A stretch of DNA of 64,000 nucleotides from a phage, in NCBI GenBank assembly GCA_033286805.1, contig GCA_033286805.1_4727.1; one strand, written 5' to 3'. Below are positions 1 through 64,000 of the stretch, in pieces; within the stretch, counting starts at the first letter, position 1; each line of letters begins with the position of its first letter. Below the pieces are notes generated by a model. That model worked only from the letters and a program-made list of their open reading frames with translations, ran no database searches and was not told the origin of the DNA. A program made the translations under genes and the position numbers.

Positions 1-871
1 GCGTATTCATCACACTGAGTTGGAGTACGACAGCTTTACTAACATCCGTACGTACACCAAACGGTAGTGTTTTGAATTGCTCTGGATCGGCTATTACTTG
101 CGCATTCTGCAAGTTGAGCGGTCCAGGCATTGCTGACAATACCCAGCGATCGTTGACCATAAGGCCGTCGATCTCTTCAGAGAGGCCCAATTGCAGTGCG
201 TTCATTTCTGCGATTAGTGCCTCCGATTGCGCATCACCTGAGGTTAACGTATACCCATCGGTAAGTGATGCCAGAACACCAGCAGATACGAACCAGTTGT
301 ACGAAACAATAGCGCCTGGGAGTTTACTGCTATCTCGATCGATGATATAATTCAACCCAGCCAACATATTGTTGCGAACGAGGTTGTTGAGGTCATTACG
401 TCCTGAGGTCAACTCAACAAGTAACTGACCAACCCATACTTGGTTACCGGGTTTAGGTGTTATCACAACCTGTATCGGTGACTTGGACTTATCCAGATCC
501 GCGTCGACAATCTCGGTTTTGTTGAGAAGGATACCGTACGTCGATGCTAAGACAGGTAGGATCTCAGAGACCTTGGTTAATGCATCTAAGGTTTCGATCT
601 CGATGGGCCAGTGGTGCTGTCCGCCAGACCAAGTACCCAGTTTACCAAGATCGATGCGGTTATAATAGATGTCGACAGAGTTCACCAACCCTGAACCCGG
701 TTGGGGATGCACGGTTAACTTGCTGTTACGCTTGTACCCTGTGCTTTCAGAAGCCTCACCGATAACCAGTTTATCCAGCGTTACGCCTCGAGCATCGAAA
801 TCGCTATGCTTTCGAATCAGCCGAAAGAGGATTTCTTTCGATTCTAACCCCAGGATTTCACTGTACTCCAT
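1..871 (-). CDS. hypothetical protein, 3' end outside window (N-terminus MEYSEILGLESKEIL...)
   Basis: ATG at 871-869 with AAGGGG RBS; frame stays open to the window edge on the minus strand; not in the ORF track because no stop lies inside the window. Confidence 0.55.
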   Translation of the reverse strand, partial: MEYSEILGLESKEILFRLIRKHSDFDARGVTLDKLVIGEASESTGYKRNSKLTVHPQPGSGLVNSVDIYYNRIDLGKLGTWSGGQHHWPIEIETLDALTKVSEILPVLASTYGILLNKTEIVDADLDKSKSPIQVVITPKPGNQVWVGQLLVELTSGRNDLNNLVRNNMLAGLNYIIDRDSSKLPGAIVSYNWFVSAGVLASLTDGYTLTSGDAQSEALIAEMNALQLGLSEEIDGLMVNDRWVLSAMPGPLNLQNAQVIADPEQFKTLPFGVRTDVSKAVVLQLSVMNT

Positions 872-886
872 TTAACACCCCTTAGG

Positions 887-1771
887 TTACGGTAGGATTT
901 CTGCGCCCGTCGGGCCTGCCTTACGAGCTTCCAACGCACCAAGGTCGTATTTCAGCGTCAGCGTATCGTTGGTGGTATAAAGGTTGTGGTAAGTCGAAAT
1001 CAGATCGGTAACCTGCGCGCCGACGATTTCGTTCATGTCGAAGGCCGAACCTTGACCATCATCGGCACGAACGATTTTATCGCCAGCAGAGACCATCCCA
1101 ATTTCAGAAATAACCGCGTACTCTTCACCACCTTCGGTGAGTTTAGCCACATTGAGATATTCGTTAATATCCCATGGCGTCCAAACCAAAGAGACTTTAC
1201 AGCTGTAGTCGTAGTACTCTCCGGTCGCTACCAGAATTCCGGTTGTTGGGATATCCGGTCGGGTGGGGTTGAGGTTAGCGTCGGTTGGGTGCCATTCGAT
1301 GGTCTGAGCGACGCCGTCGACGTATTTGGTATAACGCATGGAGCGGACAACGTTATCGAAATCGATGCGACGACCGTAATAACAGATATACTTTTTACCG
1401 CTTTCCAATGTCTCAATACGACGTAACCCAAATTTAGCGCGTTCGTCTGTGGTCAAATCGTTACCAACTTCACGCATCACGAACGGCTTGATCTTCCACG
1501 GTGAAAGATCGCTTGCTTCGTGAGCGATCGGCATCGAGGAAGGGATACCGTTAGCGTTGCGGATGAATTCATGACCTTGGTTGCCGATACAGAAGTAACG
1601 TACAGCAGGATTACCCTCGGGGTAAACCTTTGATTGAATCTGAAGCTTTTCATTCAAGGTGCTATGTTCTTCCCATGCGTGAGGAAGACCGAGCGTAAGG
1701 TTAGTTTGTACTTGACCGCCGATAATCGTACGGACGATACGATCGGTAGCACGGATTTGTGTAGAAGCCAT
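887..1771 (-). CDS. hypothetical protein (294 aa), probable virion or late protein
   Basis: ORF track; ATG at 1771 preceded by AGGAAAAG; tightly packed with flanking minus-strand genes. Confidence 0.65.
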   Translation of the reverse strand: MASTQIRATDRIVRTIIGGQVQTNLTLGLPHAWEEHSTLNEKLQIQSKVYPEGNPAVRYFCIGNQGHEFIRNANGIPSSMPIAHEASDLSPWKIKPFVMREVGNDLTTDERAKFGLRRIETLESGKKYICYYGRRIDFDNVVRSMRYTKYVDGVAQTIEWHPTDANLNPTRPDIPTTGILVATGEYYDYSCKVSLVWTPWDINEYLNVAKLTEGGEEYAVISEIGMVSAGDKIVRADDGQGSAFDMNEIVGAQVTDLISTYHNLYTTNDTLTLKYDLGALEARKAGPTGAEILP

Positions 1772-1787
1772 GTCTTTTCCTATTTAA

Positions 1788-2639
1788 TCAGTTATATTGC
1801 ATCAACAGGATACCGCCGTAGTTCGTGCAGTAATCTTGGCTAAGCGTAACGATAACAGCGTTAGCGAACGCAGGGTTAACAGGATAACCCTGTGCGATAA
1901 GTTCTGTTGTTTTACCGGTTGCAAGCACGGTGGCTCCGTAAAGGTTGTTTTCGTCTTCACGGCCGTTATAAACCCATGGGGTTGGCGCAACGTTGTTGAA
2001 TAAGCTAACCAATGCGCTTAAATTACCACCAACTTTTAACCCGGCGAGATCGGAACGGATAGCTGTACAGTCTATAGCGTAACTGTAGACCAATGCCTGG
2101 ATACGATTTGCGGTGTAGTACGGGAAATTGAGACCGGTCATCACCGAAGTCTTCATCATCCCCGCAATATCGTGGGCACTATCGAGGAGATAGAACGTAA
2201 CACTTCCCGTCCAAGCCAATCCGGTTGTTTTCAACTCTACGGTGTGAGGGAACGGATATTCATCACCTCGTACAATTGGAGAATCGACGCAGCTATCCTG
2301 ATCGATAACGATTCCGTACGTTGATTGAATCAGAGGGATAAGATCATGCGTTGTTTTAACCCCAGCATCGATAGCAAGCTTCGGTTCCATTCCCAAGAAG
2401 AAGTCTTGAATAGGGATACGATCGTACCACACGTAGCTGCTTTCACGGTATTGTGCTGGCGTTACTGTTGCCGAAGGCGATACTTTCGCGCGCGTGTTCC
2501 GTTTATACGCGTGGTTTCCGTTTTCAGCAACATCCGTGATATCAAGTGCATCGAAGTTAAAGTCGAAGTCTGGATTGGCTGCCTGAATAAGTTCAGCGAC
2601 CAGTACTTTAGGACTTTTGTTTAACAATTTCTGACTCAT
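1788..2639 (-). CDS. hypothetical protein (283 aa), paralog of the next gene
   Basis: ORF track; AAGGAA RBS; shares ...AWTGSV... and C-terminal ...YCTNYGGILLMQYN with the 311-aa neighbour. Confidence 0.65.
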   Translation of the reverse strand: MSQKLLNKSPKVLVAELIQAANPDFDFNFDALDITDVAENGNHAYKRNTRAKVSPSATVTPAQYRESSYVWYDRIPIQDFFLGMEPKLAIDAGVKTTHDLIPLIQSTYGIVIDQDSCVDSPIVRGDEYPFPHTVELKTTGLAWTGSVTFYLLDSAHDIAGMMKTSVMTGLNFPYYTANRIQALVYSYAIDCTAIRSDLAGLKVGGNLSALVSLFNNVAPTPWVYNGREDENNLYGATVLATGKTTELIAQGYPVNPAFANAVIVTLSQDYCTNYGGILLMQYN

Positions 2640-2649
2640 TGTTTATTCC

Positions 2650-3585
2650 TTAGCCTTGTTCTTCTGGAGAACGACCCTGGAGGCTTGCGGTATGTCCGTC
2701 GACGTTGTAATAGAAAATCAATGGACCGCCGACGGCAGTACAGTAGTTTTCATCCAGACCGATCTCGATACCGTATTGGTAACCCGCTCGTGCTGGAATA
2801 CGTCCGCCTAACTCGCCGTTGAAAGCCACTTTAGCATTATACAGGTTATACGGTGCGGCGTTGTCGTCTAATACCCAACGATCGGTAGTCATTTCAGCCA
2901 GAAGATCGGCAACCACCACATCGCTAATAACGGTACCTGTTACCAGCGAAGCCAGCAGTTCACCGTAATCAGAAGTATCACGACTGTAACTGTAAATCTC
3001 GCCGCTAGCGCGTACGCCTTGACCGAAGAACTTAAGGCCGTCCAGCTCCTTGATCGCGATAATATCGTCAAGATTCGGCACACGCGATTTCATCAAGATA
3101 CGAACGCTCCCCGTCCAAGCCAGGCAGTTAGATGCGACACGAAGCAATTGTCCGTTAACGGTATCCCAGTTAAGTTCGTCGTTGACGATTTCTTCCGCGG
3201 TAAGACCAAGACCGAAACGTTCTTTGATGATAGGCCAGATATCACGCATCTTGGCGGCGTCTGGCGCATCGATAAGAATAGGAGCTACGTTACGCAGATA
3301 CGCACCGATGTTAATACGATCGTAATACAGTGTCGTCGAACCTTCGTAATCGTCTAACTCAGTAAGCTTAGCGGTTGCTGTCGCCGTAATCTGGGTGTCG
3401 CGCTCATAGGCGCTTTGGTTGGTGGTTGGTGTTCCTAAAACCAATAATTCAGGGGTTAGGATATGCTCTCCGTTCTGAGGTGGGTTATCGTGGTTGATAA
3501 GACCATACACGAGATCGGATGAGGGTAAAGAGACGTCGACCGGGTAAAGTTCGGTGTCGTCAATAGTTGTTACCGTATCACTCAC
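2650..3585 (-). CDS. hypothetical protein (311 aa), paralog of the previous gene
   Basis: ORF track; apparent GTG start at 3585 with strong GAGGAGG RBS 5 nt upstream; C-terminus ...YCTAVGGPLIFYYN matches the neighbour. Confidence 0.6.
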   Translation of the reverse strand: MSDTVTTIDDTELYPVDVSLPSSDLVYGLINHDNPPQNGEHILTPELLVLGTPTTNQSAYERDTQITATATAKLTELDDYEGSTTLYYDRINIGAYLRNVAPILIDAPDAAKMRDIWPIIKERFGLGLTAEEIVNDELNWDTVNGQLLRVASNCLAWTGSVRILMKSRVPNLDDIIAIKELDGLKFFGQGVRASGEIYSYSRDTSDYGELLASLVTGTVISDVVVADLLAEMTTDRWVLDDNAAPYNLYNAKVAFNGELGGRIPARAGYQYGIEIGLDENYCTAVGGPLIFYYNVDGHTASLQGRSPEEQG

Positions 3586-3644
3586 GGTGACCTCCTCGCC
3601 AGGAATTAGATAAAAAAGACTTTACGATTTGCTGCGCTATCACG

Positions 3645-5936
3645 TTAAACGTCCTCGATAGGCAAAGGTTTAACAATCAAACGATTGAGCGGATTCGATA
3701 GACGCATACTGATAGGCTTATACGCAACATGATTCGTCTCACTTAGAGCCACTGATCTGAAACGACCGTTCAACTGTTTGTAAATCGGTTCTATCCAGAG
3801 ACCTCGAAGATCGCGTTTACGGAAACGCTGTTCGAACGGTTTGATGGGGTTCGCGGTCAACCCACGCAACGATTCTGACAGCAGACGCTCACTAAGGTCG
3901 CGTGGTGCCCGACCTGGGAACGGTGCAAGCCACAAACCATCGAGCGGATTTTTACGGAAACGCAACGAGACAGGATCGCTAATGACTTGTGCCCAATATT
4001 GCGTACTGAATCGAACGGTTTGGGTGTTCTCGTAACCACTACAATCACACCAGGTTGGTTTCGGAGGCGCTTCCAAACTTTCAACCGCTGATTCACGCCA
4101 GTTCGTCATCGGGTTGTTATCATGCACGAATTTGATAACTTCCGTAGCCTGGTTATCCGTATCATGAACGTTTGCCTGTGCCCAGTCTTCCCACAGTTCT
4201 TCACGACCACTTACTAAACTCGAACCGAGACGAACGGCAATTTTGTTTAGTGGTTTGATTGGATCGCTGTTGATTGTCTGGATAAAATGGATGGTGTAAC
4301 TGCTCAATGTCTTAAGCAGCTGCAGCATTCCGTATTGAATATCCTTAAGACTGGTGACATCTTCCAAATCTTGGCCGGTGGCCTTTGTGAAGATATCGAG
4401 AGCCAGAATTCCCGCCTCTTCTTGACTGATTGCGTCAAGCTCCCAATCCATCGATAAGAACCATTCCTTGTAAAGCTGCCCAATACCGAAGTCGACGCCA
4501 ACATCCATGTAAAAGTTTTCAACGATGGCTTCAGCCATACCTCGAGCTTGATAATGCTCTTGGAGCTGGTACATGAACTGATGACGACGCCAGCCTTGGT
4601 AAATCTCGGTAACGGCGGTCAGAAACTCTTCAGTGCTGACGACCGGACGCAATGTTACTTGCTTATCCAAACACCACCAGATCAGTTTATCGGGAATGAT
4701 AGCAGGATCGGTAATGCTGCGGAGATGGTCGAATGTCGGTAGCGTTAACACCCTGACGTGGTTAGCATGGATCTTAGGTACTTCAATCAGCGTCATGCCC
4801 ATCGAATAGTTCAGCAAATACAAGAACAGCTTGTATGCATCTTTCATCGACATCGTCATGGTATCACCCGTCACCGGGTTGGTTGTCGTTAACCGTGACT
4901 GATACATGCCTATTGCGCTAAGATGAATCCATTCATTCAGCAGGAAATCATACTTAGGATACAGTTCACTGTCTGTAAGGTCTTCGGCTTCACTTTCCAA
5001 CACCTTGGTCGTTAAGGTATTGTTGTCATGCATCGACATCTTCTCTATCGTACGGTTAAGCTCGGTATAATACTCCGCTTCGTTATCCCGCGCTAGAGGG
5101 AACTGTTGCTGCATCACGGTGGTGACCTTACGTCTTACCGTGCCATTACCGACGATCTCTTGAAGGTTAAGCGGTTTACGCTCCATGTAAACAGCAGGTT
5201 TTAACGTCTGGGGTATCTCGGAAGCGTCTTGTTTGATCGAGAACGCACCGATTGGAATCCCACGATCGGTTAATACCTTTTGAATGAGCTTATCGTAGTT
5301 TTCCGTTCTGCCCATGTTTCTTTCAACGTAAGCGATGTTACGATAGAACCAGAGCATTTGGGATTCGGTCATGTATCGCTTGAATCGATCGAGACCTTGA
5401 TGGCTTGCCAGATAACTCCAGATATGGAAGCTATGGGCATAATGGGTATGACAGTTTTCCCAACGAATACCTTTTATCATCTCAGGTATTTGTGTGAATA
5501 GGATGGCGTATAGCGCAGGCCAATGAAGCATATCGACGCTCTCGTATGCTGGATGTTCCCAGCGTCTGAAGTAATCGTCGATTTCTTGCTGTAAACGCGG
5601 AATAAGATTGGCCTCGCGTGACTCAACCTCTTGTGTATCGTACCAGAGAATCTCATGATTGCGTGCCGCAATTGCTTTCTCGATATCGATGGGGTTAAGG
5701 ATACCCAAGATCAACATACGTTGTTCCGGGTACCGCGTAATTAAACGATTGAAATAATCTCCACCATACGCGTATTCCCTTGCCGTCATGCGATGCCGTA
5801 ACATGTTTTCCTTGGTGAACTCGATCTCTTCGAGCGTATCCAGGGAATTTACGGTCATCATTGTCTGACAAGGATGATACTCGCCAGCGAGATTCATGTA
5901 GTATAACCACGTGCGTGGGTCGTCCCCGACGGCCAT
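3645..5936 (-). CDS. hypothetical large protein (about 760 to 826 aa) with imperfect C-terminal repeats
   Basis: ORF track gives 3645..6125 but that start is TTG; first in-frame ATG is at 5936, so the N-terminus is uncertain; C-terminal repeats GLWLAPFPGRAPRDLSERLL and RDLRGLWIEPIYKQLNGRFRS. Confidence 0.55.
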   Translation of the reverse strand: MAVGDDPRTWLYYMNLAGEYHPCQTMMTVNSLDTLEEIEFTKENMLRHRMTAREYAYGGDYFNRLITRYPEQRMLILGILNPIDIEKAIAARNHEILWYDTQEVESREANLIPRLQQEIDDYFRRWEHPAYESVDMLHWPALYAILFTQIPEMIKGIRWENCHTHYAHSFHIWSYLASHQGLDRFKRYMTESQMLWFYRNIAYVERNMGRTENYDKLIQKVLTDRGIPIGAFSIKQDASEIPQTLKPAVYMERKPLNLQEIVGNGTVRRKVTTVMQQQFPLARDNEAEYYTELNRTIEKMSMHDNNTLTTKVLESEAEDLTDSELYPKYDFLLNEWIHLSAIGMYQSRLTTTNPVTGDTMTMSMKDAYKLFLYLLNYSMGMTLIEVPKIHANHVRVLTLPTFDHLRSITDPAIIPDKLIWWCLDKQVTLRPVVSTEEFLTAVTEIYQGWRRHQFMYQLQEHYQARGMAEAIVENFYMDVGVDFGIGQLYKEWFLSMDWELDAISQEEAGILALDIFTKATGQDLEDVTSLKDIQYGMLQLLKTLSSYTIHFIQTINSDPIKPLNKIAVRLGSSLVSGREELWEDWAQANVHDTDNQATEVIKFVHDNNPMTNWRESAVESLEAPPKPTWCDCSGYENTQTVRFSTQYWAQVISDPVSLRFRKNPLDGLWLAPFPGRAPRDLSERLLSESLRGLTANPIKPFEQRFRKRDLRGLWIEPIYKQLNGRFRSVALSETNHVAYKPISMRLSNPLNRLIVKPLPIEDV

Positions 5937-6083
5937 CTGGTAGACTTCGGAAACCTTGAGGTTTAACCGTTCTGCCGTGATGTCGCTTTTAATAATCAGG
6001 GTGTCCGTTAGACGCTGCACGCTTTCCGAATAAAGCTGATAGTCAGTGTTGGACACGATCGGTCCTCCAAGGAGCCAGTGTAA

Positions 6084-8993
6084 ATGAACGATATAAATAA
6101 AGGGCGCGTCGCCCTCGAACGTCAAATGAGCAATAATGACGTTGCGAAGGCACTCATGAACAAATTTGTCGCTCCTGCTCCGCAGTCACGTCTTTATAAT
6201 ACACGTGATGCGGAAGGAGCGAACGGTCGTTTCGGGTTAGTTGTTCCCGACCAAATGACGATGAACACGGTTACGCGTGCGACCGCGACAAACATCGAGG
6301 ATAATAAAAACATCCTCGAGTTGTTCCCTGAACTTAAACGCGTGATGCAGATCTATGTTGCCGCGTTGACGAACCCTAACGATCTTAAGACGGTCGAGAT
6401 GTTTATCGACAGCGAAGATTTCCCCGGCAGAGTCGCAGAAATCGTTCAGCCGATGATCGATACCATCGACACGCATTTTAAGAATATCTATAAAATAAAG
6501 ACGCTTATCCCTCGTATCATCGAAGACGTCTTCTTTATCAAGGGCAGTTATAACTTCGTTGTTCTGCCGGAAAGCACGCTCGACCGCGCCATTAATGGTA
6601 ACGGTCAACTGAAACTTGAAGAATACGGATTTAAAGACAACCATTTTGCAAGCTGGGGACTTTTAGGTAACGACAGTCGCAAACGCCACGAAAATCAACT
6701 ACCCGCGACGGTTTCGATGGAAGATTATTTCTCGGGTGTTAATGAAACCATACCGTACGATCCTGTTGTTCGCATAGACAGCATTAAGTTTACCAATACC
6801 CTGCTTCGCGATAAGGACGGTAAATTCATTGAAGCGAAGATCGATATTCCGGATATGGTTACGGTTGTCGATAACCCAGACATCCTCCGCATGCCTATTC
6901 TGCATCAACGTCGAGCAGCGACAGCAGTGCAGCGTGCGTTACGCGCAAACACGTTAGGAGGTAGTGGTTTGGTAACGCTGTCAGGCGATCCGACCCTAAC
7001 CGCTAACCGACGTGAGCTGTCGCAAGAACAGGTTAACGAGATCTGGAATAAACTCAACATCCAACGTCACACCAAGGTATCTCCCGTTTACGCGCTGGCA
7101 ACCCCAGATACACTCGATCGTCAAAGCGTCGGTCATCCTGGTGTGATGCACGTACCACCTGAGGCATTAGAACCCGTACATGCGCCTGGCGATCCGGAGA
7201 ACCATATCGGGTATTTGGTTCAGTTGGATGAGTTTGGTTATCCGGTGCGTTTGGTTGAAGATGCTGCGTATTACAAGCAGTTGGAAGGGCGGTTGTCGAA
7301 GATCACCGCAGATATCGCAGGTACGTCAAGCAACGGCATGGCGAGCGAGATGATTGGTGCGGCCAAGAACATGATCCAAGGTACGTCATGTAATCAGGTA
7401 GACATGTCGGCCTTCGTATCGTCGTACGAATCGCTGATGCAACGTTACATCGTTGAACGTATTGTCAACGGTTATCTTGGCAGTGCGGTGGAAATCGGCG
7501 CGACATCATCGTTTTACCTATCGATGCTTGCCCGTAGCCTCGCTCATAAGCAGACCCGTGTTTTGTTTATTCCTCGAGAGATGGTGACTTACATCGCTTA
7601 TGAATACAACAAATACGGTATCGGTCGTTCGCTGCTTGAAAGTACGAAGATGATCTCGTCGCAACGAGCCATGCTCATGGTTCAAGAACTGATGGCGAAA
7701 ATCAAAAGTTCGTTGAACTATACGACGCTAAGCGTAATGCTTGAAGACACCGACAGAAACCCGGTCGATACCGTCGAACAAGCGCTGCATAGTTTCGCTC
7801 GTGTCTACCAGTCTGGTTTCCCTCTGGGTGAAACTAACCCGATGGATATCATCAACGCGTACGAACGAAGCTCGATTCGATTGAAGGTTGAGGGGAATAA
7901 CCCACGCTTCCCGAAATTGAATACAGACGTCAGTGTTGAGCAGCGTAACTATCAGTCTCCTGATAATGAGCTGATGGATCGTTACCGCCGTGACCATTTC
8001 ATGGGTTTGGGAGTTTCTCCAGAGATTATCGATACTTCCTACCAATCTGAATTCGCAGCTTCTGTGATTACAGCTAACGCGATGCAAGAGAAACAGTTCA
8101 CGGTTTGTCGTGAGGTGATCACGAATGGGTTATCGGACCACATCAAGAAATACACGGCATACAGTCCCGTGTTGTTGACGTCGTTACGAAACACGGTTCG
8201 TGCGAACATGTCTAAGCTCTCCCAGGCACAATTGAAGCAGCTTTTTGGTAGCGATTTCGAAAACGGTGTTATCCGTAACGTTAACGCCTATCAGGAGATT
8301 GACGACCAATCAGCAACAATGGATCTGGATTACACTAAACCAGAAGTCCAGGAAGTTATTGCCGATGCTTATGTGTCCATGTTCTTAAACAGCCTGCGTG
8401 TGCGTTTACCGGATAGCAATGCTCGTCGCCTTGAAGATCAGGTACGTGAATATAATCAGTACAAGGAAGCGATTACTGCGCAACTTGATGATTATTTAAC
8501 ACCTGATTACGTCATGGGTCTGGGTGGGGTTGATGAAACAACGCTGCAGATGATCCGCGCATGCATTATTGGTACCGCGATGCGTACGTGGGCAAAAGAG
8601 AACAACTTCAATCAGGAGCTGGCTGATCTCTTCAGTCTTGACGATAAGAAGAATGCCGTGCAAGATTGGAAACGTATGTCCATGGAACATATTGAAGTCA
8701 TGGGTAAATGCATGGGTGATTTTGCATTGTATATTCAGAATCTGACGAAGAAGATTGAAGAGAAGATGGGAGCTCAAGCACAGGACGGCAGCGTTTCATC
8801 TGATGGTTCGTGGTCATCCGATTCAAGTAGCGATACCGGTTCTTCTGATGACTTCGGTGGCGATGACGATTTCGGAGATACCGATTTCGATACCGAAACG
8901 ATGGAGGAAACCTCAACAGAAGAAACAACCACATCTGAGGAAACGACTACCGACACAACGTCAGAAGACGACACTTCAGGTGGCGTTGTCTAA
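6084..8993 (+). CDS. hypothetical large protein (969 aa) with poly-acidic S/D/T/E-rich C-terminal tail
   Basis: ATG at 6084 with AAGGAG RBS 9 nt upstream; no internal stops; last 75 aa are almost entirely S, D, T, E, G. Confidence 0.7.
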   Translation: MNDINKGRVALERQMSNNDVAKALMNKFVAPAPQSRLYNTRDAEGANGRFGLVVPDQMTMNTVTRATATNIEDNKNILELFPELKRVMQIYVAALTNPNDLKTVEMFIDSEDFPGRVAEIVQPMIDTIDTHFKNIYKIKTLIPRIIEDVFFIKGSYNFVVLPESTLDRAINGNGQLKLEEYGFKDNHFASWGLLGNDSRKRHENQLPATVSMEDYFSGVNETIPYDPVVRIDSIKFTNTLLRDKDGKFIEAKIDIPDMVTVVDNPDILRMPILHQRRAATAVQRALRANTLGGSGLVTLSGDPTLTANRRELSQEQVNEIWNKLNIQRHTKVSPVYALATPDTLDRQSVGHPGVMHVPPEALEPVHAPGDPENHIGYLVQLDEFGYPVRLVEDAAYYKQLEGRLSKITADIAGTSSNGMASEMIGAAKNMIQGTSCNQVDMSAFVSSYESLMQRYIVERIVNGYLGSAVEIGATSSFYLSMLARSLAHKQTRVLFIPREMVTYIAYEYNKYGIGRSLLESTKMISSQRAMLMVQELMAKIKSSLNYTTLSVMLEDTDRNPVDTVEQALHSFARVYQSGFPLGETNPMDIINAYERSSIRLKVEGNNPRFPKLNTDVSVEQRNYQSPDNELMDRYRRDHFMGLGVSPEIIDTSYQSEFAASVITANAMQEKQFTVCREVITNGLSDHIKKYTAYSPVLLTSLRNTVRANMSKLSQAQLKQLFGSDFENGVIRNVNAYQEIDDQSATMDLDYTKPEVQEVIADAYVSMFLNSLRVRLPDSNARRLEDQVREYNQYKEAITAQLDDYLTPDYVMGLGGVDETTLQMIRACIIGTAMRTWAKENNFNQELADLFSLDDKKNAVQDWKRMSMEHIEVMGKCMGDFALYIQNLTKKIEEKMGAQAQDGSVSSDGSWSSDSSSDTGSSDDFGGDDDFGDTDFDTETMEETSTEETTTSEETTTDTTSEDDTSGGVV

Positions 8994-9023
8994 ACGGATG
9001 TAAAAAAAATAACACATAGTTAA

Positions 9024-9057
9024 CCTTCTCCCCAACCCGTAAGGGAAGGGGAGAAGG
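9024..9057. terminator. bidirectional GC-rich hairpin between convergent genes (CCTTCTCCCC / AACCCGTAAGGGAA / GGGGAGAAGG)
   Basis: perfect 10-bp stem; A8 run upstream on plus strand, so a T-run follows the hairpin on the minus strand; flanked by CATAG and CTATG. Confidence 0.6.
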
Positions 9058-9074
9058 GCTATGCGCTATTTAAC

Positions 9075-9350
9075 TTATCTCGAGGTTAACCACGATTCAA
9101 TTGTGGTGAGGTTGCTTCGCAATACGCGCCAACTAGGGTGTGGTGGGATCACAGCACCTTGGTCGATTACGGTTAGCTGAGCCTGGTACTTCTGTTGCAT
9201 ACGGGCTACCGTAGCGTTTACCGAAAGGAAAAGCTGGTAACGTTCGTACGCCGTCAGTACAGCATCCATTTGGATTGCTTCGGTTGCTAAAACGATTTCG
9301 CGTAAGTCCTTTGCGTCCATCGGGACAGTAATGAGTTTATAATGACTCAT
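9075..9350 (-). CDS. small hypothetical protein (91 aa)
   Basis: ATG at 9350 with AGGAAA RBS; ends just before the convergent hairpin. Confidence 0.5.
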   Translation of the reverse strand: MSHYKLITVPMDAKDLREIVLATEAIQMDAVLTAYERYQLFLSVNATVARMQQKYQAQLTVIDQGAVIPPHPSWRVLRSNLTTIESWLTSR

Positions 9351-9399
9351 AGGGTTTCCTTATCAACCAGGGTATCGCGTTAACAATACCCATCGTCAA

Positions 9400-11958
9400 T
9401 TACTGTTCGTCGCGTTCCAACAGATACTCGGAAGCGGTAATACCGTTTACCGTACGTACTGCTTTCAGACGAGTATCATCACTCAGAATCACGGTAACAG
9501 ATTGCAGACCTTTTACTTTGGTTTCGAAGGTCTTGAACACCTGATCCAGCATACGAGCAATGCTTGGGTTGGTTGCAGCCGATGCGTGGGTGTAACCGCT
9601 TTGGTTCAGCTTCAGAATCTTGGCGTTGGTCGGTACGCGAACAACAACATGCGGACGCATCGCGAACACGCTATGATTAAACCAGTAAGCATCGTTGCTA
9701 TCTTCGTCGGTAACGATGTCTGGATTAACACGCATATCCTCGACAGCCGCATCCGCCAAACGCCGTTCGATTTCGTCAGCATCCAGAGAGCCATCTTTCT
9801 CCAGTTCTGCACGATACTCACTCATGGCAACCAGATGACGTTCACGATTCGCAGCGGATTTTTCGTGAGCTGCTTTCAGGTAGTCATGCATGTTGTACAG
9901 TTCAGCCATGGAAAGACGAATGTTCCACTGACCTTCGCCATCACGATTGCAGTAGAGGCACTTCAGCATGTTGACCCAGGTATAGTAGCAATTGGAGAAT
10001 TCATCTTCAATGAACTTCTGGTCCATTTTAAGATCGTGAATCAGCCAACCGGACAGTTCTCCGATATCATCAACGAAGCTAGAGATGGTGGTTTCAGAGA
10101 AGTTCTTCGGTACGATACGTTTGATCAGCTTGTTAACGTCTTTGGTCATGCTATCGTTCAGGAAATGCCAGATACGCAGAGGAATGACATCTCGATACTG
10201 TTGCATGATCTGACGATAAGCTTTGATATCGTCGCTACGACCTTTATCAATAGACAACGCATCCAGGAATTCATGGATTGCATCCAGCTCTTTGTCGGTA
10301 TAGGTTCCCAGATAGGAATTGACGGTGGCCAGGAATGCTAATGCGTCGTTTTGGTTGACGTCGGTGTTGGTCTGCTGAATGATCGCTACTGAAGCTTTGG
10401 TTTCAGCATCCTCAACGCTTGACGCTGCGATCGCATCGGTGACGGTAAACAGTTTCATTTCGCGCTGCTCACCGACAACGATTGGCTCACGCTGAACCGG
10501 CTTGTTAAGGCTAACACGAACAACTTCTGCTTGCGCGATACGATCCAGTTTTGCCATTTCCTGCTCTGCCATACGACGAGCGGTTGGATCTGATTCAAGT
10601 TCGATGTATTCCACTTCTTCCTCCGTGAGGGATGTAATGTCAACAATGGTTTCATGAAGAATTCCGTTTTCGTCGATACGTGCTCGACGAGCGAAGTGCC
10701 TGAAGTCATACAACGTCGGCCAACGACTATTAGGTGCAAAGTCTTTGGCTTTCAGACGCATCTGCATAAATTCTTCATGTTGAACAACACGACCGTAACG
10801 CTTAGCATCTTCGGTCGCATCAATTGGATTAACGGTCTTTGTTGCCGTAGCGGAACGAGCCGTACGAACCGGTTCCGGTTTCACCTGCGCAGGTTCAGGT
10901 TGAACGGGTTTCTGCTGCCCAGCCTTAACATGCCATTCTGGCTCTTCGTACTGTTCAGCAAATTGCTCGGCCGCTGCAAAGATATCGTTGATACCACCAA
11001 TATCTCCTTCAGGATTTGTCGAATATACTCGTGGTTGCGGTGCCTCGTAACGCGGCGCTGCGGTAGCAGGCGCGGCATCAACGATAGGATCATCATCACC
11101 AACATCATACAAACGGTTGAACGCACAATCCTTCGAATCAATGTACGATGGTGTTTGTGGTTGGACAACCGTAGGTCGAGGTTGTGTGCCGTATCCTGGT
11201 GTTGTTGGAGCCATACCACGCATAACTGCAGGACTAGGTTGGTATTGCGGTTGTGGGTAGGTTCCACCATACATGGCGTACGCAGGCTGTTGTGGTTGAC
11301 CATACCCGTTGCTAACCATCGCACTTGCTTGCGGCCCACGATAAGTCATCCCCATCTGCATCACCTGCTGCTTCAAACCACGTGACTTCTGAGCGATTTG
11401 CGCTAGGCTTCCGCTTTTATTCAGCTGCGTGTACTTGTTCGCGGCTTCCGGGTTAATGCGTGATAATTCAATCGCGCGATAATATTCCGGGTACTGATTA
11501 GGTTCAAAGAGCCACGTTACAAGATGATACAGCGCAACTGTGCTCACAGCAGCAGAGACGATCTGGTCGTCGGACGCGTTCTGTGGCATCGGGTTGATGT
11601 AAGAGAACACGTTCCAACAACAGTCTTCAACAAGCGATTCCATCATCATATCGTTATTGGTATAACGTGCGACGAACTCGGTTTGTATTTTGTCTTGCTG
11701 AGCGAAGTCTTTCAGGACATTAAAGATGGCTTGACGGATTTTGACGATCGTCGCTTCTTGGGTGATGAAGTTATAGTTCTGCTGATATGAGGGTTGTTGG
11801 TATTGTGGTGGTTGATAGGCGTTATTCGGATATGCACCGTACGGCGATTGCTGATACTGCTGCTGACGAACCTGTTCAGCCGCATAATTAATCGTGCTCG
11901 CATAAGGGTTTTCGCTATAGCCCATTTGCTGATACATGTTGTTACTGCCATTATACAT
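9400..11958 (-). CDS. hypothetical protein (852 aa) with Q/Y/P-rich low-complexity N-terminus and a second Q/P/Y-rich region
   Basis: ORF track; AAGGA RBS; N-terminal about 65 aa and aa 200 to 272 are Q/Y/P/N-rich. Confidence 0.7.
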   Translation of the reverse strand: MYNGSNNMYQQMGYSENPYASTINYAAEQVRQQQYQQSPYGAYPNNAYQPPQYQQPSYQQNYNFITQEATIVKIRQAIFNVLKDFAQQDKIQTEFVARYTNNDMMMESLVEDCCWNVFSYINPMPQNASDDQIVSAAVSTVALYHLVTWLFEPNQYPEYYRAIELSRINPEAANKYTQLNKSGSLAQIAQKSRGLKQQVMQMGMTYRGPQASAMVSNGYGQPQQPAYAMYGGTYPQPQYQPSPAVMRGMAPTTPGYGTQPRPTVVQPQTPSYIDSKDCAFNRLYDVGDDDPIVDAAPATAAPRYEAPQPRVYSTNPEGDIGGINDIFAAAEQFAEQYEEPEWHVKAGQQKPVQPEPAQVKPEPVRTARSATATKTVNPIDATEDAKRYGRVVQHEEFMQMRLKAKDFAPNSRWPTLYDFRHFARRARIDENGILHETIVDITSLTEEEVEYIELESDPTARRMAEQEMAKLDRIAQAEVVRVSLNKPVQREPIVVGEQREMKLFTVTDAIAASSVEDAETKASVAIIQQTNTDVNQNDALAFLATVNSYLGTYTDKELDAIHEFLDALSIDKGRSDDIKAYRQIMQQYRDVIPLRIWHFLNDSMTKDVNKLIKRIVPKNFSETTISSFVDDIGELSGWLIHDLKMDQKFIEDEFSNCYYTWVNMLKCLYCNRDGEGQWNIRLSMAELYNMHDYLKAAHEKSAANRERHLVAMSEYRAELEKDGSLDADEIERRLADAAVEDMRVNPDIVTDEDSNDAYWFNHSVFAMRPHVVVRVPTNAKILKLNQSGYTHASAATNPSIARMLDQVFKTFETKVKGLQSVTVILSDDTRLKAVRTVNGITASEYLLERDEQ

Positions 11959-11992
11959 TTCTTACGATCCTTTTTATTTATTCGGTTATGTG

Positions 11993-13789
11993 TCAATCGA
12001 TTATGTCACGATCGTTAATTTCTACAATTTCTTCATCGAATCGACCGACGTCTTTCTTCAAGCCTGCATTGGTTGCTGCAACGTCATTTGCAATTTGTGG
12101 GGTAATGATTAACCGACCACGTTCGTCGATAGGTGCGTACATACTGAACTTTTGACGTCCGGTTGGTTCGGAGTGTGGAAGATTCAGATAGCTTGCACAG
12201 AACGGGATGGAACCACTAACCAAACGACTCTCGTCAGCCAATGCAGCACCGCCTGCGTTTTGGCTCTGGAGAACAACATGCGTGCTCACTTTGAACAGCA
12301 TGCAATCACCCGGTGACTGAATCGATGTTGCCACTTTCTCACGTTTATCACGATTGCTCTGGATATTGAGAATCGCTTCCGTTGCAACTTGATTTCGCAA
12401 CGCCTTCTGCACATCGCGATTGGTCATCTCTTTACGGTTGTTCTGTCGTTTGCCACGTTCTGTGGTTTTAAGATGGAACCCCAGTTTAAAGATGCTTTTA
12501 CGCACATCCTCCATGACATATTCCAACACCATCAATTCCTTACCGAACATCGTCGTGGTGTCAACACGACTCATTTCGATAGTAACATTGTCAATCAGAT
12601 ACGCCATAAATTCGTAGAAGTCGTCGCAAGGAATATTTTCCTGTTTGAACTTCTTCTGTTGAATTTCGTCAACGTAAAGATCGAGACTGTCGATGTGGTG
12701 GTTTACATCACGCAACAAACGCGCATCCGCATTGTTGTTATTAAAGATAATCAAACCGAGTAATGTACGCCAATGGTCTGGCGCATTTGCGAACTCCTCA
12801 ACCGGATAGTCTTCCGGAAAACGATCGTAATAACGGTCGATGAGATATAGGAACGCACCGACAAGGCCAAGAACAATACGTTCCGTGCCTCCACGTCTTA
12901 CAGCAATTTGAATATCAGGATGTTTGTAACGTACAGCGCTAGCGCTACGGCTTTTACCGCTTTTGCTGATACTAAAGCCTTTAGGAATAACCCCCATGGT
13001 GCGATAGATTACCCATTGGTCACGCGGAAAATCACGTTCAGCAAGGTTCCGTCCGGTTACGGCTTCGACACCTGCAAAACGTCGGAAACACTCACCCACC
13101 CCGTACTTCGCAAAGAGATAGTGACCCAGTGTGGTTACGCTGGTGTGGTTGATGTTGTCACCGTTCACTTTACTTTGTTTGGTAAGATGATAGATTTGCG
13201 ACCAGGGTAATGACAGGTAATGACGATAATCGATACCGGTCGGTGTATCATTGCTCAGGAACTGATACGGTGTACGTTTAACCGTGATTTTATCACGCGG
13301 AAGCATGATGAACGCCATGTCTTTCGTGTAACTGATTACGGGGTCAGCGAGTACCGCACTGAGAATGAAGTTCGCACCACGTAGACGCATTTTACCACCC
13401 TGACCTACCGCGGGTAATAGGAGAGGATGTCGGATAATGCAGTAGTCCTTTCCGGGTTCACGACGGTCGCCTGATTCCATCGCGCCGTACCAGCGGAATT
13501 CCAGCATCACCATAAACACATCGGAAGGCGCAAGGTCGAAGGTCAGCTTACCGCTATCCTTCCCTTTGGTTTTCTTTCCTCCGCTTAAGTAGTGGAACTG
13601 TTCGCGGGCCATACAGCGACGCAGGCCATGATACACCAGATCCTTAGGTAAACTATCTTTGCTGTTCCGCCAAAGACGATCAACATAGGACTCAACATCT
13701 TGCATCTTATCGACGACGATGTTGCGTGCTATCTTCTCGTTCATCTTCGGTGCAAGCTCAGCGACAGCTTTGCAGAATCTAGGATCCAT
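11993..13789 (-). CDS. hypothetical protein (598 aa)
   Basis: ORF track start 13792 is GTG; adjacent ATG at 13789 has AAAGGAG RBS at 6 nt spacing. Confidence 0.65.
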   Translation of the reverse strand: MDPRFCKAVAELAPKMNEKIARNIVVDKMQDVESYVDRLWRNSKDSLPKDLVYHGLRRCMAREQFHYLSGGKKTKGKDSGKLTFDLAPSDVFMVMLEFRWYGAMESGDRREPGKDYCIIRHPLLLPAVGQGGKMRLRGANFILSAVLADPVISYTKDMAFIMLPRDKITVKRTPYQFLSNDTPTGIDYRHYLSLPWSQIYHLTKQSKVNGDNINHTSVTTLGHYLFAKYGVGECFRRFAGVEAVTGRNLAERDFPRDQWVIYRTMGVIPKGFSISKSGKSRSASAVRYKHPDIQIAVRRGGTERIVLGLVGAFLYLIDRYYDRFPEDYPVEEFANAPDHWRTLLGLIIFNNNNADARLLRDVNHHIDSLDLYVDEIQQKKFKQENIPCDDFYEFMAYLIDNVTIEMSRVDTTTMFGKELMVLEYVMEDVRKSIFKLGFHLKTTERGKRQNNRKEMTNRDVQKALRNQVATEAILNIQSNRDKREKVATSIQSPGDCMLFKVSTHVVLQSQNAGGAALADESRLVSGSIPFCASYLNLPHSEPTGRQKFSMYAPIDERGRLIITPQIANDVAATNAGLKKDVGRFDEEIVEINDRDIID

Positions 13790-13828
13790 CACACACTCCT
13801 TTCAGAAAGTTGCTTAAGCAGATTAAAG

Positions 13829-15265
13829 TTACTTTTTCGATGACGCTTTCTCAAGAATCTTGAAAAAGGTCATACCTATACCGACAACAGCCGCGGTTAT
13901 GCTTGCAGCGGCTTTCCAAACATCGACGTTACGTTGACGTCGCGCTTCTTCCGCTTCACGTTGTCTTTTTGCCTCTTCATCACGTCGACGTATCTCAGCA
14001 GCAAACTCGTCGTGCTTACGTTTGGATTCTTCGTCTCGACGACGAAGTTCAGCGACGAATTCTTCATGTTTGCGTTTAGCCTCGTCATCACGACGTTTTA
14101 AATCAGCTTGATAATCTTCGTGTATTTGTTTACGTAGATCATCTTGACGCTTCATTTCGGCTTGGTGTTGTTCCATCCTACGTTTTTGTTCGTCTTTAAG
14201 CTGATCGAGTTCGGCTTTATGTTGTTCATCACGCAGCTTTGCGTCGGCGCGATGCGCCTCATGCATCTGTGCGATAACTGCCTTGTGTTCATCCGCCATA
14301 CGTCGCATTTCAGCCATCACCCCTTTAAGGGTTTCTTCTGATGCCTTACGTTCGTAGCTACGTTGGTCGAAATCATTTTTGTAGGCTTCTTTTTGGATGG
14401 GGTCGCGCCAATGTAATGCCGATTCACGTGTCGGAAAAACATTGTACTTCCACATCTCTTTTTCCAAATCTTCGACCGGTACGAAGATGGAGTCATTATT
14501 ACCGAAGGTAACCAACATACCTGGCGCACCTGCTCCATTCGTTGGTTTTATTTCGAACGCTTTCCCCAGCACGTTAACCCATAAGCTATACGGATTATGA
14601 AAGTCGGGTGGCGTCCAATGGATAGTGAGTTGCGTTCCGAGAATCCGGAAACCCTCTGTTTTTCCCGTCAAGCTCCGCGCGCACGTTGCGATGTAGGGGT
14701 GATCAATCCCTTTCGTAACGTGGTCTGCGCTTTTGTATTCTCCTTTAACTTTTACGATTGCCACGTTGATTTGCGCGACATAAGCGGGTTGATTAAAGTT
14801 CAGCGTGTTGAGGTCAATTTGACATATTTCATCCAGCGTATCGTACCAGTCTTGCTGGTCTAATAGACGCGGCATTTTCTCTGTGTTAACAATACGACGG
14901 ATATGCGGTTTCCTTATCGCGTAACCTGTGCCGTTTTTAACACGGAGTATATCCCGACGTCTACCCGCGTAGACGAAGTTTCTGAATGCACCATTCGCAT
15001 TAGATACGTCATGGCTGTCAACTATTACAGGACTACGAAATTTTGAACGTCGTACGATCCTGAATGTATTGCCGTCCTCAACCCTACCAGGAATGTACTG
15101 GAACATATTGTCGGAGGTGATAACCAACACGGTATGGCCAGATTCATTAATACATGCCCATCCTAATTCCAGGTCATATAACGGTTCGGCATAACCGTCA
15201 ATGCGATATGCGTGCGTACCATCCCACGGTTCGAACGCGGTATCACATATTGGCATGGAGGGCAT
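13829..15265 (-). CDS. hypothetical tail-anchored coiled-coil protein (478 aa)
   Basis: ORF track start is TTG; ATG at 15265 has GGAGG RBS; globular N-terminal region, K/R/E/D-rich heptad-like region with 18-aa repeats, then hydrophobic segment AAASITAAVVGIGMTFFKIL near the C-terminus. Confidence 0.6.
   Translation of the reverse strand: MPSMPICDTAFEPWDGTHAYRIDGYAEPLYDLELGWACINESGHTVLVITSDNMFQYIPGRVEDGNTFRIVRRSKFRSPVIVDSHDVSNANGAFRNFVYAGRRRDILRVKNGTGYAIRKPHIRRIVNTEKMPRLLDQQDWYDTLDEICQIDLNTLNFNQPAYVAQINVAIVKVKGEYKSADHVTKGIDHPYIATCARSLTGKTEGFRILGTQLTIHWTPPDFHNPYSLWVNVLGKAFEIKPTNGAGAPGMLVTFGNNDSIFVPVEDLEKEMWKYNVFPTRESALHWRDPIQKEAYKNDFDQRSYERKASEETLKGVMAEMRRMADEHKAVIAQMHEAHRADAKLRDEQHKAELDQLKDEQKRRMEQHQAEMKRQDDLRKQIHEDYQADLKRRDDEAKRKHEEFVAELRRRDEESKRKHDEFAAEIRRRDEEAKRQREAEEARRQRNVDVWKAAASITAAVVGIGMTFFKILEKASSKK
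13925..14090. repeat. about 2.5 tandem copies of a 54-bp unit inside the coiled-coil gene
   Basis: repeated protein unit RRRDEE(A/S)KRKH(E/D)EF(V/A)AE(L/I); the DNA units are near-identical. Confidence 0.55.
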
Positions 15266-15415
15266 CGTCAACCTCCATCTGATTGAAAACTATCACGCAT
15301 AATACATTTCCCTTTTCTTGTTCTTATCAAGCCGACAGCCGACGGTTTCAGCATCGTTCCTAGCGCGAGAACGACCTTACGTGTTGTCTATGCCTTATTC
15401 ATCGAAGGCGTCTGT

Positions 15416-15473
15416 CACCTAGGTAATGTAAGCGTCAAATTTTTTCTATTCGCAACGATAAACGGCATAGAAA
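15416..15473 (-). promoter_or_regulatory. conserved roughly 60-nt intergenic element, copy 1 (CACCTAGGTAATGTA ... GCATAGAAACC), upstream of gene 13829..15265
   Basis: shares the CACCTAGGTAATGTA box and the CATAGAA box with copies at 21897 and 59195; sits immediately 3' (on the minus strand) of a GC-rich hairpin. Confidence 0.45.
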
Positions 15474-15502
15474 CCTCCCCCAACCCTTACGGGCTGAGGG
15501 AG
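15474..15502 (-). terminator. GC-rich hairpin downstream of the candidate capsid gene (CCTCCC...GGGAGG)
   Basis: inverted repeat with inner CCC-TTAC-GGG; lies between the capsid stop (15603) and the next promoter-like element. Confidence 0.5.
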
Positions 15503-15602
15503 GCTGACTTATGTATCACGGTGCCGGATGAATGTCCGGTGCAATGAAACCATCCGCAACGTTGTCGTCAAGAATATCATCCAACGAAGCAGCTACGGTA
15601 GT

Positions 15603-17825
15603 TCAGTTAGTCTGAACCGGCAGCTTGATGTTTTCAGTGTAGACCTTACGCAGGTTCACAACGTTAATCAGACCCAGCAGCGGGCAGTTGTTAACGAAGC
15701 GGCAGCGCGGCTGAACCATGGTTTCTTTAGAAACCTGACCGTTACGGGTAACCTGAGCAACAGATACCAGTTCCGGTACATACAGGAACATACCGAAGGT
15801 CAGCGGATCCGGAGAACCCTGGATACCACGAGACAGGGTCACGAAGATCTTATCGCGCAGCATGACGTTCGGGTTATCTACAACCACGAAGTTGAAGCTT
15901 ACACCAACGGTACGGAAATCGCCATCGGTCTGCAGGAACTGCGGGATGTAGTTGTCAGTTGCTACTACGCAACGCGGTTTCTCATCAGCGTTGGAAGACA
16001 GCAGCTGCAGAGCTGGCTGATAACCAGACTCAGAGTACATGCGGTATGCCATTTCACGAATCACGTTCATGATCGCAGCAGACACTTCAGCACGACGTTC
16101 TGCGGTGGTGGTACCCTGAACAGATTTCTCCAGGTCCAGGTTGATTTCTTCGAACCACGGACGGATCAGGTAACGACCGAAACCTTCGATCTGGATGTCA
16201 CCGAACTGACGGAAGCGAGAGGTCGCAACCGCTTTCAGTGCGTCTTTGTAGCTGAACAGTTTCTCAACCATCAGGTTGTCGAAACGTGCGTTAGCAGCTT
16301 GGATCAGAACGTCCAGGTCAGCAGCGTTTTCTTCCCAATCCAGCGGACGAGGAATGGAGAACGGAGCCAGCAGGCCGATTGCGTAACGTTCTTGCTTCAT
16401 GTTGAAGTCAAGGTGCTTACCGCGCTCACGACGGTTGCTGTTGTTACGGCGGATACGCAGTTCGTAACCAACCAGTTTGAAGCTCAGGTCTTCAGCCAGT
16501 TGTTTGAACTCTTCGCTCTTACGCGGTTGTTCGATGTTGTCCTGATCAACCAGGCGATACAGTTCAGCGTTAGCGCCGTTAACACGCAGACCCGCTTTCT
16601 CTACGTTGGAAGAACCGTAAACTTCGATCGCCAGCTGAGCAGCAGATTTCGCATCGATGATGTCCTGCAGCGCTTCAGCTTTCGCACCTTTAACGTCTTT
16701 GGTGTTCTCATCAACGAAGATGGAGTGAGTGTCGAACGCCAGGGTCATTTTGCGGAAGTCGCCTTCCAGGGATTTCTGGAAACCGTTGGTGATCAGACCA
16801 GATACGTCGAACGGTACGTAAGAGGTTTTGCTGTGCTTGGTAGATTTGATTTCCACCAGGATTTTGGTCAGCGTGATCTGGGCGTCCAGCGCGTCGGTGT
16901 TGTCGCTGTAACCGTTAGCCAGGATGCTATCGTCTTCAGCGATACCGATCATGTCGATCAGTTTATCAACAGCCAGGTAAGACGTTTTATAAGTTACGCC
17001 TTTAATTTCGATGTCACGCGGAGCAACGATAGTTTTGTCAACGAAGTACTGCGCGTTAGCATCGTCAGCACGATAGATCGGATGCAGATCGGTCACGTCG
17101 TTGGACAGAACGTCGTTGTACATGAACGCATCCAGCAGCGGACGACGTACCCAATCAGCCGGAGTACCGTCAGCGTTACGACGCAGGTGGTTGAACACCA
17201 GCGGACGACGGAAAGATACATCATAACCGATCTGGTTCGGAGCCAGAACGATGGTGTTGTACAGTTCGTTACCCATGCGGCTCAGACGAGAAGCCTTCAC
17301 GTTGAACACAACGGAGTACGGCATCATGTCACGCAGTTCTTTCTGGTCGTAGGACAGCTGAACCAGTTCTTCAGATTCGCAACCGCAGGAATCAGCAGCC
17401 ATCATGACGAAGTTAGAGCTATCGACTTCACGGCCAGACGGAGTGGTGCTGATGTTCATGGAACGTGCTTGTTTAGCATATTCCACCGGGTTGCCATGAG
17501 CCAGCATGATCAGTGCTGCTGCACGAGCCTGCTGTGCGTTCATGGTGAACAGCTGTTCTTCAATACGCTGCTTCTCTTCCGGAGTGGTGGTTTCGAAGCC
17601 CAGCATGGACAGAACCGGTTCTTCGGCTTTACGGATGTCGCTGCTGAAGCTCTTAACATCCATTTCGTTAACCAGTTTGTCCATGGATTTGAAATCAACC
17701 TTAGAAGCAGATTCCATAGACAGGAAGGTGTTCTCCAGACCTTTGTCTGCTGGTTTGCTACCATTAGCGGTCAGGAACTGGCGAGTGGCCGCGACCTGTT
17801 GGCTAAGAAGGGTTTTATCATTCAT
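15603..17825 (-). CDS. candidate major capsid protein (740 aa); alternative is tail sheath
   Basis: strongest codon bias in the window (CTG, CGT, GGT, GAA, AAA) indicating very high expression; the 740-aa size is in the range I recall for phiKZ-like major capsid proteins; AAAGGA RBS; hairpin immediately downstream; N-terminal region contains S/A/G-x-E sites compatible with prohead-protease processing. Confidence 0.55.
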   Translation of the reverse strand: MNDKTLLSQQVAATRQFLTANGSKPADKGLENTFLSMESASKVDFKSMDKLVNEMDVKSFSSDIRKAEEPVLSMLGFETTTPEEKQRIEEQLFTMNAQQARAAALIMLAHGNPVEYAKQARSMNISTTPSGREVDSSNFVMMAADSCGCESEELVQLSYDQKELRDMMPYSVVFNVKASRLSRMGNELYNTIVLAPNQIGYDVSFRRPLVFNHLRRNADGTPADWVRRPLLDAFMYNDVLSNDVTDLHPIYRADDANAQYFVDKTIVAPRDIEIKGVTYKTSYLAVDKLIDMIGIAEDDSILANGYSDNTDALDAQITLTKILVEIKSTKHSKTSYVPFDVSGLITNGFQKSLEGDFRKMTLAFDTHSIFVDENTKDVKGAKAEALQDIIDAKSAAQLAIEVYGSSNVEKAGLRVNGANAELYRLVDQDNIEQPRKSEEFKQLAEDLSFKLVGYELRIRRNNSNRRERGKHLDFNMKQERYAIGLLAPFSIPRPLDWEENAADLDVLIQAANARFDNLMVEKLFSYKDALKAVATSRFRQFGDIQIEGFGRYLIRPWFEEINLDLEKSVQGTTTAERRAEVSAAIMNVIREMAYRMYSESGYQPALQLLSSNADEKPRCVVATDNYIPQFLQTDGDFRTVGVSFNFVVVDNPNVMLRDKIFVTLSRGIQGSPDPLTFGMFLYVPELVSVAQVTRNGQVSKETMVQPRCRFVNNCPLLGLINVVNLRKVYTENIKLPVQTN

Positions 17826-17974
17826 TGAAAGTATCCTTTACAGAATTAACTTATATAAGTCGGTCGATAGACCATAGCGTACACGCGTGCATGCGCCACT
17901 ATAGTATCAGTAAACACTTACCGTTGTTTAGGCTGTGATACAACACTAAAAATGCCGCATAACTTTTCCCTACG

Positions 17975-18595
17975 TCATAAACGACGCAGGCGATAATGGA
18001 TGGAACGATTGGTGCAATATGAACGGAACAGCGGCAATTGCGCAACTTCCGCAAGACTCATATTAATTCGCAGGTGTTCAATAACGGCGCTGTAGTTATC
18101 AGCAATACGATCGCTCAATAACTCTTCTGCCAATAAAGGAAGACAATCGACAACAATCGCGATCACATCCTCATTAACATAACGCACCCGAACACTCAAC
18201 GGACGTTTGTCTGGGCTGTAAGTTGGATCCGCCAAACGACGTTCAATATCACGCGGATAGCTCGTCAGTAAATGGTAATAACCATTGTCATAACGATTGA
18301 TGTACTCACACAGCACATCAACATTCTTCTCTGGCGGCAAACCTGTTTCGTCATAGTGATACGCAAACATACCACCAAGCAGGTTGTTAAGATGAACTGC
18401 AGGGTTCGCTTGTTCGTGTTCTTTCGTGATGAAGAAAGGCACGTTTTGAGCTGCGAAATAAAAACCTACATCATTGGGCGATAGTATGCCGAAAAGACTT
18501 TTAGGGTCTAATAACACCTGTAAGTCATCACGCGCATTTCGAATAATCGCGTGTTCTACCCAATTCGGAACGACGAGATATCGGAGTTCCTTCAT
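17975..18595 (-). CDS. hypothetical protein (206 aa)
   Basis: ATG at 18595 with AGAGGT RBS; divergent from the helicase-like gene. Confidence 0.6.
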   Translation of the reverse strand: MKELRYLVVPNWVEHAIIRNARDDLQVLLDPKSLFGILSPNDVGFYFAAQNVPFFITKEHEQANPAVHLNNLLGGMFAYHYDETGLPPEKNVDVLCEYINRYDNGYYHLLTSYPRDIERRLADPTYSPDKRPLSVRVRYVNEDVIAIVVDCLPLLAEELLSDRIADNYSAVIEHLRINMSLAEVAQLPLFRSYCTNRSIHYRLRRL

Positions 18596-18634
18596 TATGA
18601 TTACCTCTTTGCAAGTATCGAAAGGATTGAGTCG

Positions 18635-20245
18635 ATGGACCCAAAACAGATAGCCATTAAGATTATTACGTTACTGTTTCGTAATGCACAATTGAACCAT
18701 CCCGATCCCAGTACGATCGAACATGTTAAATCCGTCTTAGATAAAGTCGAACCCCCGAAAAACCATCTCGCTACAGACGTAGATAGAGAGGTTTTCAGCA
18801 ACCTGATGAACACCATTCATTGGATGCTGGAACAACCGTTATCGGAACCTTTCGATAAACAACAGTTGTTACAAAGGATACGTTTAGATTGCCTTGAACA
18901 AAGCAATCTTTACGAGATTCTTGCCGACGGACTGTACGATATCGAAGACGACGCTCATATCAGTAAGGTCTGTTCGCTCTATTACAACGAATTACGTAAT
19001 CTGATTACCCGTCGTCGTGTTTTCGAAACCTTTAGAAACACGTACATGGATATCAGTAACGGGCGACTTGGGGATAAAGAATTTTTCGATGCGATGGCGA
19101 ATCTGAAATTATCGCTAGACAGTATCGAAATGGATACCGAAAATCCCGAAGAGATGGCGTGTATGATTGACGGCTTTATCGCTGACAGCGAAGACGATAT
19201 CGAGAAAGTCGAACGTATGTTCGTCAAAGCGATGGAACGTAACAGTCCTGAAGGTGGATTTGTAACCGGCTGGCAAGGCTTTAATAAAATGTTGGGGTCG
19301 GTCGGTGTTTTACGTCGCGGTACCTTAGGACTGATTGGTGCAATGCAGCACCGGAACAAGTCAGGCGTGTTGTTAAAACTGTTCACACATCTGGCATTGT
19401 ACAACAAACCCCATTTCTTTTTCCCGGAGCGAGCAAAGAAAGCATTACTGATTCATTTGTCGACAGAAAACGAAGTGGAAGAAAACACGCTTCAGATATA
19501 CAAGAACATGCGAGAACAGGAAACAGGCGAATATGTCGATATTCGTAAGATTGACCCTCGCGAGGCATCACGTTATGTGTTGAAGGTGTTCAACGATGCG
19601 GGTTTCTCTGTTTGTATGCGTCGTGTTGATGGGATGAGTTACAAACAACTCGCTAATCTCATCGACCATTTCGAACGCATGGGTTATGAGGTCATGGCGT
19701 TGTTCATCGACTATCTGAAAATGTTCTCATCGGAAGGGCTGGATAGAAATGGACCGACCGGCGCATGGCTCCAAGAACTCTTTAACAAAGTCCGTAACCT
19801 CTGCAGCGTTAAACGTATTTTAGGTATGACCGTACACCAGCTGTCATCCGATGCGAAGATGCGTGCACGTGATGGCAACGATGAAGAGTTCGTTGACCAA
19901 GTCGCAGGTTTAAGTTACTGGGATGGTTGTAAAGGGATTGACCGTGAGATTGACCTCGAAGTGATTGTTGATATCGTTAAGGAACCGGGCAAACGTCAAA
20001 GCTGGCAGGTCTTTGCGTTAGGGAAAGACCGTCAACCGGATAACGGTTCAACGAAACCTGAAGACAAACATTTCGCGATGCCATTCCAAACCATCGGGAT
20101 GCTTCCTGATGATTACGGTAAGAAAGCAGTATATTGCCGCAAGGTTGGCGGACAACCTGTCTCCGAGGGAGGTAAAGGTCCGTGGAACAAGTTCGATGAA
20201 AACGCAGCACCGAGTAATGAATTACAATTTGATTTAGAATTTTAA
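18635..20245 (+). CDS. putative DnaB-like (SF4) replicative helicase with degenerate P-loop
   Basis: ORF track start 18551 is GTG and overlaps the divergent gene; ATG at 18635 has AAGGA RBS; motifs MALFIDYL (Walker B / H2-like), VHQLSSDAKMR (H3-like SQLNR), GAMQHRNKSG in the Walker A position. Confidence 0.45.
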   Translation: MDPKQIAIKIITLLFRNAQLNHPDPSTIEHVKSVLDKVEPPKNHLATDVDREVFSNLMNTIHWMLEQPLSEPFDKQQLLQRIRLDCLEQSNLYEILADGLYDIEDDAHISKVCSLYYNELRNLITRRRVFETFRNTYMDISNGRLGDKEFFDAMANLKLSLDSIEMDTENPEEMACMIDGFIADSEDDIEKVERMFVKAMERNSPEGGFVTGWQGFNKMLGSVGVLRRGTLGLIGAMQHRNKSGVLLKLFTHLALYNKPHFFFPERAKKALLIHLSTENEVEENTLQIYKNMREQETGEYVDIRKIDPREASRYVLKVFNDAGFSVCMRRVDGMSYKQLANLIDHFERMGYEVMALFIDYLKMFSSEGLDRNGPTGAWLQELFNKVRNLCSVKRILGMTVHQLSSDAKMRARDGNDEEFVDQVAGLSYWDGCKGIDREIDLEVIVDIVKEPGKRQSWQVFALGKDRQPDNGSTKPEDKHFAMPFQTIGMLPDDYGKKAVYCRKVGGQPVSEGGKGPWNKFDENAAPSNELQFDLEF

Positions 20246-20270
20246 ACGCAAAAAAAAAGATTGTGCGGTT

Positions 20271-20302
20271 CCCTCCTCCAACCCGTAAGGGAAGGAGGAG
20301 GG
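20271..20302. terminator. bidirectional GC-rich hairpin between convergent genes (CCCTCCTCC / AACCCGTAAGGGAA / GGAGGAGGG)
   Basis: perfect 9-bp stem; A9 run upstream on plus strand (T-run after the hairpin for the minus-strand transcript); GTTATGACC follows on plus strand. Confidence 0.6.
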
Positions 20303-20318
20303 GTTATGACCGCTTTGA

Positions 20319-20645
20319 TTAACTTATTGTCATGAATTCATTAGGTGAAAATTTCCAGCCGTTCTCAGTGAGAAGCGTGTTGAGTTTCGCTGCAACGATA
20401 AGCCACGCATGCATGGCTGTTACATCGTATTGGCGATTCACTCGACGTTGGTTTTCGATATTGATTTGCTCCTGTTCAGTGATGTTTGGATAAAGTGCGA
20501 TAGCGCTAGGTTTACCCAGCGCGCTAGTCATCACCGCCGTACATTCACTGATAATGTTGTTTAAGTGGTAGTTATACACCGTTCCACGCATGACGCGATG
20601 ACGGCATTCGATAATAGCGTCGTAAATGATTTCTCGAGTAATCAT
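20319..20645 (-). CDS. hypothetical protein (108 aa)
   Basis: ORF track; ATG; 6-nt gap from the upstream gene (operon). Confidence 0.5.
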   Translation of the reverse strand: MITREIIYDAIIECRHRVMRGTVYNYHLNNIISECTAVMTSALGKPSAIALYPNITEQEQINIENQRRVNRQYDVTAMHAWLIVAAKLNTLLTENGWKFSPNEFMTIS

Positions 20646-20651
20646 GATAAT

Positions 20652-21053
20652 TTAAAACATACGGTCGTTTTTAGCACGGGCGTTCATTACCAGATCGTAG
20701 ATGCCTGCGGTTCGTAAGCACTCTTCGTAGTAACGATGTGCGCCTTCATCAGCCATCCACGATAACCCACGGCTATCCGCAACAATAACCAGTTTGTTAT
20801 TGTTGAACGCACACACCACACGGTAGGTCGCGTTGTTATTCGGGTCGCGAGTGATAAGTTCGTAGACGCCGTTAACAGGTTTACTGAATTCGCCATTTAA
20901 CGGAACGAGTTCGGTAGTACCTTCAGCAAACGTTACGTTGATCGGTGATGGATCTTTAGCGATAACAGTATATTCCACATTGTGTTCTTTACTGGTCATA
21001 ATACCGAAGTAAGAACTGACAGGGGAACGTGGTACACTAAGAATATTAAACAT
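20652..21053 (-). CDS. hypothetical protein (133 aa)
   Basis: ORF track; AAGAGGA RBS. Confidence 0.55.
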   Translation of the reverse strand: MFNILSVPRSPVSSYFGIMTSKEHNVEYTVIAKDPSPINVTFAEGTTELVPLNGEFSKPVNGVYELITRDPNNNATYRVVCAFNNNKLVIVADSRGLSWMADEGAHRYYEECLRTAGIYDLVMNARAKNDRMF

Positions 21054-21123
21054 AGATGTTGTCCTCTTAATTGGATTTAGATTGTTGGGTGTGTAATTGA
21101 GAAATGAAAACGTTGTTTCGGTT

Positions 21124-21693
21124 TTAGACGATGAGTGACCAGGTGGTAAGCACCCCGCTTGCGAATTCGAGCTTAAGACGTTTACCGATAAGTTGTTGTT
21201 GGATCATCTTCTCAGTGATACGTCGATCTTGCTGAACCGCTTTATCAAACGCTTCTTTTGCTTCAGCTTGGTAGAAGTTCGTTTCTTCGTTTTCGTCGAT
21301 CTCTTCGAGAGCATCCTCGTCGATGTCAGCAAGTTTCACTCGACCGTTTTCATCAGGTTGTTCTGCAGGTTCATTGTCATACGGCGTGTCTTTTGTTGGT
21401 GCGACACGATGTTGCAACTCGACCTGTGTTAACATGATCTCCATCTCACCATCGATAGGAATGATTTCATCGGCGCTGCCGTTTTCGGTCAGCTCTCGAC
21501 TTTCCAGTAATGTCGTCGTAACAGAGAACACCTCTTCAACAGGAACCTCATCATCGTCGATGGTGTTAACCGTGTTGCTGGTAACTTCGGCAACAACCAT
21601 CAAATCAAATGCGTGAGGGTCACCTGGCATTTTGATGCCTGGAAGTTTGTTGAGGTACCAAGGATCAAGAATCATGATTTCTGGATTAAACAT
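21124..21693 (-). CDS. hypothetical highly acidic protein (189 aa)
   Basis: ORF track; D/E about 24% of residues with few K/R; first gene downstream of a conserved promoter-like element. Confidence 0.6.
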   Translation of the reverse strand: MFNPEIMILDPWYLNKLPGIKMPGDPHAFDLMVVAEVTSNTVNTIDDDEVPVEEVFSVTTTLLESRELTENGSADEIIPIDGEMEIMLTQVELQHRVAPTKDTPYDNEPAEQPDENGRVKLADIDEDALEEIDENEETNFYQAEAKEAFDKAVQQDRRITEKMIQQQLIGKRLKLEFASGVLTTWSLIV

Positions 21694-21875
21694 CGTATTT
21701 TACCTTTCTATGTTAGGTGGATTGCGGATAGAAGAATCAATGCATAGATTGATCGTTCTATGTTAGAAATTATTGCCGAACTGGTTATGGTTATAACGCG
21801 TGTTTTCGTATGCTGACGGGTCGCGTATTAATAAGGTCATGACTGTATCCTCGATTATTAAGAGAAATTTACAAC

Positions 21876-21955
21876 GATAACAGTAACCGCTGTTATCACC
21901 TAGGTAATGTAGTCGCGAAATAAACTGGAGTAATGCGAAATAAGACAGCATAGAA
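21876..21955 (-). promoter_or_regulatory. conserved roughly 60-nt intergenic element, copy 2, with abutting 8-bp palindrome GATAACAG-N6-CTGTTATC
   Basis: near-identical to the copy at 59174..59253 (CACCTAGGTAATGTAGTCGCGAAATAAACTG...CGAAATAAGACAGCATAGAACC). Confidence 0.5.
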
Positions 21956-21987
21956 CCCTCTCCCAACCCAGCAGGGAAGGGAGAGGG
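21956..21987 (-). terminator. GC-rich hairpin (CCCTCTCCC / AACCCAGCAGGGAA / GGGAGAGGG)
   Basis: perfect 9-bp stem immediately after the stop of gene 21994..22626; followed on the minus strand by TTCTATGCTGTCTTATTTCG. Confidence 0.55.
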
Positions 21988-21993
21988 AATATA

Positions 21994-22626
21994 TCACCAA
22001 TGATCGAAGGAACCAGGAGTGTTACGAACGATCTCAACTTGGAAGGTTATTGGTACTGATGGCAATGAAACATATTCGCGTTGCGATAGCAGGACGTTGT
22101 CTTCTCGCTCATCGATGCGAGTAGAACCCGTCAGAAATTGGAACATAGCGACTTGAAGCTCATCGGTGAAACGGAGGTACTCACCGATGTGTGGTGTTGC
22201 ATCATATCGAATAAGTACGTTGCCAAACCGTCGTGCGATATTTGGAGTATCTGTGAACGAAACAGGGAAATCCAAAGTCATTCCCATCGTTTCACCTGGC
22301 TTCATTTTCCGAATCGACGCAATTGGCGCGTCGAAGATATTCCATTCTTCTTTCATCGTGTCTGGAAACACACCGCGATACAAGATGGTCTTTTGATGAC
22401 GATGAACGGGTTGTAAACGGTCAACCAATATTTTCAAAGGTTTAAGTTCTTCAGCCAATTCATAATCTGCTTGGATGTTCCACTTTGCCGCAAGTTCCAT
22501 TAGGTTGGGATACGCGCTATATTTATTGACGATAGCCCAGTTAACATTACGCAAATCGATAGGAAGGAATTTGATAATTTCCTTGTTGAATATCCATTGG
22601 TTTAATTTCTTAATCTTCGAAAGCAT
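21994..22626 (-). CDS. hypothetical protein (about 210 aa)
   Basis: ORF track 21994..22815 would overlap the upstream gene by 170 nt; internal ATG at 22626 lies 16 nt after the upstream stop; start uncertain. Confidence 0.5.
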   Translation of the reverse strand: MLSKIKKLNQWIFNKEIIKFLPIDLRNVNWAIVNKYSAYPNLMELAAKWNIQADYELAEELKPLKILVDRLQPVHRHQKTILYRGVFPDTMKEEWNIFDAPIASIRKMKPGETMGMTLDFPVSFTDTPNIARRFGNVLIRYDATPHIGEYLRFTDELQVAMFQFLTGSTRIDEREDNVLLSQREYVSLPSVPITFQVEIVRNTPGSFDHW

Positions 22627-22642
22627 GATGTACTCACTACAG

Positions 22643-24010
22643 CTAAACGGTTGGACGAACGGTGTTGTCTTTTTCTGGTGCAAGCCATAACGTGACCGTA
22701 CCATGACATGTCCACTGTGGCTCACGTACAGAAGAACCTGCCATCGTAACAGCACAATCGGTACGCATGATAACCCCGTATGCTTCGCAGAGATTGTTAT
22801 CCTGCATCCACACAACTTTAGCAGGCATGCCGGGATACAACAAATCCATGTTTGCGTATTCCCACACCAACTGCATTGTTCTACCGCGTAATCCAGCAGT
22901 ATTGCTTAATTCACGCCATCGGTTATCGGTTACGCGTCCCATCCCTTTCGCCACCTTCACGTTATCGCTACGTTCTTCAGTTACGTACTCGCTAACGTTT
23001 ACGGTACGACTGATTATCGTATCACCCCCTTTTGATAATGTCATTCCCTGACTCATCTGACTTGCCGAAACAAAACGCCCGCCCGCATTACCTAACAACG
23101 AAGCCGCGTTATTGATGTCGCTTACCGACGCCCCTCTCGTACAGGCAATTTCCACGTATTTGTCACGATTGATCCAGGTCTTGTCCATGCCCGGAAACAT
23201 ATCGGCAGGATAGTTGTAAAAGATAGCCGTGCGCCGACCGTCAGAGAAACGGGTTTCGTCATAGAGAGGATAAATATACAGATACGGAGATTGGTAATAA
23301 CAACCGACATCCGCTGAATAAATACCGACCTGGTTCTGGATTTTGTCTACGAGATCCATTGCGTTGGTACCGTGCGGAAGAATAAGCAACTTGAACAGGT
23401 TGTCGTTATTCGGTGCAACAATATCCACACCCTGCATTTTGAATCCGGTGTCGGCTTCAACCGCAGAAAGTATTTTGCTGAATTCGAGCCGTAACACATC
23501 CAGAACTTTCGACCCGGTATAGTTTTCACCGGTTTCTGATTGCATGAAGCTTTCAAGAACAGGATCGAACAGTTGAAATTGAAGATCGACCATTTGCTCG
23601 TAGTCTTTCTTCGAAGAATCGGTTGCGGTACGTTCGTCGGTAGCAGACATACGACTGTCTACGGTTGTTAAACAAACCGCTCGGTAGACGTAAGCTTGTG
23701 CGGCATCGTCTACGGTTTGGCGTTGTCCGCGCATCAGGCTGTACGCCTGCACGATGATGCGCATTTTAAGTTGTTGTTGGTATGGTAGAATGTATTTTCC
23801 GTAACTGCCCGGTGGGAACTTTACAGAAATATAAAGTTCATCCCCTGCGTTACGTTCATAGTCTCGATACGTGTGGACTTGAGTCACTAAAGGAACAGAC
23901 ACCGTCATTGACGGCGTGATTAATTCCGCGGTGACTTTATACGCAACAGCAACTGCTTCCTGCGCAAATGTACCGATATACCGTCCTAACGGCGTCTGTT
24001 TGTAATCCAT
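22643..24010 (-). CDS. hypothetical virion-module protein (455 aa)
   Basis: ORF track; part of a tightly packed or overlapping minus-strand operon 21994..27859. Confidence 0.65.
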   Translation of the reverse strand: MDYKQTPLGRYIGTFAQEAVAVAYKVTAELITPSMTVSVPLVTQVHTYRDYERNAGDELYISVKFPPGSYGKYILPYQQQLKMRIIVQAYSLMRGQRQTVDDAAQAYVYRAVCLTTVDSRMSATDERTATDSSKKDYEQMVDLQFQLFDPVLESFMQSETGENYTGSKVLDVLRLEFSKILSAVEADTGFKMQGVDIVAPNNDNLFKLLILPHGTNAMDLVDKIQNQVGIYSADVGCYYQSPYLYIYPLYDETRFSDGRRTAIFYNYPADMFPGMDKTWINRDKYVEIACTRGASVSDINNAASLLGNAGGRFVSASQMSQGMTLSKGGDTIISRTVNVSEYVTEERSDNVKVAKGMGRVTDNRWRELSNTAGLRGRTMQLVWEYANMDLLYPGMPAKVVWMQDNNLCEAYGVIMRTDCAVTMAGSSVREPQWTCHGTVTLWLAPEKDNTVRPTV

Positions 24011-24012
24011 GT

Positions 24013-24618
24013 TTAACGACCCCGTTGCTGTTGTTGAATGATGAATTCTTCGATCTTCGTACCACGGAATTCGCTGTGACGAACTGCTTGCAGTTGCTCT
24101 TCAACGGTTGGGCCTGCATTGAGACCACCACGACGTGCGCGGTTGATGCCGATTTTACGACGCTGGCCGATTTCACGTAAACGTGAAGATAATCCGCTCA
24201 TTTCGGTTGGGTCTTTAATGCGACCGCGTGCAACGTTCCACAGACCACCCATGAACTCTTCGAGAATACGACTGGCTTCGAGAGACGGTACGCGTGCGTT
24301 AGGATCGTTTTCGAGATTGTATTTAACGTATTCCGTGTGTTCCAGAAGAAGCATGAACATCTTCATGGCGTTCACGTCAGGATTTGCAATACGCATAGGA
24401 ACACCACGAGAATGTTTTTCAGCAGCCTGCGGTACGGTAAGCTGTGCGGGCACCTCTTCGTTCATGGCCATATCGTCGATTTCTGCAACCCCTGAAGAGT
24501 AGACGCCGCTGACCTCATTGGTGTAATTGTCCACCATGAATTTACGGGGAATCCAGAATTCGAATTTACGTTCAAATAGACGTTTGGTTGGGGTATCTTT
24601 AACGTGTTGTAGACTCAT
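24013..24618 (-). CDS. hypothetical protein (201 aa)
   Basis: ORF track; AGGAG RBS; ATGA start/stop overlap with the upstream gene. Confidence 0.6.
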   Translation of the reverse strand: MSLQHVKDTPTKRLFERKFEFWIPRKFMVDNYTNEVSGVYSSGVAEIDDMAMNEEVPAQLTVPQAAEKHSRGVPMRIANPDVNAMKMFMLLLEHTEYVKYNLENDPNARVPSLEASRILEEFMGGLWNVARGRIKDPTEMSGLSSRLREIGQRRKIGINRARRGGLNAGPTVEEQLQAVRHSEFRGTKIEEFIIQQQQRGR

Positions 24619-25931
24619 GGTTCAATAGCTCCTGCTCGTAACAGCATAATAACGAACGGTGTGAAATAATAACGATCTAGCGGAGAAAGCAACGGTATTG
24701 CGTCAACCATCTGTTTCAGTGCCGGATGGCTGATCGCTTTCTCATCGACCATATCACGTACCATACTCTCAATAATCGTCATTGGGGCTTGATTGCGGTA
24801 GAAAGCCTCTGTGAAAACATAGTACGGATCGTCCGCTACAGATGGAAACAACGGAACGCCGTCATACTCCATCGATGTAAGGTTGGTCACCAACGGGTTT
24901 GTCGGTGGTGTGTTTTCAGGTACAGCCAACTCTTTACCGACGTCTTCACCGAGCGATGTGGTCGCAGGCCACATACAGAATCGCGCCCCGCTAAAACGAA
25001 TCCCACCTGCAGCCGGGTACTGATAGAAACGCTTTGTTGACAACAGTGTGAATTTCACCGTCAACCGCGCCTCGTCTTCCCGACGTCCGTCCATGACCCA
25101 TTCAAAGACAGAAATCGCGTTCGCTTCCTGGTTATCATCTACGTTAAGGCGTCCGAAGTTCCAAGACGGTTTTCCTTCAAGCGACGACCATAATTTCGTA
25201 AACGCGTTAACACACCAGGGATCGTAGGTTGCAGCATCCTGACCAGGAACAAGCAGTGTGTTGAGTTCACGGCTGTAGAATTCATGGTAATACGCGTGAC
25301 AAAGTCCTAGTGCACGACGGAGATAATCATACTTACGATTGTATTTCTCCGTTGCCATTACGGGATGTTTTCCGTGCTTTAACTGGTCTTGGTCGTATAG
25401 CGTATCCTCAACGATTTTTGCTTCCAGTTCGATAAGCTGTTTTTCGTCAAGAATACGTTGGAAGGAAATGTCGCATTCGTAAGCCGGTGCTAAGCTGATG
25501 TTCTTCGGCGTGATTCGGGTGATTGTGTACACCGCGATACGATGATCGAGACCGGAGATTAACAGCATGTTACCTAAAAGAGGAACCGATACCGCCGGAA
25601 GTATACACGTACCCTCGGATTGAAAACGTGCGGTACCGTTGTCGTACGACGGCGTCAATGACGACATTAACTTGATAGGGTAATGTCTGATGCGACGGTA
25701 CTGCTGTTCAGCGATGTCTCGGTTAGCTTGAAAACTGCTTTGTTCATCATCGCGACCGAGAATCTGTTCGTAATAATCACATTCTACGGAATAACCGGAT
25801 GCGTAATTCACTAACCCGATTTGACTATTGTATTGCTCATCCACCACCGCAGAACGATAAACGTCGTCGCGAGCCTTCGCGGGTTGTTGGGGGTTGATGA
25901 TGGGTTTCGCGGGCTTCTTAGCGAGCGCCAT
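24615..25931 (-). CDS. hypothetical virion-module protein (438 aa)
   Basis: ORF track; ATG start; overlaps the upstream gene end. Confidence 0.65.
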   Translation of the reverse strand: MALAKKPAKPIINPQQPAKARDDVYRSAVVDEQYNSQIGLVNYASGYSVECDYYEQILGRDDEQSSFQANRDIAEQQYRRIRHYPIKLMSSLTPSYDNGTARFQSEGTCILPAVSVPLLGNMLLISGLDHRIAVYTITRITPKNISLAPAYECDISFQRILDEKQLIELEAKIVEDTLYDQDQLKHGKHPVMATEKYNRKYDYLRRALGLCHAYYHEFYSRELNTLLVPGQDAATYDPWCVNAFTKLWSSLEGKPSWNFGRLNVDDNQEANAISVFEWVMDGRREDEARLTVKFTLLSTKRFYQYPAAGGIRFSGARFCMWPATTSLGEDVGKELAVPENTPPTNPLVTNLTSMEYDGVPLFPSVADDPYYVFTEAFYRNQAPMTIIESMVRDMVDEKAISHPALKQMVDAIPLLSPLDRYYFTPFVIMLLRAGAIEP

Positions 25932-27483
25932 AGCGTTTCACTCCTACGATGGTACCGACAAGAATTCTCGGTACAAATAAACTACGATGTTTGAACCACG
26001 AAGCGGTTGTTGGGATACGTTTGATGGCTTCGATAAGCCCGATTAGCGTATAGCACCCCCGACTGTTCTTTTTAGGCCAGTACTTTTTATCTAAACCTAA
26101 TACCGCAAACAGTTCATCCACCAGATTGGGATAACAACACAACGCTTCAAGTGTTTCAACCTGTAACTGACTTAAATCTAACAGTATCGCTAGACGAACG
26201 TGGTAATCACTCCGTAAGTCTAACGGATCTTTCGCTTCAAGATCACCAACGTCGGTTAATGTCCACGCGTCTCTTGCGTAGCGGTATTTGCCCTTCCAAA
26301 CCTCAAGGAAAAAAGGAGATTGGTAATGACATTTTGACCATTCTGGGTACTCGCGGAACCACCGAACAAGATCGGGATGGAATTCACCTTCTTCGGCTAA
26401 CGAGTCCAACGTCACCAATAGGTTAGGTTGTTCAGGATCGATAGCGAGCAGCGCGGTGAAAAGCGTGCTTGATGGAAGCTCGGTCTCTACGCTCGATGGA
26501 GGCAGCCATTCATCCAGATCAGGATACCGATACGCTTGAATCGATGCACCCTGTTCCGGCAAGAACGAATCACGAAGAATGTCCTGATACTGCACCACCA
26601 TACCGCCACGACGTGCACGGGATTTATCGCGCACTGAGAGGCTCGGTTTGTAAAGGTACTCTTCGGGGAGTATCTGTTGGTGTACTTGAACCGGATACCG
26701 TGCTACGATGTGTGTTGGCGTGTCGTACGTGTAACGGTAAGAGAAGGTTGCGTTGTACGAAGAACTGTTCTCATTCTTCTCTGGCTTCGGAGCGTCGGTG
26801 AAATCAAATTGACCAGAGATCTCTTCTTGCATTTCCCTGATAACCAATTTAACGCTCTTACCGTCACCTGCAACTGTCGTCATGGTGGTTGCGCGGTTGT
26901 CGAACCCGTCTCTAAGGTATTCGCTGAACTTAACCCCGTAACCCGCTATTGCTTCTCGGTGTGTGTGGATAACTTTTAACAACATGAGAAACTGTGTTGG
27001 GATCGCATAGCTGTATTCAGCGCTAAGGAAGGCAGCGACGTGCTGACTTGTCAGCAAACGTTTCATGTCGTACCACCAACGTTCGGCAGTGACCTGATCT
27101 TCGAACCGTTTGGTGATCTGCATGGTCGCGACCATCGTACTGTAAACAGGTACTAGCGATACGCCAAGGTTACGGTCTTCAAATACGGGAAGACTGTTTC
27201 GTTTGTAAACGGTATCGTACATAGAGGCCTGTTCTTCAGGGACAATATTAAGCTCAATTTGGATAAACCCGTCAGCAGGCCCTTTCACATCCTGATCAAC
27301 AACTTGCGGTGGTTGCTCGTTCGCAGCACTCATTTTAGCGTGAAGAGCTTCCCCTCGAAAAAGAATGTTCTCCCGACTATAATCCCACCCGCAAAGCTCG
27401 CTGATCTGCCGTAACACCGCGATTGCAACCGGACGTGTTACCGTCGCGTATACGTCATTGATTTTTCGATCAAGTTTAGGCAT
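25918..27483 (-). CDS. hypothetical virion-module protein (about 521 aa)
   Basis: ORF track start 27510 is GTG with no usable spacing to an RBS; ATG at 27483 has GAGGA RBS 8 nt upstream. Confidence 0.6.
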   Translation of the reverse strand: MPKLDRKINDVYATVTRPVAIAVLRQISELCGWDYSRENILFRGEALHAKMSAANEQPPQVVDQDVKGPADGFIQIELNIVPEEQASMYDTVYKRNSLPVFEDRNLGVSLVPVYSTMVATMQITKRFEDQVTAERWWYDMKRLLTSQHVAAFLSAEYSYAIPTQFLMLLKVIHTHREAIAGYGVKFSEYLRDGFDNRATTMTTVAGDGKSVKLVIREMQEEISGQFDFTDAPKPEKNENSSSYNATFSYRYTYDTPTHIVARYPVQVHQQILPEEYLYKPSLSVRDKSRARRGGMVVQYQDILRDSFLPEQGASIQAYRYPDLDEWLPPSSVETELPSSTLFTALLAIDPEQPNLLVTLDSLAEEGEFHPDLVRWFREYPEWSKCHYQSPFFLEVWKGKYRYARDAWTLTDVGDLEAKDPLDLRSDYHVRLAILLDLSQLQVETLEALCCYPNLVDELFAVLGLDKKYWPKKNSRGCYTLIGLIEAIKRIPTTASWFKHRSLFVPRILVGTIVGVKRYGAR

Positions 27484-27859
27484 CGATGTCGTCCTCGCTA
27501 ATTTCCTCACCTCCTTGTTGTCGATATCCGGTATAATGAATCAGACTGCTCTGTAGAAGCTCTTTAACGAGCCCTAGACGCGTTTTATCTGTTTCATTGG
27601 ACGTTTCCATTAATGTTTCTATTTCGTTGTTTAAAACAGCGTATAGCGCTTCTAACGGCAATCCTTGGATGATTGGTTTGTTGGTACCTTCCGGTAGTGC
27701 CGCAACAGGAATCTGCACGACGGTTTCATGTGAGGTATGTGGGTTGATACGGCAAATATACATACCGGGTACTGAATGTCGCGGGCACGCCGCTACCAAG
27801 CATGTCTGTTGCTGCGCACCGTTAAGTGCGAGTGAAAGAAATTTTGCTTCACGTGTCAT
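27476..27859 (-). CDS. hypothetical protein (127 aa)
   Basis: ORF track; AGGAA RBS; preceded by hairpin plus TTTATGCTGTC. Confidence 0.5.
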   Translation of the reverse strand: MTREAKFLSLALNGAQQQTCLVAACPRHSVPGMYICRINPHTSHETVVQIPVAALPEGTNKPIIQGLPLEALYAVLNNEIETLMETSNETDKTRLGLVKELLQSSLIHYTGYRQQGGEEISEDDIDA

Positions 27860-27910
27860 CGCAGATTCCTGTTTGAAAGATAAGATATCACATGATGGTC
27901 GACAGCATAA

Positions 27911-27932
27911 AGCCCACCCCGAAGGGCGGGCT
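27911..27932 (-). terminator. GC-rich hairpin (AGCCCACCC / CGAA / GGGCGGGCT) after the 1128-aa gene
   Basis: imperfect 9-bp stem with CGAA loop; followed on the minus strand by TTATGCTGTC. Confidence 0.5.
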
Positions 27933-27947
27933 GTTTATGCGTACGGA

Positions 27948-30900
27948 TTACTTGTAGGCACCGCAATGGGCTTTGATGAGGAAAAGCACCGCTTGCATCG
28001 GTTTATTGAACTGTTGCCATAACGTCAATGCCGGATGGAACAGCCAATCTTCCAGGCCGAGAACAATACCGTAGTTAACGACATTATTAACATCGTTCTC
28101 AACGTTGAGTTCGCTATCCAGGAATTTATCGATTGAACGCAGGGTCTGCATGGCGTTGTCAGCAATAAGCCAAGCTTCATGTGCTTCACGAGCCGCACGC
28201 AGCACTGCCTCCAGTTCGCTGATAGTAGCTACCGGTAATTCCTCACTGGTGAGGTCGTCAGAAACCGTAAACTGGCGATTGATACCGGTGTAGATCCACT
28301 GCATCAGTTTCGCTGCTTCCTCGTTCGGGTTGTTACGCGTTGTCGCATAAGTCGCGCTCACCTTCACGATGTGCGTTTCACCAAGATACGCTTTGGAACC
28401 AACACCTTTACGATCACTGTCTTTCCACGGTTGTACGGTAGCGACCATGAGCTTATCCCATTTCTGAATAGGAATACGCTTCAGACCAACAACCGATCCA
28501 GCGGATGTTTCGGACTGGTTGCTCTTCCGCACGTCACTGAGTTCACGATCGATAGCAACGATTAATTCACGCGTCATGTTACCAAGCATTTTGATTTCAC
28601 CCAACGCAGCGATGAGCTTCTTCACATCGGTAACAGGTTCACCACCGATGGTAAGATGACGGATGAAACGTTTCAGAATAATCCGTTCTGCTGCTGGGTT
28701 ACCGCGACGCGCTTTAGCCAACGCTTGCTGTGTTTCGGCGAACAGCTTATCCCATGGAGCCGTAGCGGCGGTATAGTAACGATGGTTGGTTTCAATCCAG
28801 TTACCGATACGGTTGACCGCGGTCTTAACGGTATCCATGAATCCTTCCATCGCAATTTCGGTAGCTTCGACGTTACCCTGGAAGTTATCAGGACCGATCT
28901 CGCGTGCCGCTACCAGAATACCTTCCACTGCACTCACCGCATGACGACCGATAGCCAGATTTCGCTGCGCTTCTTCAGCACGCTCAACGAATTCCACCAC
29001 CGCAGGATCGTCGACGATTTCCGCCTCGGCAACAGCACGCGTACCCGCATCACCTTCCAGCGTTTCGATGGTGACAACCGGATCGTTTTCACCAGCAACA
29101 TCCTGGTACTCTTCCTGTTTGAGTTCGCCGTTATCGACCGCAGCGACAGCGGTGAGTATACGGACGGTAACATCACCGAGTTCTTTCGCAGCGAATCCGT
29201 AGACGGTACATGCTGTTGTCGCAAAGTTCATCAGTGTGCGTGTGCGTTTAACGATGTAACCAACATCGTAATCGTTGCCGCTCTTATCGATGTCGCGGAT
29301 TAACCGTTCAGCTGTCTCCTGAAGCTGTGTAGCTGCTTTCAGAAGGTCCTCATCAAACAGTTTCGTTGACGCATCGATCAGCATATCAACACTAACGTTA
29401 GACGGCACAGCATCATCCTGCTGTTTCATGGCGCTAAGTTCGTCGCGGAACTTACGAATACCGTCTAAAGCGGCGTCGGCGCTATGTCCGAACGCGGCCA
29501 CGCCAGACATTGTTGTTGCTGTCAGCATGTCCGTATCAGCGTTTGGACTTTCGCCTTCTTTAAGATCCTTCAGCTGGTCGAAGAACTTACGGGATGCTTC
29601 AGCGATACGTTTGCTGTCTTTTACCGCGTTTACGATTTTATCGACGGATTTAGCGTCGTTTGCAAGCAGCGTATCGAGTTTGTTCCATTCGACATCGACT
29701 TTCGTCGCATCCTTAGTATCGCTTGGCGGAGGAAGCAGTTTCATCACTGGGGTTGTGCGTTGTTCTTTGGTCAGCTTGTTGGCCTTCCCTTCGATTTTTT
29801 TCTTATTAACACCAAAGAGATTTTTCAAACGCGCCACGATGGCTTTTAAGAACTTCACAACCGCTTCGTAAACCGATTTCAGAATCTGTTTAAAGCGACC
29901 CGGCTGCTTTTCCCCGTCTTCCAGATTAAGATCGCTGTTCAGTGCGACATCAAGCTGTTTGTACGATTCCATGATGTATTCGTCTTTGATTTCAGGACGA
30001 ATCTCGAAGCTTTCCATCGGACCTTCAGCCGGACGGAATTCCATTTTCAGTTCGCCTTGCAGAGTAGGGTCGACAATGGCGATCGCTTCACCCTGACCAT
30101 CAGCGTTAAAGCGTTCAGCGTAACGAGTACGGCGAACAATAACACTCTTATCCCCATCAAGACGACGTACCACCATGGTGCCAGGAATGTACGGTTGTTC
30201 TGTTTCAATGACGGTTACATCTGTCTCACCTTCACCGAGAATAACAGAAGCGCGCTGTTCAACAACAGGAACATCTAATACGCCACGGGCTTCCAGCTCT
30301 TGATGAATTTCGAACGACTCTTGTTTCAGATCTTCATCTTCTTCGTTTTCGTCGTCTTCATCATCGTCACCTTTGGTGTTTTCATCACCCTTGGTGGTTG
30401 TGTCGTCGGTGGCACCAGCGTCAGCGTCGGTGTTAGCAGGTTCTTCGGACGCAGGTTCGGTGGTGTTGTCCTCCGTGGACGACCCGTCAGTGTTATCGAC
30501 CTCAACATCGCCTTGCAGTTCTGTTTCCTGAGCAACTGCTTCGGCTTTCTGCTCACCGGTATTACCATCATTAGCGTCGACAACAGGTTGTTCGTCAGCG
30601 ACGGTATCTTCAACCTTTTCTACTTTCTCTACGACACGTTTAATCACGGTGACTTTGATGGGTTCTTCCGTTGTTTTGGTTTCTGGCGTCACCTCGGCTG
30701 CCGCAGCCACTGTTTCAGCAACAGGTTCTGCTTTTTCCGGTTCGACGACATTACCTTTAACCCCTTGGGTGGTTTCTGCAGGTTGTGCTGCCTGTTCGAT
30801 TTGCGCCGGATTGGTTGGATCGATGGCGTTAGCCGCATCCTGAATCTTGTTCTTCAGGTTGTCGCGGTCAGCGTTAACGGTCGGGTCGTTGGTCACTTTC

Positions 30901-31334
30901 GGTGCCGGTGTTTCGGTCGGTGCGTTTGCCGGATACGGGTTCTTCGGCTCTTCGCCAGGTGCGGTCGGTACCGCGATCAGAACGAACGGTTGAACATCGT
31001 TACCGTCTTCCATGGTTACGCCACCGTTGCTCGGTGTGAAACGAATTCGTAAACTGCCATCAATAGGACGGGTCACAATAACAGCACGTACGACATCCTC
31101 GCCGTTCTCATCCGTGCTACGAATCACACGAACAGCGTCATCAACGGTAGCCCCTTCCTCGAGCGTATCTGATTCGATCGTCGCTTCGATGCTGTCTGGC
31201 CGTGCCGCTGTAGGTAATGCGATCACTTGCTCTTCTTTATCAGTAGAAAGCGTTGCTTTGACTTCGATAGGTGTATCGCCGCTTTCCAGGTTAAGATGCG
31301 ACTTACGCATCAGATCAGCTAACGATTTTTTCAT
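27948..31334 (-). CDS. very large hypothetical protein (1128 aa) with about 180-aa acidic T/E/D-rich low-complexity region; inner-body or ejection-protein-like
   Basis: ORF track; AAGAGGAA RBS; acidic low-complexity region at about aa 150 to 330; alanine-rich helical remainder. Confidence 0.6.
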   Translation of the reverse strand: MKKSLADLMRKSHLNLESGDTPIEVKATLSTDKEEQVIALPTAARPDSIEATIESDTLEEGATVDDAVRVIRSTDENGEDVVRAVIVTRPIDGSLRIRFTPSNGGVTMEDGNDVQPFVLIAVPTAPGEEPKNPYPANAPTETPAPKVTNDPTVNADRDNLKNKIQDAANAIDPTNPAQIEQAAQPAETTQGVKGNVVEPEKAEPVAETVAAAAEVTPETKTTEEPIKVTVIKRVVEKVEKVEDTVADEQPVVDANDGNTGEQKAEAVAQETELQGDVEVDNTDGSSTEDNTTEPASEEPANTDADAGATDDTTTKGDENTKGDDDEDDENEEDEDLKQESFEIHQELEARGVLDVPVVEQRASVILGEGETDVTVIETEQPYIPGTMVVRRLDGDKSVIVRRTRYAERFNADGQGEAIAIVDPTLQGELKMEFRPAEGPMESFEIRPEIKDEYIMESYKQLDVALNSDLNLEDGEKQPGRFKQILKSVYEAVVKFLKAIVARLKNLFGVNKKKIEGKANKLTKEQRTTPVMKLLPPPSDTKDATKVDVEWNKLDTLLANDAKSVDKIVNAVKDSKRIAEASRKFFDQLKDLKEGESPNADTDMLTATTMSGVAAFGHSADAALDGIRKFRDELSAMKQQDDAVPSNVSVDMLIDASTKLFDEDLLKAATQLQETAERLIRDIDKSGNDYDVGYIVKRTRTLMNFATTACTVYGFAAKELGDVTVRILTAVAAVDNGELKQEEYQDVAGENDPVVTIETLEGDAGTRAVAEAEIVDDPAVVEFVERAEEAQRNLAIGRHAVSAVEGILVAAREIGPDNFQGNVEATEIAMEGFMDTVKTAVNRIGNWIETNHRYYTAATAPWDKLFAETQQALAKARRGNPAAERIILKRFIRHLTIGGEPVTDVKKLIAALGEIKMLGNMTRELIVAIDRELSDVRKSNQSETSAGSVVGLKRIPIQKWDKLMVATVQPWKDSDRKGVGSKAYLGETHIVKVSATYATTRNNPNEEAAKLMQWIYTGINRQFTVSDDLTSEELPVATISELEAVLRAAREAHEAWLIADNAMQTLRSIDKFLDSELNVENDVNNVVNYGIVLGLEDWLFHPALTLWQQFNKPMQAVLFLIKAHCGAYK

Positions 31335-31349
31335 AAAGCGTTATTCCTC

Positions 31350-32456
31350 TTAAAAGTAATATTTCAGCGCCTCGCGAGAGACATCAAGCATAGCCGCTGT
31401 TGAATTCGTAAAGAACTCGGCATAGCCCACAAGCGGCACCTTGATCCACGCGGTATACGCTGTAAGGTATCGAGAAAGGGCTACCATAGCATCATCAGAA
31501 GCAGTAGTAACTGACAACTGACCTTGTTGACGATAAACGTCGTTAAGTTTTGCTTGTAGATTCCCTGCGATTTCGAGTAACTCGTTGGCGTACTTTTTAC
31601 GATGGTAACTAACCAGTAAATCAACACCCGTATTTACCGACTCGAGTAGCACACCAACTTGTTCTAATGTTGGCATTGTAACCACCATATCCCGTTCAAC
31701 TGACGGTACATCCTGGACTTCAAACCGTGCGGATTGAATGGTGAGGGACTGTTGAATTGAACCAGAACCTGAGGCGGTAACCTGATCGAGTCGTAGCGTA
31801 CGGTTACCCAGTAACGTTACATTGACGAGTCTCGATTCGTTCAGCGTACTGTAGACTTTGTGCAATAACGTATACGCGTCACGGTTAATCACATCGATTA
31901 ATGCGGTATCCGTCTGTTTTAAGATAATGTCGAGCGCTCTATCTAACGTATTAGCGAACTGCTTGAAATCATCACGGAACGACGAAGACAAGAGATATTC
32001 AGCGATTGCCAAATTCTGTTTGTATAACGTATTCCCAGTTGTGAAGTCGAATCCAAAACTGTTCCCATACCGTAGGTGCGGTGCCAGCGTTGACGAAGCT
32101 TCGAAGCTTTGCGCGATGGGTTTACGACCAACGGCTTTTGTGTAGTGACGGCGGATGTTGCTGAGTTCGAGCTGTAGTGCGCGACTACGATCGATAAACC
32201 GTGCGATAAACGCGGTAATGTTCCGCAACGTTGTCCAGATCGCATCGATGATGGCTTTGATGATTTTCATCGCAAGCTGATTGTACGATTCCATCGTGAG
32301 GAGATCAGCACTTTCTGTGGTATAACCGGTTGCCGGAATACCGCCTGCTTGCTGATAAATAAGCTGGTGAATTTGTCGTTGCGTTGCTGTCTCTGGCACA
32401 GGTAATGTTTTTAACAAGCTTAACGCTTGAATCTGTCCGTCATAGGTCTGCAGCAT
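31350..32456 (-). CDS. head/inner-body-like paralog family member 1 (about 368 aa)
   Basis: ORF track start 32498 lacks an RBS and overlaps the upstream gene by 59 nt; ATG at 32456 has GAGGAAA RBS; architecture shared with the next four genes. Confidence 0.55.
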   Translation of the reverse strand: MLQTYDGQIQALSLLKTLPVPETATQRQIHQLIYQQAGGIPATGYTTESADLLTMESYNQLAMKIIKAIIDAIWTTLRNITAFIARFIDRSRALQLELSNIRRHYTKAVGRKPIAQSFEASSTLAPHLRYGNSFGFDFTTGNTLYKQNLAIAEYLLSSSFRDDFKQFANTLDRALDIILKQTDTALIDVINRDAYTLLHKVYSTLNESRLVNVTLLGNRTLRLDQVTASGSGSIQQSLTIQSARFEVQDVPSVERDMVVTMPTLEQVGVLLESVNTGVDLLVSYHRKKYANELLEIAGNLQAKLNDVYRQQGQLSVTTASDDAMVALSRYLTAYTAWIKVPLVGYAEFFTNSTAAMLDVSREALKYYF

Positions 32457-33741
32457 TGCTGGTTTCCTCAAGTTCGAGATGCGCGTCAAGATAATCATTA
32501 AGACCGTCGATGACGTCGCAGACAGTTAACAGGAATCGGGCAAAAGCAACCGCCTGGAAGCCGACGACGTTACGCGCGATACCCACACGTTGAACGATAG
32601 CGGATGCGGTGGTATCGTCGTTGTCCATCTGTTGTAGCAAACGCTCGTAAGGTTGAATCCATTCGTCCTGGTCGGCAAGGCTTGTTTCAAGACAACGTTT
32701 AAATTCCAACTGTCGTAGCGTAGACCATAACGTACTTAATGCGTTGATGATCGCGTTGGTTCCGTCGATAACATCGTTTAACGGTAAGAAACGGAATCCG
32801 TCTTTTGCTGATTGGAAAGGTACAGCCTCCCACACAACACTGAACTGCGTTCCTGATGCGTCTTCGATGTTGTGTAATTTAAGGTAGGAAGCACCAACAG
32901 GAACGTCAACGACCAGATCGTCTGTTCCGGTAGGTGTTAACGGTTTCTCGCATAACGCATCGTTGATGACTTCGAGGATATTCTCCCAACAGGCTTCGTT
33001 TTCTGCAGCGATACCTTCTTTGTTATCCGCTGATGGTGCTTTTAGTAGCTGCATTAATAACGGATCGAGTTGACGATGCCATGCTGCGAGGATTCCTGTG
33101 TTCGTTACGATGTTTTCTGCGGTTTGTCGTAAATCAGCAATGCTGCTCACCGCACCGCCTTTCGGATGAAGATATCGCCAGTTGTAAGGAAAGTTCTCCC
33201 AGAATGCGTTATCTTCATTAACATCGTATTCGGAAATAGTTTTCAACGCAGCCGCTTTCTTTAATAACGGCTTCACCTGACGAACGAATCGACGATAACA
33301 ACGATTGCAGATATCGATCGCGTAGCGGTATAATTCGTTCATGTAAAGCCATAACGCTCGGGTTGCTTCTTTTGCGGTCTTGTCAAAACTTTCCATGTTC
33401 AAGCTCATCCCGCTGGAAGTTTCCTCTTCCATACCTTCGATGATGTGGTTTGGATCCATCCCCATCCCGGCTGCTGCGGTCGATGCGATATGTTTGATGG
33501 TGTTGATATCGCGTTCCTCGACTTCAGCCATGTTTGGGACAATATCCAGCCTGAGTTTATTTAATGTTTGAAGGTGTTGTTCACCTTCTTTCATCACCGT
33601 GTTTGTTTCGTCGATTGAGTGAAACTGATTCTCAATATTACTGGCATCGAGAATGTTGCCAGCGATACCGAACGATTCTACAGGTTCATCATCAATCCCT
33701 TGAAACAACGATGTCATGGGTTGTTGTAACACGTTTTCCAT
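32440..33741 (-). CDS. head/inner-body-like paralog family member 2 (433 aa)
   Basis: ORF track; AGGAG RBS; ...IKHIASTAAAGMGMDPNHIIEG... aligns with ...IRQIASTSAANLGMSDEDMFQ... in the 429-aa paralog. Confidence 0.6.
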   Translation of the reverse strand: MENVLQQPMTSLFQGIDDEPVESFGIAGNILDASNIENQFHSIDETNTVMKEGEQHLQTLNKLRLDIVPNMAEVEERDINTIKHIASTAAAGMGMDPNHIIEGMEEETSSGMSLNMESFDKTAKEATRALWLYMNELYRYAIDICNRCYRRFVRQVKPLLKKAAALKTISEYDVNEDNAFWENFPYNWRYLHPKGGAVSSIADLRQTAENIVTNTGILAAWHRQLDPLLMQLLKAPSADNKEGIAAENEACWENILEVINDALCEKPLTPTGTDDLVVDVPVGASYLKLHNIEDASGTQFSVVWEAVPFQSAKDGFRFLPLNDVIDGTNAIINALSTLWSTLRQLEFKRCLETSLADQDEWIQPYERLLQQMDNDDTTASAIVQRVGIARNVVGFQAVAFARFLLTVCDVIDGLNDYLDAHLELEETSNAADL

Positions 33742-33848
33742 TTGGGACTCCTACGTAGGAAAATCTTGGCGGGTGATCATGTCCGCCATTTACCTTCTGA
33801 ACCGTTGATTCAGAAGTCAAAAGATAACCGGATACCAACGTCATAAAA

Positions 33849-33880
33849 CCTTCCTCCAACCCAACAGGGAAGGAGGAAGG
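33849..33880 (-). terminator. GC-rich hairpin (CCTTCCTCC / AACCCAACAGGGAA / GGAGGAAGG)
   Basis: perfect 9-bp stem after the stop of gene 33891..35180; followed on the minus strand by TTTTATGACG. Confidence 0.55.
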
Positions 33881-33890
33881 GATATAGTGG

Positions 33891-35180
33891 TTATGCTTTT
33901 TCGGTTACAGCGTCGAAGTATTTCGCTGCAGCAAATACAGCATCTGCATATTGACGGTTAGCAACACGGAGGATCTTAGCTGCTAATACTGCACTCAAGC
34001 GTGCCATTTCAGAAATGGCGCTTATATAAGGGCGAACGGTTTCACGATCTGCTTCCGGTAGATTGTCGAGCATACCGTCCCATTTAGTTTTAATTTTCAT
34101 ACCGTTTAGTTTAGCAGTACGTTCGACAGTACTCGTTAAACTTTCGGTCTGGCGGAAATATGCAGGGTCAACAATACGAAATACGTTAAGATACGAAGTC
34201 AGTGCGGCTTTCAATTCGTCGTCGTTATTGAAAATGTTCGCGTTTTCGATATTACCGGTCGCGGTTTCTTCAACTTCGATCTGAATATTCTTCACGAGCG
34301 CGCAGGCCTTAATGGTATCTTTCTCAGCCAAAAGAGCGTCAAGACCTTTAACAACATATCGTTTCCCACCGCTTTCTGGTATTTTGAGTCCTTTTAACGC
34401 AGGCTTGATAGCGTAAATATAATCGTCCAGAATATCGGCAAGTGTCGTCAAATCGGTTAGTTTATTAACTTTCTTGTTAATGTCGTCAGTTTGGAGTAGT
34501 AAAAAAGTGGATGCTTGTGTGGATGCCGCTAACTGCTCAATATGTTTACGAATCTCCAACGCGTTAACCGTTTTTGCGTTAGGGAACATGCTAATCATAT
34601 TCCCGGTCGGTTTATTTAGTTGTTTGATGTGACGCTCGCCTTTATTTACAGCGGTTGCAACATCAGTAATTTTTTTATACGCTACAGCAAGGTTTTTGAA
34701 AAGCAGCTGAATCAGTTTACATAACTGTTCAGCCATGTTCGCAATGATTACCCAAACTGCGTATAACGCTTGCGCAGCGCGTTCTTTAAAGCCTTCCAGT
34801 ACGATAGCTTGCCCTTCCACCAAACGATCGTCAGCTTGGAACATGTCTTCATCAGACATCCCCAGGTTTGCTGCTGACGTCGAAGCAATCTGACGGATAA
34901 GGGCGATGTCGCTCGCACGTGCTTCAGGGATCGTAGGTGCGATCATGTACGCGGTATCTTCCAGCGTTGCTGAGGTACGCACCGCAATTTCAGCCAGTTC
35001 GCTGGATTCATCGATTGTCTCGTCGGTACGTCGAATCACCAACTCAACTTCGTCCTCTTCGATTTCTGCGTTGGGATCATTTTGCTCCGCTGGAATTGCC
35101 GCAAGAAGATCTTCGGCGCTGAGCAGTGCGAGTTCGAATGCGTTTTTATTGACGTTATCAAAAAGAGAGATGCGGGCCAT
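33891..35180 (-). CDS. head/inner-body-like paralog family member 3 (429 aa)
   Basis: ORF track; AAGGAA RBS; acidic N-terminal region then ...LVEGQAIVLEGFKERA..., matching ...VEVGEALVVEGFKDTV... in the 438-aa paralog. Confidence 0.6.
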   Translation of the reverse strand: MARISLFDNVNKNAFELALLSAEDLLAAIPAEQNDPNAEIEEDEVELVIRRTDETIDESSELAEIAVRTSATLEDTAYMIAPTIPEARASDIALIRQIASTSAANLGMSDEDMFQADDRLVEGQAIVLEGFKERAAQALYAVWVIIANMAEQLCKLIQLLFKNLAVAYKKITDVATAVNKGERHIKQLNKPTGNMISMFPNAKTVNALEIRKHIEQLAASTQASTFLLLQTDDINKKVNKLTDLTTLADILDDYIYAIKPALKGLKIPESGGKRYVVKGLDALLAEKDTIKACALVKNIQIEVEETATGNIENANIFNNDDELKAALTSYLNVFRIVDPAYFRQTESLTSTVERTAKLNGMKIKTKWDGMLDNLPEADRETVRPYISAISEMARLSAVLAAKILRVANRQYADAVFAAAKYFDAVTEKA

Positions 35181-35189
35181 GTTAGTTCC

Positions 35190-36506
35190 TTAACCTTTGG
35201 TATAAGCTTTAACGAGAGTGTTGATAAATGAGGTCAATGCACGAAGATATTGGTAAGCGAATTGGTTTTCAATACGGTTCTCTTTACCGCAAAGCAGAAT
35301 CGCGCGCTTAACGAGCTTAGGATAGATCTCAACGTACGGTTGGTAGCTTGCATCAAAATTCTGTTCGTTGAAGCGTTTCATGGTGATTTCCTGGATGCGC
35401 TCCATGGTACGAATTTTATTGCGAGAGAACATCTCAGAGAAAGCACGTCCGCGTTTTGTTACCATCAACAGATCTTTCGCGAACGTCAGTTGTCGAACGC
35501 TACGCAAATCGTCAGGTGTCGGCAGGACGTACGTTTCCGGGTCACTATCCCATTCAACATCTTCAACGACAATATCCAAGTCGAGGTAACGTTTAACCGC
35601 ATCGACGATATTGTCTTTTGATGCGTCGAATTCTTTCAAGAAGACCGCGCCGTTGATGTAACGAATGCGTTTTCCGGAAACCGTTGGAGTGATAACGTCA
35701 GTACCTTCCACGGAACCGCGATTTTCCAGCGTTGATTTGACAGCGTTCAAGAAAGACAGGTAATCAACGGGAAGTTTTTCAACCTTATCTAAATGGAAGT
35801 CGATGATGTTTAACCCCAACCCATCAATAACCGAATAGCCGTCCGATTTAAGGAACATCTGATTGAAGGTATCAATGTTGCTTTTCAGCGTGTCTACACC
35901 ACCAACGTTGTTACGGTTAGGGAAAAGTGTCCGCCACTCCGCTTTAAACGCAACTTCTTTATTTTCCTTGTATTTGCCTTTAGGCATTTGTTCGAGGTCT
36001 GCAACGGCTTTCTGAAAATTGCGCGTCTCGTCGTAAACAAGACGGGTAAGCTTCTCGAAGGCTGCTGCCAAGGTCAGGGCAATATCAACAATGATATCCC
36101 AGATCTTTTTCATGGCTTTTACAACGGTGTCCTTAAACCCTTCAACAACCAAAGCTTCTCCAACTTCAACACGATCGGTTGGAGTCAGCAATGCTTCGGA
36201 GGGTAGACCCAGAGCAATCGATGCGGATTCTTGCACATTACGAACTAATGCAACGTCACTGTAGTTAGCCGATTCGATAGTCGGAGCAACATCAAAACTG
36301 ATTTCCCGTAATGCGGCAACAGCAGGGAAAGCACGATCAAGTGCATCTTCATGTTCGTCGATTGTCGCCAAACGTAATTCAACGCCATCAGCATCGATGA
36401 CATCGGCTGTAGGCTCCACAGCAAGCGCCTCAGCAACAATAGGATCTTTTTCAAACGCCTCAAGGCTGATATCGCCTTGGGTCGCAAATAGCGGTATGTG
36501 TACCAT
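35190..36506 (-). CDS. head/inner-body-like paralog family member 4 (about 438 aa)
   Basis: ORF track start 36530 is TTG; ATG at 36506 has GGAGA RBS; preceded by hairpin plus TTCTATGCC about 43 nt upstream. Confidence 0.6.
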   Translation of the reverse strand: MVHIPLFATQGDISLEAFEKDPIVAEALAVEPTADVIDADGVELRLATIDEHEDALDRAFPAVAALREISFDVAPTIESANYSDVALVRNVQESASIALGLPSEALLTPTDRVEVGEALVVEGFKDTVVKAMKKIWDIIVDIALTLAAAFEKLTRLVYDETRNFQKAVADLEQMPKGKYKENKEVAFKAEWRTLFPNRNNVGGVDTLKSNIDTFNQMFLKSDGYSVIDGLGLNIIDFHLDKVEKLPVDYLSFLNAVKSTLENRGSVEGTDVITPTVSGKRIRYINGAVFLKEFDASKDNIVDAVKRYLDLDIVVEDVEWDSDPETYVLPTPDDLRSVRQLTFAKDLLMVTKRGRAFSEMFSRNKIRTMERIQEITMKRFNEQNFDASYQPYVEIYPKLVKRAILLCGKENRIENQFAYQYLRALTSFINTLVKAYTKG

Positions 36507-36554
36507 GTGTTGTCTCCAGTAATGATTCAAAAGATAAACCTGAGCGGCATAGAA

Positions 36555-36586
36555 CCCTCTCCCAACCCGTCAGGGAAGGGAGAGGG
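36555..36586 (-). terminator. GC-rich hairpin (CCCTCTCCC / AACCCGTCAGGGAA / GGGAGAGGG)
   Basis: perfect 9-bp stem immediately after the stop of the highly biased 440-aa gene; TATG on both flanks. Confidence 0.6.
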
Positions 36587-36608
36587 AATATGTCAGTTTA
36601 TTAACTGA

Positions 36609-37931
36609 TTACTGCTGTGCTGCGTCAGCCGGTTTCTCAGCCGCCTGGCCGCCGTACTCTTTCAGCATTTTAGCAACGCCATCCAGGACAGCGTTACCTG
36701 CCTGAACACCGTATTTCATCAGACCGGTCTGCGGGTTCACGTAGCAGGAACGTGCGTCTTTCAGCGCAGACAGTACAGCTTGAACACGCTGTTTTTCCTG
36801 AGCGGAAACTTCGCCTTTCTTAGACAGATCGGCTTCCATATCGTCACCGAATTTAACAGCGTCTTTGAAGCCCTGGGATTTCTTACCGATGTTGCCTTTC
36901 AGCGCCAGCAGTTTGTCAGCCAGTACTTCAACACCGCTAACCGCAGCAGCCAGCTGGTTCAGGGACAGGACGGTAGCTTCAACTTCTTTTGCTTCGCCGG
37001 TGCGTTCCCAGGTTACTTTACCATCGTTGGCTTTGAAACCCCAACCTGCCGGACCAGCAACGTCAGCAATCGCCGGAGCGTTCAGTTTATCAGCGTACTC
37101 GGTGTGAGATTTAGCAACAACGGTACCAACGAATTTATCAGCGCGATCGTCAGCAGCCTTCATTGCTTTCTCGAAGGTGTCAGCGATTTTGGTCGCGCCG
37201 GTAACCAGATCGTCGCCACCGATGTAGCCAGAAACGCCGCTACCCAGTTTAACTTTGGTATTTTTAGCAGCGCCTTTACGTTTGGCGATCATTTCTTTCA
37301 GTTTAGCGGCACGTGCTTTCAGCTTGGTTGCGCCGTCGAAGATACGATCCATGAACTTCACGAAGGTTTCCCAGGAAGTCTTCAGGAAGTTCTTGATGGT
37401 TGCCCACAGTTTCTGCCACCATTTTTGTTCTTCCAGGAAGATCATGTTGGTTGCATCGTAGCGGGAAGCGGAACCACCGAAGCTTTCGAAGGACGGCATG
37501 GTTTCCGGCAGTTTGAAACCGATAGTACCGCACAGACGTTTCAGATTACGCATGTGTTCCTGAGCGGTTTGTGCAGACATACCACCGTCTTTCAGGTAGC
37601 TTTCGGTTGCAACAACGGTTTCCGTCAGTTCATCCATGGCTTCGTCCATGGCTTCTGCGGTTTCGTCGTCTTTTGCAATTTCGATAACAACAGCATCAAC
37701 CTGCTCGATATCACCACGAACTTCGATAGCCAGTTCGGTTTCAGCTGCGGTATCTTCAGCGATTTCAGCACGTTCGGTCAGTTCAGCCACAACGGTTTCA
37801 TCCGCTGGTGCAGCATCAGCTGCCGGTTCTGCTTCAACGGTTGCCGCTGCATCCGGATCGATCTCAGCAGCCAGTTGAACCAGCTGTGCGTTAGATGGAT
37901 TTGCGACAAGACGATCAAAAATAGAAGGCAT
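36609..37931 (-). CDS. abundant head/inner-body-like paralog family member 5 (440 aa)
   Basis: second strongest codon bias in the window; AAAGGAAA RBS; acidic A/E/D/T-rich N-terminal about 110 aa with A-x-E sites, then K/A-rich helical region. Confidence 0.65.
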   Translation of the reverse strand: MPSIFDRLVANPSNAQLVQLAAEIDPDAAATVEAEPAADAAPADETVVAELTERAEIAEDTAAETELAIEVRGDIEQVDAVVIEIAKDDETAEAMDEAMDELTETVVATESYLKDGGMSAQTAQEHMRNLKRLCGTIGFKLPETMPSFESFGGSASRYDATNMIFLEEQKWWQKLWATIKNFLKTSWETFVKFMDRIFDGATKLKARAAKLKEMIAKRKGAAKNTKVKLGSGVSGYIGGDDLVTGATKIADTFEKAMKAADDRADKFVGTVVAKSHTEYADKLNAPAIADVAGPAGWGFKANDGKVTWERTGEAKEVEATVLSLNQLAAAVSGVEVLADKLLALKGNIGKKSQGFKDAVKFGDDMEADLSKKGEVSAQEKQRVQAVLSALKDARSCYVNPQTGLMKYGVQAGNAVLDGVAKMLKEYGGQAAEKPADAAQQ

Positions 37932-37995
37932 AATTTGTTTCCTTTACAATAAATTGCACATTAGCTAATGCGGCTTAAGTGAACCATCAGCCCAC

Positions 37996-38526
37996 TTAAA
38001 AGCCCTTAAAACCCGGTGCCATAGGTTGCCCAAACACCGCATTCAAAGTACATATGATGTCCTGGATGCCATTGTCCCAATGGAGCCAAGTACGCACCAT
38101 CTCTTCGTCTGACAACGTGATATAACTCATAAGTTTACCGCTGCTTTCCAGACGTTGGTGTGAACTTAACGACTGACGATCTGACCAGTTATCAATCAGT
38201 TGACCAGCAATCTGAACGTTCGTGTCTCGTCTACCCGTGTGAATGAATCGTAGCGTATCACGGATAAACTCCAGACTGGTGAAGTTCAGATTTGGGTTAT
38301 GGCTGTTCATTTCCACCCAATCGGTGATGGGGTACATCAAACGATAAAGGGTAGAAAGAACCTGACGTTCATATTTCCAGTCATCGAGAGGAGTACCGTC
38401 GACCAGACGCTGATACAAACTAACAACGTCACGATCGTAGTTCTCCTGGCGTTTTACGCCGTTAACCGGAAAACCAAAGAACCCGGTACCGTATAATGTT
38501 AAAGGGACGTCACGAAGTGCATTCAT
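37996..38526 (-). CDS. hypothetical protein (176 aa)
   Basis: ORF track; ATGA overlap with the upstream gene. Confidence 0.55.
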   Translation of the reverse strand: MNALRDVPLTLYGTGFFGFPVNGVKRQENYDRDVVSLYQRLVDGTPLDDWKYERQVLSTLYRLMYPITDWVEMNSHNPNLNFTSLEFIRDTLRFIHTGRRDTNVQIAGQLIDNWSDRQSLSSHQRLESSGKLMSYITLSDEEMVRTWLHWDNGIQDIICTLNAVFGQPMAPGFKGF

Positions 38527-39425
38527 ACAGCCGCCTCTTCTTTTCGTTTAATATCGTAACGAAGTTTCTTCAGTCGCTCTTCGTGATATTCGATCTGCTG
38601 CTGGATTTTTGGATCGTTGCCCGCATTCTGTTGCTTTTGCTTCAGTGACAAAATCCAATACTCCAACGCTTGGGCTTCTTCTTTGGCTGCTTGTAATGAT
38701 GCTTCTTCACGTTCGCTACGCCAGATGCGATAACGGTAAATAAGCGTGCTGGTCATTTGAGTGTCGGACCATGAGCCCATACGCATCGGGTCAGTATTAC
38801 CCGCGTTGTATAAGCCATTACCAACACCGTCTTCATCAGAAACCACAACATCCGGGATTTTATCCAACCCAGCAAGGATCTGTTGTTTCTGTCCGCACAG
38901 CACCTCGGTGGCAATGGCAAAACCGTACATGTTGGCGGTCAGGTAAGCAATCTCGTTTTTGGTGAAGAACTCACCAAGTGCTTTATCACCACCTGGCATG
39001 CTTTCGCAGATGACCGTTGCACGAAGCAGCGTACGAGCATAGCTAACGTAGAAGCCCAGGGACTCAACAAGACGTACCAGAGCAGCTTCTTTGAAACTTA
39101 GGCCGTCAGCGGCAACATCGATTTCCAGGTTTTTGTTAACACGTTTAACAATTTCTGGAATCAGGTCAACAGCATTACGTAGCGCTAAGTGAACGTTTTC
39201 TACCCAGCTTCCGGAGCGAACGCGGGTTAAACGCTGGTGCAGATCCTTATCAGCAAGTTTCCATAAGGCGCTTTCTCCCTTTTGGAGAAGCGAAGCGGAT
39301 GTCTCGTAGTAAGGAATCGCGGTGTTGTTGATTTCGTCACGGATTGATTCGAGTGCGTCAGCAACACCGGTGCGTTTAAAAAGCGGCTTCAAACCGCGAA
39401 TGAATTCTTTAAAATCGATTGCCAT
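38523..39425 (-). CDS. hypothetical protein (300 aa)
   Basis: ORF track; ATG start. Confidence 0.6.
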   Translation of the reverse strand: MAIDFKEFIRGLKPLFKRTGVADALESIRDEINNTAIPYYETSASLLQKGESALWKLADKDLHQRLTRVRSGSWVENVHLALRNAVDLIPEIVKRVNKNLEIDVAADGLSFKEAALVRLVESLGFYVSYARTLLRATVICESMPGGDKALGEFFTKNEIAYLTANMYGFAIATEVLCGQKQQILAGLDKIPDVVVSDEDGVGNGLYNAGNTDPMRMGSWSDTQMTSTLIYRYRIWRSEREEASLQAAKEEAQALEYWILSLKQKQQNAGNDPKIQQQIEYHEERLKKLRYDIKRKEEAAV

Positions 39426-39464
39426 GAGTGAGCACCTATGCTATTTCGAAACAGGTTGCGTGTA

Positions 39465-40571
39465 TTAACGAATCTGTGGGACGTTTCCGGTACGGAGCGC
39501 CTGGAGGATCGTCAGGAGATCGGAACCCGAAGTTGACGAACTGTTGGATTTTTCCAGTTGCTTGAAGCTTACGGTGGTCCCTTGATCCAAGCTGTGGAAA
39601 TAGAAGGTCACCATCTCTTCAGCTTCGTCGATGATGATCAACTGCATTGCGAGGGCTTCAGCCATGACTTTCTGACGTGTGGTATAGTCAGATAAACGAC
39701 GTCCGATCTTACGCTCGATGGCTTCCTGGTTAGCCTTAGAGATGATATAGGTGGAGGCGATGGCTCCAGAAGAAGGGATCTTTGTGCTCGCTGCAGCTTT
39801 TGCGGCATTGATGCGCGCAGCGTTAACAGCCTTACGGATACCCTCTTTATCCATGCGTGAGATTCGTTTATGTTCACGAACCAGATCGCTAAGCAGGATC
39901 ATATCGCTCCAGAAAGATAGCTCACCTGCCATCATGCGATGCCAACGTGCTCGCCAGGTGTTCTGTGGGCCACCGATCGCTAAAATCGATGCAAGCACTT
40001 CCGCCGGTGAACTTGCGATACGCATGCTGATGTTCAACGGCATTTTCATCGTTGCCTGACCATCGGTCAGCGTCACGGTTAAGAACTTGCCGGTAACCGC
40101 GTTCGCATCTTTGTTCAGCAATTCGATCGCAGCGTCGCTGGCTCCAACATCGGCGATATTTTTTTGTTTCCCCTGCAGGTTGAATCCTTTGTCATCAAGG
40201 AAAACAAGGCTTTTGCTATCCGCACTTTCCAGCGCTAATTTAACAGCCTTATCCATCAGGTTAGCGTTACGATTTGGGTTCACACGACCCAGCGTTTTAT
40301 CGACACTGATGTTACCCACCTGCATGATGGTATTCAACGCCAGTAAATAGAACCCGGTATACATGTTTTCAGCGGTGCGCATGCAGTTGCCTAACGCATT
40401 GCGTGCGTCGCTATAATACAACTCACGTTCAAAGATCAACGGCGCGATAACGCGTGAAGGTTGTGAGAGTTCAACCAGCGAACCTGGCTGGATAAGTTTA
40501 TTAACTTCGTAGACTTTAGCGATACCGGACGCAACAACGTTAACAGCGTCGGCAATTTCTGATGCTACCAT
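39465..40571 (-). CDS. hypothetical protein (368 aa)
   Basis: ORF track; AAGGA RBS; divergent from the plus-strand gene at 40606. Confidence 0.6.
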   Translation of the reverse strand: MVASEIADAVNVVASGIAKVYEVNKLIQPGSLVELSQPSRVIAPLIFERELYYSDARNALGNCMRTAENMYTGFYLLALNTIMQVGNISVDKTLGRVNPNRNANLMDKAVKLALESADSKSLVFLDDKGFNLQGKQKNIADVGASDAAIELLNKDANAVTGKFLTVTLTDGQATMKMPLNISMRIASSPAEVLASILAIGGPQNTWRARWHRMMAGELSFWSDMILLSDLVREHKRISRMDKEGIRKAVNAARINAAKAAASTKIPSSGAIASTYIISKANQEAIERKIGRRLSDYTTRQKVMAEALAMQLIIIDEAEEMVTFYFHSLDQGTTVSFKQLEKSNSSSTSGSDLLTILQALRTGNVPQIR

Positions 40572-40605
40572 ATTGAAATCCTTATTTACAAATAAAGGAA
40601 AGAAA

Positions 40606-41811
40606 ATGTCTAATTACTACGACCAAGCTATTCAAACCATTCAGGAGAATAATGCGTCGTTAACACCCGAAGCTGTGGAGGCAGCGGGTAATGCGGTGTT
40701 ATTCACTGATTCGGATTGGGCAATAGCGCGGAAGAATATTCGTACCAGTGTCGGTCAAGGGACATACGAGGACAGTATCGCCAGACGGTATCGGAATGTC
40801 TCACCTATTCCGGGTAACAGTCCGATTCCGATTAACCGCGATCATGCCGGTATTACCTTCTTCACACGACCTAATTTACATCTTACCGACGCGAACTTAA
40901 AACGAGATCGACGTTTGTGGTCGTTACGCACGGATAACCCTAACAGTATTCAGGCTGTTGTCCGCGACTACTTGGACCCTGTGGGTGCCAGAAAGCGGAA
41001 CCATCGAGGACGTGCCATCGTCGATGAGCGCAATCCATTCATAAGTATACTGACGGACAACCTAACGGATATCAGTGGCTTCAACGACATGGAAATGCAG
41101 GTCTATCAGGGCAAACCGGGATTACGCCAAGAAACCGTTGTGATGGCTGACGGTTCGGTGGATATGTTTCAACCCTATAACCTGAACGCGACGTTCAAGA
41201 ACATCATGGGTAACCCCATCATGTTCCTTCATTATATTTGGTTGATTTACATCGCGGGCGTGCATAATGGCGAACTGACGCCAAGCCCTCAGGCCATCAT
41301 TGATAATGAAATGGATTACTGGACAAGATGTTATCGTATCATCTTGGATCCGACTGGGATGTATGTTCGTTATATCTTCGCACCGACCGCGATGTTTCCT
41401 GTCGGACTACCGATTGGTAATATGGCTAACTACAGCATCGATAAACCCTTCACGCAAGATAACGAACGTATCACTATTCCATATCAGGCGGTTGGTAACA
41501 ACGCATTCGATGAGATTCTGAAGGATGAATTCAATCGACTTGTCCTGATGTTCTATTACGGTGAGAACGATACCCGTACGTTCCTTGAAGATGAGGAGCT
41601 GGTACCTATCTCACCCTACGAGCGTCGAATCATGTCGTATCGTGTCGATATGTATCCATTTATTCATCCGTTGACCTCAGAGCTTCTTTGGTTCGTACCC
41701 GCTGATGATTACAACGAATTCTATCTGGATCTTGAGCCGTCGGCGTTACCACCGGATACGTTCAGTCGCGACCTTGTCCGTACCACCATTCCGCAAAATT
41801 ACGAGGGATAA
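40606..41811 (+). CDS. hypothetical protein (about 401 aa)
   Basis: ORF track start 40573 is TTG; ATG at 40606 has AAAGGAAAG RBS. Confidence 0.6.
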   Translation: MSNYYDQAIQTIQENNASLTPEAVEAAGNAVLFTDSDWAIARKNIRTSVGQGTYEDSIARRYRNVSPIPGNSPIPINRDHAGITFFTRPNLHLTDANLKRDRRLWSLRTDNPNSIQAVVRDYLDPVGARKRNHRGRAIVDERNPFISILTDNLTDISGFNDMEMQVYQGKPGLRQETVVMADGSVDMFQPYNLNATFKNIMGNPIMFLHYIWLIYIAGVHNGELTPSPQAIIDNEMDYWTRCYRIILDPTGMYVRYIFAPTAMFPVGLPIGNMANYSIDKPFTQDNERITIPYQAVGNNAFDEILKDEFNRLVLMFYYGENDTRTFLEDEELVPISPYERRIMSYRVDMYPFIHPLTSELLWFVPADDYNEFYLDLEPSALPPDTFSRDLVRTTIPQNYEG

Positions 41812-41814
41812 TAA

Positions 41815-44808
41815 ATGAGCGTAACCAACAAAGATCTTGCTGAACAGCTCAATCGCTATATGCTTTCACCTATTGAAATGCAGGCTGTTGCAAGCGATAT
41901 GATCCGTTTGGCTTCTGATGGTGAATTAACCCTGGTTGACCCCAGCTGTCCGTTTGTTTATCTGCTGGAGGTTGCAACGGCGACGGCGGCGAACCAGAAC
42001 GCACGGGATGAGTCCCGTGTTCGCGAACTGTATCCAAAACTTGCAACGAACTGGAACCAGCTCTATCGTTGGATGTATGATGAGTCGTACGTCGGACGTT
42101 TCGCAATGCCGGGTAAAACGGAAATCATTTATTCGTTAGGGTATCAGGAAATCCTCGATCGTGCGGTAGAGATTCCCAACACCATCGCCTCCGATGATTT
42201 AAGCCGTTCTTACAGCCGTAAGTTAGTGATACCGCGTACGACGGCGTTTACGGTGGCCGGGATGGATTTCGGGTTGCATTATCCCATCGAAATCCAAGTG
42301 CAAGCGCACGACCAGATACGCGTCGTTTATAACACTGATAACATCAGCCCATTGCAAACCTTGGAGAGTAACCAAGTTGAGTACGGGGTCGTTCGTGTAA
42401 AAGCGGGTAAAGTGTTGGTTATGCGTATCCCGCTGTTCCAGTTTAAAACACTGGTAAAAGATGTGCCGTTTAACAGCGTTCATGGGATGAACAGCAGCAT
42501 TACCTTCGAAGATCAGTTTTACCATTGTCGTGCATACATGTCGTCGGATAACGATACCTGGACGGAGATAGCGACAACACACAGTCAGCAGATTTACGAT
42601 CCGTTAACACCAACCATCGCGTTACAAGTAGAAGGGAACAAACTTAACTGGCGTGTTCCTGAAATTTATTTGTCTCAAGGTACGATGGATAAAAGCACCA
42701 TTCGACTTGAGGTGTTGACGACGAAAGGGAAAATCAGCGTCGACCCGTCTGATTACGACGTGACCGATTGGAAAGATAACTACATCGATCTGTCGCCAAA
42801 AGCCGAACAGAAATACAGTGCGCCGCTAAGTGCATTCAACATTAAAGGGATTTATAGCGAAGGGGCATTGTCGGGTGGACGATCTGCGTTAACGTTCGAG
42901 GAACAACGTGAACGTGTTATGGCGGGTGTGAACAAAACCAAGGTACCAATCACAGGAACGCAGGTCGAGCTGGTGCTTCAAGATGCGGGCTATGGGATGG
43001 TGACCACCATCGACAACGTAACTAATCGTTCGTTCCTGGCAACCCGAGATTTACCGCAATTGAGCGACAGCGTGCCGCAAGCCGGTTCGTTGATGGGGTC
43101 TTTCTATACGTCAGCCGCAGCATTGGTGAAAAGTAAGTTTGTCGCCGATAACGGCGATCGTATTACGATTAAACCTGATTGCTTGTATCGTGACAGTAAC
43201 GGAAGTATCGCGCTGTTGTCAGACGATGAAATTGACCGTATTAATGCAGGCAACTCCGATGCGAAGTTGAATGCGGTAAACAACGCCATGTTGTTCTACA
43301 GTCCGTTTCATTACGTATTAGATGCAACAAGCGATTTCGACATCCATGCTTATTACCTGGATGCCCCTAAGATCGGCACGCAAGCATTCCTCGACGCGAA
43401 CGAGACGATCCCGTTAACCGCTATGGTGACCGGATACCGTCTGGATCGTATCGCTGAAGGATATCGTCTAAGCCTCATTGTAGAAGGTAACGACGCATGG
43501 AAGGCGCTCGACGATAAAAACGTGCATATCCAGCTGGGGTTCAATCCGCGGGGTGAGGGTGATTATGCGACGATGCTAGCATCACCGACAACCGATGAAC
43601 AAGGTCGTCGTTTGTTCACCTTCGATATCACCACGAATTATGATTTTACGCGAATCCTGGCTGATGATTCCACGGCGTATGAACCGTATATCGCATTGAC
43701 GTCGTTCTCGATGTATGAATCAACACCGCGGGATTATTGGGCATCACTGCAGCAGTATTTGGAAATCTTCCATGTGGTGACGGATTACGCACCGGAAGAT
43801 GTCGACGGTATTTTACACAGTGCTTCCGATAATTACCTGGTTAAGAAACTCACGCTTCAAAATGGGTATTGTTTCTACCGTGAACGTCTCACCGCAACCT
43901 TTGGTTACGATCTGGACGGTCTTTGGATGCGCTCACGTACGGTGGCCTCGGAGATTACGTATAAACGTTACACCGAGAACATCCCGTGGGTGTATGACGA
44001 AGATATTCCAGCGACGGATGAGACCGGTTCGGTTATCATCGAACAAGGTGATGATGGTACGTTGTCGGTTAAATACCTGCATCGTAAAGGAGACCCGAAA
44101 TTAAACAGTGATGGAAGCCAAGCCTATCGTTATCTGAAAGGCGACATCATGAAAGATAATTACGGTAATCCGATCCCCGTTGATGAACGTGAGGTTCTGC
44201 GTAACCTGGACATGTTCTTTATCGATGCGTCGTATCTGCTCGCGAACGATACGGACGTGATTGACTATCGTAATGCGATTCCTACGCAGCTTATTGAGTG
44301 GATCCAGAACGATATCAGCACGTTCAGGAATTTCTGTTATGAGGAAACAGAGATTTCATTGTATCCTAAGCAATCGCTGGGGTATGTGGATGTTATTGTG
44401 GAAAACGGATTGGAAACAACGCTTCCTGCTGCCTTATCGTTCAACGTGACGCTTTACTTACCGGCTAAGCAGTACGCAGACTTGGATTTACGTCAAGTCC
44501 TTCAAGCGATGGTATCGAAAGTCATCAATGAATGCTTAACATCACGTACAGTGGCTAAAGCAGAAATGATCGCGATGATTCGTGAGGAGGGCGGTGACGA
44601 CATCCTTAACGTTGAAATCGATGATTTTGGACCAGGTAAGAACCTCAGTGTTTATACCGCGAAGAACGACGGTGTTCGTTGTGCGGTGAAGAAAGAGCTA
44701 TATGTGAAAGCGGATGGTATCTTGTCCGTACGCGAAGCGATTGATGTGAGTTTTGTGAAACACGCACAAAGCAACAGTTCAGCGCTAGCGCAAGGCCTTC
44801 GTGTCTAA
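41815..44808 (+). CDS. hypothetical large protein (997 aa)
   Basis: ORF track; GAGGGA RBS; starts 3 nt after the upstream stop; no diagnostic motif recognised. Confidence 0.65.
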   Translation: MSVTNKDLAEQLNRYMLSPIEMQAVASDMIRLASDGELTLVDPSCPFVYLLEVATATAANQNARDESRVRELYPKLATNWNQLYRWMYDESYVGRFAMPGKTEIIYSLGYQEILDRAVEIPNTIASDDLSRSYSRKLVIPRTTAFTVAGMDFGLHYPIEIQVQAHDQIRVVYNTDNISPLQTLESNQVEYGVVRVKAGKVLVMRIPLFQFKTLVKDVPFNSVHGMNSSITFEDQFYHCRAYMSSDNDTWTEIATTHSQQIYDPLTPTIALQVEGNKLNWRVPEIYLSQGTMDKSTIRLEVLTTKGKISVDPSDYDVTDWKDNYIDLSPKAEQKYSAPLSAFNIKGIYSEGALSGGRSALTFEEQRERVMAGVNKTKVPITGTQVELVLQDAGYGMVTTIDNVTNRSFLATRDLPQLSDSVPQAGSLMGSFYTSAAALVKSKFVADNGDRITIKPDCLYRDSNGSIALLSDDEIDRINAGNSDAKLNAVNNAMLFYSPFHYVLDATSDFDIHAYYLDAPKIGTQAFLDANETIPLTAMVTGYRLDRIAEGYRLSLIVEGNDAWKALDDKNVHIQLGFNPRGEGDYATMLASPTTDEQGRRLFTFDITTNYDFTRILADDSTAYEPYIALTSFSMYESTPRDYWASLQQYLEIFHVVTDYAPEDVDGILHSASDNYLVKKLTLQNGYCFYRERLTATFGYDLDGLWMRSRTVASEITYKRYTENIPWVYDEDIPATDETGSVIIEQGDDGTLSVKYLHRKGDPKLNSDGSQAYRYLKGDIMKDNYGNPIPVDEREVLRNLDMFFIDASYLLANDTDVIDYRNAIPTQLIEWIQNDISTFRNFCYEETEISLYPKQSLGYVDVIVENGLETTLPAALSFNVTLYLPAKQYADLDLRQVLQAMVSKVINECLTSRTVAKAEMIAMIREEGGDDILNVEIDDFGPGKNLSVYTAKNDGVRCAVKKELYVKADGILSVREAIDVSFVKHAQSNSSALAQGLRV

Positions 44809-44830
44809 AACAAAAATAGCATGAGCATAA

Positions 44831-44862
44831 CCCTCCTCCAACCCGTCAGGGAAGGAGGAGGG
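44831..44862. terminator. bidirectional GC-rich hairpin between convergent genes (CCCTCCTCC / AACCCGTCAGGGAA / GGAGGAGGG)
   Basis: perfect 9-bp stem between the plus-strand stop (44808) and minus-strand stop (44872); TATG on both flanks. Confidence 0.6.
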
Positions 44863-44871
44863 AATATGTTG

Positions 44872-47800
44872 TTATCTTACGTTACTGCTATTCTGCTGTT
44901 CGCTGAACCAACCGTACACCTTGAGATCGGTACCATATCTCAGTGCGATATACGCATTCAGCGCAGCACAGAACAAAGACGCGAATGCCCATATCAGCGA
45001 AGGATCAACATCTTCCGTTACCACTGGGAGAGTATTATCCGGTTCCCATGATGGAGAACTGTCCATGAACGTCGTGTACCATTCCCGCCGTTGTTCTTCA
45101 GTGGTAAAGTCGCTATGGGGTTCCAATGCTTCTTTTGCCAGACGTCGATATTCGAACATATGCGTTGCTAAAGCCGATGAGTTACCAGATTCGCCTTCAT
45201 AGTTCGGATCCACCGCATAACAGAGTTCTGTGGAATCTAACAAAGCGACCGCCTGTGTGATGCTGTCGGCAGTGCCTGCACCATAGAGCTCGATAGACCG
45301 CGAGAGCTTCTCACAGAACGCATTTAACGCGGCAGGATTGGACACCTGAAGGTCAAGGCCTAATGTCCACGGATAGTTACTGAATACACCCGTAAACCGC
45401 GGCATAACACCCAACAGATGTTGTCCGATTACAGCACGGTTATAAACAGCCCGGTTATAGACTTGAAACGCAGCCTCCAGGGCTTGGTTATAATGACGAC
45501 GAAGTTCATCACGCGTGTTGCGGAACCTGTTTGCCGCGAGACTTGTGGCTGCAACGCTACAAACATCGTAATTGGTGGACGAGAGCACAACCTCGTTAAG
45601 ATCGAACGATTCCTGTTTCAATGTTCCGCTAACAGCTGCCGCTTCGCTGTTCGCTTTATCGACAACTGTACTCAAAGCGTTGATGTAACGTTTAGCTCGG
45701 ACCTCCAACCATTGTGCGATGCCGAGAATATCCACCGCAGCTTTAGCAAGATCGCGTGCATTCACGATTTCGTTCTTCAACGCCCCTAAACCTTTATTTT
45801 CAGGCGATGAGGCTTGTTGACGAATCATGCTGTTCAACATGGTAAGCAGATTATCCAACTCATGTCCGCTGACCTTGTTACGCGCATCGGTAATCGGCCC
45901 TTGCAGGAATTTACGGCAACCATCGTTGTATCGAATCAGTTTATCCACATCGATAGATTCGTTCGTAGATTCCTTGAACTGATCCTTCAATTCTTCACGG
46001 TAGTCGTGGATTTCACTTGCGAGATTATCGATAGTGATACCGTCATGTCCAAGAAGAACTTTATTGAAGTTACCTTTCTCGAATGCCAGAGCAAGACCTT
46101 CACGAATCTTAGCGAGTTTATCCTGATCGAGTTCACGACCGTTCGATAGCTCTTTCACTTCCGAGCTGATTAATGCCGAAACGTTACCCAGATTGTCGGT
46201 AACTCCTTTGAACGCTCCCGACCAAATCGTTCCTACTTCAGCATATTTCGCAATGGTCTGAATACCGACGGTGTGTAGCGACGCTAAACGTTTCTTCGTG
46301 CCTTCGGTAAGCAGAGCGTCTTTAGCTCGCGTAAGCTGACTGTTATTAGCTTCCGCCTGCTGAATCGCTGCTTTCGCACTTCCATTACGCCAGCTCTTAA
46401 CCAGCCAATCAACCAAACGTTTTAGGATATTGACGGTGTATTCCATTGTCCGCCGTAACGTTTCCCACGCGCTTTCTGCGGTATAGATGCCGTACCCTTC
46501 CATCTTCAACGCTTTCAAGCTTGTTTGACGTGCCAACCATTCTACCGTTGCAGAGCAAACGTTTACTAATGCTTCCAGGTAGTTGTAATAGACGTCTGTT
46601 GCAGTTGTTTCGTTGAACTTTGAATGCAGATAGAACTGATCGTAAAGTTCGTCGTCATCGCCGAAGGCATCATAGTTCCACAGTTCTGTATCACAACCTG
46701 TACCGCAGAAGACGTCAGCTGTCGTAAACTCTTTAAGCGCTTTAGCTGCGTCATTTGTCAGGAATTTACCTGTTTCAACTACATCGTCAACATTAAGCTT
46801 GGGGAGTTCGTCGGTGACTGGCTCTTCCAACATCAGCATATTGAAGAATGTGCTGTACTTGTATCCGAGCCATTTTGGATAACTGCTTTCAGGGATCGTA
46901 GACAGCGGCTTGATTTTCTTGGCTTCAGCCAATGTGTCTTTTGCGACCTGATATTGGTTTTCCCCAGCCTTGACGCGACGTAATGCTTTTTCTTCCAACT
47001 GCTTAAGCTTGGCATGGCGTGCTTGTGCTGGAGCTTCAACAAGTTTTTGTACCGACCGCATTGCAGAAATCGCTTCTTTTAATACGATCATCGGCATACG
47101 AACTTTACCGTCGTCGAAACTAAGAGCGCGAGCGACACGTTTACTTACGACCGGCTTATCATGGATATTTCGTTCCACCCACGATTTGTTTGCGTAAGTT
47201 TGAGCGATCTGCTGTTGGATATTTTCAAGGTATTTCCAGCTGCTGGATGCTTTATTATCCAAAAGCGGATTCGGTCCCTTCTTATCGAAAAGTTTCAGAA
47301 TCGGACCAAAGAAACCTTCCTGTACGAGTTCGATACGCGTGTATCCGTCAGCCGCTTCGATTTCTTCTTGGGTTTTGTCCCAGAGCTGTTCACTACGGAC
47401 AGCAGTAGCTGTTTCAGATACCGACATAACAAGCTCGGCAACAACTTCAGCGCAGGTCAGTACGGTACGCACGCATTGCAGTAGCATACGCTGGTAAACG
47501 ATACGGGCGTTTTGTAAACGTGCGATAACCGCTAAATAACCGATATTGTCAAGACGTTCGTCGGCTTGAGCAGAGTCAACACGTTCTATCAGTTGTTTAA
47601 CCAGCGCGGCTGTTTCCGGATAATCGTTCACGACGTCACGCATAATTCGTGATGCGAAAACCGCGGTACCTAAAACAGTGAGGAGTGTTTTACTATCCCA
47701 TTCTTTTGGTGTCGCTACCGATTCAGTAGGGATGAGATTTCCCGCCTGGTCGAAGTACGGCATAAGGACATTGATATCAGTAGACGGAACAGCAGTAATT

Positions 47801-48477
47801 GCGTTATACTCTTCATCCGCACCATCGTTGCCAGACGGCTGTAATGCAAGTGCTTGTTCAAGGATTTTGCGGTCAGCGGCATAAAGCGCCGACAGAGCTT
47901 GCGTTGCCGCAACCAAATCAACGATCGGCGACCAGAGCTGTGCGAGCTTACCTTCGTATTTCCGTACAGCGATAGCAAGGTCTTCTTTTACGTCTGGATG
48001 ATTGATTAAACCACCCAATGTTTCATGGATGGCAGAAAAACGTTCGGAATGTGCTTGTGTCAACGCGGTAAAATCGTCAACGTACGACGCATTTTCTTCA
48101 AGGCGTGTAAGTTCCTGCTCCAGGAGATCTTTTACTTGCGTAGCAGATGCGTTTCTCAACTGTTCACCGATAATCGCGATGGCTTTATCGACAACGCGAC
48201 AAGCTTCATTGAAGCCGGTTGTTGAAGGTAACTCGGTCCATAATGCCAGCGGCTTACCTTCCATTGCGTCAGGAAGGGAATATGACAACATTGCTAGTTG
48301 TTGACGTGATACCTGTTTGTCACGATGTAATGTTTCTTTCAACGCCAGAAGCTCATCAAGACCCACACTGCTAGGGATCGTGGGATGTGATACAGCGTTG
48401 ATGTTTTCTGCTAATGACTCAAGAACCAATAAACCATTTTCAGCGGAAGATAACCCTGCTTTAAGGTATTTGTTCAT
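44872..48477 (-). CDS. very large hypothetical protein (1201 aa), alanine/leucine-rich and helical; virion internal protein-like
   Basis: ORF track; GGAG RBS; composition similar to the 932-aa and 1128-aa proteins. Confidence 0.65.
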   Translation of the reverse strand: MNKYLKAGLSSAENGLLVLESLAENINAVSHPTIPSSVGLDELLALKETLHRDKQVSRQQLAMLSYSLPDAMEGKPLALWTELPSTTGFNEACRVVDKAIAIIGEQLRNASATQVKDLLEQELTRLEENASYVDDFTALTQAHSERFSAIHETLGGLINHPDVKEDLAIAVRKYEGKLAQLWSPIVDLVAATQALSALYAADRKILEQALALQPSGNDGADEEYNAITAVPSTDINVLMPYFDQAGNLIPTESVATPKEWDSKTLLTVLGTAVFASRIMRDVVNDYPETAALVKQLIERVDSAQADERLDNIGYLAVIARLQNARIVYQRMLLQCVRTVLTCAEVVAELVMSVSETATAVRSEQLWDKTQEEIEAADGYTRIELVQEGFFGPILKLFDKKGPNPLLDNKASSSWKYLENIQQQIAQTYANKSWVERNIHDKPVVSKRVARALSFDDGKVRMPMIVLKEAISAMRSVQKLVEAPAQARHAKLKQLEEKALRRVKAGENQYQVAKDTLAEAKKIKPLSTIPESSYPKWLGYKYSTFFNMLMLEEPVTDELPKLNVDDVVETGKFLTNDAAKALKEFTTADVFCGTGCDTELWNYDAFGDDDELYDQFYLHSKFNETTATDVYYNYLEALVNVCSATVEWLARQTSLKALKMEGYGIYTAESAWETLRRTMEYTVNILKRLVDWLVKSWRNGSAKAAIQQAEANNSQLTRAKDALLTEGTKKRLASLHTVGIQTIAKYAEVGTIWSGAFKGVTDNLGNVSALISSEVKELSNGRELDQDKLAKIREGLALAFEKGNFNKVLLGHDGITIDNLASEIHDYREELKDQFKESTNESIDVDKLIRYNDGCRKFLQGPITDARNKVSGHELDNLLTMLNSMIRQQASSPENKGLGALKNEIVNARDLAKAAVDILGIAQWLEVRAKRYINALSTVVDKANSEAAAVSGTLKQESFDLNEVVLSSTNYDVCSVAATSLAANRFRNTRDELRRHYNQALEAAFQVYNRAVYNRAVIGQHLLGVMPRFTGVFSNYPWTLGLDLQVSNPAALNAFCEKLSRSIELYGAGTADSITQAVALLDSTELCYAVDPNYEGESGNSSALATHMFEYRRLAKEALEPHSDFTTEEQRREWYTTFMDSSPSWEPDNTLPVVTEDVDPSLIWAFASLFCAALNAYIALRYGTDLKVYGWFSEQQNSSNVR

Positions 48478-48492
48478 AAAACACTCCGTTGA

Positions 48493-48523
48493 CCTAGGTG
48501 GAGGCCAATAACCTCCACCTAGG
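48493..48523 (-). terminator. perfect 12-bp stem hairpin (CCTAGGTGGAGG / CCAATAA / CCTCCACCTAGG)
   Basis: between the stop of the 932-aa gene and the RBS of the 1201-aa gene; lacks the TATG box. Confidence 0.5.
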
Positions 48524-48558
48524 GTTGAACAACGCGTACGGTTATACGGTACGCACGA

Positions 48559-51357
48559 TTACGCTAATTTACCGAAACCGGCTTTCTGTAGTTTCTCGTT
48601 GATCAGTTTTGCTTCCGCGAAAACATAATCACGATACGCGGTCACTAACCCGTCCACCCGTGAACGCAAGGCTTCTTCGAAGCTATACCACGCAGCGATT
48701 TCACGAATCTGTGCGTTGATATAATCAACGGTTGAGCGAAGCTCGGTTGCGTTTTCTTGCGGGATGGCTTTCACCTGGCGAGCAACGTCATTTAAACGAC
48801 GGAACTGTGTTTCGATTTCTTTAAACTTACTGTCGGCAAGTTTGCTGAATTCGTCACCAGAACGGGTAAATAACAGATAGCTGTTGCCGTCAAGTGCGGT
48901 CGCTAACTGCTGAAGTACGTTGGTGTCCGGATACACAGGAGTACCGCTTTGCAATACTTTCTCACCGAATTCCGCGAAGTCCTTCGGCGGTAAGTGCGCA
49001 GACGTTGTCAATTCGTTGAAACGGAAAGTCAGCGAATTATCATACAGCATCCGGTACGCTTCCATACCCTGTTTCATGGTACCGGCCAGGTTAGCCAGAC
49101 GCGGAGCAATCTCACCCTCTTTAGCGCGTTTCTGATCTTCTAACGCCCCTTCCAGTTCTTTACATTGGTCGTTCAGATACACGATACGATCGGGACGCAG
49201 ACGACGCATCTCACGAAGAATAGTATCCAGCTTGCCTTCCTGGAAATAACCTAACGTTAAAGACGTACACGCTTGCTGAAGACGATCGAAGACCGGTAAA
49301 GTCACCATCTCCTTACGGATACCATCAACAATCGCAGAGACAGCCGAAAGTTTCTGTTCTGTCGTTAATGGAACATCAGAGGCCGACTTGCTGGGTGCAC
49401 CAACAACGTTACGCATTGCGTCGGTATCCTCGGTTTTATCAACCTCTTTACGAACATGCTCATCAGGAACATAAACGTTAGCATTACGTTTCGCCTGCTT
49501 GATGGCGTCGTTGGCCGCTTTTTCGGTGGCTGCTACGCTATCAGCACGTTTCTTCAAGAGTTCAATAATCCAGAGCAACAGACGACGAATCGCAGTATAG
49601 GCCGTCGTGATGATGACACCGATAACAGCCATCTTCATGATACCGAACGATTCCATGGTCGGCTCTAATGCCTGGTCTGGCATATACCGTTCACGCAGTT
49701 CCAGATAGATCTGCTCATCTGGTTTGCTGACCTCACCACGATGCGAAGTACGATAGATGGCTTCGTCAATCTCAACAAGATCTTTGCGGGCCTGACGGTC
49801 TGTTTCGGTCAGATAAGCGCAGCCAGATACGTCGTCTTCAAAACTTTCGAACTTAAAGAAATCGACAACCATCTGGGCAAGCATCTCCTTCTTAGCAGGA
49901 TCGAGTGTCTTCGCATCTTCTTTTTGCTTAGCCGCTGCTTTATCGAATTTCTCTTTGTAATCATTCAGGGGTTTCACTGCTCTTGCTTTCAGTGCCTGAT
50001 AAATGATTTTCCAATCATCGTCACGTTCGAGGATGATGAAATGGTTTTTGAGTTCGAAAGCGCGATAGCGTGCAACGAGCTGTTCCACCTGAATGTGGGC
50101 GAGTTGGATATCCATTAGCCAACGGGACATCGCTGAAATCAAACGACTAAAAGCAAACAGCGCTTGATACGCGAGTTTCATATGCGTCTCGTACAGCTCT
50201 ATATCGCCGCTCCGGATATCGGCTGTTGGATTCATTTCTTTCGTTGCTTTGAAGATCTGCTCTGCTTCTTTCAGCGTCTTTTCGAACTTAACGTCATTAA
50301 ACGCGGTGAATGGTTCAGCGAGCTCATGCATTTTATCATGGAGTTCACGAACCCAAGCTTCCTTGTTGTTGCGGATGACGCTTCCATCGTGAAGTTCGGT
50401 TTGGTGTTTCTGTACCCATTCTTCGACGATATCTGCTGCGGCGACAACACCGACGTTTTTACCAACGAGAGGAACAATGGCTTCAAGTGTGCCGCGTCGG
50501 ACACCCCATAACCGATTTACCGAATCGTAGAATTCTCTGATCTCGGCTATATGTGGAACAATATTTAAGAAGGTGTTCCCGTTATGGCTCATCGATGAAG
50601 CCATTTCCGAGAATTGCTGGAACTTAATGACGACATCAGGGATCGTGTCCATCAGCCATTCTGCAGTATACTTCGCTTTCTCTTTCAGATTTTTGTCAGC
50701 GATTTCTTTAAGGTTAATCGCGCTACCGTATCCTGCAAGTTCGTTGTAGACGTCGTTAACCGTCATCTCTTTATCCAGCATTTCTTTAAAACGTGGATAA
50801 TCTGCACCTAACGCATCGATGACTTCTTGGATGATGTCGTCTGTGGTGGCGATAAATTTATTCGTACCCCCGTAATGTTTCCAGATTTTCTGTAGCGTCT
50901 TCTTAAAGAATTCGAAGACGAATGTCCAGATACGCTTAATGAGTTCCCAGACTTTCTTCGCACCATCGACAAACAGTTTAGAGACCTTGGCAACGAATCC
51001 TTCCTGTACCAACTCAACGCCGTTACGTGATGGGATTTCGGTGAAGAAAGCATCCGGTAGTTGTTTCGGGAACGCATCACCAAGTCGCATACGCAATTCG
51101 GGTACATCGGCACGAGAAATACCACGCGTCGTTAGCTGCTCGTGAAGACGAACGTTTTCTTCACCAGAGGCTACGAATTCGTTAACGTCAAATGAAACCA
51201 GTTCTTGATCTTCGGTGGTAACGACGCTTGAACCGTCACTGGTTTGGATGTCTTCGTCAGGGAATGCCATGAGCATACCGTGACGCATTTCAACCACTCC
51301 GTAATCGGTTGCTAAACCGAATTCGTTGTGGTCTGGGGTAATAACTGGGATACTCAT
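48559..51357 (-). CDS. very large hypothetical protein (932 aa), helical; virion internal protein-like
   Basis: ORF track; ATGA overlap with the upstream gene. Confidence 0.65.
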   Translation of the reverse strand: MSIPVITPDHNEFGLATDYGVVEMRHGMLMAFPDEDIQTSDGSSVVTTEDQELVSFDVNEFVASGEENVRLHEQLTTRGISRADVPELRMRLGDAFPKQLPDAFFTEIPSRNGVELVQEGFVAKVSKLFVDGAKKVWELIKRIWTFVFEFFKKTLQKIWKHYGGTNKFIATTDDIIQEVIDALGADYPRFKEMLDKEMTVNDVYNELAGYGSAINLKEIADKNLKEKAKYTAEWLMDTIPDVVIKFQQFSEMASSMSHNGNTFLNIVPHIAEIREFYDSVNRLWGVRRGTLEAIVPLVGKNVGVVAAADIVEEWVQKHQTELHDGSVIRNNKEAWVRELHDKMHELAEPFTAFNDVKFEKTLKEAEQIFKATKEMNPTADIRSGDIELYETHMKLAYQALFAFSRLISAMSRWLMDIQLAHIQVEQLVARYRAFELKNHFIILERDDDWKIIYQALKARAVKPLNDYKEKFDKAAAKQKEDAKTLDPAKKEMLAQMVVDFFKFESFEDDVSGCAYLTETDRQARKDLVEIDEAIYRTSHRGEVSKPDEQIYLELRERYMPDQALEPTMESFGIMKMAVIGVIITTAYTAIRRLLLWIIELLKKRADSVAATEKAANDAIKQAKRNANVYVPDEHVRKEVDKTEDTDAMRNVVGAPSKSASDVPLTTEQKLSAVSAIVDGIRKEMVTLPVFDRLQQACTSLTLGYFQEGKLDTILREMRRLRPDRIVYLNDQCKELEGALEDQKRAKEGEIAPRLANLAGTMKQGMEAYRMLYDNSLTFRFNELTTSAHLPPKDFAEFGEKVLQSGTPVYPDTNVLQQLATALDGNSYLLFTRSGDEFSKLADSKFKEIETQFRRLNDVARQVKAIPQENATELRSTVDYINAQIREIAAWYSFEEALRSRVDGLVTAYRDYVFAEAKLINEKLQKAGFGKLA

Positions 51358-51794
51358 GCATTCTCTCCTTGCAGTGCGTTAGCGAAAGCCGTTGCGAGTT
51401 GCGCAACCAGTTTCGGATCAACACCTTCGATAACGTCAGGCAGCCCTGCGGTTTCCTGGTCACGAACGGCGGAGGCTAATAACAGCATGGTTTCAGGCGC
51501 GGTTGGCTCATGCACCATGCGGTAACGCAGGCACCAGAAGTAGCGAGCAACGTCTAACGCATCAGCCAGCCCGATAACCAGCACCTTGTTCAGCTTATCC
51601 AACCCTTCACGGATTTTAGGGAGATGTTCACGAACGAAGATGCTGTCCGCAGTCAGATCTTCTTTTTCAGCGAATACCGGCATGCTGTAACCGGCGATGT
51701 AACCAGCGGCAATACTTAATGCGCGGGTCTGTTGTTCGGCTGGGAAGTCACGTACCAGGTCTTTCAGCTGAACGGCGAAATCAGAAATATTCAT
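51354..51794 (-). CDS. hypothetical protein (146 aa)
   Basis: ORF track; AAAGGAA RBS. Confidence 0.55.
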   Translation of the reverse strand: MNISDFAVQLKDLVRDFPAEQQTRALSIAAGYIAGYSMPVFAEKEDLTADSIFVREHLPKIREGLDKLNKVLVIGLADALDVARYFWCLRYRMVHEPTAPETMLLLASAVRDQETAGLPDVIEGVDPKLVAQLATAFANALQGENA

Positions 51795-51826
51795 GTTAAA
51801 TTCCTTTATAGTAAAAATAGAAGAGA

Positions 51827-53137
51827 TTAGGCGATAATGGAATCAAGAGTCGCTGCGGTTTTGAACAGATCGCTGTTCATTGTAGAAGAAAGGACTTGCT
51901 GAATTTCTTCCTGTTTAACCGCTTTACGAACCCCAGGACGAAGGATAAGCGTAACCATCTGTGAAAAGGTACGATTATTGTTCATCGCACTCAGCGTTTC
52001 ATCGATTGTTTTGATGGCATCCAGCGTCATGGAACGAACATCGCTTGGGATATCACGATCTTTCAAGCGTATAATTAAATCTTGTTTGATTTTACGGAAT
52101 CGTTCCATGTCGTTATCGTAAATGCTGTATGTCGGATCTAACCAAACAGAAAGCGCGGTTACAGCGACAACAACCAACACGCCGATAGCACCAACAGAAG
52201 CTAAACCTATCGCCATCATAGAAGCTATAGTAGCATCCATGATGAAGGAGAGCCAGAACATCGTTTTGGACTTCACGGAGTCTTTGCTATAAAGCCGATA
52301 CATTTTAGCAAGCCCGCTAACGAGATACTCCCCACCACCATGACGCGTAGCGAACTGATCGGCCATGAATTCGGAAGCAACGTCGGTATATCGTCCAGCG
52401 TTGTTTACATTTCGTAACTGCATTGCTCTGTTAGACACGTAAACCGTGTACCAGACACTACCATCGTCTGAATCACTGATTTTGTCTACGTCGACGTTGG
52501 TATCCAACGTTTTGTTTAACGCTTTCGCCAGTTCGATACGTTTTACCTTATCGGTTGTCCCCAACAGTTCACGCTGTACGGTCATGATTGAGGCTTCGAC
52601 ACGAACCGTTTCCGACAATGTTTCAAGGAAGGTAAATGCGTGCCCGATTTCATGCAGCATTATGGCTGCTTTTTCTTCCGGAAGAAAGGGTTCTGTCGCT
52701 GTTAGCAATTCATACGTGATGGCAGAACGAATCTTCAATTCTTCAAAGATACCGTAAACACGACCTTTTTCTAAATCGACGTAACCGACAGGCGTATCTT
52801 TAATCTTCTTAAGGAGCGTAACGCCATCAGCACCGCGCATCCATAACCGATGATAGTCTGCCAGAATTGTGTTGTTTGTCGAAATATCCGGTGGGTACAC
52901 GTAGGCATTCATTTGGCCCATTTTCACGTCGACCGAGAATTCGATGTTCAACCCCGTATAGCGTTTAACCATCTCGGTTAAACGACCGTCCTTGAAAACG
53001 TTTAAAACCTCTTTTTTATCCAGTCCCTGTTTGCTTCTGAAGAACTCGGTCATTTCCTTGAACAAGGAACCATCTTGAAACTTGATGGCCTCCATCGTTA
53101 ATTCGTCATGACCGTACACGCGTTGTAGTAATGACAT
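51827..53137 (-). CDS. putative membrane-anchored M48-like (HtpX/Ste24-type) zinc metalloprotease (436 aa)
   Basis: HEIGH at aa 162-166; EFMADQFA at aa 256-263 resembling the M48 third-ligand motif; hydrophobic segment of about 35 aa at aa 295-333. Confidence 0.5.
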   Translation of the reverse strand: MSLLQRVYGHDELTMEAIKFQDGSLFKEMTEFFRSKQGLDKKEVLNVFKDGRLTEMVKRYTGLNIEFSVDVKMGQMNAYVYPPDISTNNTILADYHRLWMRGADGVTLLKKIKDTPVGYVDLEKGRVYGIFEELKIRSAITYELLTATEPFLPEEKAAIMLHEIGHAFTFLETLSETVRVEASIMTVQRELLGTTDKVKRIELAKALNKTLDTNVDVDKISDSDDGSVWYTVYVSNRAMQLRNVNNAGRYTDVASEFMADQFATRHGGGEYLVSGLAKMYRLYSKDSVKSKTMFWLSFIMDATIASMMAIGLASVGAIGVLVVVAVTALSVWLDPTYSIYDNDMERFRKIKQDLIIRLKDRDIPSDVRSMTLDAIKTIDETLSAMNNNRTFSQMVTLILRPGVRKAVKQEEIQQVLSSTMNSDLFKTAATLDSIIA

Positions 53138-53358
53138 TGTACACTCTCTAAATTTACGTAAATTTAAGGGCTAATGGATCGGCTGGCCGCACCAATCACA
53201 ATGTGTCCGCTGCTATGCAACGGCATTCATAGAAATACCTTTTGACGGTAACATCACCGTTCATAGCCCAAGCAATAAGAGTGGTCGGTTAAAAACAACA
53301 GAACGTGGGGATGATATAGAAAATCACCTTTTAACACTTATTACGAGTTTATCAAGCC

Positions 53359-55110
53359 ATGAGCGAACAAGAACGAAAACCTAAGAAGAAACTGCTCGGT
53401 ATTCAATGTCGACACATCAGCTATAACGAAGCGAACGATGGCAGCAAGAACGACCTCATGATCGCAAAAGAGATCATGTTCTTCGATGATAATACGCAAG
53501 CGACGAATCTTCGCTTCTTCGAGAATTACAAACGTCCGTTTTGGGTGACGGTAGAGAGTAAACGTAAGAACAAATATAAAAAGGAAAGCGAGAAGCTCTC
53601 GCATGTGCGTCGCTATGATGTCCGCCAAAGTGAACTGGTTGAAAAGATCAGTTCGGTGCTTTATAAAAGACGTGCTGATGACAACACCCGTCTACAGCAG
53701 CTTGCACGGAGTCCATACCTCTATGGCACGGACGTTAGCGCCAGCTGTTATTTAAAAACCCAGTACAACACAAAATGGCCGGAATACGTCGATAAATTAC
53801 CCGCTTCCATTGCCTGTTTCGATATCGAAACCGACGTTGTCCACGGGCACGGTAAGATCGTCTGTATGTCTATTACAATGGGATACAATGCGATACTTTG
53901 CTATACCAAGGACTTCGTTGGTCATATTCCGAATGCGATTGAGAAAACCCATGAGAAGATTCGATATTACCTGGCCGAACGTCTGAATACCAAAGAAGAT
54001 CCTCATGCGTTCGAAAAATATCATTACGATGTGCGAATCGTAGAAAGTCCGGCGCAAGCAGTCATCCAGTGCATGCAGAAGGTTCACGAATGGCAGCCGG
54101 ATTATCTCCTTGGCTGGAATATCGCGTTCGATATTCCGCGCATGCTCCAGGCACTGAACGAGGAAGGGTATCGTCCCGAGGATGTTTTCTCCGATCCTCG
54201 TGTACCACCTAAATATCGTATTGCTCGCTGGGTACCACCGAAGACAGACAAGGTATCTGCTTCAGGTCGTAAAACCAACCTTACCCTTGAGCAGACCTGG
54301 CCGATGTTTTATACGATGGCCACATACCAGGTTATGGATGCGATGTGCGGTTATAAGTTCGTTCGTTTAGGAAGACCGGATGAAGGACGCTATTCACTCG
54401 ATGCGGTGTTAGAGCGAAATAAATGCCATACGAAATTAAAAGCGATTCCTGGTACAGAGGGGTTCACGGAGCTTGCGTGGCACGAAGAGATGCAAACGAA
54501 CCATCAAATCGACTACGGCGTATATAACCTTTGGGATAACCAGGGTATCGAGGCGTTGGACCAGAAAACAAAAGACTATTCGATGACCATCCCTATTCGT
54601 TTGGCGGCGTCGGATTTGAAAGATTTCAGTTCTAACCCTAAACGTATCTGTGACAAACTTTTCTTCGTTTATCTTAACCGTGGGGAAGTCATGGGATGCA
54701 CTGCCGACGACATGACCCAGGAAGAAGATAAGTGGGTTATCTCACGAACCGGACATATCGTCACATTACCGTGCGATCTCATGGCGGACAACGGCATTCA
54801 TCTCTTCTGGGATATGCCGAACCTGAGAAGTTATATCCGTCTATTCGTTGCAGACCTCGACATTAGCAGTTCATACCCAAACGGGCAGATCCTGTTGAAT
54901 TTATCCAGAGCATGTGTTTTTCGTGAGCTCTCGCGCATTGAAGGCGTCTCTGACTATCAATTCAGGAAGTTAGGTATCAACTTTATTACCGGAGGTAAAA
55001 CGAACGCTGTAGACTTCTGTAGAATCGTTTATAAAGCACCATCGATGTTCGAACTCTTAGAACATTTCGATGCAACGCGTCCAAAAGGGGAAGCGCGGAC
55101 CATCGAATGA
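53359..55110 (+). CDS. family-B DNA polymerase, N-terminal fragment (3'-5' exonuclease domain plus palm motif A) of a split polymerase
   Basis: Exo I FDIETD (aa 154-159), Exo II GWNIAFDIP (aa 252-260), Exo III YNLWD (aa 389-393), motif A DISSSYPNGQILLNLS (aa 501-516); gene ends about 80 aa after motif A with no motif B or C. Confidence 0.6.
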   Translation: MSEQERKPKKKLLGIQCRHISYNEANDGSKNDLMIAKEIMFFDDNTQATNLRFFENYKRPFWVTVESKRKNKYKKESEKLSHVRRYDVRQSELVEKISSVLYKRRADDNTRLQQLARSPYLYGTDVSASCYLKTQYNTKWPEYVDKLPASIACFDIETDVVHGHGKIVCMSITMGYNAILCYTKDFVGHIPNAIEKTHEKIRYYLAERLNTKEDPHAFEKYHYDVRIVESPAQAVIQCMQKVHEWQPDYLLGWNIAFDIPRMLQALNEEGYRPEDVFSDPRVPPKYRIARWVPPKTDKVSASGRKTNLTLEQTWPMFYTMATYQVMDAMCGYKFVRLGRPDEGRYSLDAVLERNKCHTKLKAIPGTEGFTELAWHEEMQTNHQIDYGVYNLWDNQGIEALDQKTKDYSMTIPIRLAASDLKDFSSNPKRICDKLFFVYLNRGEVMGCTADDMTQEEDKWVISRTGHIVTLPCDLMADNGIHLFWDMPNLRSYIRLFVADLDISSSYPNGQILLNLSRACVFRELSRIEGVSDYQFRKLGINFITGGKTNAVDFCRIVYKAPSMFELLEHFDATRPKGEARTIE

Positions 55111-55157
55111 ATCAAGTATGTTGATCCTCGTTTAACAAAAAAGAAAACGCATGCGAA

Positions 55158-55196
55158 GCCCCTCCCCCTGGCGGAAGCCGGAGGGAGGGGTGGAGG
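55158..55196. terminator. GC-rich imperfect hairpin with T-run, shared terminator for the polymerase fragment (plus) and gene 55209..55682 (minus)
   Basis: CCTCCC...GGGAGG arms followed by TTTTATGTGTTTTT on the plus strand. Confidence 0.5.
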
Positions 55197-55208
55197 TTTT
55201 ATGTGTTT

Positions 55209-55682
55209 TTAATTATTGTTGGTGGGGTTATCGTCCGGTTTATATTCAATGCCGTAGGCGACGTAACGGTCTGTTGTATGGACGACAAGCGAGATAGGGA
55301 AATCATAATGCATAGTTTTGTCTCGAACGAGCTGAGTAAAGAGATCCATATAACGTATTAAGTCTTCACTGGTGTAATCAGAAGGGAAGAAGACATCGAT
55401 GGTTATTGAATCTTCATAGAGGCGTATGACCAACTTATCCAGAAGGTCGGCATATTGGTTAGCCGGGGTGACGTCCAGCTGACAGATGTCACGATCTCCT
55501 TCGTCTCGCGATACCCACATCGTGGTATCCTGTAATGAGGTTTCAAGGATCTCGAAAACACATTTTGCTGTAAGTCTTAGTTTATTTGTTACGTCATGGT
55601 TAGGTGAATAATGGTCACGGATGTTTTTCACTGCGTCTTTGATAGAGAAAGTCATTGTTGCTGTTCCTGTTATAGTCAACAT
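55209..55682 (-). CDS. small hypothetical protein (157 aa), member of a small paralog family
   Basis: ORF track; C-terminal motif ...DFPISL...YGIEYKPDDN shared with the 152-aa and 164-aa genes. Confidence 0.55.
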   Translation of the reverse strand: MLTITGTATMTFSIKDAVKNIRDHYSPNHDVTNKLRLTAKCVFEILETSLQDTTMWVSRDEGDRDICQLDVTPANQYADLLDKLVIRLYEDSITIDVFFPSDYTSEDLIRYMDLFTQLVRDKTMHYDFPISLVVHTTDRYVAYGIEYKPDDNPTNNN

Positions 55683-55685
55683 ATA

Positions 55686-55716
55686 GCCCTTCCCTAGCCG
55701 TCAAGGCCGGGGAAGG
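55686..55716 (-). terminator. GC-rich hairpin (CCTTCCC...GGGAAGG)
   Basis: inverted repeat between the small genes; followed on the plus strand by GGTATGTTT. Confidence 0.45.
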
Positions 55717-55732
55717 GTATGTTTACGTGTAA

Positions 55733-56128
55733 TTACTTTTTGGCGTCCGTTGGTGATTCAGTATGTTTCTCGCTGCTGGTGTACCAGAGTAGGTATGTCG
55801 GGAAAAGATTAACCTCTAAGCTAAACGGGATATTATATTTTTCTTCCATTTTGCAGAGATGTTCTTTAAGTAAATCCCTTGCTTCTTTGTTACGGCGAGC
55901 GGAGTGCCAATGTAGTTCTTCGTTCTCCTTTACCAGTACTTCTACAATGATACGCTGCTCGTGAACCTCGGTTTTCACAATAGCAAGTAAATCGTTACTA
56001 TCGAAACGGGTAAAACGAATGTACGAACCAGGCGTTTTTTCTTGTTTAACGATATCGATCATAGTAGAAATGTGTGGGTGATCGATGTTGTCGTTAACTG
56101 CTTTAACGATGGAATCTACAACGCTCAT
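55733..56128 (-). CDS. small hypothetical protein (131 aa)
   Basis: ORF track; ATG start. Confidence 0.5.
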   Translation of the reverse strand: MSVVDSIVKAVNDNIDHPHISTMIDIVKQEKTPGSYIRFTRFDSNDLLAIVKTEVHEQRIIVEVLVKENEELHWHSARRNKEARDLLKEHLCKMEEKYNIPFSLEVNLFPTYLLWYTSSEKHTESPTDAKK

Positions 56129-56168
56129 TTTTTTTTATCCTTAATGTTATCGGTTTAGAAATAATATT

Positions 56169-56933
56169 TTATTTGCTGTTATCTTTATCGACAGTTGTTA
56201 CCCATGATGGGAAAGCCGGATGGAAACAGAGCGTGAACGTAACCTTCGTATCGTATTTAAACGCACGGTCCACTAGCCGAGTATCGAACGTTTCCCTTAG
56301 ACCGTCATCATCGTTATCGATGACAGCCATATCCCTTAATATCCCAAGCACGTTAACGCCATCTGGTGTCTGGGTTACAACAAGTCGTCGTAATGGTCCG
56401 CATGTATAATCACGTACGTATCCTTTCTTCGGGTCCGATACTCTATTTAACGCATCGTGATTTTCGATGAATTCATCGGCAATACGAGTGATGTGTTCCC
56501 TTGCTTTATCTGGATCGTATTCTGCTAATAGTTCCTTCGTGTCGAATGTTATCGCGTTATTAGCATTCGATTCAGAAGGGAAACATAAAACTAAACGAAC
56601 AGGGTATTCGTATTGATCTGTTCTTGTTTCGAAAGCATTAGCTAAACACGGCTTGTATGCCTTTGCGTCGACATTGTCCAAACACGGATGCAATAATGCA
56701 TGAATAACGGCACCATCATCAGTTAAACCGAATTCCATAAATTGTGTTTCATCGGTGTCTGTTACGGTTTTCTGAAGGTACGCTTTACCGTTAACAATAT
56801 CGGTATCCCACATATCGTCGTTTAACGATTCTTCAAACTTATCGAATATATGGTTTACGAGATTGACGAGTTCATCAATACGGCACTGTTGGTTGAATTC
56901 GATTAATCGTTGAACTTTATCTTTGATAGACAT
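56169..56933 (-). CDS. hypothetical protein (254 aa), possibly a duplicated form of the small paralog fold
   Basis: ORF track; contains ...YEYPVRLVLCFP... and ...VTFTLCFHP... resembling the DFPI(S/T)L motif twice. Confidence 0.5.
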   Translation of the reverse strand: MSIKDKVQRLIEFNQQCRIDELVNLVNHIFDKFEESLNDDMWDTDIVNGKAYLQKTVTDTDETQFMEFGLTDDGAVIHALLHPCLDNVDAKAYKPCLANAFETRTDQYEYPVRLVLCFPSESNANNAITFDTKELLAEYDPDKAREHITRIADEFIENHDALNRVSDPKKGYVRDYTCGPLRRLVVTQTPDGVNVLGILRDMAVIDNDDDGLRETFDTRLVDRAFKYDTKVTFTLCFHPAFPSWVTTVDKDNSK

Positions 56934-56935
56934 GA

Positions 56936-57394
56936 TTACCCATTAGCTCCTTCTTCGTCTGGAGAGTATTCCATCGTGTAGAATTCATAACCGTCGGAAA
57001 ACTTGAGTGTTAATGTAATAGGGAAATCGCACGGCATAGCTGATTTCGTAAATGCGTTATTAGCAACATCAGCCAACCGACGTATAGCATCAGTCCCGCT
57101 GACGCTGAATGGTAGTTGTATGTTGATAAGGATGCGGTGCTTGTAAACATAGAAAACAACGGTGCTGTCAAGATAAACGCTATGGAACGGTATTGTTGGG
57201 ATGCGTTCCACGATGGTAAAATACGTCCCGTCATTATCGCTATGTCCCACCGACCAAATATCGGATTTGCGTAGATTTTGTTTGAGAGATTCGATACTTC
57301 GAGTGACGGTATCAGCAACAGGTGCGACGTAAGCGTCTTTATGCGAGTCGAAAAGTTCGTTGACGTTAGATTCGAATGAATACATTGTTGCCAT
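56936..57394 (-). CDS. small hypothetical protein (152 aa), small paralog family
   Basis: ORF track; C-terminal ...CDFPITLTLKFSDGYEFYTMEYSPDEE. Confidence 0.55.
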   Translation of the reverse strand: MATMYSFESNVNELFDSHKDAYVAPVADTVTRSIESLKQNLRKSDIWSVGHSDNDGTYFTIVERIPTIPFHSVYLDSTVVFYVYKHRILINIQLPFSVSGTDAIRRLADVANNAFTKSAMPCDFPITLTLKFSDGYEFYTMEYSPDEEGANG

Positions 57395-57460
57395 TATTCT
57401 ACCTCAATGGTTTAACCGATACGTGCCCCACCTAACAAGGGACACGTTATCGTTGATTAA

Positions 57461-57955
57461 TTACTCTTCTGTGTTTTCATTGTCTGGATCGTAGTGGAAT
57501 TCGAACAGCCCTGAACCGTCGTGCCCGTTGATTGTTAGTATAACGGGCATATCGAATCCTCGGACACGCGAATGAAAACACTGTGCTAATTTTAGTTTGG
57601 CATATGCCGCTATTTCATTGATGGCAATACACGACTCACCTGTTATACTCAGTATAACGTCGATACTAATGATGTTATCATGCAACGCAAAACGCCAGCG
57701 ATCGATACGATTATTATCTTTATCGGTTGTCTCGTTTACGAGATAGACTTTATCATCAACCGACAAAGCGGGACTCCAGCAACGTTCGTTTATTAAATTC
57801 GCCTGGAGTTTTAGTATCGTCTGATCGATAATATCCCAACACGTAACCAGCGTGGTGTCAGGCACTGAGTAGAGAAGGGCGTGCACTTTATCCTTTATTT
57901 TAAGTGCTTCCGCAGGACGTCCGCAAATACCATGCATTTCAACTTTCTTATTCAT
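57461..57955 (-). CDS. small hypothetical protein (about 164 aa), small paralog family
   Basis: ORF track start 57961 is GTG; ATG at 57955; C-terminal ...FDMPVILTINGHDGSGLFEFHYDPDNEN. Confidence 0.5.
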   Translation of the reverse strand: MNKKVEMHGICGRPAEALKIKDKVHALLYSVPDTTLVTCWDIIDQTILKLQANLINERCWSPALSVDDKVYLVNETTDKDNNRIDRWRFALHDNIISIDVILSITGESCIAINEIAAYAKLKLAQCFHSRVRGFDMPVILTINGHDGSGLFEFHYDPDNENTEE

Positions 57956-57998
57956 ATTCACTTCTTTCTTAATCTAAATGTTAGTTGGGGTGGGATGC

Positions 57999-58601
57999 TT
58001 ACATGCTTTCTAGCATATTGACGATCATGGAACCCATACCGAAACTCGGTCTTTCACCGATGTACTCAGCAAGCTGGCGATGGACGTCTTTTGGATTTCC
58101 TTCTTCACCATCGGCATCGATGTAAACCGAAAAAGAAACCGAATCGGAATCCACGCTGATAACCAGACGACGTTCATTGCGTTCCTTGAGCGTGTCGACG
58201 ATAGATGCTTTCAGTACCGGGATCGCATTCATCGCGTGCAAGATATCTCCATCGGGTTTCGGCAGATCGATCTTTTCTTTCAGGTCGATATTGATGTTGG
58301 TTACAATTGGGTTGAGGTCGACCTTGACGTAATCGTTAGGGTACATGCGAATAATCGCACGATCAATATCTGAACCGTAAAAGTCAACACGTGGCTTTAA
58401 CACTTCTTTGTTTGGATCCATGTTTTCATCCATACCTGCCTGCAAGAAACGTTCTACGTTATCCAGTTCACGATAAACTGACGCTTCGATTTCTTTCAGA
58501 TAGTTGGCTGCGGTTTCATGTTCTTTGCGCAGCTCGTCTTTAAGGAGCTGTACGGTGGTTTCACTGGAACGGATGCTGTTCGCGAATTGGGTAATTGACA
58601 T
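57999..58601 (-). CDS. hypothetical protein (200 aa)
   Basis: ORF track; ATG start. Confidence 0.55.
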   Translation of the reverse strand: MSITQFANSIRSSETTVQLLKDELRKEHETAANYLKEIEASVYRELDNVERFLQAGMDENMDPNKEVLKPRVDFYGSDIDRAIIRMYPNDYVKVDLNPIVTNINIDLKEKIDLPKPDGDILHAMNAIPVLKASIVDTLKERNERRLVISVDSDSVSFSVYIDADGEEGNPKDVHRQLAEYIGERPSFGMGSMIVNMLESM

Positions 58602-58657
58602 ATCGAATTCCTTAAATTATCTTGAGTTCAATTAATGATGAAAAGCTGTAAAAAAAA

Positions 58658-58675
58658 GGTGGGGCGAACCCCACC
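58658..58675. terminator. rho-independent-type terminator (GGTGGGG / CGAA / CCCCACC) flanked by A/T runs on both sides
   Basis: 7-bp GC stem with tetraloop; A8 upstream and A4 downstream on plus strand, giving a T8 run after the hairpin on the minus strand. Confidence 0.65.
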
Positions 58676-58700
58676 AAAACGTCAGACACACGCAGGAAAA

Positions 58701-59126
58701 TTAATTCAGTGATGCATATAACGCGTAACGACTGTAGATCTCAACCGCCGGTCCGTTATGCGTTAACAGACCATCCTGGTTGTAATATTGGAAAAATGAA
58801 TAACGTTTGTCGAAGTGATAAACAAAAGCAATGTCTTTGCTGCCAAGACCTGTGATGCGTGGTCTGTTTTTATCTAGCAGAGCTTTGACTTTTAACAGTG
58901 TTGCCGCACGTGCTTTAACGTTAGGGATCAAGCCATCACAATCGATATAAACTGTGTAACCTGTTTCAGATGTTGCGACGGTTGTATTACGATTGACGCG
59001 GAAGATTTTTGTTTCGTATGTACTATCTTCAAGAATTGGGTTTTGTTTTTCGTATTTTCGTTTACGTAGAAATTCTACAACGGTGATATAGTTAGCGGTG
59101 ATATGTCCGGTTATAGCTTGTAACAT
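58701..59126 (-). CDS. hypothetical protein (141 aa)
   Basis: ORF track; first gene downstream of the conserved element copy 3. Confidence 0.55.
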   Translation of the reverse strand: MLQAITGHITANYITVVEFLRKRKYEKQNPILEDSTYETKIFRVNRNTTVATSETGYTVYIDCDGLIPNVKARAATLLKVKALLDKNRPRITGLGSKDIAFVYHFDKRYSFFQYYNQDGLLTHNGPAVEIYSRYALYASLN

Positions 59127-59173
59127 CTTGACATCCTCTTATATCGGATTGATTACAGTTATCTTAAATAGGC

Positions 59174-59253
59174 GATAAGATATTTTGCTCTTATCACTAA
59201 GGTAATGTAGTCGCGAAATAAACTGCGTTAAAACGAAATAAAACAGCATAGAA
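59174..59253 (-). promoter_or_regulatory. conserved roughly 60-nt intergenic element, copy 3, with abutting 7-bp palindrome GATAAGA-N8-TCTTATC
   Basis: near-identical to copy 2 (CACTAAGGTAATGTAGTCGCGAAATAAACTG...CGAAATAAAACAGCATAGAAACC); 68 nt upstream of the ATG at 59126. Confidence 0.5.
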
Positions 59254-59296
59254 ACCTCCTCCCCCATCCTTCAAGAGGACGGTGGGAAGAGGGAGA
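59254..59296 (-). terminator. GC-rich variant hairpin after gene 59299..59700
   Basis: CCTCCTCCCCC...GGGAAGAGGGAGAG imperfect inverted repeat with inner TCCT-TCAA-GAGGA. Confidence 0.4.
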
Positions 59297-59298
59297 GA

Positions 59299-59700
59299 TT
59301 AAATGTCGTGGACGGCAATGCCGTTTAACCAGCAATACAGCTTAACGCGACAGGAATACCGCTTCGTTGCGGCAACCATTTCATCGCGTAAACGCTGGTA
59401 GATTTCATCCTGGTGTTCACGATCAATGGGGTAATCAGCCCAACATTCGATCATGACGTCACCATTCGTCAGAATCGTCGTACGCATCCTGTCCTGGATA
59501 CGGCGGTCTTTCCCGGCATTAGGGAAATACATTCCTTCAGTACGAATAAGGTCGCCGCAGGGCATGACTAACCATTCGTTCGTTTTGCCGGTATTCTTAT
59601 AATCCATTACAGCTTGCATTGCGGTGTCAACGCTAAAAGAAACATAATTCCAAACGGATGTCCAACGATAGATTGCGGGTTGTTCGAGTGTTTCGTTCAT
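59299..59700 (-). CDS. hypothetical protein (133 aa)
   Basis: ORF track; ATG start. Confidence 0.55.
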   Translation of the reverse strand: MNETLEQPAIYRWTSVWNYVSFSVDTAMQAVMDYKNTGKTNEWLVMPCGDLIRTEGMYFPNAGKDRRIQDRMRTTILTNGDVMIECWADYPIDREHQDEIYQRLRDEMVAATKRYSCRVKLYCWLNGIAVHDI

Positions 59701-59754
59701 GGAGTGCTTGTCCTATTTTTATTTTCTGCACAGGATAAATTCAACGGCATAAAG

Positions 59755-59786
59755 CCCTTCCCTGCCCTTATATGGGGCGGGAAGAG
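59755..59786 (-). terminator. GC-rich hairpin (CCCTTCCCTGCCC / TTATAT / GGGGCGGGAAG)
   Basis: imperfect inverted repeat in a 214-bp non-coding gap; GTTTATGACC follows on the plus strand. Confidence 0.4.
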
Positions 59787-59914
59787 TTTATGACCGCAAT
59801 GAGAATCTCTCACGACAAGCTCACGACGATTATCGCATCACCCCGCGAGTGAGGGAGATCAGGATCACCTCCTACGTCGTAACGACAGCAATCCCGTTAA
59901 CGCCACCTTAGGCA

Positions 59915-60541
59915 TTATGCAAAGCGACGCATGTAACCTGCCAGATAGTTACGCGTATCGAAGTAGGCAATTTCAGGAATTGCGATATTAAGGTCGATAG
60001 CACGGATTTCAACTTGGCGACGGCTTTCATCATAGATCGCATCCATCAGACGCAGTACTGTCAGGAAAGCCATGCGGGTATGGTAGTCCAGCGGCATGTT
60101 ATCGATACCGCGATACAGATAACGGTTTGCGTTAAATGCCCCTTCGCTGTTATCTTTCCAGATCTTCAGAATATCAGCAAAGGCGGTGCGGAAAACCTCA
60201 GGATTATCCACATCCAGTAACGCACGGAAAGCAGACATTAAAGACCGCTGATGACGGATCAACGACTGCGGCGTTTGCGGCATGGTCGGACCCATTTCTT
60301 CCGCATATTTCTGGAACGGAGCAACCAGGGTTGCGGCACGAGAAGCCACGATAGAAATAACAGGCGATTCTTTCACCACCGGTTTCGCAGGCTTTTCTTC
60401 AACAACGGTTTCCTTCTTCTCAACAGCGACCGTTTCCGGCTGTGCTACAACATCACTAACCGGAGCATCGGCAACGGTGGTTTCTACCGCAGTAATCTCC
60501 TCGTCCATTTTTGCAGAACGTTGGTCTTTATTCTTGCTCAT
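59915..60541 (-). CDS. hypothetical protein (208 aa)
   Basis: ORF track; ATG start; operonic with the upstream gene. Confidence 0.55.
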   Translation of the reverse strand: MSKNKDQRSAKMDEEITAVETTVADAPVSDVVAQPETVAVEKKETVVEEKPAKPVVKESPVISIVASRAATLVAPFQKYAEEMGPTMPQTPQSLIRHQRSLMSAFRALLDVDNPEVFRTAFADILKIWKDNSEGAFNANRYLYRGIDNMPLDYHTRMAFLTVLRLMDAIYDESRRQVEIRAIDLNIAIPEIAYFDTRNYLAGYMRRFA

Positions 60542-60566
60542 GTTTATTTCCTTTCATTTAACAAGG

Positions 60567-61868
60567 TTAACTAATATAAAGTTCAGGATCGTAAGGCGCT
60601 AACGATACACTGGCGTTATGCATTGCTTTCATCATAGTGTTCATGAAAACGTTGTTTACACCGGTGATCTCTGCCCCGATCGCGTCTGGGGTTGGAGCCA
60701 TCGCGTTACCGCAACAGGTAGCACAGTATTCCAATGGGCCTGCTTTACAACGTTGAGGATCACGTAACTTGATGGTTTGTCCTTCCAAGGAAGCAAGTAA
60801 TTCAGCATCAATAAGTTTAAGCGCCGCGCCGTCGATCATGTAACGACCGACAAGCAGCTTATCTTTGACATGATCGCGGTTTACCGTGAACAGAATATGT
60901 TCGTGGGTACCACAGTCGTCCATCGTGATTTTAAGGTTCTGTGTCGCACGCTGTGATTCTTTCGCCGTCTGTCCCGCTAAAGCGGTCAGTGCGCCACGTG
61001 AGAACGAACCTGCACGTGCACTGTTGTTGTACTCCGCCCAATGGTCGACACGCATCCCTTCAGCCAGGCTGTGTGTGATAACGTTACGTTTACCAGGGTC
61101 AACGAAGTCGGCTTCAACCCCCATCATGATGTGCGTTTTCTTTCGAGTATTACCGAAACTCTTGCCAGGGTTAATATAAAACCCTTCCGATTCATCACCC
61201 TTAAAGGATTCCTTATCCATTTTGGTTAGCGTGGCTTCGAGTTTGATCAGTTCTTCAGGTGTGAACTTACCTTCCTCTTGTAAGCGTGCTAACTCTTTAT
61301 CACGATAGGCAATAATATCATCATCGACCGTTAACGCTTTATCGCTCATCGATGGGACAATTAAACGGTTGATAGCGGTTAACGCACTGATATTGTTGGT
61401 GAATTTCTTCACTTCGCTTGCGTACAGCGGGCCAATAGGACGTTCGTTAGGATCGGGTATCCCCTCTTCGGGATCGTCCGCTACGCGTGGCGCAATCAGT
61501 GATTCCAGTGTACCGCTGGTCAACCGCCCTGCCTGATATTCAATCTGAATACCAAAAGCATCATAAAGGACGTACATATTGAACAACGCTTCACCGAAGG
61601 TTGTGGTGGTCGTATTCTTAACCGACGGTAGATCACCAGGTGCAAGCTCCAATGGCTCCCAGAAACTCAACAGGGGTTTTGTTGGCTCGGTTTCCCATTG
61701 GTGTTCTTCACCGTCGATGGTAACCGTAACGACGTTACCTTGACGACGTAATTTAGGCTGATACTTCTCAGCGCCGCCTTCCGTAAAAGCAAATGCGTCG
61801 TTAATCCATTCAAGATAACGGTAGTGCCCTTCACGCATCGCGTAAAGGAAATATTCACGAGGTGTCAT
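60567..61868 (-). CDS. possible multisubunit RNA polymerase beta-prime-like fragment (433 aa)
   Basis: AAGGAG RBS; segment ...ARAGSFSRGALTALAGQTAKESQRATQNLKITMDDCGTHEH... loosely resembles beta-prime region G (AAQSIGEPGTQLTMRTFH); Cys cluster CKAGPLEYCATCCGN near the C-terminus; weak motif-level evidence only. Confidence 0.35.
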   Translation of the reverse strand: MTPREYFLYAMREGHYRYLEWINDAFAFTEGGAEKYQPKLRRQGNVVTVTIDGEEHQWETEPTKPLLSFWEPLELAPGDLPSVKNTTTTTFGEALFNMYVLYDAFGIQIEYQAGRLTSGTLESLIAPRVADDPEEGIPDPNERPIGPLYASEVKKFTNNISALTAINRLIVPSMSDKALTVDDDIIAYRDKELARLQEEGKFTPEELIKLEATLTKMDKESFKGDESEGFYINPGKSFGNTRKKTHIMMGVEADFVDPGKRNVITHSLAEGMRVDHWAEYNNSARAGSFSRGALTALAGQTAKESQRATQNLKITMDDCGTHEHILFTVNRDHVKDKLLVGRYMIDGAALKLIDAELLASLEGQTIKLRDPQRCKAGPLEYCATCCGNAMAPTPDAIGAEITGVNNVFMNTMMKAMHNASVSLAPYDPELYIS

Positions 61869-61881
61869 GTAACAACTCCTT

Positions 61882-62754
61882 TTAAACCCGGGTCAGGTCA
61901 CCGTGACATGAAACGAACTCTGATAGCGCTCGGGTTGCTTCTTTGGATTCTTCAGCCATCGGGAAGTTTGCGGTAATAAGTTCTCGTAAGACAGGGACGA
62001 GTTCATTATCTTCGAGATCGGAAGCTAAGGCGAATGCAATCAGTTCTTGGGTGTATGCATACGGTTGCTGACGTAATGCAGTAAGCTGATCCCGACACTG
62101 CGACATTAGCAGGTCCAGTGGAACCGCTATCGTACCCCCTTCATCAATATACTGGCTGAACACCGGTGGGAACGCATCGCTGATGACACGAATACGTCGA
62201 CGAATATGATCCGGAATCTGGACGTTTTCTTCGTCAGCGACGTTTTCGCTATCTTTCTCCAGCTTCTTGGTCAGTACCTGTTGGATGCGTGGGAGCAAGC
62301 TTGAATGCACGAAACCGATTAATGGGGTTACGTTAACAGCATCAACGCCGTAAATATGACGCACGCATTCCGCCAGCGCTTCAGCTGTGGTGTAGTCTTC
62401 ATCTTCAACGATAGCGAGTAGAAAAGCGGTATCGTCGTGTGTTTCCAGGTCTAATAACGTAGACGCTAGTGCATGAAGATATTTCAGGCTATCCAGAGTT
62501 AGCTGTCCTTCGTTAATTCGGATCCCGAAGGCAAGCAATTGTTGTTTATAAAGTTCGATACATCCGTTTGTTAAAATGATATCTAATTCGTTTAAATCGT
62601 ATTGTTCCCCAGCACCTGATAACATCGTACTGCAGAACGTTTCCAGTTGTTCACATTTAAAATCTTGGTATAAACGATGCATGCAGTGCTGTAACAGCGT
62701 ACGCCTTGTTTCAGGGATCTTACCTTCTAACAAAGCCAAGACGGAATCAATCAT
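61882..62754 (-). CDS. hypothetical protein (about 290 aa)
   Basis: ORF track start 62760 is GTG; ATG at 62754 with GGAG RBS. Confidence 0.55.
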   Translation of the reverse strand: MIDSVLALLEGKIPETRRTLLQHCMHRLYQDFKCEQLETFCSTMLSGAGEQYDLNELDIILTNGCIELYKQQLLAFGIRINEGQLTLDSLKYLHALASTLLDLETHDDTAFLLAIVEDEDYTTAEALAECVRHIYGVDAVNVTPLIGFVHSSLLPRIQQVLTKKLEKDSENVADEENVQIPDHIRRRIRVISDAFPPVFSQYIDEGGTIAVPLDLLMSQCRDQLTALRQQPYAYTQELIAFALASDLEDNELVPVLRELITANFPMAEESKEATRALSEFVSCHGDLTRV

Positions 62755-62850
62755 ATCCACTCCGATGCGGTAAATGTCTACTAGCTCTCATAATCTATTG
62801 AAGAAACTACCAGCTTACGCCAACTTAGATTAATCAGGAGTAACCATCCC

Positions 62851-63324
62851 ATGCCAGTTTCATCCAAACCAAGAAAAAAATCCGTAGGAAACCCTAAAGC
62901 TCAGGAAACAACAGCGATTCGTTGGGACGAGTTACGTGAACCTATCGAAAACTGCGAATTGTTGTTGGGCACCCTGGGTGCGGCTATTTACCAAGCGACG
63001 CAACCCTGTCGTTTACGATTAACCCAAAACAAACGTGATGAGTTCGTTGCGTTATCAACAAGCACGAATAAAGATCTGACCGAACTTCAAACCGAGTTGA
63101 CGACGATCAAGAACTCCATTACGCCGATGTACGGTAAAGAAGTTGATGAACAAAGTATTCTGTTACAGTACAACTACGGGATGTCGTTAATGAACATCCT
63201 GGAACGCGCATCCGATATTCTGCGTCCTGACGTTGCACGCCTAAGCCAACTGCGTGTCGAAGGGATGGAGAACCAGATCCGATTCGCTAACAGTGTTAAA
63301 TCTCAAGGAGCCACCGAAGCATGA
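62851..63324 (+). CDS. hypothetical protein (157 aa)
   Basis: ORF track; AGGAG RBS; divergent from the minus-strand block. Confidence 0.55.
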   Translation: MPVSSKPRKKSVGNPKAQETTAIRWDELREPIENCELLLGTLGAAIYQATQPCRLRLTQNKRDEFVALSTSTNKDLTELQTELTTIKNSITPMYGKEVDEQSILLQYNYGMSLMNILERASDILRPDVARLSQLRVEGMENQIRFANSVKSQGATEA

Positions 63325-64000
63325 GCGAACAAGAAAAAGAAGTCGTGACGAATCAGGAAGCCGTCGAGCGTTCAGAGTCGTCCGTTGAAACCACGATTCC
63401 GGCAAGTTCCGAGCCTGTTGGTTCCACACAGCAGGAAAGTAAAGACGAAGTCAGCACGACTAAAGAAGATGTAGCGGCTCCAGAAGCAACCCGTGAAGAA
63501 GAACCATCACATCCACCGCTGGTTGATTTCTCGAAAGCAACGATACGTTTCCAATGCGAAGACATTCGTCCTAAGAGCCCGAAGAAAACAAAACGCCAGC
63601 CGCTGGTGTTACCGCTGTATTCTCCGCGTGTACAAACAGCGTATTACAAGGAATACATCAACGAAGCAATGGATACCGTACAAGCCATTGTCGCTCAACG
63701 CGGTAAACCTTCGGACGAGCAATTTGATAAATTCAGTAAAGCGGTAGTGCAATCGGTTGCTGATGGGCAATACCAACCGCGTGGCCCAGCTCACGATCGC
63801 GCCTTGGAACGTAAGGGCAGTCAGTGGACTAACGTACCCGTAGACTCATCGGGTGTTGGTCGCGTTATTCCTGGCATTCCACAACCGAATCATATTCCTG
63901 ATGATGTCGAAGCGCCGCTGACAGGAACCGATGCGATCTATTTTGCAATCCGCAATACGAAATCGGGCGCACCTGCGGTAATGCCGTTATGGCATAGCGG
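63321..64000 (+). CDS. hypothetical protein, 3' end outside window (N-terminus MSEQEKEVVTNQEAVERSE...)
   Basis: ATG at 63321 overlapping the upstream TGA (ATGA); frame open to the window end; acidic S/T/E-rich N-terminus. Confidence 0.5.
   Translation, partial: MSEQEKEVVTNQEAVERSESSVETTIPASSEPVGSTQQESKDEVSTTKEDVAAPEATREEEPSHPPLVDFSKATIRFQCEDIRPKSPKKTKRQPLVLPLYSPRVQTAYYKEYINEAMDTVQAIVAQRGKPSDEQFDKFSKAVVQSVADGQYQPRGPAHDRALERKGSQWTNVPVDSSGVGRVIPGIPQPNHIPDDVEAPLTGTDAIYFAIRNTKSGAPAVMPLWHS

Follow-up and report, generated by a model that had tools for sequence, protein, structure and literature searches.

In the phage phiKZ, 61 terminators mapped by ONT-cappable-seq share the motif BCCYCCCC-HWWD-GGGRRGG-BY-TTATKYYGT (Putzeys et al., 2024, Microlife; PMC10914365). 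In phage 201phi2-1, motif A resembles the phiKZ motif and motif B lengthens the stem, bidirectional terminators are found at convergent genes, and multi-motif terminators were active in a terminator trap (Microb Biotechnol, 2024; PMC11512511). In phiKZ, the tetranucleotide TATG is also the core of late promoters (Yakunina et al., 2015; de Martin Garrido et al., 2024, 2026), with its G corresponding to position +1 (PMC4666361), as the initial annotation of the DNA considered here had correctly stated. Bacterial intrinsic and bidirectional terminators comprise a GC-rich hairpin, with RNA being released a few nucleotides past the stem, and in the two-way design the hairpin is flanked symmetrically by A-rich and U-rich tracts.

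The DNA considered here, termed the window, is a stretch of 64000 nt, of which 2931 nt (4.6%) are intergenic. Its relative is the E. coli chimallivirus Goslar (97% identity), and the annotation of the orthologous Goslar region includes RNA polymerase beta-like genes. As judged by sequence, the source of the window is a Goslar-like nucleus-forming jumbo phage that encodes multisubunit RNA polymerases of its own. The 15 hairpins listed in the initial annotation were all found at their coordinates; in agreement with that annotation, they lie at gene and operon ends and are terminator-like. When both strands were folded in 46-nt windows without bias, 13 of the 14 strongest hairpins (dG <= -24 kcal/mol) proved to be intergenic (binomial p = 5e-17), and each of the four convergent junctions of the window has a hairpin. 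The hairpins lie in intergenic DNA just 3' of stop codons, convergent genes having two-sided copies between them. Those taken as representative have folding energies of -25 to -31 kcal/mol, with z-scores of -4.7 to -6.4 relative to dinucleotide shuffles. A scan of the window against Rfam 15 at the gathering score yielded 0 matches.

The stem said to be shared by these hairpins is present, as a pyrimidine/purine arm design (CCYCCCC...GGGRRGG), at 12 of the 15 sites, whereas those at 48493, 57422, and 58658 are of unrelated sequence. The literal string CCCTCYCCC occurs five times, at three sites, with 0.24 occurrences expected; in the wider family, the 5' arm is pyrimidine and the 3' arm purine. 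The best copies form a two-tier hairpin, Y9-AA-CCC-NNNN-GGG-AA-R9, and near-identical 32-nt cores are common to many sites, although the loop AACCCGTMAGGGAA, described as near-identical among the best copies, is exact only at 9024, 20271, 36555, and 44831. A covariance model built from 15 copies and searched with filters off gave E < 0.05 at 11 sites (9024, 15474, 20271, 21956, 33849, 36555, 44831, 55158, 55686, 59254, and 59755), all intergenic, with no copy being found in coding regions; the top coding-region match had E = 0.12 and site 27911 had E = 0.24. In the stem alignment, double changes between C-G and U-A were seen at 6 of 12 pairs and one-sided changes at none, 98.9% of the cells being paired, and no G-U pairs were seen. 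Between orthologous window and Goslar copies, stems are kept and loops differ. As separate observations, orthologous loops shift toward the commonest variant of the family, the inner part of the 55686 hairpin is inverted relative to Goslar, and the window starts to differ in sequence from Goslar at 5 and 9 nt from hairpins.

Copies between convergent genes, not assigned to either strand, were matched by the covariance model in each case. The two-tier hairpin at 9024-9057 (55.4 bits) is followed by TATG on the plus (9060-9063) and minus (9018-9015) strands, with a T8 run on the latter. The hairpin at 20271-20302 (feature 20271-20308) has GTTATG on the plus strand (TATG at 20305-20308) and, rather than TATG, a T9 run on the minus strand. 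That at 44831-44862 (feature 44826-44871), also among the representative copies folded, has TTATGC on the minus strand and AATATGTTG on the plus strand, and that at 55158-55190 (feature 55158-55203) has TATG on the plus strand (55200-55203) and CATG then a T-rich run on the minus strand. Two further two-sided copies, again matched by the model, lie at 55686-55717 (feature 55677-55721), where TATG is found on both strands and the gene at 55209-55682 starts with the minus-strand ATG, and at 59755-59784 (feature 59745-59792), with minus-strand box CTTTATGCCG and plus-strand AGTTTATG.

On the minus strand, the hairpin at 15474-15503, 3' of the capsid gene (-31.3 kcal/mol, z -6.4), is joined to the box TTTCTATGCCGT (15473-15462; feature 15462-15503), that at 21956-21987 to TTCTATGCTGT (21955-21945; feature 21945-21987), the ATG of which is the annotated start of Goslar_00047, that at 33849-33880 to TTTTATGACG (feature 33839-33880), that at 36555-36586 to TTCTATGCCG (feature 36545-36586), with AATATG following on the plus strand, and that at 59255-59292 (site 59254) to TTTCTATGCTG (feature 59244-59292). 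All five were matched by the covariance model, the last two also being among the representative copies folded. A shorter hairpin at 27911-27932 with box TTATGCTGT (feature 27902-27932, minus strand) has a Goslar orthologue annotated as a terminator. The fullest box, TTCTATGCYGT, had been assigned to 15474, 21956, 36555, and 59254, but 36555 reads TTCTATGCCGC and lacks the final GT. At 15474, 21956, and 59254, a separate cassette resembling phiKZ early promoters, CTAYATTACYTNNGTGA, lies ~45 nt downstream, taking the forms TTACATTACCTAGGTGA (15415-15431, ~44 nt past the 15474 hairpin), CTACATTACCTAGGTGA (21896-21912), and CTACATTACCTTAGTGA (59194-59210), all on the minus strand; the first matches early promoters listed in phiKZ Table S3. 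The box-like string GTTATGCGGCATTTTTAG reported upstream of the capsid gene is indeed there, but with no hairpin.

The association of TATG with the hairpins held up on counting. On minus-strand (sense) sides, TATG lies <=8 nt from the stem at 10 of 15 sites, as compared to a background of 0.023 (p = 1e-13), and on plus-strand sides <=9 nt from the stem at 9 of 15 (p = 9e-12, with the 0-8 nt background as reference); eight of these sides have it within 8 nt and the ninth, 55158, at 9 nt. Across the Goslar genome, 45 sense-side boxes gave the consensus TATG-Y-Y-G-T, with TATG beginning 1-5 nt past the stem in 40 of 47 cases. TATG and its complement CATA are tied as the most under-represented non-palindromic tetranucleotide in both the window and Goslar (O/E 0.70); in lambda and T4, O/E for TATG is 0.88-0.89. 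Being avoided within genes, TATG looks like a real signal in the Goslar lineage; though under-represented genome-wide, it is enriched precisely at the hairpins. This sharpens the puzzle of phages that shun TATG throughout the genome yet site it exactly at transcript ends.

The strand on which the box is found was next considered in relation to gene orientation, as deduced genome-wide for Goslar from ORF calls, a few of which are wrong. Sides with no co-oriented gene following carry the box in 23 of 36 cases, and at the 13 convergent sites for which orientation was checked against the GenBank annotation, 21 of 26 sides do so. Tandem junctions carry it on 22 of 36 sides, as frequently as convergent ends, whereas it is rarer on antisense sides (9/38). 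The full TATGCYGT is also found at Goslar convergent sites, e.g., 27746, 71990, and 93445, and in the window, the convergent sites 9024, 20271, 44831, and 55158 (TATG 9 nt past the stem) have TATG with no co-oriented gene following. As such, the box is not placed as a late promoter would be, which is expected to precede a gene read in its own direction.

Comparison with the published phiKZ-family consensus, proposed earlier as a check, revealed that hairpin and box together match the phiKZ and 201phi2-1 motif, presenting a pyrimidine arm, a purine arm, and then TTATGYYGT. Like phiKZ, a member of the same phage family, the window has GC-rich stem-loops at gene ends with pyrimidine 5' and purine 3' arms, a TTATG-YYGT tract at an equal distance from the stem, and a frequent palindromic CATAA upstream, although window stems exceed those of phiKZ in length and mostly have two tiers (9 bp, an AA/AA internal loop, 3 bp, and a tetraloop, as opposed to 7-8 bp and a tetraloop). 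The covariance model built from E. coli phage copies matches phiKZ gene ends at which termination has been mapped, e.g., T057, T060, and T052. There, mapped RNA 3' ends fall within the box, 3-9 nt past the stem (Table S4), as in T046 (..TTTTATG[C]), T057 (..CTTTATGT[T]), and T060 (..TTATGA[C]), such ONT 3' ends being compatible with both termination and processing. About three-quarters of the phiKZ terminators examined carry TATG. The same module is found in 201phi2-1, where CATAAAGCCCCTCC-TCAC-GGAGGGGCTTTATGctgt is seen directly, and where motif B extends the stem in the manner of the CATA/TATG lower stem of the window; bidirectional terminators occur at convergent genes in both. The 201phi2-1 stems are, however, shorter and single-tier, the host is of another genus, and activity was assayed there and is predicted here. 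A few Goslar copies are already annotated as terminators in the Goslar record.

The window hairpins are therefore likely to be the Goslar-lineage version of the phiKZ/201phi2-1 factor-independent terminator, serving phage multisubunit RNA polymerases. The position, structure, covariation, and box strand logic of the window and Goslar copies, and their identity with the phiKZ motif, can be read from the DNA; by analogy with phiKZ and 201phi2-1, where both have been shown, RNA 3' ends within the box and terminator activity would extend to the window phage, with phage enzymes presumably terminating at the hairpins. Like bacterial terminators, these elements have a GC-rich hairpin, would release RNA a few nucleotides past the stem, and show in places a symmetric two-way design, yet they present a specific TTATGYYGT tract and not a U-run, and would presumably be served by a phage multisubunit polymerase acting inside the phage nucleus. 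Indeed, the U-run is absent from most copies, and a canonical terminator scan (at least 5 U in the 8 nt after the hairpin) flagged only 58658 among the 15 sites. Termination by the host polymerase at copies with no U-run is accordingly doubtful.

In the mechanism proposed, a GC-rich stem would form in the RNA, its 5' arm made of pyrimidines and its 3' arm of purines, and a UU/UU internal loop would often divide it into two tiers. The polymerase would let go of the transcript in the following (T)TTATG-YYGT tract, the G of which lies 5-9 nt past the stem. The tract would stand in for the U-run of bacterial terminators, and the TATG box would thus be the termination zone. The many copies with the tract on both strands would act as bidirectional terminators, chiefly between convergent genes, with the expression of downstream genes relying on read-through or on separate promoters located beyond, such as the cassette at three sites. 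A simple U-tract substitute does not explain the strict G in TATG or the YYGT beyond mapped 3' ends. Tentatively, and with considerable reserve, it is suggested that TATG in the tract might be read by the late-promoter beta-lobe pocket of the elongating phage polymerase, eliciting a promoter-like pause in place of the U-run, so that the active site would come to rest on or close to the G and the hairpin would gain time for RNA release. Were this so, a four-base signal avoided elsewhere in the genome would mark both start and stop, depending on the preceding hairpin, and stop-and-restart could occur at tandem junctions.

The initial annotation had instead proposed a coupled terminator/late-promoter module, in which a non-virion RNA polymerase would initiate on the G of the TATG beside the hairpin and then transcribe the next gene. 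Its terminator half is supported. Promoter function for the box would be in keeping with the need of phiKZ late promoters for TATG with G as +1, read by a beta-like subunit (PMC4666361; PMC12809450), with the placement of an otherwise avoided TATG after hairpins, and with the looser TATG-HYG form being commoner at tandem (17/36) than at convergent (7/36) sides (p = 0.02). Moreover, the box is only 20-40 nt from the next start codon at several tandem junctions, leaving no room for a second promoter, such that at some it is the sole conserved element, and in phiKZ, transcription from P049 and P075 begins at another TATG, located 6-10 nt past the TTAT of the terminator. Yet among phiKZ start sites P001-P126 (126 of the 149), none falls on the box's own TATG; among these same start sites, early, middle, or late promoters sit 10-40 nt beyond the box. 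The RNA 3' ends map inside the phiKZ box, its G position is K (G or T) in phiKZ, and SPN3US has TTATTTTT. While both share TATG, mapped phiKZ late promoters (e.g., p119L) are preceded by AT-rich DNA and not by a hairpin, whereas the box considered here is hairpin-adjacent and, in Goslar, equally frequent where no gene follows, and a separate early-type cassette lies downstream of three of the four boxes originally deemed fullest. A general promoter role is thus unlikely, although at certain tandem junctions of the window phage the box may serve to initiate transcription.

It is also quite improbable that the main role of the hairpins is in stabilizing or processing 3' ends, with transcripts being read through and then either cut within the AU-rich box or trimmed back to the stem by an exonuclease. 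The high stability of the stems (-25 to -31 kcal/mol), the missing U-run, the need for read-through into genes 20-40 nt downstream, and the fit of phiKZ 3'-end maps to either process (PMC10914365) would suit such a role, but 201phi2-1 terminators of this type lowered downstream reporter expression in the uninfected host (PMC11512511), phiKZ 3' ends lie 3-9 nt past the stem, as in intrinsic termination, and not at its edge, and an exonuclease block needs neither a TATGYYGT consensus nor a fixed distance from the stem. That the family is primarily a dispersed DNA palindrome (a REP- or MITE-type repeat, or a recombination or cruciform site), only incidentally located at gene ends, is judged highly improbable. 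Transposase and target-site duplications were not seen, box strand follows the direction of the upstream gene, the design is kept from Pseudomonas to E. coli phages despite differing stem sequences, and the phiKZ counterparts have experimental 3' ends. Such a repeat would, however, account for the near-identical cores, the loop drift and in-place inversion noted above, the differences beginning beside hairpins, and the lack of G-U pairs, given which both DNA strands can fold.

Taken as terminators, the hairpins would provide a map for Goslar-type E. coli jumbo phages, with ~12 sites in the window and ~50 in Goslar, only a handful being annotated in the public record. They also show the phiKZ design, including its unusual TTATGYYGT tract, to be conserved from Pseudomonas to E. 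coli chimalliviruses. The map could aid operon prediction, correct gene starts such as that of Goslar_00047, and offer parts for engineering, and termination by non-canonical phage polymerases is now directly testable with already purified enzymes.

The three minus-strand hairpins of unrelated sequence differ among themselves. That at 57421-57448 (site 57422) is weak, lacks a box, was not matched by the covariance model, and is a doubtful member of the family. That at 48493-48523 also lacks a box, and its arms show compensatory changes relative to the Goslar orthologue. Finally, that at 58650-58675 (site 58658) is an ordinary intrinsic terminator, GGTGGGG-TTCG-CCCCACC followed by T8, the Goslar orthologue of which is annotated as a terminator.

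Over 12 kb, the window shares 97% identity with Escherichia phage vB_EcoM_Goslar (MK327938; hereafter Goslar), a Chimalliviridae jumbo phage that forms a nucleus, and full comparison of the whole window with this genome gave five homology blocks of 91-98% identity. The minus strand carries most window genes, and the region encodes the major head protein as well as many virion proteins. A gene map curated from ORFs and the Goslar annotation left 2931 nt (4.6%) as intergenic DNA. Rfam, tRNA and tmRNA scans of the window returned no match, while scans for canonical terminators and sigma-70 promoters missed the family of hairpins that the initial annotation had placed at operon ends. Within window 1-60000, sigma-70-like promoter matches were fewer than in shuffled sequence (13 vs. 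27.1, 13 vs. 25.6 and 25 vs. 31.6), consistent with a phage that dispenses with the host polymerase.

A hairpin was indeed present at every position proposed. When each 46-nt segment of both strands was folded, all nine hairpins with an energy of -26 kcal/mol or lower proved intergenic, as did 13 of 14 when the limit was set at -24 kcal/mol (p = 5e-17); representative copies reached -25 to -31 kcal/mol (z-scores of -4.7 to -6.4). The best copies are two-tiered, comprising a 9-bp stem whose 5' arm is pyrimidine and whose 3' arm is purine, an AA/AA internal loop (UU/UU in the sense RNA), a CCC/GGG stem and a tetraloop cap. When 15 non-orthologous copies, drawn from the window and from Goslar, were aligned, 98.9% of cells were paired, with C-G to U-A double changes in six of 12 pairs and one-sided changes in none. 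With filters disabled, a search of the window with the covariance model built from this alignment gave E < 0.05 at 11 sites only, all intergenic and all among those first proposed, the best coding-region match having E = 0.12. As matches at this threshold were exclusively intergenic, the motif does not occur at similar frequency inside coding regions, a pattern that the initial annotation had raised as possible counter-evidence. At 48493, 57422 and 58658, hairpins exist but their sequences lie outside the family, 58658 being an ordinary terminator followed by T8. In each of the four convergent junctions, the plus-strand stop codon is separated from the hairpin by an A-run, which reads as a T-run on the minus strand (8994-9023; 20246-20270; 44809-44830; 55111-55157); this may act as an extra U-run reinforcing minus-strand termination, where read-through would be antisense.

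The TATG-containing box described 3' of the hairpins is likewise real, its counts far exceeding the chance expectation of 0.023 per side. Of the 15 window sites, 10 have TATG beginning no more than 8 nt from the stem on the minus strand and eight on the plus strand, the latter rising to nine if 9 nt is allowed. In intergenic DNA of the window, every minus-strand (sense) TATGNYG was hairpin-associated, none being free of a hairpin; the sole further intergenic occurrence is TATGTTG on the plus strand at 55117, directly past the stop codon of gene 53359-55110 and some 40 nt 5' of hairpin 55158. The Goslar genome, assembled whole, yielded 56 intergenic GC-core hairpins. Alignment of 45 sense-side Goslar boxes on TATG gave TATG-Y(41/45)-Y(38/45)-G(27/45)-T(26/45), with TATG starting 1-5 nt from the stem in 40 of 47 cases. 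The Goslar record labels few copies "putative transcriptional terminator"; within the part that corresponds to the window, it so labels the orthologues of 27911 and 58658 alone.

Flanking CATA and TATG can add a short lower stem. That the box arises mainly in this way was rejected, because at tandem sites (where one co-oriented gene ends and another follows) nothing upstream is complementary to its YYGT extension, and because the orientation of the box agrees with that of the gene upstream; the same extension argues that the tract is a sequence signal, and more than stem. The GGAGG of the purine arm followed 4-8 nt later by ATG resembles a ribosome-binding site and start codon, a likeness treated as coincidence since the ORFs so created are short and unconserved, and the arm is sequestered in the stem. 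The annotated start of the Goslar_00047 orthologue (window 21764-21952, minus) is the ATG of a terminator's TATG box; an ATG further on, with GAGGA before it (..CGAGGATACAGTCATG), is more credible as the start, and a repeated promoter-like cassette lies between the two.

Such an element is of a kind already described in the jumbo phages phiKZ and 201phi2-1. In phiKZ, termination sites were mapped by ONT-cappable-seq (Putzeys et al., PMC10914365), with 61 sites having in common a stem-loop and, 3' of it, a TTAT region (BCCYCCCC-HWWD-GGGRRGG-BY-TTATKYYGT). When compared with this published consensus, as the initial annotation had suggested, the Goslar box consensus was found to be the phiKZ terminator motif. 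In 201phi2-1, a similar motif occurs at 59 sites, together with a second, stem-lengthening motif, and selected terminators were active in a reporter trap (PMC11512511). Direct inspection revealed the same design in phiKZ, with CCCTCCC-TTCG-GGGAGGG-CTTTATGTTGT lying 3' of the major head gene, and the same module in 201phi2-1. Moreover, the covariance model from E. coli-phage copies matches phiKZ gene ends. Between 40 and 90 kb of phage SPN3US, the same pyrimidine/purine arms are found but are followed by TTATTTTTT-type tracts rather than TATGYYGT, so that TTAT is the most widely conserved part of the tract and the G lineage-dependent. The ChmC eCLIP paper reports neither a motif nor hairpin binding.

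The hairpin and box had been read as a coupled terminator and late promoter. The terminator half of that reading is supported; four lines of evidence indicate that the box is probably not a promoter, or at least not primarily one. With Goslar hairpin sides classed by their neighboring genes, using orientations from ORF calls of which a few are wrong, the box was found on 22 of 36 tandem sides, 23 of 36 convergent sides (where a gene ends and none follows) and 9 of 38 antisense sides, thus differing between sense and antisense (p = 1e-4) and not between tandem and convergent (p = 1). Given those few orientation errors, 13 convergent Goslar junctions were checked against the GenBank annotation, and TATG lay within 8 nt of the stem on 21 of their 26 sides. 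On several convergent sides, a full TATGCYGT abuts the stop codon of the opposing gene. The only product of a promoter at such boxes would be antisense RNA.

Transcript ends mapped in phiKZ point the same way. Start sites P001-P126 (of 149) and termination sites T034-T076 from the bioRxiv supplement of Putzeys et al. were placed on the phiKZ sequence. The mapped 3' ends among these (bracketed) fall inside the box, 3-9 nt past the stem, as at T046 (TTTTATG[C]TGT), T051 (ATTATGT[C]GT), T057 (CTTTATGT[T]GT), T059 (ATTA[T]GTTGT), T060 (TTATGA[C]GT) and T065 (TTATG[T]TGT). By contrast, none of P001-P126 starts on a terminator box's own TATG. Promoters next to terminators in this set instead sit beyond the box, with early promoters P001, P017, P028 and P099 starting right past it, middle promoter P023 lying about 33 nt beyond it, and late start sites P049, P054, P075 and P104 using a different TATG, 6-26 nt downstream. 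No hairpin lies upstream of the phiKZ model late promoter p119L.

The idea that the box starts transcription at some tandem junctions draws on TATG being a real signal in the Goslar lineage, avoided genome-wide. No non-palindromic tetranucleotide is more under-represented than TATG and its complement CATA in the window and Goslar (observed/expected 0.70) or in SPN3US (0.62); the ratio is also low in phiKZ (0.76) and ordinary in the controls lambda (0.89) and T4 (0.88). In Goslar genes, TATG is depleted relative to synonymous-codon shuffles on both the sense (744 vs. 1071 +/- 19) and antisense (357 vs. 480 +/- 13.5) strands. The looser TATG-HYG is, moreover, somewhat commoner on tandem than on convergent Goslar sides (17/36 vs. 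7/36, p = 0.02), although the strict TATGCYGT is not (9 vs. 6). Some junctions leave no more than 20-40 nt between the box and the following start codon, such that expression of the genes concerned requires either read-through or initiation at the box; phiKZ T044, an analogous short-gap case, has no nearby start site among those covered, which points to read-through.

The best-supported reading is that of a hairpin-dependent terminator for phage polymerases, often two-sided, in which the TTATGYYGT tract would take the place of the U-run. The main interest lies in why a promoter core should mark the point of termination. The phiKZ non-virion polymerase binds non-template TATG through GP123, a beta-like subunit integral to the enzyme, with the G at +1 (PMC12809450), and the phiKZ 3' ends examined cluster from the T before the box G to 2 nt beyond that G. 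From these two observations, we infer that an elongating polymerase would pause on TATG in the promoter register, the hairpin then releasing the RNA. No published link between terminator tract and promoter core was found, and the string TATG is absent from PMC10914365 and PMC11512511.

A common cassette of about 65 nt, ending in CTAYATTACYTNNGTGA, follows the boxes at 15474, 21956 and 59254, three of the four fullest (the other being 36555). CTAYATTACYTNNGTGA has three matches in the window against 0.25 expected, all intergenic. Copies of the conserved motif AAAAATTTCACGGCTATATTACYTANGTGA lie on the minus strand at 15415-15431, 21896-21912 and 59194-59210. Nine intergenic copies occur in Goslar (2559, 15059, 43258, 113789, 142792, 166061, 172970, 187631 and 201936), their consensus being the longer AAAAATTTCACGGCTATATTACTTAGGTGA, and one of them is upstream of gene 171003-172898. 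The cassette consensus matches early, virion-polymerase promoters among the phiKZ start sites covered, e.g., TTTAAACAGTATATTACAAAGGTGA. The motif AAAAATTTCACGGCTATATTACYTANGTGA, closely similar to these promoters, probably represents the consensus that early promoters take in the Goslar lineage. The window arrangement, terminator then putative early promoter, is exactly that seen in this part of the phiKZ set, and a separate cassette of this kind is the fourth line of evidence against the box as the promoter. TTATCTTTYRA occurs 14-26 nt 3' of TATG at three neighboring operon junctions (27873-27883, 33817-33827 and 36527-36537, all minus; hairpins 27911, 33849 and 36555). Because in all of Goslar it is restricted to the three orthologous sites, it was rejected as a general promoter and taken as a local duplication (leader or intergenic cassette).

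Window and Goslar also differ near hairpins. A 651-nt insertion relative to Goslar (window 21993-22643) begins 5 nt from hairpin 21956, and a homology block stops 9 nt past hairpin 55158, the next 1.75 kb (55200-56949) being non-homologous; the hairpin repeats may be points of module exchange. Further differences lie at 46508-48178 and 54855-54873, and the Goslar HNH/NUMOD1 endonuclease segment 3' of the DNA polymerase gene is missing from the window. The asymmetric inner part of hairpin 55686-55717 is inverted in place relative to Goslar 84365-84398. Hairpin 48493-48523 and its orthologue (Goslar 74839-74869) differ by several compensatory arm changes despite 91-97% genome identity, and the tetraloops of other orthologous pairs differ as well (GTCA, GTGA, GTAA, AGCA and AACA).

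Follow-up and report, generated by a model that had tools for sequence, protein, structure and literature searches.

The window, that is, the whole stretch of 64,000 nucleotides of phage DNA that was analysed, has 97.2% nucleotide identity to Goslar, a nucleus-forming phage of E. coli. Its source genome is a compartment-forming chimallivirus, which bears out the assumption of an earlier reading, made from the letters alone (the sequence-only reading), that this phage compartmentalises its replication. The gene considered here encodes a protein of 852 aa, the counterpart of Goslar gp038, and its neighbours in the window include a PhiKZ-type MCP, a portal and an nvRNAP subunit (Table 1).

The stop codon of the nvRNAP gene and the ATG of the 852-aa ORF are separated by 34 nt, within which a Shine-Dalgarno-like site is found; the most N-terminal segment of the protein should therefore be translated. 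No terminator-like site was found between the two genes in a scan of the minus strand; scans for sigma-70 promoters and terminators are uninformative for phages of this type.

Table 1. Features of the 852-aa protein and its gene, with positions in the window
Feature	Residues	Positions	Strand	Basis or remarks
CDS of the 852-aa protein		9400..11958	(-)	ATG at 11958, stop at 9400; ORF list; 98.9% aa identity to Goslar gp038 (YP_009820723.1)
C-terminal domain	386-852	9403..10803	(-)	homologous to JADA C-domain (PDB 9RP3); hhalign
P/Q/K/E/V-rich stretch	343-385	10804..10932	(-)	composition; gaps in P0007, P0009, P0010
Linker second half, acidic, Pro/Ala-rich	273-342	10933..11142	(-)	conserved columns, motif scans, AF2 helix
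LC2, Q/P/Y/G-rich first half of inter-domain linker	197-272	11143..11370	(-)	composition, coil
N-terminal helical domain	64-196	11371..11769	(-)	helices; best N-terminal pLDDT, 56-75 (AF2)
LC1, N-terminal Q/Y/N/P-rich tail	1-63	11770..11958	(-)	composition, Tyr spacing; Goslar clade only
Shine-Dalgarno-like AAGGA		11968..11972	(-)	9 nt upstream of the ATG; read from sequence
nvRNAP subunit (phiKZ gp123 homolog, Goslar gp039)		11993..13792	(-)	upstream, co-oriented; phrog_2943 'polymerase', E 7e-120

Composition and architecture of the 852-aa protein

Two Q/Y/P-rich and nearly uncharged low-complexity regions are present, LC1 at the N-terminus and LC2 between the domains, the limits of the latter being aa 206-272 by composition and 197-272 by entropy. 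LC1 contains 22% Q, 19% Y, 14% N and 10% P, with 3 charged (<5%) and 2 aliphatic (I/L/V) residues; its aromatics are all Tyr, 12 in number, and are near-evenly spaced (gaps of 7, 5, 5, 6, 10, 5, 3, 5, 5, 5 and 4). LC2 contains 19% P, 15% Q, 12% Y and 12% G, including 8 Tyr and 3 charged residues. Both regions lie far outside the background composition of the window: the top 60-aa stretch of the protein reaches 53% Q+Y+P, compared with 30% at most in the other 49 non-overlapping ORFs, and the binomial tails against a background of 12.1% are about 1e-13 (LC1) and 5e-12 (LC2). Composition, entropy and the comparison with the background thus confirm that the two regions described in the sequence-only reading exist, and the coordinates given there were accurate. 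Since no tandem repeat underlies LC1 or LC2 at the DNA level, recent slippage was rejected as their origin.

Low charge, low aliphatic content and regularly spaced aromatics are all found in these regions. The criterion for Q/N-rich segments that Michelitsch and Weissman are said to have set in 2000 is reportedly at least 30 Q/N in 80 aa, and the maximum of the 852-aa protein is 26, so that the term 'prion-like' is a compositional description and not the outcome of a passed test. The corresponding maxima are 30 in two other members of the Goslar clade (P0003 and P0004), 33 in Eowyn gp146 and 34 in PS1. Taken alone, low complexity of this kind is nothing unusual for a disordered linker.

According to both composition and two AF2 models, aa 64-200 and the part after aa ~386 are helical, and aa 1-62 and 169-381 are coil of lowest confidence. 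Both models (built with 5 and 8 sequences; pLDDT 36.7 and 42.0) are unusable as to tertiary structure. LC1 has the lowest pLDDT and is mostly coil in both, and LC2 is coil with a pLDDT of 21-30. The second half of the linker carries the motif LYDVGDDDP (aa 283-291) and, at its end, a conserved short helix, G-I-N-D-I-F-A-A-A-E-Q-F-A-E-Q-Y-E-E-P-E-W (aa 322-342, nt 10933-10995), of which aa 323-336 are helical in both models. Part of the stretch that follows is an insertion with respect to the sister clade described below. The C-domain, whose core profile match spans aa ~407-677 (nt 9928-10740) and which in the Goslar group contains extra helical material at about aa 640-760, is the most conserved part of the protein within the Goslar clade.

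Given the poor quality of the models, Foldseek comparisons with the PDB were non-significant: 9rp3_A and 9rp3_B ranked 4 and 40 (E 1.4-3.7), and many matches to sigma factors (E about 1-3) were taken as noise. Against BFVD, the top four matches were significant and full-length, all of them to uncharacterised myovirus proteins of 663-874 aa (prob 0.93-1.0).

Relationship to the JADA family

Searches with the 852-aa protein against Pfam, PHROGs and PDB sequences (phmmer) returned nothing meaningful; matches to Cas9_C_2 and cwf21, below threshold and inside a coiled-coil-like helix, were dismissed. By tblastn against 50,697 phage records only Goslar itself was found, and the upstream nvRNAP subunit matched phiKZ gp123 and 235 phage records. 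A word-indexed search with the protein retrieved 4 clade members, and one with a 16-member alignment of C-domains an FBKp24-like pair only. Furthermore, an exhaustive HMMER search of 1.84 billion representatives added a single new clade (P0007); another match, P0008, was rejected on inspection as a spurious repeat protein. Sequence searches thus reveal two small clades of relatives only, the Goslar clade and a metagenomic sister clade 33-38% identical to the 852-aa protein. No paper on Goslar gp38 was found in the literature.

Nevertheless, the protein is no orphan and belongs to a described family. It can be assigned, with high confidence as regards both identity and architecture, to the family of JADA and phiKZ gp124, as its Goslar-group member. 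JADA, an early jumbo-phage protein, is known from Pseudomonas phages to trigger the bacterial defence Avs5, which is activated through the JADA C-domain, and its position next to the nvRNAP gene is reported as invariant (Muralidharan et al., Mol Cell 2026, PMC12931631). A gp123-like nvRNAP subunit followed immediately by a co-oriented gene of 687-981 aa was found in 15 of the 16 diverse chimalliviruses examined, PDCC-1 being the exception, and the same arrangement exists in the metagenomic sister clade (contig L018). By weak collinear BLAST matches, 11 of the 16 counterparts, the 852-aa protein among them, are connected into one component.

Profile-profile comparison of the C-domains supports the assignment. 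With a one-clade profile hhalign returned Prob 96.5% and E 8e-10; with a two-clade profile against the 15-member family, Prob 98.6% and E 1e-15 over 246 columns; and against phiKZ and 201phi2-1 alone, Prob 96.6% and E 5e-10 (aa 368-629), the reversed controls giving Prob 0.2%. Moreover, the family profile matches PDB 9rp3_A ('Gp316/JADA'), and common motifs are found in the C-domains of the family alignment. The N-domain gave no signal with the one-clade profile and a weak one with the two-clade profile against the family N-domains (Prob 63%, E 7e-5, 75 columns; reversed control 0.2%), which is no more than suggestive of homology to the JADA N-domain. Because the low-complexity regions spoil the alignment, a crude full-length family HMM gave the 852-aa protein a score that did not exceed those of shuffled sequences, and it was replaced by domain-wise hhalign with reversed controls. 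Since the full-length HMM and the single-sequence searches gave nothing, membership rests on profile-profile comparison together with synteny.

The layout is likewise that of the published protein (residues 1-170, linker, 270-721), with an N-domain, a long disordered linker, in which LC2 occupies a position corresponding to JADA residues 170-270, and a large C-domain. The boundary Trp is also common to both, W342 at the end of the linker being aligned with W270 of phiKZ gp124, the start of the solved C-domain. Features in common with JADA are the following: a genome of the Chimalliviridae, to which the family is specific, a gene lying next downstream of the co-oriented nvRNAP subunit, the three-part architecture and sequence homology in the C-domain. 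There are also differences. Pairwise identity is below about 20%, BLAST, phmmer, Pfam and PHROGs do not find the relationship, and the Goslar-type protein is 131 aa longer and has an extra Q/Y/P N-terminal tail of 63 aa as well as the additional helical material in its C-domain. Its linker is also much richer in Tyr (12% in LC2 taken as aa 206-272; aromatics make up 10% of aa 152-277) than the G/P/Q/M linker of phiKZ, which is 6% aromatic.

The assignment extends JADA to the main chimallivirus model of E. coli, in which genetics, CRISPRi-ART and cryo-ET are established, and shows that its positional conservation reaches far past what sequence clustering detects. JADA is a conserved trigger of Avs5, a widespread defence, and one of the few early proteins of chimalliviruses shown to matter for infection. 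In the Pseudomonas orthologs of Pa36 and phiKZ it is an early protein, highly abundant at 10 min; produced alone it is diffuse, and on infection it forms foci at the early-infection (EPI) vesicles (PMC12931631). The C-domain of the Pseudomonas protein is a rigid, ring-like homodimer (PDB 9RP3), and purified Pa36 JADA is a discrete dimer by 2.1 Å cryo-EM and mass photometry (PMC12931631). Antisense knock-down of phiKZ124 weakly reduced plaques (+), reduced ChmA (++) and strongly perturbed phage transcription at 30 min, the same ASO study listing the gene as 'non-core'. The core-genome paper and a 2025 review of chimalliviruses mention neither the JADA family nor condensates, and orf124 is not discussed in the main text of the transposon-mutagenesis paper.

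The linker and the N-terminal tail across the family

A hydrophobic-poor segment of roughly 75-210 aa separates the domains in 14 of the 16 counterparts, the equivalent segments of PS1 and YC1 being only 39-63 aa long. Its chemistry varies by group. Goslar, Eowyn, RAY and phiKZ have polar linkers (Q/N/P/G/Y/M), and those of PCH45, FBKp24, Ea277G, Haymo and FLC4-4C are rich in Arg/Asp/Gly/Ser (R 18-26%, FCR 0.36-0.50). Within the Goslar clade and in the sister clade, linker composition is kept but sequence is not. LC2 is the first half of this family-wide disordered linker, in which disorder and length are conserved and the exact chemistry is not.

LC1, on the other hand, was gained in the Goslar clade as an additional disordered tail at the N-terminus. 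In P0003 and P0004 it contains a Q/P/Y insertion of 11-13 aa; the nearest sister clade has a leader of ~25 aa rich in N/G/Q in its place, and LC1 is also absent from phiKZ, 201phi2-1, Eowyn and the Arg-rich group. As to conservation in homologs, which the sequence-only reading had put forward as a check, the result is divided: an LC2-like linker is present in nearly all counterparts examined, though its composition is not conserved, and LC1 is not conserved. Homologs wholly lacking the regions, named there as a refutation, are found in part, that is, for LC1, while the LC2-like linker remains.

A linker that is nearly always present, in two chemically opposite low-complexity flavours, and a Tyr-rich tail in Goslar were not visible to the structural study of JADA. 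The two flavours offer a concrete handle on how the protein reaches and concentrates at the early-infection vesicle.

Possible roles of the low-complexity regions

The best explanation overall, and a probable one, is that the protein is a JADA whose low-complexity regions act as long flexible tethers; for the tether role taken by itself, the balance is about even. A disordered linker of ~140 aa (aa ~200-342) joins the small helical N-domain to the large C-domain, and through it the two N-domains of a dimer would be able to contact partners lying tens of nanometres away from the C-terminal ring. The sticky composition, spaced Tyr/Gln here and Arg/Asp in other clades, may add weak multivalent contacts, which would help to concentrate the protein at a vesicle-associated site of transcription and translation. 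Other early or abundant non-structural proteins of chimalliviruses are found at the EPI vesicle or the nuclear shell, namely ChmC (phiKZ gp67) and phiKZ gp014, which have links to RNA or ribosomes; they have other folds and genomic positions, and no sequence relationship to the 852-aa protein was detected.

A rather unlikely alternative is that the main function of the disordered regions would be to present short linear motifs on which host or phage partners dock, the Q/Y/P sequence being compositional filler. Candidate motifs are LYDVGDDDP, the acidic-Trp motif at the boundary and the conserved acidic helix (aa 322-342), and the otherwise unalignable linker does have positions that are invariant between the clades of 33-38% identity (D285, D289-D290, G322, A330, F333-A334, E338, P340 and W342). 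The linkers of phiKZ and 201phi2-1 also contain [LA]YDV[GP], and D-x-W...VEV is shared by phiKZ, Eowyn and P0007. However, the sequences had already been inspected when these patterns were drawn up; a similar pattern is seen at a rate of 35%, compared with 12.5% in shuffled segments, and the sequences are not independent. The clades with Arg-rich linkers lack the motifs. As for partners, a passage in a secondary source counts phiKZ gp124, with gp058 and gp287, among early proteins that bind host DnaX and FtsZ, leaving the pairing unspecified, and the binding is known here from that secondary citation only (PMC11849849).

One resemblance bears on the same segment and may be coincidental. In E. 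coli SSB an uncharged G/Q/P-rich linker attached to an oligomeric core ends in an acidic tip, ...DFDDDIPF, and a free C-terminus is needed for partner binding; the 852-aa protein and its sister clade likewise have an acidic, hydrophobic-flanked motif (...LYDVGDDDPIV and FDYDEDDVI, respectively) after such a linker. In the 852-aa protein, however, the motif is internal and there is no OB fold.

The sequence-only reading had proposed a scaffold or condensate component, and a condensate role of Goslar-type JADA is plausible. That the Q/Y/P regions are true prion-like domains, in which Tyr 'stickers' drive phase separation and make the protein a condensate scaffold at the early-infection vesicle or the surface of the phage nucleus, is nevertheless unlikely. 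Low-complexity domains of FUS/hnRNP type are rich in S/Y/G/Q and more than 200 aa long. LC1 and LC2 recall them in their uncharged polar composition, evenly spaced Tyr, scarcity of aliphatics, predicted disorder and multivalency via oligomerisation, dimerisation of the C-domain as in the orthologs giving two (LC2) to four (LC1 and LC2) low-complexity arms per particle. They differ in being Pro-rich and much shorter (63-76 aa; 63 and ~70 aa if LC2 is delimited by composition), in falling below 30 Q/N per 80 aa and in a composition that is not conserved across the family, LC1 being found neither in the sister clade nor in several more distant relatives. The resemblance is one of functional analogy and not of membership.

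An Arg-rich polyampholyte is the other classic grammar of condensates and RNA binding, and the linkers of the Arg-rich clades would fit it; that linkers are polar in some clades and Arg-rich in others could just as well indicate that composition does not matter. Goslar gp038 also sediments together with large assemblies, its enrichment relative to the neighbour gp039 being about 175-fold in a CsCl fraction. The change of JADA from diffuse to focal on infection is compatible, by analogy with the Pseudomonas orthologs, with a scaffold or hub, but mere binding to a partner that is itself localised can also produce foci. Moreover, a protein that is diffuse when alone and a discrete dimer when purified is not constitutively self-condensing, and condensates are mentioned neither in the 2025 review nor in the JADA paper.

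A further-reaching version must be considered quite improbable. JADA would scaffold a condensate, or a multivalent hub, that has so far gone unrecognised and that would sit on the cytoplasmic side of the early-infection vesicle and afterwards of the nuclear shell, linking emerging phage mRNA and the RNA polymerase machinery with ribosomes. The disordered linker would build this hub by means of two interchangeable 'sticker' grammars, spaced Tyr/Gln in Goslar, Eowyn, RAY and phiKZ and an Arg-rich polyampholyte in the Arg-rich group, and LC1 would be a second Tyr-rich arm added in the Goslar clade. If this were true, Avs5 would guard a phage condensate scaffold.

Finally, it is also quite improbable that the protein is packaged at about 25 copies per head and ejected with the DNA, its low-complexity regions serving as internal linkers or as segments that flex or unfold on the way through the tail. 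The flexible virion linker that the sequence-only reading had allowed as an alternative is weak, and that reading as a whole is supported in part. A CsCl preparation of Goslar virions does contain about 25 copies of gp038 per virion-equivalent (26 peptides, 28% coverage, an estimated 17-39 copies per CsCl-purified particle), more than the vRNAP subunits (7-21) and about 175 times the nvRNAP subunit gp039 or the DNA polymerase. The gene lies in a head and portal neighbourhood, and injection would likewise account for early presence at the EPI vesicle. Nonetheless, the same preparation holds chimallin (~126 copies), ChmC (~76), PhuZ (~170) and thymidylate synthase (~20), which leaves virion membership of gp038 ambiguous. 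The main text of the Goslar structure paper, with 28 modelled structural proteins, does not mention gp38, and the records of phiKZ gp124 and 201phi2-1 gp204 lack the structural or MS notes that their neighbours have. In phiKZ, the phenotype of the translation knock-down of phiKZ124, together with the high abundance of its product by 10 min, points to synthesis de novo.

Membership of the JADA family

Escherichia phage vB_EcoM_Goslar, a chimallivirus that forms a nucleus, shares 97.2% identity with the region, in agreement with the suggestion of the sequence-only reading that this phage compartmentalises its replication. The 852-aa ORF under study is Goslar gp038, annotated as 'hypothetical protein', and no match was obtained against Pfam, PHROGs or PDB sequences. 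A search of 5.8 billion clusters returned four proteins (80-99% identity), and HMMER, run exhaustively over 1.84 billion representatives with the query aa 273-852, added one further clade, the metagenomic sister clade P0007 (38% identity, E 9e-100); a second extra match was a spurious repeat protein. The gene order of the P0007 contig matches that of the window (PhiKZ-type MCP, gp40-like gene, nvRNAP subunit, JADA-position gene and small ORF); at the portal position there follows, on the other strand, a gene for 965 aa.

The name JADA has been given to Pa36 gp316, the ortholog of phiKZ gp124 (bioRxiv 10.1101/2025.07.08.663546; Mol Cell 2026, PMC12931631). Its C-domain is a rigid ring-like homodimer with a novel fold, solved by cryo-EM at 2.1 Å (PDB 9RP3; PMC12931631). 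The only other mention of JADA is in a 2026 review, which calls it a protein 'of unknown function'. The family lacks a Pfam model; in PHROGs, the Pseudomonas clade is phrog_15010 and RAY gp4 is phrog_11639, both with function unassigned.

A gene for 687-981 aa lies directly downstream of the gp123 (nvRNAP) homolog in all 15 phages listed (phiKZ, 201phi2-1, Eowyn, PCH45, RAY, FLC4-4C, RTH11, FBKp24, Ea277G, Haymo, JM-2012, BONAISHI, YC1, PS1 and Sureiya), the exception being Photobacterium phage PDCC-1, where five small ORFs of 89-245 aa and no large one are found. JADA may have been lost, fragmented or relocated in Aphroditevirus, which would make it an exception to the 'invariant' position. 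In PhiPA3, the match to the ortholog is broken into two, covered by two annotated ORFs (gp140 and gp141); the gene could be split or frameshifted, or the annotation at fault.

Collinear C-terminal matches in pairwise BLAST link 11 of the 16 counterparts, the target included. A crude full-length family HMM failed; domain-wise profile-profile comparison of the C-terminal region was clear. The Goslar-clade region matched the family with Prob 96.5% (E 8e-10), and the two-clade profile with Prob 98.6% (E 1e-15, 246 columns, target aa ~407-677), or 96.6% (E 5e-10, phiKZ aa 368-629) against phiKZ/201phi2-1 alone, reversed-sequence controls giving Prob 0.2%. The C-domains have in common the motifs T..VN..L, I..F..D...L..YL and a C-terminal ...D-G...D...L. 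For the N-domain the two-clade match is suggestive only (Prob 63%, E 7e-5), and a shallower profile gave no signal there. The match of the family profile to 9rp3_A (E 3e-98) arises by construction, since phiKZ gp124 is in the alignment. As judged from gene position and profile similarity, the target gene is an ortholog of JADA and a sequence-divergent addition to a recently described family.

Two AF2 runs of the target (5 and 8 sequences) reached pLDDT 36.7 and 42.0, usable only for secondary structure and relative confidence. Helical blocks are predicted at aa 57-200 and from ~aa 378 onward, and aa 1-62 and 169-381 are below pLDDT 50 and largely coil, barring short helices (aa 7-11, 20-34, 170-200 and 323-336). 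With the pLDDT-42 model (m01c451b435e3), a Foldseek search of the PDB ranked 9RP3 chains 4th and 40th of 350,542 (E 1.4-3.7). The other top, non-significant matches of this model (E 1-4) were mostly bacterial sigma factors, probably helical noise, and are recorded since the gene adjoins the nvRNAP and JADA has been proposed to act in transcription. The best four BFVD matches (E 2e-6 to 3e-4) are full-length, to uncharacterised myovirus proteins of 663-874 aa, one of which has 687 aa, the exact length of the PCH45 counterpart; they fit family membership without proving it.

Low-complexity regions and the family linker

Two Q/Y/P-rich low-complexity regions had been recognised in the protein, and its composition bears them out: the best 60-aa window holds 53% Q+Y+P, against 30% in the runner-up protein among the 50 non-overlapping ORFs of the window (20,085 aa, mean 12.1%), with binomial tails of ~1e-13 and 5e-12 against this 12.1% background. 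LC1 (aa 1-63) contains 22% Q, 19% Y, 14% N and 10% P, its 12 tyrosines being spaced 3-10 residues apart, and LC2 (aa 206-272, or 197-272 by the entropy criterion) 19% P, 15% Q, 12% Y and 12% G, each with three charged residues. LC1 is expected to be translated, since an AAGGA site lies 9 nt 5' of the ATG, which follows the upstream stop by 34 nt. No DNA-level tandem repeat was found at the target. The classical Q/N-rich criterion is at least 30 Q/N per 80 aa; the target has 26, and two clade members with a Q/P/Y insertion of 11-13 aa reach 30.

In phiKZ the solved C-domain starts at W270 ('KDSWGATVEV'), to which target W342 ('EEPEWHV') aligns, and this puts the target linker at ~aa 200-342. 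The alignment identifies LC2 as the first half of the JADA-family linker; the other half, acidic and rich in Pro and Ala, includes a short helix (aa 322-342) that is also conserved in the sister clade. LC1 is a clade-specific N-terminal addition, and comparable tails arise independently in RAY, YC1, PS1 and Sureiya.

Conservation in relatives holds for one part only of what had been noticed. A hydrophobic-poor linker of ~75-210 aa occurs in 14 of the 16 counterparts (the PS1 and YC1 segments have 39-63 aa), but in place of LC1 the sister clade carries no more than an N/G/Q leader of ~25 aa, and linker chemistry, on the sequences compared, is not conserved. Most of the longer linkers form two chemical classes. 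Those of Goslar, phiKZ, 201phi2-1, Eowyn, RAY, JM-2012 and the longest BONAISHI segment are polar and uncharged (charged fraction 0.05-0.14; Q/N/P/G/Y/M), and those of PCH45, FLC4-4C, FBKp24, Ea277G and Haymo are Arg-rich polyampholytes (R 18-26%, charged fraction 0.36-0.50, net charge near 0) with RG/RD/RS-like repeats; RTH11 is intermediate and Sureiya (FCR 0.23) belongs to neither. Both types occur in phages of one host genus (Klebsiella, Erwinia), so that type is not set by host, and phages with Arg-rich linkers group together when their C-domains are compared, which looks like a clade-level switch. The words 'low complexity' and 'condensate' are absent from the text of the JADA paper (PMC12931631), where linker composition is not discussed.

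Among Goslar-clade members conservation is highest in the C-domain, and the low-complexity composition (Q/Y/P/N/G 54-76%) is kept despite substitutions and indels. In the relative P0003 conservation is mosaic, with 100% identity to the target over the 467-aa C-domain and 77% in LC1 and the N-domain, which suggests intragenic recombination or an N-terminal third that evolves much faster.

A motif of the type [LA]YDV[GP] / FDYDEDDV recurs in polar linkers of distant clades that cannot otherwise be aligned; the pattern, defined after the sequences had been seen, is matched by 35% of family members versus 12.5% of shuffled segments. In the Goslar group an acidic run trails the motif, an arrangement that loosely recalls the SSB acidic tip.

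Coordinates of the features discussed (Arg-rich linker loci were compared with L002, L003, L005 and L006)
Feature	Locus	Nucleotides	Residues
Target ORF	window	9400..11958(-)	852 aa
YDV-type motif	window	~11086-11112	aa 283-291
YDV-type motif	L002, phiKZ gp124		aa 249
YDV-type motif	L006, 201phi2-1 gp204		aa 241
YDV-type motif	P0007		aa 225
gp040 family gene	window	13829-15271(-)	
gp040 hydrophobic tail	window	13853-13909	
gp040 family gene	L002	6909-7991	
gp040 family gene	L003	6916-7989	
gp040 family gene	L004	7058-7993	
gp040 family gene	L005	1-996	
gp040 family gene	L006	3448-4485	
gp040 family gene	L018	2925-4166	
Arg-rich linker locus	L004	9642-11705	
Arg-rich linker locus	L007	6188-8278	
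Arg-rich linker locus	L009	5275-7479	
Arg-rich linker locus	L010	6139-8301	
Arg-rich linker locus	L011	6150-8333	
Small ORFs, PDCC-1	L012	6211-8587	89-245 aa
JADA match, PhiPA3	HQ630627.1 / NC_028999.1	125956-128023	
Portal gp036 acidic tail	window	~8766-8990(+)	~75 aa

Proposed role and alternatives

The JADA C-domain activates Avs5 Sir2 NADases from three clades, and the authors of that work suggested that JADA takes part in early transcription or binds DNA (PMC12931631). In the phiKZ antisense screen, phiKZ124 is listed as 'uncharacterized, non-core' (knock-down PFU/CFU +, ChmA ++), and at 30 min its knock-down strongly affects phage transcription. It is for such orthologs that the literature describes early abundant expression, foci at the early-infection (EPI) vesicle, a ring formed by the C-domain dimer, activation of Avs5 and a knock-down phenotype.

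Most of the low-complexity signal is ordinary disordered linker, of which the target carries an unusually Tyr-rich, two-armed variant. The segments would serve as flexible, weakly sticky and multivalent tethers, which could help to concentrate the protein at the early-infection site. JADA alone is diffuse and forms foci at EPI vesicles upon infection (PMC12931631). That the target is a true condensate scaffold, as had been proposed, is unlikely: the segments are short, LC1 is missing from close relatives, and Pa36 JADA by itself is not only diffuse but monodisperse. A packaged-protein role is more doubtful still. In Table S4 of the 2026 Goslar cryo-EM preprint (LC-MS/MS; 10.64898/2026.04.21.720040), gp038 has 26 peptides, 28% coverage and an estimated 17-39 copies per virion, beside vRNAP subunits (7-21), gp039 (0.14), DNA polymerase (0.12), chimallin (~126), ChmC (~76), PhuZ (~170) and thymidylate synthase (~20). 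In these CsCl-purified 'virions', gp038 stands ~175-fold above its operon neighbour gp039 (nvRNAP) and DNA polymerase, its level being roughly a fifth that of chimallin and a third that of ChmC. These data show that gp038 co-sediments with large assemblies, but not with which ones; nuclear-shell fragments may carry it along, or it may itself build dense assemblies.

A modest new finding is that the linker comes in two flavours, which opens the mechanism of JADA recruitment to experiment in the E. coli model phage.

Neighbouring genes

The gp040 (phiKZ gp122) family gene, upstream of the nvRNAP subunit, encodes a hydrophobic C-terminal end of ~19 aa in 7 of 7 phages checked (Kyte-Doolittle 19-mer mean 1.25-2.0), which looks like a tail anchor by prediction. 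Knock-down of phiKZ122, like that of phiKZ124, strongly perturbs phage transcription (phiKZ ASO study), and a membrane-anchored partner of this kind, adjoining both JADA and the nvRNAP, could have to do with the EPI vesicle. Directly preceding the hydrophobic tail, gp040 carries about three tandem charged helical units, RRRDEE[AS]KRKH[ED]EF[VA]AE[LI] (aa ~385-440), which may be an expansion, since its counterparts are shorter (413 aa in the sister clade, 311-360 aa in the others). Finally, the portal gp036 ends in an S/T/D/E-rich acidic low-complexity tail (SSDGSWSSDSSSDTGSSDDFGGDDDFGDTDFDTETMEETSTEETTTSEETTTDTTSEDDTSGG), and the PDCC-1 gene at the portal-equivalent position, annotated as a virion structural protein and located on the opposite strand, has a similar E/D-rich tail.

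Follow-up and report, generated by a model that had tools for sequence, protein, structure and literature searches.

Early promoters of phiKZ-related phages have been described as extended AT-rich elements about position -10, with the transcription start 6 nt downstream (PMC5312081, PMC7598289, PMC8244752, PMC11512511), and conservation around -10, -20 and -30 has been reported for them, including those of 201phi2-1 (PMC8244752, PMC11512511). The early promoter of AR9 reads AAATATATATTAT-(6N)-G+1 (PMC5312081). In the nucleus-forming E. coli jumbo phage Goslar, early transcription occurs inside a vesicle containing the virion RNA polymerase (vRNAP), of which gp196 was the tagged subunit, and knockdown of ChmA arrests infection at this vesicle stage, before nucleus formation, when only the vRNAP programme is running (10.1101/2023.09.20.558163). 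The legend to Extended Data Fig. 4 of the Goslar study is the sole published hint of where transcription starts, and it is ambiguous.

Here we analyzed a 64,000-nt stretch of phage DNA (GCA_033286805.1; hereafter the window) that is 97.4% identical to Goslar and whose source, judged by this sequence identity, is a Goslar-like chimallivirus. The Goslar annotation includes several RNAP beta-like subunits, chimallin and PhuZ, and a virion multisubunit RNA polymerase is encoded, as seen from those beta-like subunits and from the homologue of one of them, gp078, that lies inside the window (60567..61868, minus strand; Goslar annotation, ORF confirmed). Goslar gp078 is late-expressed (log2FC about -4.9, ChmA knockdown vs control; 10.1101/2023.09.20.558163), and its homologue therefore presumably encodes one of the subunits of the virion polymerase that would read the promoters described below.

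A 39-nt motif in three window copies and 14 Goslar copies

The original prediction was of a conserved 60-nt element in three copies, each between a terminator-like hairpin and the next minus-strand gene, and the sequence bears out the copies, at the coordinates given, as well as this layout, with 69, 151 or 204 nt separating a copy from the next start codon. On the coding (minus) strand, every copy has the same order: a GC-rich terminator hairpin (-24 to -26.5 kcal/mol), a short tail (TTCTATGC) and a 39-nt motif, ttAAT.cA....aTTTCrCGrCTAyATTACyTA.gTGA. A 26-nt core is common to all three copies (repeat families D7 and D17). The CAGCATAGAA end that had been counted as part of the element (...ACAGCATAGAA(C/A)CC) comes instead from the tail of a terminator repeat of a distinct family, which is also found without the promoter, for example at window position 36547.

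A weight matrix built from 12 sites detected exactly three sites in the window, at 44.7-46.5 bits, with everything else below 12 bits. In Goslar, the same matrix gave exactly 14 sites at or above 12 bits (scores 28.7-51), two of them (160776 and 226680) outside the training set, and each of the 14 heads an early transcription unit. In 20 block-shuffled 237-kb genomes, most maxima stayed under 16 bits and one reached 21; the three window copies are far beyond chance, as their conservation had suggested. All 14 Goslar sites are in coding-strand orientation, and each lies between genes or extends no more than a few nucleotides into a gene end or a dubious ORF. A shorter relative that had been proposed directly upstream of the ATG at 39425 matches the matrix on neither strand, is oriented opposite to the gene and lies inside a late block, and we regard it as a chance resemblance rather than a member of the motif.

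Across the 14 Goslar and three window sites TA.ATTAC is invariant, and an invariant G lies exactly 6 nt 3' of this core, with a near-invariant T before it and a near-invariant A after it. This G is probably the exact +1. Counted from it, the core TAYATTAC occupies -14..-7, separated from the G by a semi-conserved 6-nt spacer (YTANGT), TTTC lies at about -22..-19, and an A-rich/TTAAT.CA element spans about -36..-29, with invariant A's at -34 and -29. Among close relatives, none of 11 substitutions (0/11) affects the 10 invariant positions. The Goslar promoters sort into four sequence sub-classes, and the sequence 3' of the predicted +1 is not conserved among the 14 sites.

Comparison with phiKZ and AR9 promoters

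The arrangement TATATTAC-(6N)-G before early genes matches the experimentally mapped early promoters of phiKZ, as do the T-rich stretch around -20 and the A-rich one around -30. The chimallin promoters of the two phages are nearly superimposable (TGAAAAAAATTTgAGattTATATTACtaaattGAAt in phiKZ aligning with TGAAAAAAATTTcAGggtTATATTACctaggtGAAt in Goslar), and under the 6N rule both give rise to a 66-nt leader. Goslar has 14 copies and phiKZ 28-32, all co-oriented with the genes and located 5' of early operons, including that of chimallin. The Goslar motif differs from that of phiKZ in that its third core position may be C (each window copy has TACATTAC), in the GC-richer CACGRC that separates its -20 element from its core, and in keeping YTA.GT in the spacer together with T-1 and A+2; in addition, a hairpin is predicted to open many Goslar early transcripts, a feature not generally shared by phiKZ. 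The two phages are distant in host and genus, and their major capsid proteins are 25% identical. AR9, compared by description, shares the AT-rich ATATTA(T/C) core, the 6-nt spacer, the G start and a virion multisubunit RNAP (PMC5312081), but it is a Bacillus phage with a uracil-containing genome, is not nucleus-forming and has a longer, pure-AT core.

A promoter, an operator, a conserved 5' leader or a small RNA had all been suggested for the element. That the conserved 60 nt act as transcribed RNA, whether as a 5' leader common to the copies or as a small RNA, would fit with the small non-coding RNAs and 5'UTR-derived short transcripts known from phiKZ-like phages (PMC10914365; 10.1101/2023.09.22.559000) and with the copy-2 leader, in which a U-rich stretch follows a terminator-like hairpin. 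However, homology to the phiKZ and AR9 promoters places the conserved block at -37..+2, that is, 5' of the start, the sequence after +1 is unconserved across the 14 sites, and the strong terminator before the block should make read-through transcripts rare. A search of the whole window against the curated Rfam covariance models at gathering score gave 0 matches. We therefore consider a leader or small RNA extremely improbable; the promoter part of the suggestion is the one that the 14 Goslar sites and their early units support.

Recognition by the host polymerase is a further alternative, in which E. coli RNA polymerase would use the elements as sigma-70 promoters in early infection. They lie in intergenic DNA 5' of genes, and copy 1 contains TTGACG, yet a consensus scan for a -35 TTGACA/-10 TATAAT pair with a 16-18 nt spacer found none at the three copies, and the invariant positions (TA.ATTAC, T-1 and G+1) are unlike sigma-70 elements. 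Moreover, phiKZ uses the same core and transcribes without the host polymerase, and Goslar early transcription proceeds within the vRNAP-containing vesicle, making the probability of sigma-70 promoters close to negligible.

Coincidence of the motif with early transcription units

We compared the sites with the published RNA-seq of ChmA knockdown vs control in Goslar (10.1101/2023.09.20.558163, Sup. Table 2), in which nine blocks of genes are retained (early) and the late blocks are strongly depleted (log2FC -3 to -8). The motif is at the 5' edge of 9/9 early blocks, at the gene-level resolution of these data, which come from Goslar and not from the window phage. Genes 3' of the sites keep log2FC values of 0 to +1.3, and late genes 5' of the sites are at -3 to -8. 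The five internal sites match rises in log2FC, for example from 0.1 at gp106 to 1.0 at gp105 and from -0.5 at gp176 to 0.9 at gp175. For the ninth early block, the site was predicted from the RNA-seq first and found afterwards. Some rises in the early/late ratio occur without the motif (e.g., before gp236, gp227 and gp156), and the motif therefore does not explain all early initiation.

All three window copies coincide with late-to-early boundaries in the Goslar data. At copy 1, a GC-rich terminator hairpin with tail TTTCTATGCC (15474..15503, minus strand; RNAfold 13 bp, -26.5 kcal/mol; family D1) closes an upstream late unit that includes the major head protein gene. The class C promoter (GAAAAAATTTGACGCTTACATTACCTAGGTGA; 15415..15453, minus strand; 45.2 bits) is identical to Goslar 43251-43289, with no changes, has its predicted start at the G at 15416 (Goslar equivalent 43252), and marks the boundary between gp041 and gp040. 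The first gene of early operon 1 is the gp040 homologue (13829..15265, minus strand; 478 aa, no known family), followed by gp039 ('polymerase', phrog_2943), gp038 and gp037, to about 9075, and in Goslar this operon shows a log2FC of about +1 in ChmA knockdown vs control.

At copy 2, the terminator hairpin with tail TTCTATGCTG (21956..21987, minus strand; -25.9 kcal/mol; families D1-D5) ends the upstream late unit. The class D promoter (CAGTTTATTTCGCGACTACATTACCTAGGTGA; 21896..21934, minus strand; 46.5 bits) would start transcription at the G at 21897 (Goslar equivalent 49718) and differs from its orthologue, Goslar 49717-49755, by one change at a non-invariant position; the boundary here is between gp048 (late) and gp047-044 (early). 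The 204-nt leader contains a putative coding sequence, a 25-aa ORF with a Shine-Dalgarno sequence (MTLLIRDPSAYENTRYNHNQFGNNF; 21763..21840, minus strand), and the first sizeable gene of early operon 2 is the gp046 homologue (21124..21693, minus strand; 189 aa, no known family), after which come gp045 and gp044, to 20319.

At copy 3, the late unit ends in a hairpin with tail TTTCTATGCTG (59256..59291, minus strand; -24.1 kcal/mol), and the class D promoter (59194..59232, minus strand; 44.7 bits), with its likely start at the G at 59195 (Goslar equivalent 86691), has two changes relative to Goslar 86690-86728, both at non-invariant positions. It separates gp076 (late, log2FC about -5) from gp075-070 (early, about +1.1). 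Early operon 3 begins with the gp075 homologue (58701..59126, minus strand; 141 aa, no known family) and extends to about 55209 (gp070).

Because they match phiKZ promoters and are placed at early blocks, the three elements are very probably early promoters for the virion RNA polymerase of a Goslar-like chimallivirus. The motif, its copy number, its strand and position, its match with vRNAP-dependent expression and its homology to phiKZ promoters are directly observed, and the window elements are a further instance of a signal type known in related phages; the vRNAP of the window phage itself would be expected to recognize them. In the mechanism that we propose, the multisubunit vRNAP would be injected along with the DNA and then transcribe the early genes, using as promoter the ~39-nt coding-strand block directly behind the terminator that closes a late operon. 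Terminator and promoter would thus act as a pair that forms the late-to-early boundary, from which an operon of small and mostly unknown early proteins begins.

Hairpins at the predicted 5' ends of early transcripts

Next to copies 2 and 3 lie the palindromes that the original prediction described. That of copy 2, GATAACAG-N6-CTGTTATC (21876..21897, minus strand; -7.8 to -9.5 kcal/mol), and that of copy 3, GATAAGA-N8-TCTTATC (59174..59195, minus strand), each correspond to nt +1..+22 of the predicted transcript. Both begin exactly at +1 if +1 is the invariant G, and the copy 2 and 3 transcripts would then open with a perfect stem-loop from nucleotide +1. Given this +1, a hairpin of 4 bp or more begins at nt 1 in 6/14 Goslar early starts, compared with 0.95 expected from composition-matched shuffles (P about 2e-4, with hairpin criteria chosen after the data were seen). 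At phiKZ early starts, a hairpin is present in only 2-3/11, with no general enrichment. Among metagenomic relatives, 3/50 stem positions are variable vs 24/110 elsewhere; a copy-3 variant has three loop changes and an intact stem, and one copy-2 variant has two non-compensatory stem changes.

The palindromes had been put forward as the site of a DNA-binding protein. As operators, they would be bound by a dimeric phage protein that recognizes GATAA(C/G)AG...CT(G/C)TTATC over the start and represses or activates both early operons. The half-sites of the two palindromes are alike at 7/8 positions, the palindromes overlap the predicted start, a classical position for a repressor, and early transcription needs limiting later in infection (PMC5312081). 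However, the arms are unequally spaced (6 vs 8 nt), their sole difference is matched by one in the opposite arm (C:G to G:C), as would be expected of a hairpin, and the GA with which they begin is simply the invariant promoter end. At four other early starts, a hairpin with an unrelated sequence occupies exactly this position, relatives alter the loops and retain the stems, and no helix-turn-helix or other DNA-binding family is found in the adjacent genes. The presence of hairpins at +1 in 6/14 starts, with about one expected, suggests an RNA role rather than a protein operator, and we consider the operator very unlikely.

The most likely role for the 5'-terminal hairpin, which we propose tentatively, is that it may protect or mark early mRNA. 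ompA-type 5'-terminal stem-loops, reportedly characterized by Belasco and co-workers, stabilize bacterial mRNAs. The Goslar-type hairpins resemble them in being predicted at the first nucleotide, so that RNase E or RppH would find no single-stranded 5' end, but the phage early mRNA is made in a vesicle and needs export, and its hairpin could serve another purpose. A different precedent is the virion RNA polymerase of phage N4, a single-subunit enzyme that uses DNA hairpin promoters in which the hairpin is upstream of +1 and is part of recognition. Both systems have promoters for an injected virion polymerase with an inverted repeat near the start, but here the inverted repeat is downstream of +1 and is missing from most copies.

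Possible mobility of the terminator-promoter-hairpin modules

The 72 nt from the terminator tail to the hairpin are 86% identical between copies 2 and 3 (21889-21960 vs 59187-59258; exact repeat search). If the terminator-promoter-hairpin modules also served as recombination cassettes that shuffle early genes, like T4-type PeSL motifs, a resemblance of the two copies beyond what the consensus demands would be accounted for. PeSLs combine promoter and terminator in one motif and flank variable genes (PMC2839356, PMC4122927), and the modules share with them a short conserved early promoter with a stem-loop before unrelated small early genes, adjoining an indel: a terminator hairpin and promoter, in some cases with the 5' hairpin, are repeated before unrelated proteins, the promoters form four sub-classes, and a 650-nt insertion relative to Goslar adjoins the copy-2 module. 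On the other hand, this is the single indel seen beside a module, without a second flanking module, and the likeness of copies 2 and 3 could reflect functional constraint inside a promoter sub-class. T4-type PeSLs also differ in using host sigma-70 early promoters. We consider a cassette role unlikely.

A broader proposal, which we regard as speculative and rather unlikely, is that the +1 stem-loops (at copies 2 and 3, chimallin and others) would be a dedicated vesicle-stage signal rather than a by-product, combined with mobile terminator-promoter-hairpin modules that spread before new early genes. If so, the stem-loops could be an export tag for early mRNA leaving the vesicle, a shield from host 5'-end-dependent RNases or, at copy 2, one state of a two-hairpin attenuator. 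At copy 2, an alternative terminator-like hairpin (21871-21893) overlaps the palindrome.

Copies of the element recur throughout the Goslar genome

A 4-kb piece around copy 2 of the repeated element had only one match in the phage collection, Escherichia phage vB_EcoM_Goslar (97.4% identity), a 237-kb nucleus-forming jumbo phage of the Chimalliviridae. The window corresponds to about 27.8-91.8 kb of Goslar in the same orientation, with nearly all genes on the minus strand. Goslar serves as the E. coli model of nucleus-forming phages, and its early programme, in which an injected polymerase transcribes within a lipid vesicle, is being actively investigated. Deposited phages include no close relative: after Goslar itself, the best-matching major capsid protein has about 32% identity. 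IMG/VR and metagenomes contain several Goslar-like genomes (90-98% identity), and at least five near-complete ones (208-249 kb) are present in public metagenome assemblies (ERZ1026903.5, OGZS01000006.1, ERZ1026852.3, JACXXQ010000003.1 and ERZ1643250.25). The promoter sites recur in these genomes with minor sequence differences, and none of their retrieved pieces matches the window exactly.

The three copies of the element, and the palindromes adjoining copy 2 (window 21876-21897) and copy 3 (59174-59195), lie exactly at the coordinates of the original prediction. A repeat finder aligned copies 2 and 3 over 72 nt at 86% identity and identified a 26-nt core common to all three. On the coding (minus) strand the anatomy is the same at each locus: a GC-rich hairpin (-24 to -26.5 kcal/mol) that closes the upstream operon, a short tail, (G)GTTCTATGC, a conserved block with the 3' end ...CTACATTACCT(A/T)(G/A)GTGA, and a leader of 151 nt (copy 1), 204 nt (copy 2) or 69 nt (copy 3) before the next start codon. 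Of the 60 nt proposed as a single conserved element, the promoter block stands as such, and the CAGCATAGAA(C/A)CC end belongs to a terminator repeat family that is also present without the promoter.

The search for further copies was extended to the whole Goslar genome. A 15-mer search allowing up to three mismatches returned 13 matches, all on the minus strand, and alignment of 12 credible sites revealed about 39 conserved nt, ttAAT.cA....aTTTCaCGrCTAyATTACyTA.gTGA, in which 10 positions are invariant; in close relatives, none of 11 substitutions fell on an invariant position. A weight matrix with a threshold of 12 bits detected exactly 14 sites in Goslar (28.7-51 bits), all on the coding strand and two of them outside the training set, and exactly three in the window, at 15415-15453, 21896-21934 and 59194-59232; in block-shuffled genomes the maximum rarely exceeded 16 bits. 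The expectation that copies would be found genome-wide was therefore borne out. A former match inside a plus-strand gene disappeared under the weight matrix. The shorter relative reported upstream of the ATG at window 39425 did not hold up, as it has no matrix score, is in reverse orientation and lies in a 39-nt gap inside a late operon.

The sites head early-expressed gene blocks

Per-gene RNA-seq counts are available for Goslar at 30 min, with and without a block of translation of ChmA (chimallin), a treatment that holds infection at the stage of the early vesicle, in which the DNA is accompanied solely by the injected virion RNA polymerase and expression is confined to the early programme (10.1101/2023.09.20.558163). 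The log2 ratio of knockdown to control splits the Goslar genome cleanly into nine retained blocks (about 0 to +1.3; gp001-004, 014-021, 037-040, 044-047, 070-075, 094-159, 162-225, 214-216 and 200-201) and a remainder at -3 to -8. Every one of the nine has a motif site at its 5' edge. Copies 1, 2 and 3 head gp040-037, gp047-044 and gp075-070, and are directly preceded by the late genes gp041 (the major head protein), gp048 and gp076, respectively. The ninth block lacked a 15-mer match, and the matrix then placed its site at 226680, the position expected from the expression data; the same is true of the site at 160776, before gp175. The five internal sites coincide with rises in the ratio, and one precedes chimallin. 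Rises without a motif site occur before gp236, gp227, gp168-170, gp156 and the plus-strand gp145, among others, and the ratios of gp176-181 and gp244-245 are intermediate (-0.4 to -1.3), which points to additional start signals of another kind or to a mixture of early and late expression.

Almost all proteins encoded behind the sites belong to no known family, a common situation among early genes of jumbo phages (PMC11512511). One of them, an 852-aa early protein homologous to Goslar gp038 (window 9403-11958, minus strand), has a sub-threshold Pfam match to Cas9_C_2 (E 0.0017) that scores 18.6 bits, below the cutoff of 27, and is probably due to chance.

The motif is homologous to mapped jumbo phage early promoters

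Early promoters of the virion RNA polymerase class have been known since 2014. Jumbo phages that encode their own RNA polymerases each have a phage-specific, highly conserved AT-rich motif near -10, which, upstream of early operons, is the virion polymerase promoter (PMC7598289). The early promoter of AR9 reads AAATATATATTAT-(6N)-G+1, and transcription in phiKZ and phiR1-37 likewise starts 6 nt past the element (PMC5312081); in phiKZ and 201phi2-1, conservation is also present near -20 and -30 (PMC8244752, PMC11512511). In the 200 kb of phiKZ that we searched, TATATTAC-(6N)-G occurs before early genes, always on the coding strand, with TTT.A.A and A-rich blocks upstream. The phiKZ chimallin gene has this early motif at its experimentally mapped primary start (PMC8244752). 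The chimallin promoters of the two phages, TGAAAAAAATTTgAGattTATATTACtaaattGAAt in phiKZ (45546-45583) and TGAAAAAAATTTcAGggtTATATTACctaggtGAAt in Goslar (172963-173001), are close to identical between about -35 and +3, although the capsid proteins are only 25% identical, and the 6N rule gives a 66-nt chimallin leader in both. These comparisons indicate that the Goslar motif is a homologue of the mapped promoter class, and the near identity of the chimallin promoters suggests that even very distantly related chimalliviruses share the way in which their virion polymerases recognize promoters.

Application of the 6N rule places +1 at the invariant G of GTGA (window 15416, 21897 and 59195), such that TAYATTAC spans -14 to -7, TTTC spans -22 to -19, and two invariant A's fall at -34 and -29. 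In this numbering the ten invariant positions are A-34, A-29, T-14, A-13, A-11, T-10, A-8, C-7, T-5 and G+1. We regard this G as the likely start. The legend of Extended Data Fig. 4 of the Goslar paper was considered as a source for +1; it gives only a display from 91 nt upstream of start codons, and it leaves +1 unfixed since the 91-nt point of the second gene is simply the end of chimallin. The annotated start of Goslar gp047 (49584-49772) is probably wrong, because it lies upstream of the predicted early start and overlaps the promoter.

The original prediction had offered a promoter or operator, a conserved leader or a small RNA. A scan found no sigma-70 promoter at any of the three copies, and no Rfam family matched anywhere in the window. 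The 14 sites, their position at the head of all nine early blocks and the homology with phiKZ argue for the promoter, and we conclude with high confidence that the element is real and functional, an early promoter of the Goslar-lineage virion RNA polymerase located behind terminators at late-to-early boundaries. The literature searched did not yield a Goslar early promoter sequence, and the Goslar GenBank record annotates only terminators as regulatory features. A promoter of so well known a class will not surprise specialists. The 14-site map with its predicted start provides a handle for reporter and engineering work, for correction of gene starts (such as that of gp047) and for in vitro study of the poorly understood recognition of promoters by virion polymerases.

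The palindromes may form hairpins at the 5' ends of early transcripts

If +1 is the invariant G, both palindromes begin exactly at +1, and the predicted RNAs start with 5'-GAUAACAG[CGGUUA]CUGUUAUC (copy 2) and 5'-GAUAAGA[GCAAAAUA]UCUUAUC (copy 3). Folding of +1 to +40 gave a hairpin of at least 4 bp from nucleotide 1 at six of the 14 Goslar sites, including chimallin, compared with 0.95 expected from composition-matched shuffles (P about 2e-4, with criteria set after the data were seen and a start that is itself predicted); 8% of random GA-starting 40-mers have such a hairpin. The excess is greatest at offsets of -2 to 0 relative to the predicted start. phiKZ differs in having no general enrichment of 5' hairpins, yet its chimallin mRNA, like that of Goslar, is predicted to begin with one.

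The palindromes had also been proposed as sites for a DNA-binding protein. The hairpin sequences are unrelated except for the obligatory GA...UC, the arms of copies 2 and 3 differ at one position, for which the partner arm carries the matching change, their loops are unequal in length, and in metagenomic relatives loops vary and stems are kept (3 of 50 positions variable in stems versus 24 of 110 elsewhere), with three changes in the loop of one copy-3 variant. For these reasons the palindromes are better explained by an RNA (or single-strand) hairpin than by a sequence-specific operator. Two stem changes in one copy-2 variant are uncompensated, and covariation has low power because all IMG/VR and metagenome matches are 90-98% identical. 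Pfam and PHROGs searches with the ten downstream proteins returned only one "polymerase" PHROG and the sub-threshold Cas9_C_2 match, and thus no candidate DNA-binding protein. These patterns speak against the protein-binding proposal; a 5'-hairpin role is itself tentative, depending as it does on the predicted start.

An alternative copy-2 hairpin (window 21871-21893, minus strand; +5 to +27), formed by ACAGCGGU/AUCGUUGU and followed by the U-rich AAAUUUCUCUU, was classed as terminator-like and partly coincides with the 5'-terminal hairpin; where relatives have C at +24, this alternative is the more stable fold (-10.5). By these folding predictions, the overlapping hairpins could constitute a two-state leader or attenuator. 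The 204-nt leader of copy 2 also contains a 25-aa ORF with a Shine-Dalgarno sequence (window 21763-21840).

Terminators and promoters form repeated modules

Near-identical GC-rich terminator hairpins, CCCTCTCCC..GGGAGAGGG, occur on the minus strand at about 9031 and at 15463-15503, 20261-20301, 21946-21986, 33839-33879, 36545-36585 and 44821-44861. Several are followed by TTCTATGC, which includes TATG, the core of phiKZ late promoters, and which at 36547 precedes a late gene where there is no early promoter; it is either a late promoter or a mere terminator tail. TCTATGC, considered as an over-represented late-promoter-like word, was rejected (13 observed versus about 29 expected in Goslar) and comes after only some terminators.

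By sequence, the 14 promoters form four sub-classes, with copy 1 in that of the chimallin promoter (GAAAAAATTT... type) and copies 2 and 3 in a separate one (CAGTTTATTTCRCGACTACATTACC). The likeness of copies 2 and 3 extends from the terminator tail to the hairpin, and the proteins encoded behind them are unrelated, with no paralogy detected. PeSLs of T4-type phages are composite promoter-terminator cassettes that flank variable genes (PMC2839356, PMC4122927). The modules described here, repeated before unrelated genes and, at copy 2 in the window, adjoined by an insertion relative to Goslar, recall these cassettes by analogy.

The insertion, adjoining the copy-2 module, comprises about 650 nt (window 21994-22626, minus strand) missing from Goslar, where the junction (49812/49813) directly follows the gp048 stop; it is present in IMG/VR contig 3300011560. 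Its ORF of about 210 aa matched no Pfam, PHROGs or PADLOC family and no related PDB structure, and an AlphaFold model from the single sequence, with a pLDDT of 32, could not be used. By eye, an R-S-E-like pattern (LYRGV...SFTDT...QREYV) is reminiscent of ADP-ribosyltransferases, a resemblance that we offer as a guess.
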